Below, in pieces: positions 1-35,850 of a stretch of DNA of 35,850 nt. Every line of letters begins with the position of its first letter. The stretch's first letter is position 1. The notes below the pieces were generated by a model, which was not told the DNA's origin, did no database searches, and was given only the letters and a program-made list of their open reading frames with translations. This DNA comes from Promethearchaeota archaeon Loki_b31. GTDB lineage: Archaea > Asgardarchaeota > Lokiarchaeia > Sigyniarchaeales > SOKP01. The stretch covers positions 1 through 35,850 of the forward strand of contig NJBI01000036.1 in assembly GCA_005222975.1 (NCBI GenBank). Reading direction: 5' to 3'. The position numbers were made by a program, and so were the translations under genes.

Positions 1-45
1 GGAAAAAGCCGTTCGAGCATAATCAATTAACCATACATCTTTCAC
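1..45 (-). CDS. Thiolase (acetyl-CoA acyltransferase), 5' end only; runs off the left edge
   Basis: Reverse complement reads GTG-KDVWLIDYARTAFS, nearly identical to the N-terminus of the thiolase fragment at 20265-20777; GGAGTGA RBS at 51-57. Confidence 0.85.
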   Translation of the reverse strand, partial: MKDVWLIDYARTAFS

Positions 46-89
46 ACTAATCACTCCTAAAATTTTGAGTTTTATTAAGTAAATAATTT

Positions 90-126
90 CTTGAGTTACT
101 AAGTTATCATTATTTATCAATTTTTC
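90..126 (+). repeat. Left terminal inverted repeat of the IS1634 element
   Basis: CTTGAGTTACTAAGTTATCATTATTTATCAATTTTTC matches the reverse complement of 2155-2191 at 36/37 positions. Confidence 0.93.
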
Positions 127-347
127 GCGTTATCTCTTGAATTTATTACATCGACATAATTTTTTCTATCTTTTTCCTGTTAATTCTTTAATTTTAATAT
201 TAATTCACATCATTTTCTTCCGAAACAAGAATATGTCGGGTATTTTAAATAATCCTCCGTGTAGTGCCTAGAATATCTTATAACTGAATGCTTGTAAATT
301 CAATAGTTACAGCAGAGTTTATAAATCAGTAGTGCCTATTCTATAAT

Positions 348-2054
348 ATGGCATTTCTTGTAAAAAAAGTGATCGATGGAAAAGTCTATCTCTACCTTCG
401 ACATAACCACAGGGTCAAAGGTAAGGTCAAGACTGCCTGGCAGGTATATTTAGGTCCCGAAGAAAAGTTCAAAACCCACGCAAAGATTGTCAAATGCGAC
501 ATTAAGACTGAGACGATCGAATTTGGCCTTATCGCTGCCTTACTGCATGTTGCTGAAAAGCTGGAACTGGTGGATATCATTAATCAAGCCACGAACAAAC
601 GGGAGCAAGGATTTAGCGTGGGGGGGCATCTTCTCTTTGCAGCACTCAACAGGTGTGTTCAGCCAGCATCCAAGAGTCAATTGAAGGATTGGATCGATTC
701 CACTATTTTACGGAAGATTCACTCAAATATCAAGGTTGATTTGGATTCTCGAGCCTATTGGACGCATTTTCGTTATCTTTCCGACGAGGTTATAGAAGTC
801 ATCGAGAATAAACTTGTACGTGCCATCAGAGACACATTTGGAGTCCAATTAAACGAGCTCTCGTTCGATCCCACGAATTTTTTTACATATATTAAACCCC
901 ATAAACCCAATCAGACACTCCCTAATCATGGTTACTCGAAAGAAGGGCGTTTCACGCTCAATATCGTTAACATGTCGCTGTTCTGTGCGTTGGATGGGGG
1001 GATACCATTATTTCACTTGGTATATCCCGGTAACATGCAAGATGCTTCCCACTTCAAGGAGATGGCATTACCACGGTTGAAACGGCGTTTAAAAGAGCAA
1101 AATGTGTCACTCGCCAATGTGACGCTGATTTTTGATAAGGGTAACCTTTCACCGGAGGGATTTGCCCTTATAGACAACTGGAAATGCGATTATATTTGCT
1201 CAGACCGTCCATCCACCCATAAAAACTTATTGACCATCCCTCCAGAGGAGTTCGAGCTACATGTGTTACCGAATGGGAACGAAGTAGGCGTTAAAGATTT
1301 CCACCTAAACAAGTACGGCAAGATCAGGCGATTCGTAGCGGTTTACAACCCTAACGAGAAAAAATGGAACCTTGAGAATTTCAAAGCGAAGATACGGAAA
1401 AAAATCGCCGAGATCGAGGGGTATTTTAAGACTCGCCTTGTATATGCACCTGGGGAAAAGCGGAAAGGACAGGGAGACAAGTGGCGGATTCGGACAGAAG
1501 TTGAGAAAAAGATTAAAGCGATGATTGGGGGAGACCCGTTTGCGAAGGTGATTGTCGCCGCGGTTGAAGGCCCTGCTAAGTTGCAAGTAGCACGAGGCGG
1601 TCGGTTTGAGCTTAAAATATCAACGAACCCTGAGGCATTCAAGAAGGCAGCCTTAACACTCGGTAAATCGTTTTTGATGACAAGTCGGGAAACCCTTAGC
1701 GCAGATGAGGTAGTTTGGGCATATCGTCAGCAATATCTCGTTGAGCGTGCCTTTAAATGGTTGAAGAACTCTGAATTCTTGAGCATTCGACCCATGTACC
1801 ATCGTGTAGATTCAAGCATCCGTGGTCACGTGTTCGTTTGTTATCTAGGGTTGGTCTTATTGTCGTTATTGGTGCGTGAAATCGTCCAACTTGGCGTGCC
1901 TATAAGTATTAATAAAGCAATCAAGCACCTTAAAGAAATCAGGATGACTCGGATTAAGATTTCAGGCAAAAGCGAGCCGCTTGAAAATATCGATGAGATG
2001 AGCCAAGAAGCTAAAGAATTATACGAAATACTCAAGTTAGACCGCTATTTATAG
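348..2054 (+). CDS. IS1634-family DDE transposase, 568 aa
   Basis: N-terminal GKVYLYL...GKVK...YLG; candidate catalytic residues in FDPTN, IFDKGN and YRQQYLVERAF; GYSKE; IRPMYHR..SIRGHVFVCYL, all typical of IS1634. Confidence 0.93.
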   Translation: MAFLVKKVIDGKVYLYLRHNHRVKGKVKTAWQVYLGPEEKFKTHAKIVKCDIKTETIEFGLIAALLHVAEKLELVDIINQATNKREQGFSVGGHLLFAALNRCVQPASKSQLKDWIDSTILRKIHSNIKVDLDSRAYWTHFRYLSDEVIEVIENKLVRAIRDTFGVQLNELSFDPTNFFTYIKPHKPNQTLPNHGYSKEGRFTLNIVNMSLFCALDGGIPLFHLVYPGNMQDASHFKEMALPRLKRRLKEQNVSLANVTLIFDKGNLSPEGFALIDNWKCDYICSDRPSTHKNLLTIPPEEFELHVLPNGNEVGVKDFHLNKYGKIRRFVAVYNPNEKKWNLENFKAKIRKKIAEIEGYFKTRLVYAPGEKRKGQGDKWRIRTEVEKKIKAMIGGDPFAKVIVAAVEGPAKLQVARGGRFELKISTNPEAFKKAALTLGKSFLMTSRETLSADEVVWAYRQQYLVERAFKWLKNSEFLSIRPMYHRVDSSIRGHVFVCYLGLVLLSLLVREIVQLGVPISINKAIKHLKEIRMTRIKISGKSEPLENIDEMSQEAKELYEILKLDRYL

Positions 2055-2154
2055 TGGAGTTAACGCAGGACGCGTGGTTTTTTTTCCAAATTTTTGTAGT
2101 GCCTAACCCAGAATTTGATCCCCCGTAGGTTAACTTTTTCGTGGTTTTAGGGGT

Positions 2155-2191
2155 GAAAAATTGATAAGTAATGATAACTTAGTAACTCAAG
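2155..2191 (-). repeat. Right terminal inverted repeat of the IS1634 element
   Basis: GAAAAATTGATAAGTAATGATAACTTAGTAACTCAAG, followed by the AATTT duplication. Confidence 0.93.
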
Positions 2192-2279
2192 AATTTAAAA
2201 ATGTATAAAATTTAAAATTTTATTAATTTGTACTTAAATAATTGTCTAATCATGGTAAATAGTCAATTTAGGTTGAAAG

Positions 2280-2401
2280 CAGTATTATGACAAAGTAAAG
2301 AATATCGTTATGCTTGGATTTGGGGATATGGGTAAAGGAATTGCCCAAGTTTGCTAAATGGCGGCGTATTAAAAACTGATAAATTCGTAGGAATGGTTTG
2401 A
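2280..2401 (+). pseudogene. Remnant of a 3-hydroxyacyl-CoA dehydrogenase
   Basis: Translates QYYDKVKNIVMLGFGDMGKGIAQVC*MA, matching the 3HCDH_N Rossmann motif GxGxMGxGIAQV; in-frame TAA at 2355-2357; the rest of the gene is absent. Confidence 0.75.
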
Positions 2402-2596
2402 GATTACATTAAAATTTTCTTTTTCAATTAAATTTAGGTTAAAATAAATTAAAAAATAGATAATGCTTATCTTCCTTTAAACTTTGGATATTTTTTGAGA
2501 TTGTAATATTTATTTCTTCTTTAAAAATTAAATTTACTTCTGAATAATCGAGAATATTAGATAAAAAAAAAATAAAAAAGTTATATTTTAATTAGT

Positions 2597-4909
2597 TTAT
2601 TTTTTAGTATTTCTATAGTTTTTCCTTTTGCGTCTAATTATCAGTATGGTTGCTACCCCTATCACTGCTACTCCGCTAATAACCAAAATTAAAATAATCA
2701 GCTCGACTGGAATTGCTTCTGGAGCAGTAGGACTATATTTCACTAAATCAAAATGCAATATGTAATTCCAATCCCAACCAGTGTCCCAATCTTTATCCAC
2801 TGCGCGTCCTATTAAATCGTTTCCTAAATAGAGCATTGGATATTGTTCATTTTGAGCCCAATCTGCCAATTCACTATAGTACTGTTCCCTTCCAGTGGAG
2901 TTTTGGAACCAAAGTTTGGCAATCAAACCATCACAAGTAGCATTGTAATTAAAACCCATATTGGCACCCCCTTTATAGGGAAATGCGTAAGGATATGAAT
3001 TGTAATCTGCTATGTATCTAGTATAAGGTATATATGGAAAGGTAGCACCCGCCGGAGTTCGCTCAATAATGCCCGTGCTTTGATAATACGCTTGAATGTA
3101 TCCAAGATCATTAATCCGGTCGTGAAAAGGTTTAATTGCAAATCCATCGTTGGATAATAAAGGCAGTTGACCTGCTAATATTGCAGGATAGGTACCGATT
3201 AAATCTTCGGTAGCATCTATGGAACACCCAATATCAGCAAGAGCGGATATTAACATAGAATAAGATTCAAGATGGGCGCCATCGTAATGATGCTCAAATG
3301 TGTAGAGGGGATTACTCCCTGCTACAGTGTTCCAATCGTCTGTTGTACTAGTCAAACCACGAGAAGCACAAATTGAACCCCAGACTGGATGATCTAGAAG
3401 GGTTTGTCGCGCTATAGTGAGATCTCTAGAAGGTAAAGTTACAGATGGGTCATAATATTCGTGAGTAGTTGCCACTAATCCCCCAGAACGCACTAACCGG
3501 CCTCCAAATAATGCCAAATATGTATCATAGTCATAAGCGTAAGAAAGCGCTTTTCTAAAGGCGCGATCAACTCCATGTACAGGCTTTAGAGTTCCATTTG
3601 CTTCCTTAAAATTAGTGGAGGTTAAAATTCCCCATTGAGTTAAATTGAAACCTACATCATACCAATACCGCAAATAGGTCTCATCAGCACAATTTAAAAC
3701 GATAACTTCCCCGTAATTTTCCTGACCCATATCTACATATTCTATGTTAGGAGCGGTAGCTATATCACTATAACCAAGCGGTTCCCAGGAATGATCATAG
3801 GCAAAGTCAATATCGCCTGTCACCAGCGCGGTGGTCCTTGCGTTATATCCTGATTCGTCATGACTAAAAGTGACTACTGCCACACTTGAAACTTTATGCC
3901 ACCCTTTAGCCTGTTGAGCTGAAGAGTTCCACCAATTATCAAATCTTGTCATTGTACCTGTATCTATAGAAAAATTATCAAACATATAGGGCCCCGTACC
4001 GATTAAATGTCCAGGGAAAGGAGATGTTGCGTTATTTTGTGGAAAGCTTGGGTGATCTCCATATCCAAAGATAGGAACATCAAAATAGTCTTCATAAGAT
4101 GCCATGGAGATCATTCTCATAAACGCATTTGATAAATACTGTGGGCCAGTACTCCAATCATTAAAGAATACTCTAACCGTTCCTCCTGATTGCTTGTTAT
4201 CCAGTATGGTTATGTTTGTAAACCGAGGAAAACGATTATAACCAAATGGTATATCATATGCAAAACTAGTTCCGAATCCAGGATATTCACTAAGATATCC
4301 AATTATTCCGTAACCAGGAATGAAAGGGCCTAGGGGTCCCCGTAATTTTGTTACGTTCCAAGACGCAGTCGCGTAATCATCCCAATCACTTAAACTCATC
4401 CAATAAAGCCCTCTGTTATTAGTCACAGCTGAATCAGGTGAAGCACCAAGACAAAAATTTATACTTCCCAAGGTGTACATGTGCCGATCAATATTCCACT
4501 TTGCCACTGTCGCGTTCCAATCTGAGCCATCGTGAAACTTAACATTATCTCTGAGAGTAATATCCATATAATCAACTCCATCATAGTTCATAAAACCTGC
4601 AGCGTTCATTTCATCTGGTCGTTCATGCATTGTCCAATTGGCTGCAAGTAATGGTACTGAATTATCGTACTCTCCAGTTTCCGCAGAATAAGGCAACTCA
4701 AACAATCCTTCAAGAGCGTTATACCTGAAATAATCGCCAGTACTTGCTCCAAAACAAGGACCATCCCAATTACCTATGGGGGCCGGTCCGACAGCTCCTA
4801 CAGTAAAATTAGGTATCGTTCCTTGAGCTTTAACATCGAAAGGTAGAATTGGAAATACCATAGAAATAATAAATAGAAAAAAAATTAATTTTTTTGACCA
4901 TTTTCTCAT
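2597..4909 (-). CDS. Family-5 ABC substrate-binding protein (DppA/OppA-like), membrane-anchored, 770 aa
   Basis: Signal peptide (..VKAQ); LRDNVKFHDGSDWNATVAKWNIDR; IGTGPY; FRKALSYAYD; C-terminal TM helix with basic tail; many N-x-S/T sequons. Confidence 0.9.
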   Translation of the reverse strand: MRKWSKKLIFFLFIISMVFPILPFDVKAQGTIPNFTVGAVGPAPIGNWDGPCFGASTGDYFRYNALEGLFELPYSAETGEYDNSVPLLAANWTMHERPDEMNAAGFMNYDGVDYMDITLRDNVKFHDGSDWNATVAKWNIDRHMYTLGSINFCLGASPDSAVTNNRGLYWMSLSDWDDYATASWNVTKLRGPLGPFIPGYGIIGYLSEYPGFGTSFAYDIPFGYNRFPRFTNITILDNKQSGGTVRVFFNDWSTGPQYLSNAFMRMISMASYEDYFDVPIFGYGDHPSFPQNNATSPFPGHLIGTGPYMFDNFSIDTGTMTRFDNWWNSSAQQAKGWHKVSSVAVVTFSHDESGYNARTTALVTGDIDFAYDHSWEPLGYSDIATAPNIEYVDMGQENYGEVIVLNCADETYLRYWYDVGFNLTQWGILTSTNFKEANGTLKPVHGVDRAFRKALSYAYDYDTYLALFGGRLVRSGGLVATTHEYYDPSVTLPSRDLTIARQTLLDHPVWGSICASRGLTSTTDDWNTVAGSNPLYTFEHHYDGAHLESYSMLISALADIGCSIDATEDLIGTYPAILAGQLPLLSNDGFAIKPFHDRINDLGYIQAYYQSTGIIERTPAGATFPYIPYTRYIADYNSYPYAFPYKGGANMGFNYNATCDGLIAKLWFQNSTGREQYYSELADWAQNEQYPMLYLGNDLIGRAVDKDWDTGWDWNYILHFDLVKYSPTAPEAIPVELIILILVISGVAVIGVATILIIRRKRKNYRNTKK

Positions 4910-4975
4910 TTTTACTATACTCCTTATTGTTTTTGTTAATTTAGTATTCGAATTTTTTGTTAAATTTTTGTTATA

Positions 4976-5000
4976 AGTTAATTTACGATGTAAATTTATT
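4976..5000. promoter_or_regulatory. Palindromic operator-like site in the divergent SBP/permease promoter region
   Basis: AGTTAATTTAC-GAT-GTAAATTTATT; 2 mismatches from the perfect copy at 11309-11333; overlaps a minus-strand TTTAAATA TATA candidate at 4997-5004. Confidence 0.65.
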
Positions 5001-5054
5001 TAAAGCTTGTGGAATTATATATTTTTTTGAATCAAATTTAAAAAATCTCGATTT

Positions 5055-5597
5055 ATGATAATGTTGCAAGACGAGGAACCTCGATTTAGAACTAACAATA
5101 ACGAGAAGAAAGGTAATATAAAAATCGATTTTGGCCGTCAAGGTGGGTTTTTTTTAGCTTATACAATTGTATTACTAGGATATTATGGTATTGTTGCTAA
5201 TATCGTTATGGTTAATCAGTGGATCTCTCTTACGACACAAACTTGGATAAGCTTTACTGAAATGGAAAGAACGGTGTTATTTTGGACATTTGAAGCGTAT
5301 GTAGATACATTCTTTTTGCCTTTAATATTATTATTTATTACTTGTTTTTTATTAACATATAAGGAGGATATTCCGCACTACGGAATAAAAGCGTCAATCT
5401 GGCTTGTGCCTTTAATAATTGTTGAAGCTTTTATTTTTTATGCAATCATGTTTGGGTTTAGTCTGGAGCCATTTATTTTACAATTTGGAAATTGGAAGGG
5501 TTATTTACATATTATTATACTATTTGCGACTACGCTCTCTGGTGCTATCAGCGGTATGAAAGTTAAACAATTTATTAAATCAAAAAGAAATATATAG
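5055..5597 (+). CDS. Uncharacterised integral membrane protein (about 4 TM helices), first gene of the ABC operon
   Basis: 180-aa ORF with four hydrophobic segments, 45 bp upstream of the permease and co-oriented with it. Confidence 0.75.
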   Translation: MIMLQDEEPRFRTNNNEKKGNIKIDFGRQGGFFLAYTIVLLGYYGIVANIVMVNQWISLTTQTWISFTEMERTVLFWTFEAYVDTFFLPLILLFITCFLLTYKEDIPHYGIKASIWLVPLIIVEAFIFYAIMFGFSLEPFILQFGNWKGYLHIIILFATTLSGAISGMKVKQFIKSKRNI

Positions 5598-5642
5598 TAA
5601 AATACTTAAAGCAAATTCTTATTTGAAAAAAGGGAGTAAAAG

Positions 5643-6713
5643 ATGGCTAAACAACCAAAAAATATGATAAAATATATCATCAAACGGATATTAATGATGA
5701 TTCCGATGTTGTTTCTTGTTCTAGCAATCTCTTGGTTCTTATCGTATTTAATGGTTCAACAAAATTTAGTTAACCCGGTTGCCGGTAGATTGGGTGGTAC
5801 ACTCGATCCTGATGTTATTGAAGCAGAATTAAGGAGAATTGGATATTATGACCCTTGGTTCGTGCAGCTTGCTACATATTTTAAGAATTTCTTTACCGGA
5901 AATTGGGGTTCTTCTTATTTAATTGCACAGGATAAACCAGTAATAGATTTAATTTCGGAAATATTTCCAAGAACTATAGAATTAATGATAATCCCAATAA
6001 TACTAAGTCCTATTATCGCAGTTAAACTTGGAGTAGCTTCTGCTACCCATAAGGATAATATAAAAGATGTAGGTGTTAGAGCTGTTGCAATAATAGGAGC
6101 AGGATTCCCTATCTTTTGGATTGCTGACTTACTCCAACGCTTTTTTGGGTATTATATAAGTAATTTTACATATGGAAGCTTTGATATACCCGCTTTTTTC
6201 GGAAATACACCTGGATTAAAAAATCCTCCGCCATCTATAACAGGATTTCGGATCATTGATAGCATAATAGCTAACAACCAAGTTTATTTGTGGGATACAA
6301 TTGCACATTTGATACTTCCAGCTATATGTATAACTTTCGTCTCATTGGCGAGTATGACAAGACAAACGCGATCAAGCATGTTGGACGTTTTAAATCAAGA
6401 TTATATTAGAACTGCACGAGCTAAAGGTGTGGTAGAACAAGACGTAATAAATAAACACGCTATTCGTAATGCATTACTGCCTGTCAGTAATCTTATCGTA
6501 GCGGGTACGGCAACAGCGTTATTAGGCTCTTTTTTTATCGAAGTAGTTTTTAATTATAAAGGATATGGTTATTACATGGTCATTTCTATAATAACAGGAG
6601 ATTACCTAGTTACCCTTGGGCTCTTAGTATTTGCGACTATAATAATCCTTTCGGGGACTTTAATCGCAGATGTTTTATATACGATAATTGACCCGCGAAT
6701 AACATATACATAA
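5643..6713 (+). CDS. dppB: Peptide/nickel ABC permease, DppB-like
   Basis: YIIKRIL N-terminus; HLILPA; TRSSMLDVLNQDYIRTARAKG; ADVLYTIIDPRI. Confidence 0.93.
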   Translation: MAKQPKNMIKYIIKRILMMIPMLFLVLAISWFLSYLMVQQNLVNPVAGRLGGTLDPDVIEAELRRIGYYDPWFVQLATYFKNFFTGNWGSSYLIAQDKPVIDLISEIFPRTIELMIIPIILSPIIAVKLGVASATHKDNIKDVGVRAVAIIGAGFPIFWIADLLQRFFGYYISNFTYGSFDIPAFFGNTPGLKNPPPSITGFRIIDSIIANNQVYLWDTIAHLILPAICITFVSLASMTRQTRSSMLDVLNQDYIRTARAKGVVEQDVINKHAIRNALLPVSNLIVAGTATALLGSFFIEVVFNYKGYGYYMVISIITGDYLVTLGLLVFATIIILSGTLIADVLYTIIDPRITYT

Positions 6714-6749
6714 CAAATAAAAATTGAGAGGTCGTTTAAGATATCAGAA

Positions 6750-7742
6750 TTGGCATTAAAAGGAGAACAACTAAAGGAGCATGTAGCATCGAAATCGTTA
6801 AGAAAAAAGAAATTTTTTCGTTTTTTAAAGTTTTATTTAATTCCTGGTTGGCGGGATCCCGAATTTTCTGCGCAAGAATATCAGATTGAAAAAATAAAAT
6901 CTAAAAGGAGATTGTTTCGACACCTTATTAAACATCTTACATTAATAGGGCTAATAATGATTTTATTTATTTTTGCGCTAGCCGTATTTGCACCTTGGAT
7001 TACTCCCTATCCATTACAAGACTTAGTAATACCACATGTTCCGCTTAATCCAGATCCTTATGCTCTCCCATCACCGGAACATCCGTTAGGGACAACATAT
7101 CATGGATATGATGTTTTAGCTAGAATTATTTGGGGCGCTAGAACTACAGTTTTTTCGTCGTTAATCCCCGTAGCAATATCCCTTGGATTAGGTCTTGCTA
7201 TAGGTATCTTTTCTGCTTATATCGGTGGAGTTATTGACTATCTCATAATGCGCTTTGTAGACTTATTCTATGCTTTTCCAACACTGATACTCATTATCAT
7301 TATTACTCCTATGGTTGGTAGCGATTTATTTACCACACTTATTGTTTACGGACTTCTTTTTATACCGTATAATATTAGGTTCATGCGATCACTTGTTTTT
7401 CAAATAAAGCAACTTGAATACGTTCAAGCAGCAAAAGTAGGTGGTGCGTCACGGTTTATTGTAATGTTTAAGCACATATTGCCAAATGCGGTATCTCCTA
7501 TGCTAATATCTTTTTTTGGAGGTGCCGCAGTAGCAATAATAGGTTTAGCAGGTCTTGCATTTATAGGATTTTCAGACAATACTGTAGCAAGCTGGGGTAT
7601 TGATATTTTATGGGCTCGAGGTAAATATAGTAATCTCGGTGCTGCTGTTTGGCCAGGATTGTTTATTGGAATTGCTGCCATAGGATATATACTTCTTGGA
7701 GATGGATTTCGAGATGCATTAGATCCACGATTAAAATTATAA
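6750..7742 (+). CDS. dppC: Peptide/nickel ABC permease, DppC-like
   Basis: PSPEHPLGT..GYDVLARIIWGAR; EYVQAAKVGGAS; KHILPN; GDGFRDALDPR. Confidence 0.93.
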   Translation: MALKGEQLKEHVASKSLRKKKFFRFLKFYLIPGWRDPEFSAQEYQIEKIKSKRRLFRHLIKHLTLIGLIMILFIFALAVFAPWITPYPLQDLVIPHVPLNPDPYALPSPEHPLGTTYHGYDVLARIIWGARTTVFSSLIPVAISLGLGLAIGIFSAYIGGVIDYLIMRFVDLFYAFPTLILIIIITPMVGSDLFTTLIVYGLLFIPYNIRFMRSLVFQIKQLEYVQAAKVGGASRFIVMFKHILPNAVSPMLISFFGGAAVAIIGLAGLAFIGFSDNTVASWGIDILWARGKYSNLGAAVWPGLFIGIAAIGYILLGDGFRDALDPRLKL

Positions 7743-7782
7743 AAAAGAGGGATAAAAAGTTTTAAATACAATATATCAAACT

Positions 7783-9702
7783 GTGTTTGGATTAAACTAC
7801 GGAAAAGCATTAATTGAGTCAATTATTATTGTCTTTGTTTTATATTTAATTACAAATTTTATTAATAATCAAATTCCTGAAGACAAACAACTCTCAAAGA
7901 AGGTATTTAAAAGAAGGTCAGCATTAATTTGTTTTGTTATAGTATTTCCTATTATTATTGACATTAAATTTACCTTTGAAACCTTATGGCTTTTCAATTC
8001 CATATTTTTGGCTTTCAATAATAATGCGGTCTCATTCGCAATTATAACTACTGTCTTTTATTTTTTCTCTAAAAAACTAATACTAAAAGATAAAAGAATT
8101 AGAGCTTCAAGGGAGGTGCATTTTAAGAAACCGTTTATCAAAATATTTAGAATATTTATTGGAATAACTTGGATAATTGCCATAATATTTATTTCAATTC
8201 CTCTCCTAGGACTTGAAAGACTTCAAGGGCAACAACCGGTATTTGTTGATATATTTTACCTTGGATTTATATGGGCGGGTTTTACTGTTGTTTTTGATAT
8301 GCTCGTGACAATGCTAATTAATAGAATTCGTTCGATTGAGAAAAGAATTCCTGAAAGACCTTTAAAATATTCCATGTTTTCTGGTGGACTGATCTCATTT
8401 GGAATTTGGTCAATACAATTAGTAATCTTTGAATTATATATGAATAGATTATTTGGAGTAATAATATATAAACAGGACATTCGCATGTTAATTATCATTG
8501 TTAGTGCTCTTTATGCTTTCATATTTTATATATCGTTGAAAAAGAAATTTATGCCAAGCACTCAGGAAAAAAGCAATTTAAAACTCCAAAGAGCGTTAGA
8601 ATTGGTCGAAGAGCAATCCTTAGAAAGCTCTAAATTAAATGGCAACCACATTATCCTTCATGTGAAAGGCCTCACTACATATTTTTATACGGAAGAGGGT
8701 GTAGTTCGGGCAGTAGAAGACGTTTCTTTTAAAATATATGAAGGTGAAGTTCTTGGTCTTGTAGGCGAAACCGGTTGTGGAAAATCTGTTACCGCTTTAT
8801 CCATTGTTCAACTAATTCGCCCTCCAGGAAAAAGAGAAAAAGGAAATATTGTTTTCAGTGGAGAAGATCTGTCTCTAAAATCTGAATTAGAAATGTTAAA
8901 ATATCGTGGAAAAAATATTACTATGATTTTTCAAGATCCTCTTAATTCGCTTAATCCTGTTTTTAAAATAGGTAAACAAATATCGGAAGTATTTTTACTA
9001 CATATGGAAAACGAACTGCTTGTCGAAACTTCGAAATTTCCTAATAAGAGTTTATATAGCATTGCTCAGGAATGGAGTATAGCCCTTTTAAAAGACTTAA
9101 ATATACCATTTCCTGAAGTAATTTTTGATAGATATCCTCATGAATTAAGTGGTGGTATGCGGCAAAGAGTTCAGATTGCGATGGCATTGGCATGTCGACC
9201 TAAATTACTGATTGCTGATGAACCGACTACTGCGTTAGATGTTACAATACAAAATCAAATTCTTAAACTGATGAAAGAACTTCGTAAGAAATACAACACT
9301 AGTATATTATATATTACTCACGATTTAGGTCTTATCTCTAAAATGTGTAATCGTGTTGCTGTAATGTACAGCGGATCAATTGTTGAATATGGAAATATAA
9401 AGAGATTATTAACTAATCCTTATCATCCATATACCCAAGGACTTATAGCTTCTGTTCCTGTTGTTGGAAAAAAGCAAGTTAAGCTTGAAGTTATAACGGG
9501 AATGGTTCCAAATTTAATTTATCCGCCATCAGGATGTAGATTTCATCCCAGATGTAAATATTGTTTCGATCCCTGTGAATCAATAGTTCCAAAACAAAAT
9601 GAGGTTGATAAGGATTATTATGTGGCATGCCATCTCTATAATCCAGAATATAAACATTTAGCAGAAATTACTATAAAGAAAGTAGAAGGAGCAAATATAT
9701 AA
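7783..9702 (+). CDS. dppD: DppD-like ABC ATPase fused to an N-terminal membrane domain (about 7 TM helices)
   Basis: Walker A GETGCGKS, LSGGMRQR, ADEPTTALD and HPY/Cys C-terminus, starting near residue 291; residues about 1-252 are multi-spanning hydrophobic. Confidence 0.9.
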   Translation: MFGLNYGKALIESIIIVFVLYLITNFINNQIPEDKQLSKKVFKRRSALICFVIVFPIIIDIKFTFETLWLFNSIFLAFNNNAVSFAIITTVFYFFSKKLILKDKRIRASREVHFKKPFIKIFRIFIGITWIIAIIFISIPLLGLERLQGQQPVFVDIFYLGFIWAGFTVVFDMLVTMLINRIRSIEKRIPERPLKYSMFSGGLISFGIWSIQLVIFELYMNRLFGVIIYKQDIRMLIIIVSALYAFIFYISLKKKFMPSTQEKSNLKLQRALELVEEQSLESSKLNGNHIILHVKGLTTYFYTEEGVVRAVEDVSFKIYEGEVLGLVGETGCGKSVTALSIVQLIRPPGKREKGNIVFSGEDLSLKSELEMLKYRGKNITMIFQDPLNSLNPVFKIGKQISEVFLLHMENELLVETSKFPNKSLYSIAQEWSIALLKDLNIPFPEVIFDRYPHELSGGMRQRVQIAMALACRPKLLIADEPTTALDVTIQNQILKLMKELRKKYNTSILYITHDLGLISKMCNRVAVMYSGSIVEYGNIKRLLTNPYHPYTQGLIASVPVVGKKQVKLEVITGMVPNLIYPPSGCRFHPRCKYCFDPCESIVPKQNEVDKDYYVACHLYNPEYKHLAEITIKKVEGANI

Positions 9703-9784
9703 ATAAATAAAAATGAGATTAGGTCGTGATCTTGACTTTTTTAATAAAAATTATCGAATATAAACATGTAGTAGGGGAAAAATT

Positions 9785-11098
9785 ATGATTTTTCAATTGG
9801 ATGATCCTTATATCATTTTAGTAGTAGCATTAGTCTTAACCTTTTTATTATATTTTGGTTTAGCTTTCATTATTTCAATTTTTATTATTAATTGGGATCC
9901 TCGATCCCAATTAGTTAGATTAAGATTCCCCCTATACATAATATCATCATTTACTAGTATTCTTTTTATCTTTATTCCACTACCCGATATTCTCTTAGGA
10001 AATTTTTGGATATATTTAATTATATACAGTTTAGTAGCTGCGATTGTTAGTTTTGCTGTTAAATATATTACATATAAAGTAGTTAGGATTGAAAAATTTA
10101 GTCAAATTAGTAATCTTGAAAGAACTATGAATCTTCTTGAGGTTAGAAATCTTAAGGTACATTATCCACTTTTAGGAGGAATTTTAAAAAGAAAAATAGG
10201 AGCAGTTAAAGCAGTTGATGGAGTTTCATTTGATGTAAAGTTTGGTGAAACAGTTGGGTTAGTGGGAGAAAGTGGGTGTGGAAAAACAACTATTGCAAAA
10301 GCAATACTAGGTTTAGTCGCAAAAACAGAAGGAGAAGTATTATTCCAAGATACGGCAATTCCTCGCAAATATTCATCTCCTTTAAGACAAAAGATTCAAA
10401 TGATTTTCCAAGACCCAGACGCCTCTTTGAATCCCCGTAAAAAAGTAGTTGACATTATAGCTGATCCTCTCAAAAATTTACTTGGTATAACTAATGAATT
10501 AGAAATTAGAAAAAGGGTTTTAAAATTGTTAAACCAAGTGTCGTTAAAACGAGAACATATGGATCGTTATCCTCACGAATTTTCAGGTGGACAAAAACAA
10601 AGAATTGTTATAGCTAGAGCATTAGCTTGCAATCCCGAGTTGATAATTTTAGATGAACCTACTTCAGCTCTTGATGTATCAGTACAAGCACAAATTCTTA
10701 ACCTTCTAAAAGATTTACAAGGAGAATATGGCTATGGCTTTTTGTTTATTACCCACAATTTAGCTGTTGTTTCCCATGTTGCTGATCGCATAGCTGTCAT
10801 GTATCTTGGTAAATTTGTAGAGGTTGGAAGTAATGATCAAATTTTTTCAAATCCAACTCATCCCTATACTCAAGCTCTCCTCGCCTCGCGCTCTGAAATC
10901 GATCCTTACAACCAAGAGATCAGCTTTGTTATCAAAGGTGAAGTCCCAAGTCCTATAGCACCACCACCTGGTTGTAGTTATAATCCACGATGTGTATCTG
11001 ACGCTCGTACAAAAGATTGTGAATTAAATCTTCCTCAAAAGATTAAAATCGAAGAAGACCACTTTATTTGGTGTAATAATCCACCAACATCTATGTAG
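9785..11098 (+). CDS. dppF: DppF-like ABC ATPase fused to an N-terminal membrane domain (about 3 TM helices)
   Basis: GESGCGKT, FSGGQKQR, LDEPTSALD, HPYT; the ATPase starts at M115 (ATG 10127), preceded by three hydrophobic helices. Confidence 0.9.
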   Translation: MIFQLDDPYIILVVALVLTFLLYFGLAFIISIFIINWDPRSQLVRLRFPLYIISSFTSILFIFIPLPDILLGNFWIYLIIYSLVAAIVSFAVKYITYKVVRIEKFSQISNLERTMNLLEVRNLKVHYPLLGGILKRKIGAVKAVDGVSFDVKFGETVGLVGESGCGKTTIAKAILGLVAKTEGEVLFQDTAIPRKYSSPLRQKIQMIFQDPDASLNPRKKVVDIIADPLKNLLGITNELEIRKRVLKLLNQVSLKREHMDRYPHEFSGGQKQRIVIARALACNPELIILDEPTSALDVSVQAQILNLLKDLQGEYGYGFLFITHNLAVVSHVADRIAVMYLGKFVEVGSNDQIFSNPTHPYTQALLASRSEIDPYNQEISFVIKGEVPSPIAPPPGCSYNPRCVSDARTKDCELNLPQKIKIEEDHFIWCNNPPTSM

Positions 11099-11273
11099 TT
11101 AAAAAAAAATCTTTTAAAGAGAATTTATTGAACGAGTAAATAAAAATATATTTCTTGTTAATTTAGTATAAAACTTAAAGTAATTTTGAAGTCAGTATTG
11201 TATTAAGTCTTAAGCTAAGGGTGTTAATGTTGAATATATTTGTAACTCATTTTGGTGAAAATTAATTGTCTGT

Positions 11274-11333
11274 AGAAAAATTTAAATATTTAATAATAGA
11301 TAGTTTTAAATAAATTTACTCCGTAAATTTATT
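11274..11333 (+). promoter_or_regulatory. BRE/TATA promoter plus perfect palindromic operator upstream of the GRE
   Basis: AGAAAAA then TTTAAATA (11281-11288); AATAAATTTAC-TCC-GTAAATTTATT at 11309-11333 is a perfect 11-3-11 inverted repeat over the expected transcription start. Confidence 0.75.
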
Positions 11334-11357
11334 AATAACCAATACAATTGTTGAATT

Positions 11358-13805
11358 ATGGTAGTCCAAGATTTGAAAATGACTCCTCTTCAAGGGATAC
11401 CTTCAGAGAGAGTTCGAATGATTAGAGATATAATGCTCTCAATGCCTAGAGAACTTGATCTTGAGCGAGCTCGGTGTTATACAAGAATATATAAACAAAT
11501 GGAAGATGCTCCTCCATGTATGAAAAATGTGAAAGCATTAGAGGAATTTTTACGATGTCTTCCAATAAGAATTGATGAGCATGAGCTTCTCGTAGGCGTA
11601 AAATCTAGTAAAGTAAGAGCTGATCCAATTGAAATTGAACGTGGAATGCGTGTTAAACTTTTAGGGTTTGTTGTTGACGAGTCAATAAATCAAAAATTAA
11701 AAGAAATGATTATTTCAAAAATTTCTTTTATTAACCGGTATGTTCCCTTAACAGAAGAAGAACTTGATGAGTTGAGGAACGAAATTCTGCCCTACTGGAA
11801 AGGAAGAACAGTCGCAGATCGAAAGGTAGAAGCTTATAAAGAGGCAGGTTTATATGAGGAACCGAAGGGAGCTATAGGTGCAATGCCACTCGTTAGTTTT
11901 GGGAGCGGCACTGATATGTTTGCAGGTGCTATGGGTCAAGGACATGTCATACCAGGTTATAGACGAGTACTTAAAATGGGATTTAGAGGAATCGAAAAGA
12001 TGGCGGAAGAAGGTCTTGCAAATCTTAAGGAAACAGATGAAAAATATGACCAACGCAAGGATTTTTATGAATCAGTCGTAGTAGCCGCAAACGCCGTCTG
12101 TGATTATTCCAATCGATATGCTGATCTCGCAATGGAAATGGCGGAAACTGCATCAGAAACAAGAAAAGCTGAACTTCTTGAAATTGCCGAACATGCAAGA
12201 CGAGTACCAGCACTTCCACCTAGAACATTTATGGAAGCACTTCAGTCAGTATGGATGACGAACGTCGTTATGGAAATGAGTTATGGTGAAGGAAACATAT
12301 TTTCTCAAGGACGGGTGGACCAATATCTTTACCCATATTACACAACCGATTTAGCAGAAGGTCGAATTACTTATGAGGAAGCTATAGAAGCAATTGAGGA
12401 ATATTTAGTTAAACTTTCTTCTGTTGTTATAGCTGGACAGAACAATATAACTATTGGAGGACTAGATAAGGATGGAAATGATGCCACTAATGACGTATCT
12501 TATATGTTTCTCGAAGCTATTGCAAATGTAAAAAGTTTATTGAATACCTTATCGATCCGAATCTCCCCCAAGTCACCCCGTGATTTTTTGAAAAGAACTC
12601 TTGAAGCTTATAAATATACGGCCGGAATGGGAATTCATAATGATGAGGTTTTAGTACCACAACTTCATAATACAGGATATTCATTAGAAGATGCCCGAGA
12701 TTATTCAATCGTCGGTTGTGTAGAACCACATGGTACAGGGAATGACTTCTCTTATACTGCAGGTAATGCTGTTCAGATTTCAATCATTCTTAATATGGCA
12801 TTAAATGAGGGCCGTACTATTTTATCAGGAAATAAAACCCTTGGGGCAAAAACACCCCCAGCAAAAGATTTTAAATCTTTTGAAGATGTAAAGAAGGCTT
12901 TTGTAGACCAACTTAAATTTTCAATAGACCTCTGTGTGAAAAAGGCTGAGATAAAGGATAAAACGTTTGCTGAGTATTTACCTTCCCCGTTGCTTTCTTC
13001 TTCAATAGAAGGATGTCTCGAAAGCGGAATGGACGCAACTCGAAATGGAGCTAAATACAACAATAACCCCATGGGCTCGCAAGGGCTTGCAACAGTTACT
13101 AATTCCTTAGCAGCAATTCGCTGGGCAGTATTTGAAGAGAAATTAGTATCCATGGAAGAATTAGTTAACCATATGAATAATAATTTCAAGGGGGCTGAAG
13201 AACTTCGAGAAAAATTACGAAATAAAGCTCCTAAATATGGTAATGGTGATGAAAGCACTGACGAAATTGCATTATGGGTGGCAAATACTTTATGTGATAT
13301 TACAAGAAAATATAAAGCGAGAGGCGGTGATGGTATATATCATAATTGCCTTGTATCTTCTGGAACTCAGATTATAGAAGGTAAAATGTTAGGGGCAACT
13401 GCAGATGGAAGATTAAAAGGCGAACCCGTGGCGAACGGTATTTCTCCTGCAAATGGGACAGAAACGAATGGTCTTACCATGGCACTCCGATCAGTAGCAT
13501 ATGCAACAGCTGAACCTCATCTAACTAATGGCGCATCAATGAATGTTAGACTCAATCCTAGTATAATGCAAACAGACGAGGGACTCGATCAATTAACATC
13601 TATAGTAGAGGCGTATTTAGATTTAGGAGGTCGAGAGCTTCAAATAAATCCAATAAGCTCAGAAACCCTTAGGGACGCACAAGCTCATCCAGAAAATTAT
13701 CCTGACTTATCCGTTAAAGTCACAGGCTATTCTGCTCGATTCATAGATTTAACAAAAGAGCTTCAGGATGATATTATCGCAAGAACAGTTTTCAATGAAT
13801 TATAA
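11358..13805 (+). CDS. Glycyl radical enzyme (PFL2/eliminase-like), substrate unknown, 815 aa
   Basis: Single-Cys loop VGCVEP (C454); Gly loop VKVTGYSARF (G790); GRVDQYLYPYY; KAPKYGN; GATADGRLKGEP; Q.DIIART C-terminus. Confidence 0.93.
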   Translation: MVVQDLKMTPLQGIPSERVRMIRDIMLSMPRELDLERARCYTRIYKQMEDAPPCMKNVKALEEFLRCLPIRIDEHELLVGVKSSKVRADPIEIERGMRVKLLGFVVDESINQKLKEMIISKISFINRYVPLTEEELDELRNEILPYWKGRTVADRKVEAYKEAGLYEEPKGAIGAMPLVSFGSGTDMFAGAMGQGHVIPGYRRVLKMGFRGIEKMAEEGLANLKETDEKYDQRKDFYESVVVAANAVCDYSNRYADLAMEMAETASETRKAELLEIAEHARRVPALPPRTFMEALQSVWMTNVVMEMSYGEGNIFSQGRVDQYLYPYYTTDLAEGRITYEEAIEAIEEYLVKLSSVVIAGQNNITIGGLDKDGNDATNDVSYMFLEAIANVKSLLNTLSIRISPKSPRDFLKRTLEAYKYTAGMGIHNDEVLVPQLHNTGYSLEDARDYSIVGCVEPHGTGNDFSYTAGNAVQISIILNMALNEGRTILSGNKTLGAKTPPAKDFKSFEDVKKAFVDQLKFSIDLCVKKAEIKDKTFAEYLPSPLLSSSIEGCLESGMDATRNGAKYNNNPMGSQGLATVTNSLAAIRWAVFEEKLVSMEELVNHMNNNFKGAEELREKLRNKAPKYGNGDESTDEIALWVANTLCDITRKYKARGGDGIYHNCLVSSGTQIIEGKMLGATADGRLKGEPVANGISPANGTETNGLTMALRSVAYATAEPHLTNGASMNVRLNPSIMQTDEGLDQLTSIVEAYLDLGGRELQINPISSETLRDAQAHPENYPDLSVKVTGYSARFIDLTKELQDDIIARTVFNEL

Positions 13806-13948
13806 ATTTTAATATATCATTCTTTTTATTTTTTAAATTTGATTTTCCCTTCTTAGCTTCAATTTTTAAAACTAGTAAAGATATATTTGGTTACGATATT
13901 TTTGTATAAAAATTAAGAAAAATAGTATCTTGTTATCGTTATCTGAAC

Positions 13949-14902
13949 CTAACGAGTTAAACCCGACCACTTAACATTCTTAACCCCAGTAGCTTTAGCA
14001 ATTTCAATAAAATTTTCCATCTCTTCTTTTGTCATTAATGGCTCATCTTTTAAAGACCATGACTTACCTAATTGTGTATATTTAATATCACAGAGTTTAT
14101 TAAAACTTAATAAATCCCATTTATCAGGTATATTATTTAATTCATTTACAATGAATTCTCCAATGCCTTGAACATTCTCTTCCGTGGCAGTATAGTTTGG
14201 AATTAAGGGTGTCCTTATCCATATAATTTTCTTATTTTCCTTGATATATTTAGAAATCCATTTGGCGTTTTCTAAGATTGTTTTATTTGAAACGCCTGTG
14301 TATTCTTTATGTTTTTCAGGATCAATCTCTTTGATATCTAACAACACTATATCAAGGTAGGGTAATAAATCTTGATACACTTTTTTACTTGAAATTCCGC
14401 ACGTATCTAAAGCCGTAGAAATACCATTTTCCTTGCATAATTTCAAAATTTTCAAGAGAAAATCTGGTTGTAAAGTAGGTTCACCACCAGAAACGGTTAT
14501 ACCTCCTTTTGCTTTATTAAAGAATATTTTTTCTTTTTCTATTTCGTGAAAAAGTTCTTCTACATCCCACCATTTTCCATGCATGTTTAATGCCGTACTA
14601 GGACACGCTTCTACGCAATCTCCACAACTAGTACATCTTTCTCTATTAATGTGTAATCCATCATCTTCAAAAAGTAAAACATCCTCTTGGCAAGCATCTA
14701 TACAACTATTACATCCAATGCATTTACGTTCTATCCAATAAAGTTGAGGCTTTTTTGGAATTGATTCTGGATTGTGACACCAAACGCAATTTAAAAGGCA
14801 GCTATTAAAAAAAATTGTTGTACGCACTCCAGGACCATCGTCAGTAGCCATTCTCTCCAATTTAAAGATTAATCCTTTAGATGTTGACTCTATATTAAAC
14901 AC
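13949..14902 (-). CDS. Glycyl-radical activating enzyme (radical SAM with ferredoxin insert), copy 1
   Basis: DGPGVRT; CLLNCVWCHNPE (CX3CX2C); two CX2CX2CX3C motifs; GGITVSGGEP; ALDTCG. Confidence 0.93.
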   Translation of the reverse strand: MFNIESTSKGLIFKLERMATDDGPGVRTTIFFNSCLLNCVWCHNPESIPKKPQLYWIERKCIGCNSCIDACQEDVLLFEDDGLHINRERCTSCGDCVEACPSTALNMHGKWWDVEELFHEIEKEKIFFNKAKGGITVSGGEPTLQPDFLLKILKLCKENGISTALDTCGISSKKVYQDLLPYLDIVLLDIKEIDPEKHKEYTGVSNKTILENAKWISKYIKENKKIIWIRTPLIPNYTATEENVQGIGEFIVNELNNIPDKWDLLSFNKLCDIKYTQLGKSWSLKDEPLMTKEEMENFIEIAKATGVKNVKWSGLTR

Positions 14903-14999
14903 TTTTGTTTGTTTTAAATATATAAATAGTAAAATTAAGGAATTTTTAAAAAGATTTTTAATAGCTGTTGGCTATTTATTGATATTTTTTTATTCCGAT

Positions 15000-16883
15000 T
15001 TACGAAATTATCTCTAAATCTTTCAATTTTTCTTTCGACGGTCTTCCAGTTTCCCAATCCCATCCCCGAATATTATAATATTTCCTCAAATTATCTTCTA
15101 AATCGAGTTTTACATTTTTTAATCTTCCTGATGATAGTATTTTCATATTGTGATTGGGTAATTTATCGTCTTTCCTTGAAATTCCTAGTTTACAACTAAT
15201 TAAACGTTTCAAATTGTTTATTCGTTCGCCAACCTTTATTAGTGATTTTCGATCGTAATTAAAACCTGTTGCAGCATTTATATAGCCAATAATATGTTCG
15301 AATTTAGGGGTTGCAAAATTGCAATTCACTGCCGAATCATCAATAGCCCTCAAGTCTTGAAGATTTACGACTCCTTTTTCTCGTCCCGTTATATCAAATC
15401 TGTTTTTACTTCGTTTAATATGGAGAATTCTATTGTTAATTGTTCCCGATTCCGCTGAATACCAGTCACATTTGTTATGGTTTGCCCCAACACATCCTGT
15501 CATATAACTTAATGCTTGACCGGCAAATGCTCTAGGGTCATGCATAGGGATTTCTAAGCCTTTTACATGTGCCGCTAATTCAGGATCCACTTCAAACTTC
15601 AAAGCCATAACTCTCACGCCTTCTGCAAGAACATCCCCGATACCTTCCCTCTGGCCTATTTTTTCAATAAGTTTGCAAACAAGTTCTCCATTTCCCCACT
15701 TAATATCTTCCACAGGAATATCATTCAAAAATTCCTTTATTTTGTTGACACCTAAATTGTTTTCAACTAAATAAATTAGAAAAGCAATTGAAACTCCACA
15801 AGAAATAGTATCGATACCAAATTTATTACAAAGATGGTTTGCAAGAACTACTGGTTTTGAATCAAAAACACCACATAAACTACCTAATGCTGCAACAGAT
15901 TCATATTCTGGTCCATCGCTTTCAATTTGAACCTCCCCTGTGCTAATAACTGTTGATTTACCACACTTTATCATACAACCTGCACACCCATAACTGAACA
16001 TGGGATATTCTTCTCTCAGAGTTTTCCCTGTTAAATTCTCGGCAATAAATTCCGTTTCTGTAAAGTAATATCCTGGAGTATCACCATTAACCATCCCTAG
16101 ATCGAGATACATATTAGTACCATATAAATTAAAAAGTAAGGTTCCGACTTCTCCCATCGGGTTTGCTTCCCTTTCAAGTTGTGCTTCCTTTCTTAATGTT
16201 TTCCCTAGCTCGTTATCTGCTAGATTAATCTTTTCTATTCCATGTACTACTAATGCTTTTAAATTCTTTGAACCCATAAGAGCTCCTAACCCACACCTAC
16301 CAACTACTCTCCCTTCATCATTCAATATAGCGCTATATTTAACAAGATTTTCTCCCCCTGGGCCAATACAAGCTATCCGAATGTTTGGAACATTTATTTC
16401 ATCTTTAATTAGTTTTTGGGTCTCGTAGCAATCTTTACCGTGATATTTTGAAGCATCCTTAAACTCTATTTTTCCATCGCGGATAAATACATAGCTTAAT
16501 TTACTTGACTTTCCTAAGAAAATAACAGCATCAAATCCACTATTTCTCAATGCGATACAAAACAAACCACCCGAAGATCCCTCACCCCAAATACCAGTTA
16601 AAGGTGATATCCCGCTCACGGTATAGCGACCTGAATTTGGGCGAATAGTACCTGTTATAGGACCAGTAGCAAAAATTAAAGGATTAATTTCTGCGTATGG
16701 ATTTTCTCTCAATATATTGTAGTCTTCTTCTGAGAGGAGATCGTACGTTAATTTAGCGCTTAATCCTGTACCCCCTAAATATTTTTGAGCAATTTTAGGA
16801 TCTAAATCTTTTATTTCAAAACTTTCTCTGCCTAAATCTACAAAGAGGATTTTACCATTATAACCAAATAATTTATCGTTCAT
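15000..16883 (-). CDS. Tungsten-type aldehyde:ferredoxin oxidoreductase family protein
   Basis: GYNGKIL.VDL; SPLTG; GRCGLGALMGSKNLK; CAGCMIKC; GPEYES; GIDTIS; VKGLEIPMHDPR; YYNIRGWD. Confidence 0.93.
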   Translation of the reverse strand: MNDKLFGYNGKILFVDLGRESFEIKDLDPKIAQKYLGGTGLSAKLTYDLLSEEDYNILRENPYAEINPLIFATGPITGTIRPNSGRYTVSGISPLTGIWGEGSSGGLFCIALRNSGFDAVIFLGKSSKLSYVFIRDGKIEFKDASKYHGKDCYETQKLIKDEINVPNIRIACIGPGGENLVKYSAILNDEGRVVGRCGLGALMGSKNLKALVVHGIEKINLADNELGKTLRKEAQLEREANPMGEVGTLLFNLYGTNMYLDLGMVNGDTPGYYFTETEFIAENLTGKTLREEYPMFSYGCAGCMIKCGKSTVISTGEVQIESDGPEYESVAALGSLCGVFDSKPVVLANHLCNKFGIDTISCGVSIAFLIYLVENNLGVNKIKEFLNDIPVEDIKWGNGELVCKLIEKIGQREGIGDVLAEGVRVMALKFEVDPELAAHVKGLEIPMHDPRAFAGQALSYMTGCVGANHNKCDWYSAESGTINNRILHIKRSKNRFDITGREKGVVNLQDLRAIDDSAVNCNFATPKFEHIIGYINAATGFNYDRKSLIKVGERINNLKRLISCKLGISRKDDKLPNHNMKILSSGRLKNVKLDLEDNLRKYYNIRGWDWETGRPSKEKLKDLEIIS

Positions 16884-16906
16884 TTTTCTAAATCACTCCA
16901 AATAAT

Positions 16907-18202
16907 TTAAAAATCAATGGTTTTACCATCCCAAGCATATTCAAATATTCTTTTTATAACTTCGCTATCGATATAACGAGTAACCATAAAAGCTACAGGA
17001 TCTGTTTCAGCGTAATTTACCAAGAGATCGAGATTTTTATAGTAGTCTTCTTCAGTAATGACTGGATTCTTTATTTCTTTTACACATACTGGACCATCTA
17101 TTGAATGTATGAACTCTTTAATACTATGAAGAAATTCAGTAAATAACTCATCATTATCTTTATTTTTAGTATCAATTGCAAAAATTGGACATAAATCTTT
17201 CCATCTTTCTGAAATTTTCATTTGGAAAGCAATCGTATACGGTAGAAACATCCCGACACAAAGTCCATGATGAACATTGAGTACTTTACCTAAACTATGA
17301 CCTAAGGCATGATCTATTCCAACACGGGAGTGAATAAATCCAAGTCCAGCCATACTCGCTGCTATTTGCATATGTGCTCTAGCTTCTATATCTTTGGCTC
17401 CATATTTAACTGCACGAGGTAAATATTTTATTATTTCTTTAATGGCGTATATGTTCATTGCATCCGCAAATGGAGTTCCTATATTTGATACATAAGATCC
17501 TGCTGCGTGAGCCAATGCATCAAGTCCTGTAGCCATGGTTAAAAATGGCGGCATATCTTTTACAAAATCTGTAATTAAAACTGCATAATCAGGAATCAAC
17601 TCTGGATGAGAGACGGTAAATTTTTTCGGAGGATCACGAGATATATCAGTTAGCATTGAAGCGAGGGTAACTTCAGATCCAGTTCCTGATGTTGTTGGAA
17701 TAGCAACAAAATATTTAATTTTTTTCCTCAAACCAAGAGGCTCTAAAGCTGACACCATGAATAGATTTGTTTCAGGTTTCTCGTATTTAATCATTAAAGC
17801 TTTTGTAGTGTCAAGTACACTCCCTCCACCAATTGCTACAAATACTCTAGGTTTAAAATCCTCGCATATTTTTACTGCTTCATCAATAGTATCAATTGGT
17901 ACCTCTTGCTTCACTCCAGACCATACTCTTGAATCTATATTTATTTTACCAAGTATATTACTTATCGGGCTAGCAAACTTTTCAGTAAAATCATCAGTTA
18001 TTATTAAAACTCTTCTTTCTCCTTCTTCAAGATTACCATCTAAGTAATTCTTTATCCTGTTTAATGCTGTCATTCCAAATATAACCTGTGGTGATCGAAA
18101 AGCCGTTAATAATCCGCCAGGTGCTCTTCCTTTCAATAAATTCATGAGAGCTCTTATTTGCTCACTTATTTGATCAGGGTTTTGTTCAGTTTTATTTTCC
18201 AA
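16907..18202 (-). CDS. Iron-containing alcohol dehydrogenase
   Basis: GGGSVLDTTK; IPTTSGTGSEVT; GLDALAH; HALGH..HHG metal ligands; TTG start with GGTGA RBS. Confidence 0.92.
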   Translation of the reverse strand: MENKTEQNPDQISEQIRALMNLLKGRAPGGLLTAFRSPQVIFGMTALNRIKNYLDGNLEEGERRVLIITDDFTEKFASPISNILGKINIDSRVWSGVKQEVPIDTIDEAVKICEDFKPRVFVAIGGGSVLDTTKALMIKYEKPETNLFMVSALEPLGLRKKIKYFVAIPTTSGTGSEVTLASMLTDISRDPPKKFTVSHPELIPDYAVLITDFVKDMPPFLTMATGLDALAHAAGSYVSNIGTPFADAMNIYAIKEIIKYLPRAVKYGAKDIEARAHMQIAASMAGLGFIHSRVGIDHALGHSLGKVLNVHHGLCVGMFLPYTIAFQMKISERWKDLCPIFAIDTKNKDNDELFTEFLHSIKEFIHSIDGPVCVKEIKNPVITEEDYYKNLDLLVNYAETDPVAFMVTRYIDSEVIKRIFEYAWDGKTIDF

Positions 18203-18366
18203 ATAAAATCACCATTTAATTTATAGTATTATTTTTTATAAATATATAATAATTTAACTTTTTTAAAAAATTTTAATAGCTATAGTCTATTTATTTTAAT
18301 TTGTGCTAATACCATAAAAACGGAATGTAATTATTGTAATGATAAAAAGAATGTAATCTTTTTAAA

Positions 18367-18398
18367 TTATATAAATGCATTTACAACGCAAATATTAG
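18367..18398 (+). promoter_or_regulatory. TetR promoter TATA with degenerate operator
   Basis: TTATATAA (18367-18374) immediately followed by AATGCATTTAC-AAC-GCAAAT, a degenerate version of the 11309-11333 palindrome. Confidence 0.5.
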
Positions 18399-18427
18399 GA
18401 ATTTAATTAATTAAAGTTGTTGGATTT

Positions 18428-19171
18428 GTGAAAACAATGGTGGAGCAAAAGCAAGTTAAAAATATAACAAAAAAAACAAGAAGTCGATCACCCGAAAAAA
18501 AAGCTCAGCAATTTGAAAAAATTCTGGAGGTAGGAAAGCAGTTATTTCAAGAACATGGAAGAGATGGTTTCTCTCTCTCTCGATTAGCAAAACAGTTAGA
18601 TATGAATAAAAATAATTTATATAATTATATCGAAAGTAAAAGAGAATTATGGATTGCAATAAGAAAGAAATTTTATGAACAATATCGAAATGAGAACCGT
18701 AAAATCATAAAAGAATCTAGTGAGTCCAATATCGATACATTAATCAGACTTTTTACACACTTTTTTGAGTTTGCAGAAAATGATTATGCGGCTTTCCGAA
18801 TGATGCACATTATACTCTCTCCGCCATCGGATAAAATTGGTCCTTTTGAAAAAGAATATAAACAATTTAGCTTTTTAGATGGAACTACTCGTTTAATTCA
18901 AAAAGCAATTGATAACGGAGAGATTAAAGAAAAAAACGCTGCGTTACTCTCATTCTTTATGTTTAGCCTATTACTTGGAGCCACTATGATAGAAAAAGCT
19001 ATGCGAGATATTAAAGAGGTAAATAATAAAGACGGAAAGGAAGTAGAGGAGCGGACACAATTTGGAAGTCAAAAATTTACAAGCAAGGAATTCCGGAAAT
19101 ATACATTACAAAAGATTCAAAAGGGATTTACTGCTCCCAATATGGCAGTAAATGAATTTGAATATAAATAA
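18428..19171 (+). CDS. TetR/AcrR-family transcriptional regulator
   Basis: KILEVGKQLFQEHGRDGFSLSRLAKQLDMNKNNLYNYIESKREL helix-turn-helix; LIQKAIDNGEI C-terminal domain motif. Confidence 0.9.
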   Translation: MKTMVEQKQVKNITKKTRSRSPEKKAQQFEKILEVGKQLFQEHGRDGFSLSRLAKQLDMNKNNLYNYIESKRELWIAIRKKFYEQYRNENRKIIKESSESNIDTLIRLFTHFFEFAENDYAAFRMMHIILSPPSDKIGPFEKEYKQFSFLDGTTRLIQKAIDNGEIKEKNAALLSFFMFSLLLGATMIEKAMRDIKEVNNKDGKEVEERTQFGSQKFTSKEFRKYTLQKIQKGFTAPNMAVNEFEYK

Positions 19172-19263
19172 AATCAGTTATAATTATTTTTTAAATTTCT
19201 CAGGTTTCTTTTTGTTTATAAATTTAAATATAATTTATTTTAACAATTTAAAGATGGTATTGA

Positions 19264-20301
19264 ATGTTTGGAGGAAGAAAAATACAGTATAAATTTAGAA
19301 CTTATAGATCCGATGCAGCACCCTTTTTCTTTTTTATTGACATCTTTCCTCTTGATCTTAAAATTTTTGATACACCTCACGCAATAGCTTTAGCTAATCA
19401 TATTAAGAACAATCCGGTTATGCCTTTACCAATGAGAGTTGATCGGGTTTTCAACGGAGAAAGTTCGATACTTATTCGTCCTAATTCTCCAATAACGTTT
19501 CCCTTGAATGAATCAATTTTAGGTATCATTAATCCAGTACCTTTTCTACAAATAGGAATAGAGAATTTGCTTTTTTTCGCAGAAATTAGATCTCAACAAC
19601 GACTGTTCCGCTCCCTTAAGAAAGAAAAAGTTAAGGAATGGTGGGAAAATACGCGATATCTTTATGGTAATCTACATCAGGTCGAAGAAGATTTTTCAGC
19701 TTTTTTAAATGCATATTTATATACAATAATAAAAGCAAAAATCAATGAGGATGATATTACAAAAGCTGCAATAGAATATTGTGAAATAATTAATAATATT
19801 TGTAAAGAGAGAATGATAACAAACAAGATTTTAGTCGAGATAAAAGATACTCAAGAAAGGGTAAAACTATATCGAGAGAAAACAGCTAAAAGGAGAAAAA
19901 GGTTAAGTGTAGTTGAAAAAGTTGAATATCACCCAGAACTCATCGATATTGAGGTATTTAATTTTTCTGATAATGGTTTTCCAAAGCAGATGGATTTTAA
20001 AAATTCTAATCTGAAAAATTATGGTAGTATTGTAGCGAAGTATATTCCATTGTTATTATATGATGATTTACAGGAGTGTATGTTACAAAATCTAGCATTA
20101 CTTGAAAAGAATGAAGTTGCGTTATTAAATCCCTCACTTCTTCTGGAAAATAATGTGGTCTTGCTTTTAGGATCAGAAAAGGCAGAAAGTAGTGATTTGC
20201 ACAAATATTTTTGGTTATCAGATTTAAATGAAGTAAATATTGAAGGAATTTTAACTTCTATAACTCAATCAATAAATCCTAAAAGTGATACTAGAATATA
20301 G
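19264..20301 (+). CDS. Hypothetical soluble protein, 345 aa
   Basis: Long ORF in AT-rich DNA with ATG start; no motif recognised. Confidence 0.75.
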   Translation: MFGGRKIQYKFRTYRSDAAPFFFFIDIFPLDLKIFDTPHAIALANHIKNNPVMPLPMRVDRVFNGESSILIRPNSPITFPLNESILGIINPVPFLQIGIENLLFFAEIRSQQRLFRSLKKEKVKEWWENTRYLYGNLHQVEEDFSAFLNAYLYTIIKAKINEDDITKAAIEYCEIINNICKERMITNKILVEIKDTQERVKLYREKTAKRRKRLSVVEKVEYHPELIDIEVFNFSDNGFPKQMDFKNSNLKNYGSIVAKYIPLLLYDDLQECMLQNLALLEKNEVALLNPSLLLENNVVLLLGSEKAESSDLHKYFWLSDLNEVNIEGILTSITQSINPKSDTRI

Positions 20302-20777
20302 ACATGTAAATCGGGTCTATAAAACATACTTTCCTTATCTTCTGTTGAATAATTACGATCTATCCCTATCCCGCGAACGCGAGTCATGTGTTCAAACCCA
20401 GTAGCTAATACGCTTTTACTATGACCTGTCATAATTTCCATAATTCCCACGTGCATTCCTGATCCTGCTGAAGCGCACTGTCTATCAATAAAAAACGACG
20501 GGACTCCATAGGGAAATCCTGCTAGGAACAGAGGGCCGCGGCCTCCATAAGTCCAATTTTCTAATACCCCCGCAGCAACACCTATAGATACTTCATCCAT
20601 ATCTTTTTTTTCAATTCCTTTATCTGCCAATTTTCCATCAAAGAATTTTATTAACAACTCAGCAAGTAACTCATCTCCCCTAATCTCGCCAAATACATCT
20701 CTTTCGGGCTGATTTGGTCTGGAACGCGAAAAAGGTGTTCGAGCATAATCAATTAACCAGACTTCTTTTAAATTCAT
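20265..20777 (-). pseudogene. 3'-truncated thiolase (N-terminal about 156 aa)
   Basis: VWLIDYARTPFSRSRP; catalytic-Cys motif IDRQCASAG; GFEHMT; the C-terminal His/Cys domain is missing and the frame runs into the convergent gene. Confidence 0.85.
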
Positions 20778-20960
20778 CCTATTTTCACTCTTTTTTTATG
20801 ACATTTTCTATTGTAGAAAACTGCATTTATTTTAAAATTTACCGAGTTAGCAAATTTGATGATAAAATTTAAAAGTGTTATTATCATCCTTTTTTATGAT
20901 TTCAATCGCGAAATCTAACTCAAAAATAAAAAAGAAGATTATAAAATTGAAAGGTGAAAT

Positions 20961-21617
20961 TTGATGGGAGATCAAGAAGAGCCATTAATTAGAAAAATTG
21001 AGCATAAAAAACCTACCCGTCTTTCAGAACCACGTATCCCTCCTTTAGATAAAGCTAAAACTCGTAAATTGGTTGAGGAATTACTTGATAAATCAGAATG
21101 GGATGGTTTAGTGCAAAAAGTAATAGAAGACACAAAAGAAGTTAAAACTTTTATCAGTAGTTTAAATGTTTGGGCTACATTATTAAGATACAAAGATTTA
21201 AGCTTTAGTTTATATGTCGATAATGGTCATATCATGTCAAGATCATCACTTCCAGATAGGGATCGAGAGATTTTAATTCTTCGCATAGCTTGGCTTTGCT
21301 ATGCAGAATATGAATGGGCTCAACATGTTAGATTTGGGAAATTTGTAGGCTTAATAGATGAGGAGATTAATCGAATTCTTGAAGGACCTGATGCTGAAGG
21401 GTGGGATTCTTTTAATTCAGCATTAATTCGTTCAGTAGATGAATTGTATAAAGATACTTTTATATCTGATGCAACTTGGAAAAGCTTGACTGAATGTTAT
21501 GATACTAACCAACTTATGGATCTAGTCTTCACCGTTGGTCAATACCAATCATTAGCTATGGCCCTTAATACTTTGGGAGTTCAACTCGAAGAAGGTATTG
21601 AAGGGTTTCCTAAATGA
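20961..21617 (+). CDS. Carboxymuconolactone decarboxylase / AhpD-like family protein
   Basis: PRIPPL; LPDRDREILILRIAWLCYAEYEWAQH; DELY....ISDATW; DLVFTVGQY. Confidence 0.85.
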   Translation: MMGDQEEPLIRKIEHKKPTRLSEPRIPPLDKAKTRKLVEELLDKSEWDGLVQKVIEDTKEVKTFISSLNVWATLLRYKDLSFSLYVDNGHIMSRSSLPDRDREILILRIAWLCYAEYEWAQHVRFGKFVGLIDEEINRILEGPDAEGWDSFNSALIRSVDELYKDTFISDATWKSLTECYDTNQLMDLVFTVGQYQSLAMALNTLGVQLEEGIEGFPK

Positions 21618-21680
21618 AAGTATGGAAAGATTCTTCTAATAATAAGAATTTTTGATAAAAAAATTAAAAAAATTTGTTTT

Positions 21681-21769
21681 TTATTATTTACCTTGAAATT
21701 CTGGTTTTCTCTTTTCTAAGATCTAGAAAAAGCAGTCCGAGCGTAATCGATCAACCACACTTCTTTCAA
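21681..21769 (-). pseudogene. Deletion scar: thiolase 5' end joined to enoyl-CoA hydratase 3' end
   Basis: After a GGTGA RBS, TTG-KEVWLIDYARTAFSRS* (21769-21716); an overlapping shifted frame reads LEKRKPEFQGK** (21719-21681), a typical crotonase C-terminus. Confidence 0.8.
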
Positions 21770-21834
21770 ATTTAAATCACCTACTTTAATTTCACACCAA
21801 ATTTCATGAATATTAATATATAACTTAGATTAAG

Positions 21835-23150
21835 GTTATTTTTAATTTCCTTTCATGGAATTTAAATTTTATTCTATTAAATTCTATAACTACGAAACAG
21901 CAATAGAATACGGATATAACCCTACACCCTCTATCCCATCAACCAATACGGCATTTGGGATTACTTTTTTAATTATATTATATCCTGCATTGACATCTGC
22001 GTTCAAGATAATCCCTTTCTTGCTTCGAAATAACCCTCTGCTAATTCGCTTTCCAGCATAGTTTTTATGTTTCTGAATCGATTCGTTGTCTAAAAAACTG
22101 CATTTAGATGTGTAAGATTCCTTTTCTAAGATAACATGGATTCCTACTAATTTGGATTTGTATTGAATTTGAAAAATTAATTTGAAATAGGGTAGCTGAA
22201 CGAATTTTTGGTTATTTCTCCGCCCCATATTAACTTTTTGTTTCCAAGAGCGATTATACCCAATAATTATCGTTCCAAGATTATTATAGACGCAATAATT
22301 AATAATTCTTCTTGAAATTTTGTGAAATTGGTCGTTAATTTTGTTATTTCGCTTTTTAGTTAGCTTTTGTATTCTTCTCGTTTCAAACGCGATCCCTCGC
22401 TTATCTTTAACGCTTTTATATCTTGCTAGTTGTTTGTTATAGAATTGATTTGTGGACTTCGCAATACCGCCTTTAATAATTGCGGGTTGTAAGCCGACAT
22501 TATTTACCATAGTTACGATATTTGTTAATCCTAAATCAATCCCTAAAATTCTCTTTTTATCTAGCTTTAGGTTTTTTACATCTTTCTCGAATATAATCTC
22601 TACAGCGTAATATAATCCCTTAGGAACGAGCCTTATCTGATGTAATTGGCCTTTAATGCGTGTTTTTATTGGAAGGATAGCTACTTTTTCAGGAAAATAT
22701 AAGTAACCCTCCTTGATTCGGCATTGTTGATTAGTGAAAATAAGCAAGAATTCTCCGTTCCTTTTCTTATATTTTGGAGGTCTAGGGCGTCCTAGATACT
22801 TTCTTGGTTGAGCCCTCCATTTTTTAAGGGAATTAAAAAACGATTTCCAATTCTTATCAACCAGTCTTAATATCTGTTGAGATGTTTGCGAGGGAAGTTT
22901 CTTGTATACTTCTTTATTTTTTAACATATACCATAAATCGTAGTATCTTAGCCAGTTTCCTAAATAAAAAAATTCTTGCCTTACGTAATAATTTGCCACA
23001 TTGTAGATGTTTTTGGATAAATGACATAAGCACGAGAGGTTTGCTGTCTTTTTTATCTGGATTTGTTCAGTCAGTCTCATTCCTATGTGTTTCAATAGAT
23101 ATTTAAACTAATATAAAACGAGAGTGTGTAAATTTATAGATAAAATAAAG
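21835..23150 (-). mobile_element. Solo-tnpB element; boundaries approximate
   Basis: tnpB without transposase, in a divergent intergenic region; candidate right end ...AATAAC at 21835; hairpin-forming sequence at the tnpB 3' end; left end not defined. Confidence 0.55.
21890..23095 (-). CDS. tnpB: TnpB RNA-guided endonuclease (IS200/IS605 superfamily, no tnpA); probable start ATG at 23080
   Basis: SKNIYNVANY; RPPKYK; RuvC-I ILGIDLG; ESYTSKCSFLD; RuvC-III NADVNAGYNI; C-terminal GIEGVGLYP. Confidence 0.93.
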   Translation of the reverse strand: MKHIGMRLTEQIQIKKTANLSCLCHLSKNIYNVANYYVRQEFFYLGNWLRYYDLWYMLKNKEVYKKLPSQTSQQILRLVDKNWKSFFNSLKKWRAQPRKYLGRPRPPKYKKRNGEFLLIFTNQQCRIKEGYLYFPEKVAILPIKTRIKGQLHQIRLVPKGLYYAVEIIFEKDVKNLKLDKKRILGIDLGLTNIVTMVNNVGLQPAIIKGGIAKSTNQFYNKQLARYKSVKDKRGIAFETRRIQKLTKKRNNKINDQFHKISRRIINYCVYNNLGTIIIGYNRSWKQKVNMGRRNNQKFVQLPYFKLIFQIQYKSKLVGIHVILEKESYTSKCSFLDNESIQKHKNYAGKRISRGLFRSKKGIILNADVNAGYNIIKKVIPNAVLVDGIEGVGLYPYSIAVS

Positions 23151-23182
23151 ATATTTTAAGGAATTTATAATAAATAATTAAA

Positions 23183-23198
23183 ATTAATCTAGATTAAT
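23183..23198. promoter_or_regulatory. Perfect 16-bp palindrome upstream of the NMO-family gene
   Basis: ATTAATCTAGATTAAT, 12 bp after TTTATAA (23164-23170) and 32 bp before the ORF. Confidence 0.5.
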
Positions 23199-23230
23199 AA
23201 TAAATTAAAATATTTCAGATTTTAAAAGAA

Positions 23231-24292
23231 GTGATGTATATGGTATTGGAAACAAACATAACTAAGATGCTTGGTATTAAGCATCCAATAATAGCTGCCC
23301 CGATGGGACCCTTCTATACCACTGAATTGACTGTTGCCTTATCTGAGGTTGGTGGTCTGGGCGTGTTAAGCCATACTGCTTTAATCTCAGATTATGAGGC
23401 TGGAAAAGAGCCGGTTGGCATAATGAAAAAAAATATGGAATATGTTGTCGAACACACAGATAAGCCTTTTGGTTTTAACATTAGAACCTCGCGAAGAGAA
23501 TTGGCTGCTTCAAGCCTCGTTAAAGAAATTCCTAGATTCATTATGAAAAACCCAAAATTAAGAGAACAATGTGTTTACGCAATTACAAGCGCAGGTTCTT
23601 CAAAAACTCTACCCCAATCTAAACCTTTTCAAAGACTAAAAGAAAGCGGATCTCAGATCAAACATTTTCACGTAGCTCCCGCGTTATGGCTTGCAGATAA
23701 ATGTATTGCTTCAAATGTTGACGGTTTAGTAGTTTCTGGTGGGGAAGGTGGAGGTCATCAATCTTATGAAAAAGTCAGCACTTTAGTATTATTACAACAA
23801 GTTCTCCAAAAACATCCAGATATACCTGTAGTGGCCTGTGGTGGTTTTGCTACAGGAAATGGATTAGCTGCCGCTTTAGCTATTGGAGCTGGAGCTGTAG
23901 CAATGGGCTCCAGGTTTATTGCTTCTAATGAGAGCGAATTCGATGGAACCTACAAAAATGTTGTTCCTTCTGCTAAAGCTCAAGATACAATCCTAGCAAC
24001 CGGTGCCTTGGGGCCTATACGGCTTTGGAGAAATGAATATTCATTACACCACGGTCTTGTATCCGATAAGGAAGCAAAAATGGCCGAAGAAGCAGAAATG
24101 TCGATGGAAGACATAATAGAAGAAGGAAGGAAATATGAAGCGGCATATTTAGGAGATATTAATACCGGGGCTGTTCTTTTAGGTCAGAGCATAGGTGTCA
24201 TAAACAGTTTAAAATCCGTTAAGAAAATAGTCGAAGAAATCATAGAGGACGCAGAAAAACGGCTTAAAAACGCTTATGGCTATTTAAAATAA
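23231..24292 (+). CDS. Nitronate monooxygenase / FabK-like FMN oxidoreductase
   Basis: LGIKHPIIAAPM; VGGLGVL; TDKPFGFN; GGEGGGH; PVVACGG; GAVAMGSRF; GQSIG. Confidence 0.9.
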   Translation: MMYMVLETNITKMLGIKHPIIAAPMGPFYTTELTVALSEVGGLGVLSHTALISDYEAGKEPVGIMKKNMEYVVEHTDKPFGFNIRTSRRELAASSLVKEIPRFIMKNPKLREQCVYAITSAGSSKTLPQSKPFQRLKESGSQIKHFHVAPALWLADKCIASNVDGLVVSGGEGGGHQSYEKVSTLVLLQQVLQKHPDIPVVACGGFATGNGLAAALAIGAGAVAMGSRFIASNESEFDGTYKNVVPSAKAQDTILATGALGPIRLWRNEYSLHHGLVSDKEAKMAEEAEMSMEDIIEEGRKYEAAYLGDINTGAVLLGQSIGVINSLKSVKKIVEEIIEDAEKRLKNAYGYLK

Positions 24293-24434
24293 AAACCTTT
24301 TATTTTTTTACTTTTTCTCTGTTTTAATTAATTAAATTGATTTCTAAAATCTCTTTATATTTTTTTCTTTTAATAAAATTAAATTAGCTTTAAGACTTTT
24401 ATAATTTAAAATTTAGCTGTAAAACCTAATAACC

Positions 24435-25400
24435 ATGGCAGAATCTGGTCTGATTTTTCAAATACAAAAAATGAGTACTGAAGATGGCCCTGGTATTAGA
24501 ACAACGGTTTTCTTTAAACAATGTCCATTAAAATGTATCTGGTGTCATAATCCCGAATCAATTCTAAAAAAACCGCAATTAGAATGGTTTAAACATAAAT
24601 GTATAGGATGTAAAATCTGTATCGAAACATGTCAGCAAGGTGCATTATTTCTCGATGAGGATGGGATGCATATTGATAGAGAAAAGTGTAATAGTTGTGG
24701 AGATTGCTCAGAAGAATGTCCCAGCACTGCCTTACATATGTTTGGAGAACTATGGCGTTTAGAGGATTTGTATTACGAAATTCAAAAAGATAAGGTTTAC
24801 TACACGCAATCTCATGGTGGAATAACGGTTTCAGGAGGCGAACCAACGCTCCAATCAGATTTTATCTTAGATTTTTTGAAAAAATGCAAAGAAAACGGGA
24901 TATCAACGGCTTTAGATACGTGTGGATACGCTTCCAAAAAAATTTACGAAAAATTACTTCCTCACGTTGACTTAGTCCTTCTGGATATAAAAGAGATTAA
25001 TTTTGATAAACATAAAGAATTTACTGGAGTTCCAAACGACCTCATTTTAGAAAATGCAATTTTTATTTCGAATTATGTAAAAGATAATAGTAAAAAGCTT
25101 TGGGTTCGAACGCCAATTATCCCAAATTATACCGCCACAGAAGAAAATATTAAGGGTATTGGAGAATTTATTGTAAATAAATTACATAACATTCCAGAAA
25201 GATGGGATTTATTAAGTTTCAATAACTTATGTACTGCAAAATACGAAAGATTAGATATGGATTGGCCCCTAAAGGACTTTTCGCTTATGACTAAAGACGA
25301 AATGAATGATTTTGTTGAGCTTGCTAAGAAAATTGGCGTTAAAAACGCTCAATGGTCTGGATTAACAAAAAAAGAAAACGATCAAGATTACAATAATTAA
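24435..25400 (+). CDS. Glycyl-radical activating enzyme, copy 2
   Basis: EDGPGIRT; CPLKCIWCHNPE; two ferredoxin motifs; GGITVSGGEP; colinear paralogue of 13949-14902. Confidence 0.93.
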   Translation: MAESGLIFQIQKMSTEDGPGIRTTVFFKQCPLKCIWCHNPESILKKPQLEWFKHKCIGCKICIETCQQGALFLDEDGMHIDREKCNSCGDCSEECPSTALHMFGELWRLEDLYYEIQKDKVYYTQSHGGITVSGGEPTLQSDFILDFLKKCKENGISTALDTCGYASKKIYEKLLPHVDLVLLDIKEINFDKHKEFTGVPNDLILENAIFISNYVKDNSKKLWVRTPIIPNYTATEENIKGIGEFIVNKLHNIPERWDLLSFNNLCTAKYERLDMDWPLKDFSLMTKDEMNDFVELAKKIGVKNAQWSGLTKKENDQDYNN

Positions 25401-25442
25401 TAATATTCTAATTAAAAGTAGAATTTTAAGAAATGATATAAA

Positions 25443-26327
25443 ATGGGAAAGAAAAAAAATTTACTTAGATGGTCATCCGAAATATCTGACGAAGGCATAG
25501 AATTTACGCAACCAGATATTATGTTAAAGTTAATATCTACTATAGACGATCGAGGTTGGCCCCATATAACTCTAATTTCAAGTAATCGGGCTATTAATAA
25601 AAAACAAATAGTGTGGGGGGCTTTTACTGAAGGTACATCAAAGAAATACGTTAAAAAGAGACCAAAACAAGGAATCTTTTTTATGACTGCTGAAATGCCA
25701 TTTAAATTTATCCAGGTTAAAGCCGAATTTAGTCATACTACCAGTGAAGGAGAAGATTTAGAACATTTTAACAAATCACAATTGATGCGCTACTTTACCT
25801 ATGTAAGAGTTCACACAGCGTACTACAATAACATAGTAGCTGTGACACCTGTAAGAAATTTACCCTTGTTTGGTGTCGTAAAAGGAATAGTTAAAGATAT
25901 GATTGGGAAAGGCGGAGCGAAAACAAAACTTGACGAAAAGCGTTTAAATGTTCTTGGACACAAATTATTCGCGGACTTAATCGCCGTTAGAGTAATTGCG
26001 TATATCGACCCCACTGATGGTTATCCAACTATGATTCCTTGTATTCAACTTCAAGCGGCCGATCACAACAGATTAGTGTTTCCTCCTTCTGTTTTAGAAG
26101 AAGATTTATACCAGATACCCGTTAACTCAAAAGTGGCTGTTTTTGGAATGAATTTTGATTTTTATAATCAAGTCGTAAAAGGAACATTTACGGGTTTTAA
26201 GAAATTTAGAGGGATTAAGTTTGGAGTTATAGAGATTGAAGAAATTTATAATAGTACTCCGCCCGTAGTAGGAAAGATTTATCCCGAAATTGAAACTAGA
26301 CCTAAGGTTACTGACTTTCACTTGTAA
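25443..26327 (+). CDS. Pyridoxamine 5'-phosphate oxidase-like (FMN split-barrel) protein, two tandem domains
   Basis: Repeated motif LISTIDDRGWPHIT / VIAYIDPTDGYPTM in the N- and C-terminal halves. Confidence 0.7.
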   Translation: MGKKKNLLRWSSEISDEGIEFTQPDIMLKLISTIDDRGWPHITLISSNRAINKKQIVWGAFTEGTSKKYVKKRPKQGIFFMTAEMPFKFIQVKAEFSHTTSEGEDLEHFNKSQLMRYFTYVRVHTAYYNNIVAVTPVRNLPLFGVVKGIVKDMIGKGGAKTKLDEKRLNVLGHKLFADLIAVRVIAYIDPTDGYPTMIPCIQLQAADHNRLVFPPSVLEEDLYQIPVNSKVAVFGMNFDFYNQVVKGTFTGFKKFRGIKFGVIEIEEIYNSTPPVVGKIYPEIETRPKVTDFHL

Positions 26328-26451
26328 TTATCTTTCATTTTCTTAATTTATTAATTATTAAATAAAATTTTGAAAATTTTATTACTGATTTTGTTTTTTC
26401 TAAACTAAGTTAATATTTACTTTTTATTACTATTTAGGAGATTCATATTAT

Positions 26452-27984
26452 ATGAGCAAAAAAATGAATGTACTTTTTATTATCACAGATCAGCAACGTG
26501 CTGATATGTTGGGTTGTTATGGCAATAAAATAATTAAAACCCCCAATTTAGATAGGTTTGCTAAAGAAAATGTAAGGTTTTCTAACGCTTTCTGTGTATG
26601 TCCTATGTGTATGCCTAATAGAGCCACGATGTTAACTGGATACTATCCTAACGTTCATGGTGTGCGAAGTAACGGTATAAATTTACCAAAAGATCTGCCG
26701 ACAATAACTCAAACGCTTGTAAAAAGAGGTTATCATACTATTACTGTAGGTAAAACTCATTACAACACTTGGACGCCAAGATACAACCCAAAAATAGAAT
26801 CGGCAGAGGATTTTCAAGACTGGAAAACGAGAAACCCTAAAGGTAATCATCTAGCACATGAGAATTTTCCACTCCCCTATTATGGGTTTGAGGAAGTCGA
26901 TTTAGTTATAGGACATGGTAACGCATGTTCGGGACACTATCTTGAATGGATAGAAGAAAGAGATCCTAAACTTACGAAAAAAATTGTAGAAGAATATTCA
27001 AATAAGATACCTACTCTCGAAATTTTTTATGAAAGTTGGGTTCCTATAGAGCTTTATAATACCACTTACATTCAAAATAATACCATAGCGTTTTTAGAAA
27101 GATACTCTAAAGGAAAATATGGAGAAAAACCTTTCTTTTTACATTGTTCATTTCCTGATCCCCATCAACCAGTCTCACCACCTGGAAAGTATAGAGATAT
27201 GTATAAACCAGAGGACATGGTACTCCCTGAGAATTTCCATAATATAAAGAACTTATATAAACACCCTTATTTAAAAAAGCATTTAGAACATCCCCCCGCA
27301 AGAGGATCATTATTACACGAAGAAACAGAAGAAAATATAAGGAAGTTTATTGCTCTCAGCTACGGTTCTGTTTCTTTAATTGATCACGCTGTAGGTCAAA
27401 TTTTAGCTTCATTGGAAAAGTTCGGATTAGCAGAGAATACGATGGTGATCTTCACTTCAGATCATGGAGATTATATGGGAGACCATAGTTTAATATTAAA
27501 AGGAATCTCTCCCTTTAACGGTACCTTGCAAGTCCCTTTAATTTGGCGGGTTCCTGGTGTTACTAAATCAGCAGTTTCTGATGCACTAATCAGTTCAGTA
27601 GATATACCCAAAACAATTCTTGAGCTATTAAATATCAGCGAAAGATATAGACCACCGGGAATGCAAGGCTATGATATGACGCCAGTTTTGAAGGATCCTA
27701 CAATTGAATTACGAGATTCCATTCTAATCACAGAAGACGAAGAAGTAGGTCCGCGCGGACCCTTATATACGAGACTAATTCATTTAGTAACAAAAGATTT
27801 TAAATTAACTAAATATGCTGAATTACCCGGATATGGAGACCTTTTCGATCGAAAGAACGACAAGGCAGAACTAAATAATTTATGGGAAAAAGATCAAGAG
27901 CTAAGACTAAAATTATTGGACAAAATGTTCCACGAATATTCCATGACTCGAACTAGGTTCCCTAAAAGAAATTCAGGTTTCTAA
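26452..27984 (+). CDS. Formylglycine-dependent sulfatase (Cys-type)
   Basis: NVLFIITDQQRAD; TPNLD; CMPNRA (CxPxR); GKTH; DPH; FTSDHGD. Confidence 0.92.
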   Translation: MSKKMNVLFIITDQQRADMLGCYGNKIIKTPNLDRFAKENVRFSNAFCVCPMCMPNRATMLTGYYPNVHGVRSNGINLPKDLPTITQTLVKRGYHTITVGKTHYNTWTPRYNPKIESAEDFQDWKTRNPKGNHLAHENFPLPYYGFEEVDLVIGHGNACSGHYLEWIEERDPKLTKKIVEEYSNKIPTLEIFYESWVPIELYNTTYIQNNTIAFLERYSKGKYGEKPFFLHCSFPDPHQPVSPPGKYRDMYKPEDMVLPENFHNIKNLYKHPYLKKHLEHPPARGSLLHEETEENIRKFIALSYGSVSLIDHAVGQILASLEKFGLAENTMVIFTSDHGDYMGDHSLILKGISPFNGTLQVPLIWRVPGVTKSAVSDALISSVDIPKTILELLNISERYRPPGMQGYDMTPVLKDPTIELRDSILITEDEEVGPRGPLYTRLIHLVTKDFKLTKYAELPGYGDLFDRKNDKAELNNLWEKDQELRLKLLDKMFHEYSMTRTRFPKRNSGF

Positions 27985-28025
27985 AAATCAATGATAAGAG
28001 GTTAAAGTTATTATCCTATTAGAAA

Positions 28026-28916
28026 ATGAAGTGGAAAACTAAAATAACTCAAATCTTAGGAATTAAGTATCCCCTCGTAATGGGAGCTTTTGGGGGCTGG
28101 GGTAAAGCCGAATTTGCATCGTCTTTTTCAAACGCAGGCGGATTAGGAATTATCGCGGCGTTAAACTTTCCAAATCCAGAGGATTTTAAGAAAGATTTAC
28201 AAAAAATGAGAAACTTAACTGACAAACCTTTTGGAATAAACCTTTCTTTGCCGCATCGTAGCTTAAAAGAAAATGGTGAAGATATTAGAACCAGAAAAAG
28301 ATATATAGATTATGTGGAAATAGCAATCAATGAAAACTGTACTATATTTACAACATCTGGATACAAAGCTTCGTTCATCGGCACAAGAGTTCACGAAGCA
28401 GGTGGCTTATGGTTTCATAAATGCGTGTTGGTAAAACATGCTATTGCAGCAGAAAAAGAGGGTGCAGATGGCGTTACTATAGTAGGTTTAGAAGGAACTG
28501 GATTCAAAAATCCCCTAACAAACAGTACTTTGGTAAACATAACGATGGCAAAAAAATTGCTTAAAGTTCCTATAATTGCCGCAGGAGGAATCGGAGATTC
28601 AAGAGGATTTTTAGGTGCTCTGGCATTGGGCGCTGATGCGGTATGCTTAGGTACTGCTTTAATGGCTACTAAAGAATGTCCCGTGCCAGAGAGAATTAAG
28701 GAAAAATGGCTAAATCTAGATGTATTTGACGAGCAATTTCATAAAAAAATATACACTTTCAATGTAAAAAATTTTATGGCACCTTCAACGGCAATAGGAC
28801 ACCATAACGAAATAATCCCAATGAAAACTTTAATCGAGGAAATGATTAAAAATGCAGAGAATATATTGCAATCTTGGGGATTTGATAATAACGAATTCAA
28901 TACGCTTCGCCTTTAG
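28026..28916 (+). CDS. Nitronate monooxygenase-family protein, second paralogue
   Basis: LGIKYPLV; AGGLGII; TDKPFGIN; PIIAAGGIGD; GADAVCLGT. Confidence 0.88.
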   Translation: MKWKTKITQILGIKYPLVMGAFGGWGKAEFASSFSNAGGLGIIAALNFPNPEDFKKDLQKMRNLTDKPFGINLSLPHRSLKENGEDIRTRKRYIDYVEIAINENCTIFTTSGYKASFIGTRVHEAGGLWFHKCVLVKHAIAAEKEGADGVTIVGLEGTGFKNPLTNSTLVNITMAKKLLKVPIIAAGGIGDSRGFLGALALGADAVCLGTALMATKECPVPERIKEKWLNLDVFDEQFHKKIYTFNVKNFMAPSTAIGHHNEIIPMKTLIEEMIKNAENILQSWGFDNNEFNTLRL

Positions 28917-28948
28917 TATTGGGGTTAAATTATAGGTAGGTTAAAGCC

Positions 28949-29110
28949 ATGAAAAATGATGAGAAAAAAGAAAAATCCAAACTTGACGACGACGAAATAG
29001 AGGAGATTTTCGAGTCAACTTGGAAGAATTGGGCATCCCGTAGAAAATGTGAGCAGAATCATATCCCAGAATATATTAAAAGAAAAAATTTAAATAATGG
29101 TATTCTTTAA
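28949..29110 (+). CDS. Small hypothetical protein, 53 aa (not in the ORF track)
   Basis: MKNDEKKEKSKLDDDEIEEIFESTWKNWASRRKCEQNHIPEYIKRKNLNNGIL; AGGTAGG upstream; T-rich tract downstream. Confidence 0.55.
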   Translation: MKNDEKKEKSKLDDDEIEEIFESTWKNWASRRKCEQNHIPEYIKRKNLNNGIL

Positions 29111-29259
29111 ATCTTTTTGAAATTTTGCTGTTCTTTCGTCATTTTTGTTCAATAATTTTACAAAATTCAAAATATTTATAGGAATTAGGCTAATAGAATA
29201 AATATTAATTAAATCTTAATATAAAAATTTAAATAAAAACAAATAAAAAGTGAATAAAA

Positions 29260-31389
29260 ATGGATGTGCCAATAATTTTAAGTGTTGCACTAATCGCAGG
29301 GATAATTTCAATCGGTCTGGCTGTATATTTTAGATTTTTAGTTTTAAAAGAAGATCCTGGCAACGAAAGAATGCAAGAAGTCGCTGGATATATCGAAGAA
29401 GGGGCTAAAACATACTTAAAAGTCCAATATAAAGTTCTTGGAATCTTTGTAGGAGTACTTTTTTTCGTTATGTTATTCTTACTTCCTAATATGACGAATC
29501 CTGGGACATTAAATTGGGAACAAGCGTTAGCGTACTTAATTGGTTGTATGGGTTCTATGCTCGCAGGTTGGTTAGGTATGTATGTTGGTGTTAAAGCAAA
29601 TACAAGAGCTGCACAAGGTTGTACCATAGGCACAAAAGCTGGTTTTGATATAGCATTTTTCGGAGGAGCAGTAATGGGTTTAGCCGTGGTGGGAGTTGCT
29701 TTAATAGGCGTATCAATAATCTATTGGATTTTTCAGTCTCCTCTTGTTGTGCTAGGGTTTAGCTTCGGTGCCAGTAGTATAGCTTTATTTATGAAATGTG
29801 GCGGTGGAATTTTTACGAAAACGGCAGATGTAGGTGCTGATTTAGTAGGAAAAGCTGAATACAATCTACCTGAAGATGATCCAAGAAATCCAGCAACGAT
29901 CGCTGATAATGTAGGTGATAATGTTGGCGACATAGCAGGAATGGGTAGTGACCTATTCGATTCTTATGTTGCATCCATTGTTGCAGCAATGATGCTTGCA
30001 GCAGCCTTTGGTGTAGCAGGTATTATTAAAGCACCTTTTGCAAATGTAACCTTAACAACTATAGGAACTTCTGTATTTATTGTTACTCCGGTTGTTTATT
30101 GCGGCGTAGGGTTAATTGCTTCGCTTATAGGAATATACGTAATAAAGAATAAAGGTTCTGAAGAACCTGGAAAAGCTTTAAACACAGGGACTTATTTAGC
30201 AACTTTAATCTATTTTGCATTATCCGCTTTAATAACTGTAATAACGATTCTCCTATCAAATGGATTAGGAGACGAGGAAGTGGGCTTATTATGGCGAATA
30301 TGGGGCACATCAGCGATTGGACTAATATCTGGTATTGTTTTAGGTTTTACGAGCGATTATTTTACTCGAGATGATAAGAAACCAGTACAAAACATAGCTC
30401 ATGCTGCTAAAGAAGGTCATGCAGTTGTAATTCTTTCTGGTTTCTCATATGGACTTCTAAGTGTTGTTCCTCCTGCAATGGGAGTTATACTTGCTATGAC
30501 AATTGCATTTTGGTTAGCTGGTGTATTTGGTGTAGCAATGGCTGCTGTTGGAATGTTAGCAATTGTAGGAACAATAGTAACAAATGATGCATATGGCCCA
30601 ATCGTTGACAATGCAAGAGCTATTGCAGAACAAGGAGAATTAGGTGATGAAGTAATTAGAACTGCTGATAAATTAGATTCTGCTGGTAACACCGCCAAAG
30701 CAATTACAAAGGGATTCGCAATTGGAGCTGCGAACTTAACCGTCATGGCTTTAATGTTTTCCTTTGCAGAAGAGGCTGGTATTACTGTTGTGGATTTATT
30801 AAGCGTCAATGTTCTAGTAGGTGCCTTTATAGGAGTTGTTATCCCAGCGCTATTTTCAGCGTTGTTAGTCTTAGCTGTCCAAAGAAACGCAGCGAAGATG
30901 GTCGATGAAATTCGTAGGCAATTTGAAGAAAACCCAAAAATATTAACTGGTGAAGAACCCGCTGATTTCCATAAAACAATTGATATTGCAACAAAAGGCT
31001 CATTACGTGAGTTAATTATACCAAGCATTATTTCTATAACTGTTCCTATTGGTGTTGGAATTCTTTTTGGCGTAGCTTCCTTAGGAGCATTCTTAGCTGG
31101 AGCTATCTTATCCGGATTTGTATTTGCAGTGTTTATGTCGAATAGTGGAGGAGCCTGGGACAATGCTAAGAAATGGATTGAAGACGGAAACTTAGGTGGA
31201 AAAGGAACTGAAGTACATAAAGCCAGTATAACGGGAGATACGGTCGGAGACCCATTTAAAGACACAGCAGGTCCAAGCATTAACACTCTTTTAGTGGTAA
31301 TGTCGCTTACTGCATCGATTTTCATGGGTTTACTTCTAATGTTTAACGGTGGAGCTGGGTTGCTTGGAAACTTACTTACTATATTCTAA
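29260..31389 (+). CDS. hppA: Membrane-bound H+-translocating pyrophosphatase, predicted K+-independent
   Basis: GGGIFTKTADVGADLVGK; EDDPRNPA; DNVGDNVGD; GDTVGDPFKD; GNTAKA has Lys at the Ala/Lys position that determines K+ dependence. Confidence 0.95.
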   Translation: MDVPIILSVALIAGIISIGLAVYFRFLVLKEDPGNERMQEVAGYIEEGAKTYLKVQYKVLGIFVGVLFFVMLFLLPNMTNPGTLNWEQALAYLIGCMGSMLAGWLGMYVGVKANTRAAQGCTIGTKAGFDIAFFGGAVMGLAVVGVALIGVSIIYWIFQSPLVVLGFSFGASSIALFMKCGGGIFTKTADVGADLVGKAEYNLPEDDPRNPATIADNVGDNVGDIAGMGSDLFDSYVASIVAAMMLAAAFGVAGIIKAPFANVTLTTIGTSVFIVTPVVYCGVGLIASLIGIYVIKNKGSEEPGKALNTGTYLATLIYFALSALITVITILLSNGLGDEEVGLLWRIWGTSAIGLISGIVLGFTSDYFTRDDKKPVQNIAHAAKEGHAVVILSGFSYGLLSVVPPAMGVILAMTIAFWLAGVFGVAMAAVGMLAIVGTIVTNDAYGPIVDNARAIAEQGELGDEVIRTADKLDSAGNTAKAITKGFAIGAANLTVMALMFSFAEEAGITVVDLLSVNVLVGAFIGVVIPALFSALLVLAVQRNAAKMVDEIRRQFEENPKILTGEEPADFHKTIDIATKGSLRELIIPSIISITVPIGVGILFGVASLGAFLAGAILSGFVFAVFMSNSGGAWDNAKKWIEDGNLGGKGTEVHKASITGDTVGDPFKDTAGPSINTLLVVMSLTASIFMGLLLMFNGGAGLLGNLLTIF

Positions 31390-31623
31390 TTCAAAAAATT
31401 AAGCAAAAATAAAATTATTTATCTCTTTTTTTTATAATTCTGTAAAATATAGTCCCTGTGATATATAGATTGAACTTCAAATTAAAAAATATTTTTAATT
31501 TTGTAAATAACACCGTTGTAAGATTTCAAATCTCATTAAAAAATCAGTTTGAATATTAAAAAAATGTCAAATTCTAAAATAAATATGTATTTATAGTAAA
31601 GACTCTTTCTTAATTTTGACATA

Positions 31624-31939
31624 TGAGATATGGGGCTGACGGTAGTCATTGAACTGCTGAGGAACCTCACCTCACTTTCCAAGCAAGGAGTAGATAACTA
31701 CTACGGTGAAAATCGTATTTTAGCAACTGAAACGGCACTGCCCTTTTACGTACATTAATGACTTGGATTTAAGCCAGAGAAATTGTAATCGGGAACGGTT
31801 GGAACGAGCTAAAACCTTGGTGTAAGGCCAAATGAAAGCGATGAGTATTTGGAACGAGCTTTAGGTAGGCCGCTTAGTTTGATGCCCCACCTATTTCTTG
31901 GTAACGAGAAGTAGTACAAAAAGGTGGGTATATATCTCA
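31624..31939 (+). ncRNA. rnpB: RNase P RNA, archaeal type A-like
   Basis: P1 TGAGATA/TATCTCA; P2 GGGGC/GCCCC; CR-I GAGGAACCTCACCTC pairing with CR-V ACAAAAAGGTGGG; CR-II GCAACTGAAAC; P15 GGCC/GGCC with GGTA loop; P6 TTCCAA/TTGGAA; P19 with GTAA tetraloop. Confidence 0.9.
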
Positions 31940-31964
31940 GGTGTCGTTTTTTATCTTTCTAAAT

Positions 31965-32669
31965 TTACGCATCCAGAGGAAGATATATTGCAATTTTGCA
32001 CACTTCGTCTCCTTTCATAACAGATTCTAAAACCTTAACTTTTACGGATTTTTGAAGTATTTCTTCCCAGATACCTTTGAAAAAGCCTGCTCCACAGTAG
32101 CAATAAATTTCTGGTAAATCTTCTATTGACGATTTTAAAGCGTCTCTAACGCGAGGACAATGGCAATAAATGGCTCTTTTTTCGTCTGGATCAGTCGTTT
32201 CGAAATATTGTTTGATGTAAGCGCTTTTAGGAATCTTGGTAGCTAAAATTACATTTCCTTCCTTAACTCCAGCAGTACTACATCCTTTTTTAATAATTGT
32301 TTTGATAAGATCTTCATTTAATTTAAGTGTATTCTTGAGCAGAGATTCAAATTGTTGTTGTAGCATTCGATGTGCTACGTTAATATCCTTTGTTTGTTCG
32401 TACTTTTCTCTTATCTCTTGTAATTGAGACTTAGAATAATTACAAGCGCATCCCGTCATGATATCAATTTGTTTTTCTTCGTTAACTAAAGAACTTAATC
32501 TTTCCATAGCTTGATTAGACCAGTTAATAACTTCTTCTCTGGATGATGCATCTGAAAGCTTTTCACTTCCAGTCATTACATCTTTTCTTACTTCTTCTCC
32601 AGCAACCTCGTCTAAACAGTTAGAAAACTTATTTAGCCAATACTTTTCAAAGTCAAATTTCTCGGCCAT
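31965..32669 (-). CDS. Cys-rich hypothetical protein with V4R-like C-terminus (DUF6144-like)
   Basis: GCAC; YCHCPR; YCYCGAGFFKGIWE; ESVMKGDEVC. Confidence 0.7.
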   Translation of the reverse strand: MAEKFDFEKYWLNKFSNCLDEVAGEEVRKDVMTGSEKLSDASSREEVINWSNQAMERLSSLVNEEKQIDIMTGCACNYSKSQLQEIREKYEQTKDINVAHRMLQQQFESLLKNTLKLNEDLIKTIIKKGCSTAGVKEGNVILATKIPKSAYIKQYFETTDPDEKRAIYCHCPRVRDALKSSIEDLPEIYCYCGAGFFKGIWEEILQKSVKVKVLESVMKGDEVCKIAIYLPLDA

Positions 32670-32856
32670 TCGATTTACACTTATTCCTATTTTTGCTTTT
32701 TTTATGTGAAGTTTAATTTAATAATTAATGTCACCAAATAAGAATTTAGATGTTTAATTGTGTACTATTCTTAGAAAAAGCAATCTACCTTTAATATTTA
32801 ATAAAAAATCAAAAAAAATTAAAAAATAAAAATAAAATAAAAAAAAGAAGATTTGT

Positions 32857-33534
32857 TTATTGTCCAACCTCTTTCAAGATTGATGGAATTAAAACTCGAA
32901 AGTTCGTCATGTCGCTTAAACCCTCATTGACATCTGTAGGTTTTACGATATTTAATATTGCAACGCTCGCTCCATTAAAATAGGCTCTTCTCACGCTTTC
33001 TTTTTTTAATCCACCGGCAACAGATATGAGAACATCGTACTTAGAGCGTATTTTATTAATGTCTTTGTACCTAATTATGCTTCTTGGGTTTGCTTCCTCG
33101 TCTCGCCCCTTATGGATAACTACTCCTTTTGGTTTGTTCTTTAGCGCAAAAAGTTTTTTTAACGGATTATCTTGTCCTAACATATCGATCATTGAAAAAA
33201 TTTTATATTGATCGCATGTCTGACTAAAGTAATCCAAGGTTTCTTTTGGAGCAGTACCTGCGGCAGTAACGGCATTGGCACCTGCATTATATGCCATCGC
33301 AACCTCTTCTTGAGCGCCGTCAATAACTTTTAGATCAGCGACGATTAATCCTCGCCAATACCTCCTTATTAATCTGATGCCATTCTGTCCCTCTCTTTTG
33401 ACATATGGCGTCCCAGCTTCTATTATAATTCTCGGGTCGAGAGGAATTTGAGGCAGTATCCGCCTAACTTCGTAAATGGAGTGATTAAATGCAATTTGGA
33501 TGTATCTCGTGCTGGAATTAAATGTTCTACTCAT
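32857..33534 (-). CDS. OMP decarboxylase/HUMPS-family protein (hexulose-6-phosphate synthase-like, divergent)
   Basis: IIEAGTP; VADLKVIDGA (DxKxxD); IDM; IHKGRDEE; SVAGG. Confidence 0.8.
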   Translation of the reverse strand: MSRTFNSSTRYIQIAFNHSIYEVRRILPQIPLDPRIIIEAGTPYVKREGQNGIRLIRRYWRGLIVADLKVIDGAQEEVAMAYNAGANAVTAAGTAPKETLDYFSQTCDQYKIFSMIDMLGQDNPLKKLFALKNKPKGVVIHKGRDEEANPRSIIRYKDINKIRSKYDVLISVAGGLKKESVRRAYFNGASVAILNIVKPTDVNEGLSDMTNFRVLIPSILKEVGQ

Positions 33535-33553
33535 TGACGTTCACCACTGTTAA

Positions 33554-34327
33554 TTACAATTTCTTCAATAACTCGCTAATTCCACCTGGCATGAAAATAA
33601 CTATCTTCTCAGAGGGATCTTGTGAAATATCTCGAATTGTTTGAAGAGTCCTTAATTGAAGCGCTGCTGGGTATGATACCATTATGTTCGCTGCTTGTAC
33701 TAAATTTTCAGCTGCTCCTAGCTCGCCCTCACTCGCAATTATTACGGCACGCTTTTCCCGCTCTGCTTCTGCTTGTTTTGCCATAGCTCTCTTCATTTCA
33801 GCAGGAAGTTCAAGTTCCTGAATATTAATGCTCTTAATGTCGATACCCCAATCGCTAGTCTCTTTATCAACGATACCCCTAATCTCTGTAGCAACCTTTT
33901 CCCTATCAGTTAAAACGCTGTCCAATTCCATGTTACCTAAAACATCTCTCAACGCGGCTTGCGTGTACTGACGCACGGCATAAGCGTAATTTTGAATTTT
34001 TATGATTGCATCTTCTGGCTTTTCAACTTTATAATACACTACTGTATTTACTAAGACAGGTATATTGTCTCTTGTCATTACTTCTTGACGAGGAATGTCT
34101 GCCGTGATGATTCTCAAGTCAACTTTTTGAGATTTTTCTAAAAGCGGGATGATAAATACAACACCTGGGCCAATTGTACGCTTGAATTTACCTAATCTAA
34201 AGATTACGAGCCTTTCGTATTCTAAAACCACCTTAATACCCGCTAATAGCCAGCATCCCAAAAAAATTCCTAGGCCAATTAAGAAAGGTAAAATAATAAA
34301 TAACATATCAAATCCTTGTAATAACAT
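33554..34327 (-). CDS. Stomatin-like (SPFH/band 7, slipin) protein
   Basis: EYERLVIFRLG; VDLR; QEVMTRDN; MKRAMAKQAEAEREKRA; ALQLRTLQT. Confidence 0.93.
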   Translation of the reverse strand: MLLQGFDMLFIILPFLIGLGIFLGCWLLAGIKVVLEYERLVIFRLGKFKRTIGPGVVFIIPLLEKSQKVDLRIITADIPRQEVMTRDNIPVLVNTVVYYKVEKPEDAIIKIQNYAYAVRQYTQAALRDVLGNMELDSVLTDREKVATEIRGIVDKETSDWGIDIKSINIQELELPAEMKRAMAKQAEAEREKRAVIIASEGELGAAENLVQAANIMVSYPAALQLRTLQTIRDISQDPSEKIVIFMPGGISELLKKL

Positions 34328-34598
34328 TTTTCATCATTTTTTATATTTTAATTTAGATTCCAAGAGATACATGGTGACTTAGTATATTTAAATGTTAATA
34401 AATAGTTATCTTCTTTTGTCCAAAAAATTGTAATTCGTAAAAATTTTGTACTTTTTTCTGTATATTTTTATTACTGAAGAACCTAACTCTGATTGGATTT
34501 TTTAGCACATCCAATCTTAACACCATGACAAAATTTTATTAATGTAAATTTTTATATATTCTCATGATACGAAAAAACAAGAAATAGTTTTACTAATC

Positions 34599-34910
34599 AT
34601 GTCTTCATCAATATTTGAGTTTATAGGTTTATCTTTCGTAGTTGTTTTCGTTGCGGTCGTTATCTTTCTTATTCTTGTTATTCTCATCGTATTCAAATTG
34701 TTAAGAATGAATGTAAACGAAGATAATTCTAAGGAGATAGATAAAGATAAGAATATTGTTGAACCCACCGTTCATTTAATCGAACTCTCAAAGAAAGGAG
34801 ATAAGAAAGAAAATAATGCGCGTGTGAATGCCCAATTCTGTACATATTGTGGAGAAAATATTTCTAAGGGACTCAAACATTGCCCGTTTTGTGGAGCAGA
34901 AACTAAATAA
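34599..34910 (+). CDS. Single-TM protein with C-terminal zinc ribbon
   Basis: N-terminal hydrophobic helix; FCTYCG...HCPFCG. Confidence 0.8.
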   Translation: MSSSIFEFIGLSFVVVFVAVVIFLILVILIVFKLLRMNVNEDNSKEIDKDKNIVEPTVHLIELSKKGDKKENNARVNAQFCTYCGENISKGLKHCPFCGAETK

Positions 34911-34926
34911 GGGTTCTTTTTTAATA

Positions 34927-35031
34927 TTAATCGACTAAACTAAATGTTGCATCTTCAGCACCACATTCGGGGCATTTCTCAGGGATGTCCTCTAAATCGA
35001 ATGTAGCTCCACATTCATCACATTTCCACAT
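34927..35031 (-). CDS. 34-aa rubredoxin-like microprotein (not in the ORF track)
   Basis: MWKCDECGATFDLEDIPEKCPECGAEDATFSLVD: WxCxxCG...PxxCPxCG. Confidence 0.85.
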   Translation of the reverse strand: MWKCDECGATFDLEDIPEKCPECGAEDATFSLVD

Positions 35032-35276
35032 TTAGCTTCTCTTTTTGTAACTATTTTTTTAAAAAAAGAGTATGTTTATTAAAGAATAGCTAATAAATCA
35101 TATAAGTGTTTTCATTCGACAAAATTTGCGTTTTCTTCAACTTATTTAGCTTATTAAGTAAATTTCCTCTAAAAAATATAGCTTGTTTCTTATTACACAT
35201 CTCAATTCCCGTATCCTCCAATTCTACCAACCAATTGAAACAAAAAACTTAAATCTTCAAAAAACAATTATTATTC

Positions 35277-35850
35277 ATGGAAAAAAAACACGAAGATAAG
35301 TTAGAAGTTGAAATTCGCGAGCATTCGGACGCAGATTTCTTCCCTGAAAAATGTCCCTCTTGCGGTAGCGAAAAAATTAAACGCAAAACATATAAAATGC
35401 GAACAATTCAAGACCTTGGCACACCGACGATCTGTAGGCGGATAAGATACGAGAAAGTAACGTTCATTTGTAAGGATTGTAAGAAAACATTCACGATCAG
35501 GCATCCCCTCATACCTCCTCGCACTTCATACATGCCTGGAGTAATAAAATACGCTACATTAAGAATATTAAAAGAAGGAGATTCTATTCGTCGCGTAACT
35601 AAGGATCTTAACGAGTTACATCATGTAGAAGTTTCTGTTAGTGAAGTTAAATTATGGGTCGATAAAGAGGGAAAACGGGGCGAATTAAATGTTGATTTTT
35701 CTAACGAAGAACCTCCAAAAGACTTTTCGGGATTCATTTCCATTGACGGGACGTTTAAAGCGGCGACTACAAAAAAAAACGATCTCAAAACGGGAACAAA
35801 AAAGTAGACAAGAAAGGAATACTCGTAGCAAACGACCGAGTTACAAAAAA
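35277..35850 (+). mobile_element. Transposase with N-terminal zinc finger (ISL3/IS1-like), probably frameshifted; truncated by the window edge
   Basis: CPSCG...RTIQDL...CKDCKKTF zinc finger; HTH-like SIRRVTKDL; ISIDGT first catalytic Asp; the -1 frame stays open after the A9C run (35771-35780) to the window end. Confidence 0.75.

Follow-up and report, generated by a model that had tools for sequence, protein, structure and literature searches.

The locus described here belongs to Promethearchaeota archaeon Loki_b31, whose 92%-complete genome (GCA_005222975.1) amounts to 3.5 Mb; by "window" we mean the whole analysed stretch of 35,850 nt on contig NJBI01000036.1. Between positions 2597 and 19171, Pfam and NCBIfam matches bear out the gene content and order that a first-pass annotation had claimed: importer, glycyl radical enzyme (GRE), activase, AOR, Fe-ADH and TetR genes are all found in one uninterrupted block. 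A 770-aa binding protein of the Opp/Dpp/Nik class (2597-4909, minus strand; Pfam SBP_bac_5, 6e-23) is followed on the plus strand by the importer operon, which opens with a 180-aa membrane protein of three to four predicted transmembrane (TM) segments (5055-5597) and continues with two Opp/Dpp-type permeases (5643-6713 and 6750-7742; BPD_transp_1 with BPD_transp_1_N or OppC_N) and two ABC ATPases with an oligo_HPY tail (7783-9702 and 9785-11098; ABC_tran and oligo_HPY). Next on the plus strand comes the GRE, an oxygen-sensitive radical enzyme of 815 aa from an unassigned Asgard clade (11358-13805; PFL-like and Gly_radical domains). The minus strand then carries a radical SAM GRE activase with a ferredoxin-like insert (13949-14902), an AOR of the tungstopterin family (15000-16883; AFOR_N and AFOR_C) and an iron-type (group III) Fe-ADH (16907-18202; Fe-ADH and ADH_Fe_C) that opens the ADH-AOR-activase unit. 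The island's proposed repressor, a regulator of the TetR family, is encoded at 18428-19171 (plus strand; TetR_N helix-turn-helix), and beyond it, at 19264-20301 on the same strand, is a conserved cytoplasmic protein of 345 aa that has no known family or fold and accompanies the importer across loci. The window had also been said to lack microcompartment and acylating aldehyde dehydrogenase genes, which holds: its ORFs include no BMC shell gene and no Aldedh-family gene, and a search for the shell domain PF00936 found none in the 92%-complete genome, while the control genomes of E. coli and Synechococcus gave matches.

With a family-5 binding protein, two BPD_transp_1 permeases and two oligo_HPY ATPases, the importer is of the Opp/Dpp (PepT) type, from which it differs by its extra small membrane protein and by N-terminal multi-TM extensions on both ATPases (ca. 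300 and 140 aa); TM segments precede Walker A in every GRE-linked ATPase homolog. The 180-aa membrane protein has no Pfam or NCBIfam match and is kept at the same place in 10 other loci. In the binding protein, TM segments are predicted at residues 8-26 and 737-755, the latter followed by a basic tail, and it has an N-terminal signal peptide and a C-terminal membrane anchor. Its named homologs are all from Asgard archaea. Its AF2 model (pLDDT 87.5) finds counterparts among cluster-C binding proteins alone, with identities of 11-16%, and these do not narrow the ligand class.

Membership of the GRE in the PFL-like superfamily is clear from PF02901 (2.6e-161) and PF01228 (3.6e-23). Its Gly loop, VKVTGYSA (G790), fits the superfamily fingerprint RVxG[FWY]x6-8[FL]x4Qx2[IV]x2R except for a Lys at the first Arg, and this K787 is invariant in the clade. 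The Cys loop, GCVEP, aligns to those of CutC and glycerol dehydratase; it holds a single Cys, C454, and E456, both invariant in 30 clade members, and thus places one catalytic Cys within the C-x-E motif that marks GRE 1,2-eliminases and isomerases (PMC13450708). The His of a GQGH motif (His196) aligns with that of the glycerol and propanediol dehydratases. To judge from the PDB scores, the enzyme resembles solved GREs only distantly: CutC comes first with 445 bits, glycerol dehydratase second with 412 bits, and isomerases and HypD-type enzymes reach 314-377 bits (353-371 for the HypD-type group itself).

The description of this GRE as a single-Cys enzyme outside the assigned families is confirmed by the curated models: it stays below every NCBIfam family cut-off and under half of each curated equivalog cut-off. 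HypD (NF043068) gives the highest equivalog score, at 487 bits against 1100. CutC (TIGR04394) reaches 467 bits against 1050, and the aligned choline-binding position, which is an Asp in CutC (D216 in D. alaskensis numbering), is occupied by His196. The DHPS dehydratase and sulfolyase models for HpfG and HpsG score 459 (NF048009) and 484 bits (NF048011) against 1000, and the PFL2/glycerol dehydratase subfamily TIGR01774 scores 544 against 678. Another GRE in the same genome clears TIGR01774 with 732 bits. Pyruvate formate-lyase is likewise rejected, GCVEP having one Cys and not two adjacent ones and TIGR01255 scoring 129 bits against 994. The active site is a mosaic, with Thr467 as in CutC. Compared with the B12-independent glycerol dehydratase of C. 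butyricum (PDB 1r8w/1r9d), with which it has in common GCVEP and the G-x-G-H His, it has Ala468 for Asp and Asn313/Ile314 for His/Ser; aligned to the glycerol-binding residues Asp447, Ser282, His281 and Asn156 are Ala468, Ile314, Asn313 and a Thr. Because of this mosaic, known chemistry is not transferable with confidence.

The activase scores 312 bits against TIGR02494 (cut-off 174) and combines Radical_SAM and Fer4 domains, as a GRE-activating enzyme does; it adjoins the GRE in 39 loci. The AOR matches PF02730 (3.6e-65) and PF01314 (2.6e-101) and has P. furiosus AOR (1aor, 8.7e-104) as its best PDB match, its tungstopterin and 4Fe-4S content being predicted from the family. The solved enzymes nearest to the Fe-ADH include other Fe-ADHs, the ADH domains of AdhE, lactaldehyde reductase and 1,3-propanediol dehydrogenase, a set that likens it to short-chain aldehyde reductases. 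Wherever they occur, AOR and Fe-ADH lie within the activase transcription unit, in two gene orders, and the loci that hold them form one GRE subclade; most relatives have two to four tandem GRE paralogs and no AOR or ADH. The pair is a later addition to the island and not ancestral. Its proposed place in the regulon thus stands for this locus, where both genes are inside the activase unit, and fails for the ancestral unit. Since most clade loci are without AOR and ADH, the link to an aldehyde depends on one subclade and on looser neighbours. Sister GRE groups adjoin Zn-ADHs or acyl-CoA synthetases, and the Loki_b31 genome itself contains one further GRE-activase-AOR cluster and one further ADH-AOR pair.

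The palindrome AATTTAC-N3-GTAAATT occurs twice without mismatch in the window (0.01 copies expected from the shuffled window) and nowhere else in the 3.5-Mb genome; the reversed control pattern gave no copy at all. Operator O1 (AATTTAC-GAT-GTAAATT, 4980-4996) sits in the divergent binding-protein/importer promoter, and O2 (AATTTAC-TCC-GTAAATT, 11313-11329) ends ca. 30 nt 5' of the GRE ATG. O2 is bordered by TATA-like A/T runs. Versions of the palindrome had been claimed for all three promoter regions: two sites are exact, and the third, on the TetR side, is degenerate in this lineage. This operator-like O3, ATTTACAACGCAAAT (18379-18393), precedes the TetR start by 34 nt within the promoter region from which ADH and TetR diverge; it departs from the palindrome at one of the inner 12 positions and at three of 14. 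By itself O3 is not significant, since across the genome the inner motif with one mismatch is no commoner than the control (45 versus 51 copies); what speaks for the site is where it lies and that relatives have clearer counterparts next to TetR. Other loci have ATTTAT-N3-GTAAAT ca. 20 nt before the TetR start, and TetR-side sites with at most two mismatches occur in 7 of 21 loci, versus 2 of 237 other intergenic regions. A third exact copy of the inner 15-mer is found elsewhere in the genome, within a non-coding element.

Related loci, 924 kb in total, have 22 exact copies, every one of them at one of the same two promoter positions: 12 lie 30-31 nt before a GRE ATG and 10 in the binding-protein/importer divergent region. 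Two order-swapped control patterns matched once and not at all. By locus, an exact O1-type site is found in 10 others (52-73 nt from the binding-protein ATG) and an exact O2-type site in 11 others, at the spacing just given. The half-sites are conserved across these Asgard loci while the 3-nt spacer varies freely, and one subclade has the symmetric variant AATCTAC-N3-GTAGATT. The regulator itself scores 34 bits against PF00440 (cut-off 24); we assign proteins to the TetR family by an N-terminal TetR_N helix-turn-helix, a length of ca. 200-250 aa and a palindromic operator near their own gene. It is the sole regulator conserved in the cluster and is present in 21 other loci, and we predict that it binds the palindrome and represses from it. 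An archaeal precedent is FadR of Sulfolobus acidocaldarius, a TetR-family repressor encoded beside its catabolic targets and acting on palindromic promoter operators. Ligand and regulon differ from those of FadR, and binding is a prediction here.

Our survey covered 64 loci from other Asgard species and yields a conserved core of binding protein, Opp-type importer, one to four tandem GREs, activase and TetR. All five are linked in some 20 loci, each set in different Asgard species and together spanning several GRE subclades at 66-91% identity, and this linkage persists through rearrangements; relatives at ca. 50% identity have heterogeneous gene contexts. In most loci the block ends after TetR at housekeeping genes (UvrA, aIF5B, CCA-adding enzyme). 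The regulon proposed in the first-pass annotation is upheld by this linkage together with the fixed position of the palindrome, which support one conserved co-regulated unit; the synteny survey that the annotation had called for comes out in its favour. Its suggestion of a lipid-like substrate finds almost no backing: a thiolase neighbour is confined to the closest relatives, and the gene after TetR mostly is a housekeeping gene.

From the gene content, the conserved synteny and the position and conservation of the operators, we read the island as a substrate-inducible catabolic unit under its own TetR-family repressor, in which elimination by the GRE gives an aldehyde that is passed to AOR and ADH; we put the probability of this reading at roughly 55%. 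Without inducer, a TetR dimer would bind the palindrome AAATTTAC-N3-GTAAATTT at O1, in the binding-protein/importer promoter, and at O2, by a TATA-like sequence ca. 30 nt 5' of the GRE, and block both promoters; the weaker copy in the divergent promoter common to tetR and the ADH-AOR-activase unit would likewise be bound. With inducer, the binding-protein-dependent importer would bring in a polar, hydroxylated organic solute, which presumably flows to the GRE. The activase would install the glycyl radical, and the GRE, through Cys454/Glu456 and His196, would catalyse a radical 1,2-elimination that most likely breaks a C-O bond and releases a short-chain aldehyde. In this lineage the aldehyde would plausibly be disproportionated without a microcompartment, AOR oxidizing it to the acid with formation of reduced ferredoxin and Fe-ADH reducing it to the alcohol.

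Among the closest known systems are the bacterial loci of GRE 1,2-eliminases (propanediol dehydratase PD, choline lyase CutC, isethionate lyase IslA), which likewise have a CXE GRE with its own activase, an ADH for the aldehyde and substrate-specific regulation. They usually belong to GRM microcompartments, whereas the present genome encodes no shell proteins and the window no CoA-acylating aldehyde dehydrogenase, the oxidative branch being a ferredoxin-linked AOR; here the host is an archaeon, an Opp-type ABC importer serves for uptake, and the GRE falls under half of the curated equivalog cut-offs. Glycerol dehydratase has a 1,3-propanediol regulon as its context, and none is present at this island.

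A less probable reading, though one to be taken seriously, keeps the regulon and makes the GRE an isomerase or a dehydratase of cyclic substrates (YbiW, PflD, HplG or HypD-like), with a ketone or cyclic imine as product and AOR and ADH acting downstream or on other aldehydes. The CXE motif is also found in GRE isomerases (PMC13450708), whose products are ketones or imines; HypD tops the equivalog models, most clade loci are without AOR and ADH, and importers of the Opp/Dpp class suit amino-acid-like or sugar-like cargo. The hydroxyproline-type dehydratases HypD, HpyG and HpzG are CXE enzymes too, with amino-acid-like substrates of a kind that a Dpp-class importer could be expected to carry; this island, however, has no proline-pathway genes. 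Against this reading, all equivalog scores are under half of the cut-off, isomerases and HypD-type enzymes match less well in the PDB than CutC and glycerol dehydratase do, and AOR and ADH have been kept in the activase operon under two different gene arrangements.

Somewhat less probable still is the import of a larger conjugate (peptide, glycoside or ester) that is hydrolysed by enzymes encoded elsewhere, the GRE acting on the freed alcohol and TetR sensing that intermediate. It would account for a large binding protein of the oligopeptide/oligosaccharide class, and carboxylesterases and alpha/beta hydrolases do adjoin sister GRE groups and a bacterial relative; but the conserved core island has no hydrolase, and the GRE groups with hydrolase neighbours have no importer.

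We consider it highly improbable that the GRE activates hydrocarbons as an alkyl- or benzylsuccinate synthase, the function published for Hermodarchaeota, where an identity of 29-33% was the basis for placing single-Cys Asgard GREs in Ass/Bss (Zhang et al. 2021, PMC8163825). MAGs labelled Hermodarchaeota do hold members of this clade, and the published enzymes are likewise single-Cys GREs with ferredoxin-type activases from mangrove and marine-sediment MAGs. Set against that publication's description of its enzymes, the present clade differs in its eliminase CXE loop, soluble-cargo importer, aldehyde enzymes and want of small-subunit genes. The X-succinate synthases (Bss/Ass/Mas) are rejected on several counts: MasD (243 bits) and TutD (230 bits) match far below CutC and glycerol dehydratase in the PDB, the activase scores 180 bits against the BssD cut-off of 496, no ORF of at least 25 aa that could encode a small accessory subunit exists in the gaps flanking the GRE, and a binding-protein ABC importer would be an odd partner for hydrocarbons. 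Equally improbable, in spite of an A+T-rich genome, the unenriched one-mismatch inner copies and the third exact inner 15-mer, is that nothing but proximity joins the genes, with no common regulon and with a palindrome due to chance or promoter composition, given an exact 17-mer found only twice in the genome and both times in the island, exact copies in relatives (22 of 22) at the same two promoter positions, and linkage that survives rearrangements.

Every PFL-like GRE of known function is bacterial, and archaeal clades lack validation (2026 review, PMC13450708). We see even odds that the present Asgard-wide clade performs an elimination on a substrate used by no characterised GRE, with tandem paralogs tuned to related compounds, the latter since these paralogs differ mainly in the loop ahead of His196. 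In that case the island would be without archaeal precedent as a PFL-like GRE system that has its own importer, a defined operator and an aldehyde branch built on AOR and free of a microcompartment, and some of the ground for claiming that Asgard archaea activate hydrocarbons would fall away. The dedicated binding protein, the repressor with its precisely defined operator and the GRE itself are three independent handles on the substrate, and because the core island recurs across Asgard lineages, the nutrient can be sought experimentally. Our analysis indicates how a radical-enzyme pathway that runs without a microcompartment may supply some Asgard archaea of anoxic sediments with reduced ferredoxin, and it speaks against listing this Asgard GRE clade, at least, among enzymes that activate alkanes or toluene.

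The ORF listing and family scans recovered every gene that the first-pass annotation had named in the island (2597-19171), each at the position it had given. From a family-5 solute-binding protein of 770 aa (2597-4909, minus strand) diverges a plus-strand series comprising a membrane protein of 180 aa that belongs to no recognised family, a pair of Opp/Dpp permeases, a pair of ABC ATPases that end in an oligo_HPY tail and, after a gap of 259 bp, a glycyl radical enzyme (GRE) of 815 aa (11358-13805). The minus-strand run of Fe-ADH (16907-18202), aldehyde:ferredoxin oxidoreductase (AOR; 15000-16883) and GRE activase (13949-14902) converges on the GRE, and the TetR-family gene (18428-19171, plus strand) is divergent from that run. 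The reported absence of microcompartment and acylating ALDH genes also stands: family scans found no Aldedh-family gene in the window, and no BMC shell gene was found there or in the 92%-complete source genome (3.5 Mb). The window is one complete contig (35.85 kb) of this Asgard genome; named homologs are Asgard throughout, and the contig encodes an RNase P RNA of the archaeal type (Rfam RF00373, 125 bits; 31620-31943, plus strand). Rfam reported no riboswitch or other RNA family within the island, and a scan for sigma-70 promoters and terminators gave counts equal to those in shuffles, the sigma-70 model being uninformative for an archaeon.

For the synteny survey across Asgard archaea, 64 loci were fetched from one-genome-per-species contigs with an alignment of 30 members of the GRE clade; the window proteins were mapped onto these loci and all their ORFs were clustered. 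A recurring unit emerges: binding protein (minus strand); an optional small membrane protein, two permeases, two ATPases and one to four GREs (plus); activase (minus); and TetR (plus). The importer adjoins the GRE in ca. 20 of the 64 loci, TetR is present in 21 and the activase in 39; the MAGs concerned bear the labels Promethearchaeota, Hod-, Hermod-, Odin-, Hel- and Thorarchaeota. Downstream of TetR many loci have the housekeeping-type genes for UvrA, aIF5B and the CCA-adding enzyme, and the boundary of the unit is therefore placed there. The reading of the island as one regulon is well supported.

All three promoter regions had been said to carry versions of one palindrome. This holds exactly for two: AATTTAC-N3-GTAAATT stands at 4980-4996 (O1) and 11313-11329 (O2), with 0.01 copies expected from shuffles of the window, and these are its only two copies in the whole genome (reversed control, 0). 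The TetR-side copy (O3, 18379-18393) is degenerate, with one mismatch within the inner 12 positions; since one-mismatch copies of the inner motif are not enriched genome-wide (45 versus 51 in the control), this site is weak taken alone. Within 924 kb of related loci ATTTAC-N3-GTAAAT has 22 exact copies, 12 of them ahead of a GRE, at 30-31 nt from its start codon, and 10 in the divergent region between binding protein and importer, at 52-73 nt from the start of the binding-protein gene; these loci hold no further exact copy, and two order-swapped control patterns gave 1 and 0 matches. Conservation covers the half-sites, which extend to AAATTTAC/GTAAATTT, but not the 3-nt spacer, which is free to vary; this is the pattern expected of a dimeric DNA-binding protein. 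One subclade has the symmetric variant AATCTAC-N3-GTAGATT. Upstream of tetR a site with at most two mismatches occurs in 7 of 21 loci, frequently at a distance of exactly 20 nt from the start, compared with 2 of 237 unrelated intergenic regions; in the subclade of the window this site is more degenerate, its position being conserved. Given the conserved positions and the degenerate TetR-side site, we regard O1 and O2 as firmly supported predicted operators and the third, weak in the lineage of the window, as plausible. TATA-like A/T runs flank O2 on both sides and its distance to the ATG is fixed; a protein bound there would occlude the promoter under any reasonable archaeal promoter placement. 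The TetR recognition helix showed no clean co-variation with the ATCTAC operator variant.

Contig C75 has another exact copy of the inner 15-mer, the third in the genome, without the A/T flanks and inside a non-coding element rich in G+C; on these grounds it was dismissed as an operator and is treated as chance. This element (ca. 65080-65220) has tRNA-like ends within an A+T-rich intergenic region, and neither ARAGORN nor Rfam reported anything in it. On contig C16 (48279-50700) a TetR paralog is divergent from an NMO1 paralog, each 55% identical to its counterpart, and their intergenic region holds a copy of the palindrome with two mismatches.

The GRE has PFL-like and glycyl-radical domains and a single-Cys GCVEP loop, and its Gly loop fits the family fingerprint save for a Lys, invariant in the clade, in place of the first Arg. 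The C-x-E motif is common to all characterised 1,2-eliminases and GRE isomerases (PMC13450708). Against the curated models the GRE fell below the cut-off in each case: TIGR01774 (PFL2/glycerol dehydratase subfamily; 544 bits, cut-off 678), HypD (487, cut-off 1100), HpsG (484, cut-off 1000) and CutC (467, cut-off 1050). Solved eliminases and isomerases match it at just 314-445 bits, CutC and glycerol dehydratase ranking highest. In the alignments the His of its G-Q-G-H motif takes the position of the His in glycerol and propanediol dehydratases, and Thr467 that of the CutC Thr; where glycerol dehydratase has its glycerol-binding Asp, Ser and His, the enzyme has Ala468, Ile314 and Asn313. The enzyme probably performs a C-O 1,2-elimination that would give a short-chain aldehyde. 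Paralog groups of the clade differ mainly at residues ca. 165-195, just before His196, and ca. 662-672, the remaining active-site segments being near-identical, a pattern that would fit related but distinct substrates.

A different assignment has been published for Asgard GREs, which were referred to Ass/Bss on 29-33% identity and a single Cys (Zhang et al. 2021, PMC8163825). The GRE lacks the hallmarks of an X-succinate synthase: the gaps flanking it hold no small-subunit ORFs, its similarity to TutD and MasD is weak, and the activase scores far below the BssD cut-off. On these comparisons Ass/Bss is unlikely for the GRE clade of the window, within which the published sequences may fall.

The elimination reading leads to the AOR and ADH, which the first-pass annotation had placed in the same unit. 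They do lie inside the activase unit, but are confined to one GRE subclade: both are present in the window and in a further four loci, another locus being cut off by a contig edge just past the AOR, and these loci form a single subclade on the GRE tree. Two gene orders are found (GRE, activase, AOR, ADH, TetR; and GRE, AOR, ADH, activase, TetR), and since in both the pair lies within the minus-strand unit whose start is the promoter region in common with tetR, we take its placement to reflect selection for expression together with the activase. In sister subclades the GRE position holds 2-4 tandem paralogs of the enzyme, and AOR and ADH are lacking. The aldehyde branch is thus a lineage-specific, later addition. 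A Thor/Hermod GRE group lies beside Zn-type ADHs, a carboxylesterase and alpha/beta hydrolases, and other related groups lie beside two acyl-CoA synthetases or a DHDPS-Fae fusion. The genome of the window itself has about ten AOR paralogs, a second GRE-activase-AOR cluster (C65, ca. 21100-27100; GRE 29% identical, AOR with one internal TAA), and a second ADH-AOR pair in unchanged order (C40, 131-3208; 45% and 53% identical). From these carbonyl-type neighbours and the other AOR clusters, a carbonyl product appears to be a recurring theme around related GREs; for the island GRE itself we infer it.

Relatives at ca. 50% identity have contexts with no common theme (alkylsulfatase and M28 peptidase; NMO, DHDPS, UxaE and 6PGD; hydrolase and acyl-CoA dehydrogenases). 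Four Thor/Hermod loci (L056, L057, L059, L070) encode, ca. 2-4 kb upstream of and divergent from the GRE, a protein of ca. 800 aa without Pfam family that adjoins a carboxylesterase, with Zn-ADH copies downstream of the activase; in other loci this protein is paired with an HTH_10 regulator. A fused gene for a DHDPS-family aldolase and formaldehyde-activating enzyme (Fae) lies directly upstream of a GRE group of 73-75% identity (L040, L042, L047), in loci that also hold a 426-aa protein without family, a nitroreductase and a peroxiredoxin.

The binding protein carries a signal peptide and is membrane-anchored at its C-terminus, and its named homologs are all Asgard. The PDB sequence search gave only marginal matches and no close solved relative. 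Its confident AF2 model resembles cluster-C binders of glutathione, nickel, peptides, opines, chitin oligomers and sialic acid to much the same degree (11-16% identity) and therefore does not discriminate the ligand class. Both ATPases carry N-terminal multi-TM extensions without family match (7783-8700, ca. 6-7 helices; 9785-10200, ca. 3 helices), as does every GRE-linked homolog examined, most related loci having ca. 6-7 helices before Walker A in both. The importer is accompanied, at either end of the island depending on the species, by a cytoplasmic protein of 345 aa (19264-20301, plus strand) that is single-copy in its own genome. Its homologs fall into more than 300 clusters; every cluster with an organism name is Asgard, and many homologs share contigs with importer or GRE homologs. 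It has no Pfam or NCBIfam family and no feature match in the protein atlas; its AF2 model is confident (pLDDT 83, pTM 0.85) and found no Foldseek match at E <= 0.001, the best VIA Z in the PDB being 4.4.

A lipid-like substrate, proposed from neighbouring beta-oxidation remnants, has almost no support, the thiolase being adjacent only in the closest relatives. No RNA run is on record as containing the window; three marine-sediment RNA runs yielded one 1032-nt contig ca. 89% identical to the GRE at 11547-12553 and two short pieces, a hint of a relative's GRE gene in RNA preparations that is silent on co-expression.

Among 201 genomes sampled from the phylum, at least 6, its own included, have a close GRE ortholog, and within the genus at least 2 of 16 do, its own aside; TetR orthologs of at least 67% identity are found in a few other genera of the family and are absent from six genomes of the same genus. 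The island is bordered at its binding-protein end by a DDE transposase (348-2054, plus strand). Its opposite flank has a thiolase truncated to 170 aa (20265-20777, minus), whose full-length counterpart (ca. 426 aa) adjoins the island in two close relatives, and then a TnpB gene (21890-23095, minus). Together these suggest recent rearrangement around the island. Beyond them runs a co-directional series (23231-28916, plus) with no GRE beside it: an NMO-like FMN enzyme, another GRE activase that shares 64% identity with the first, a 294-aa protein without family, a sulfatase and another NMO-like enzyme; five other GRE paralogs are on other contigs of the genome. We found no published description of the importer/GRE/activase/TetR unit, nor any of GRE, AOR and ABC transporter together. 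The island behaves as an accessory, mobile unit, and the conserved unit is older and broader than the first-pass annotation could see.
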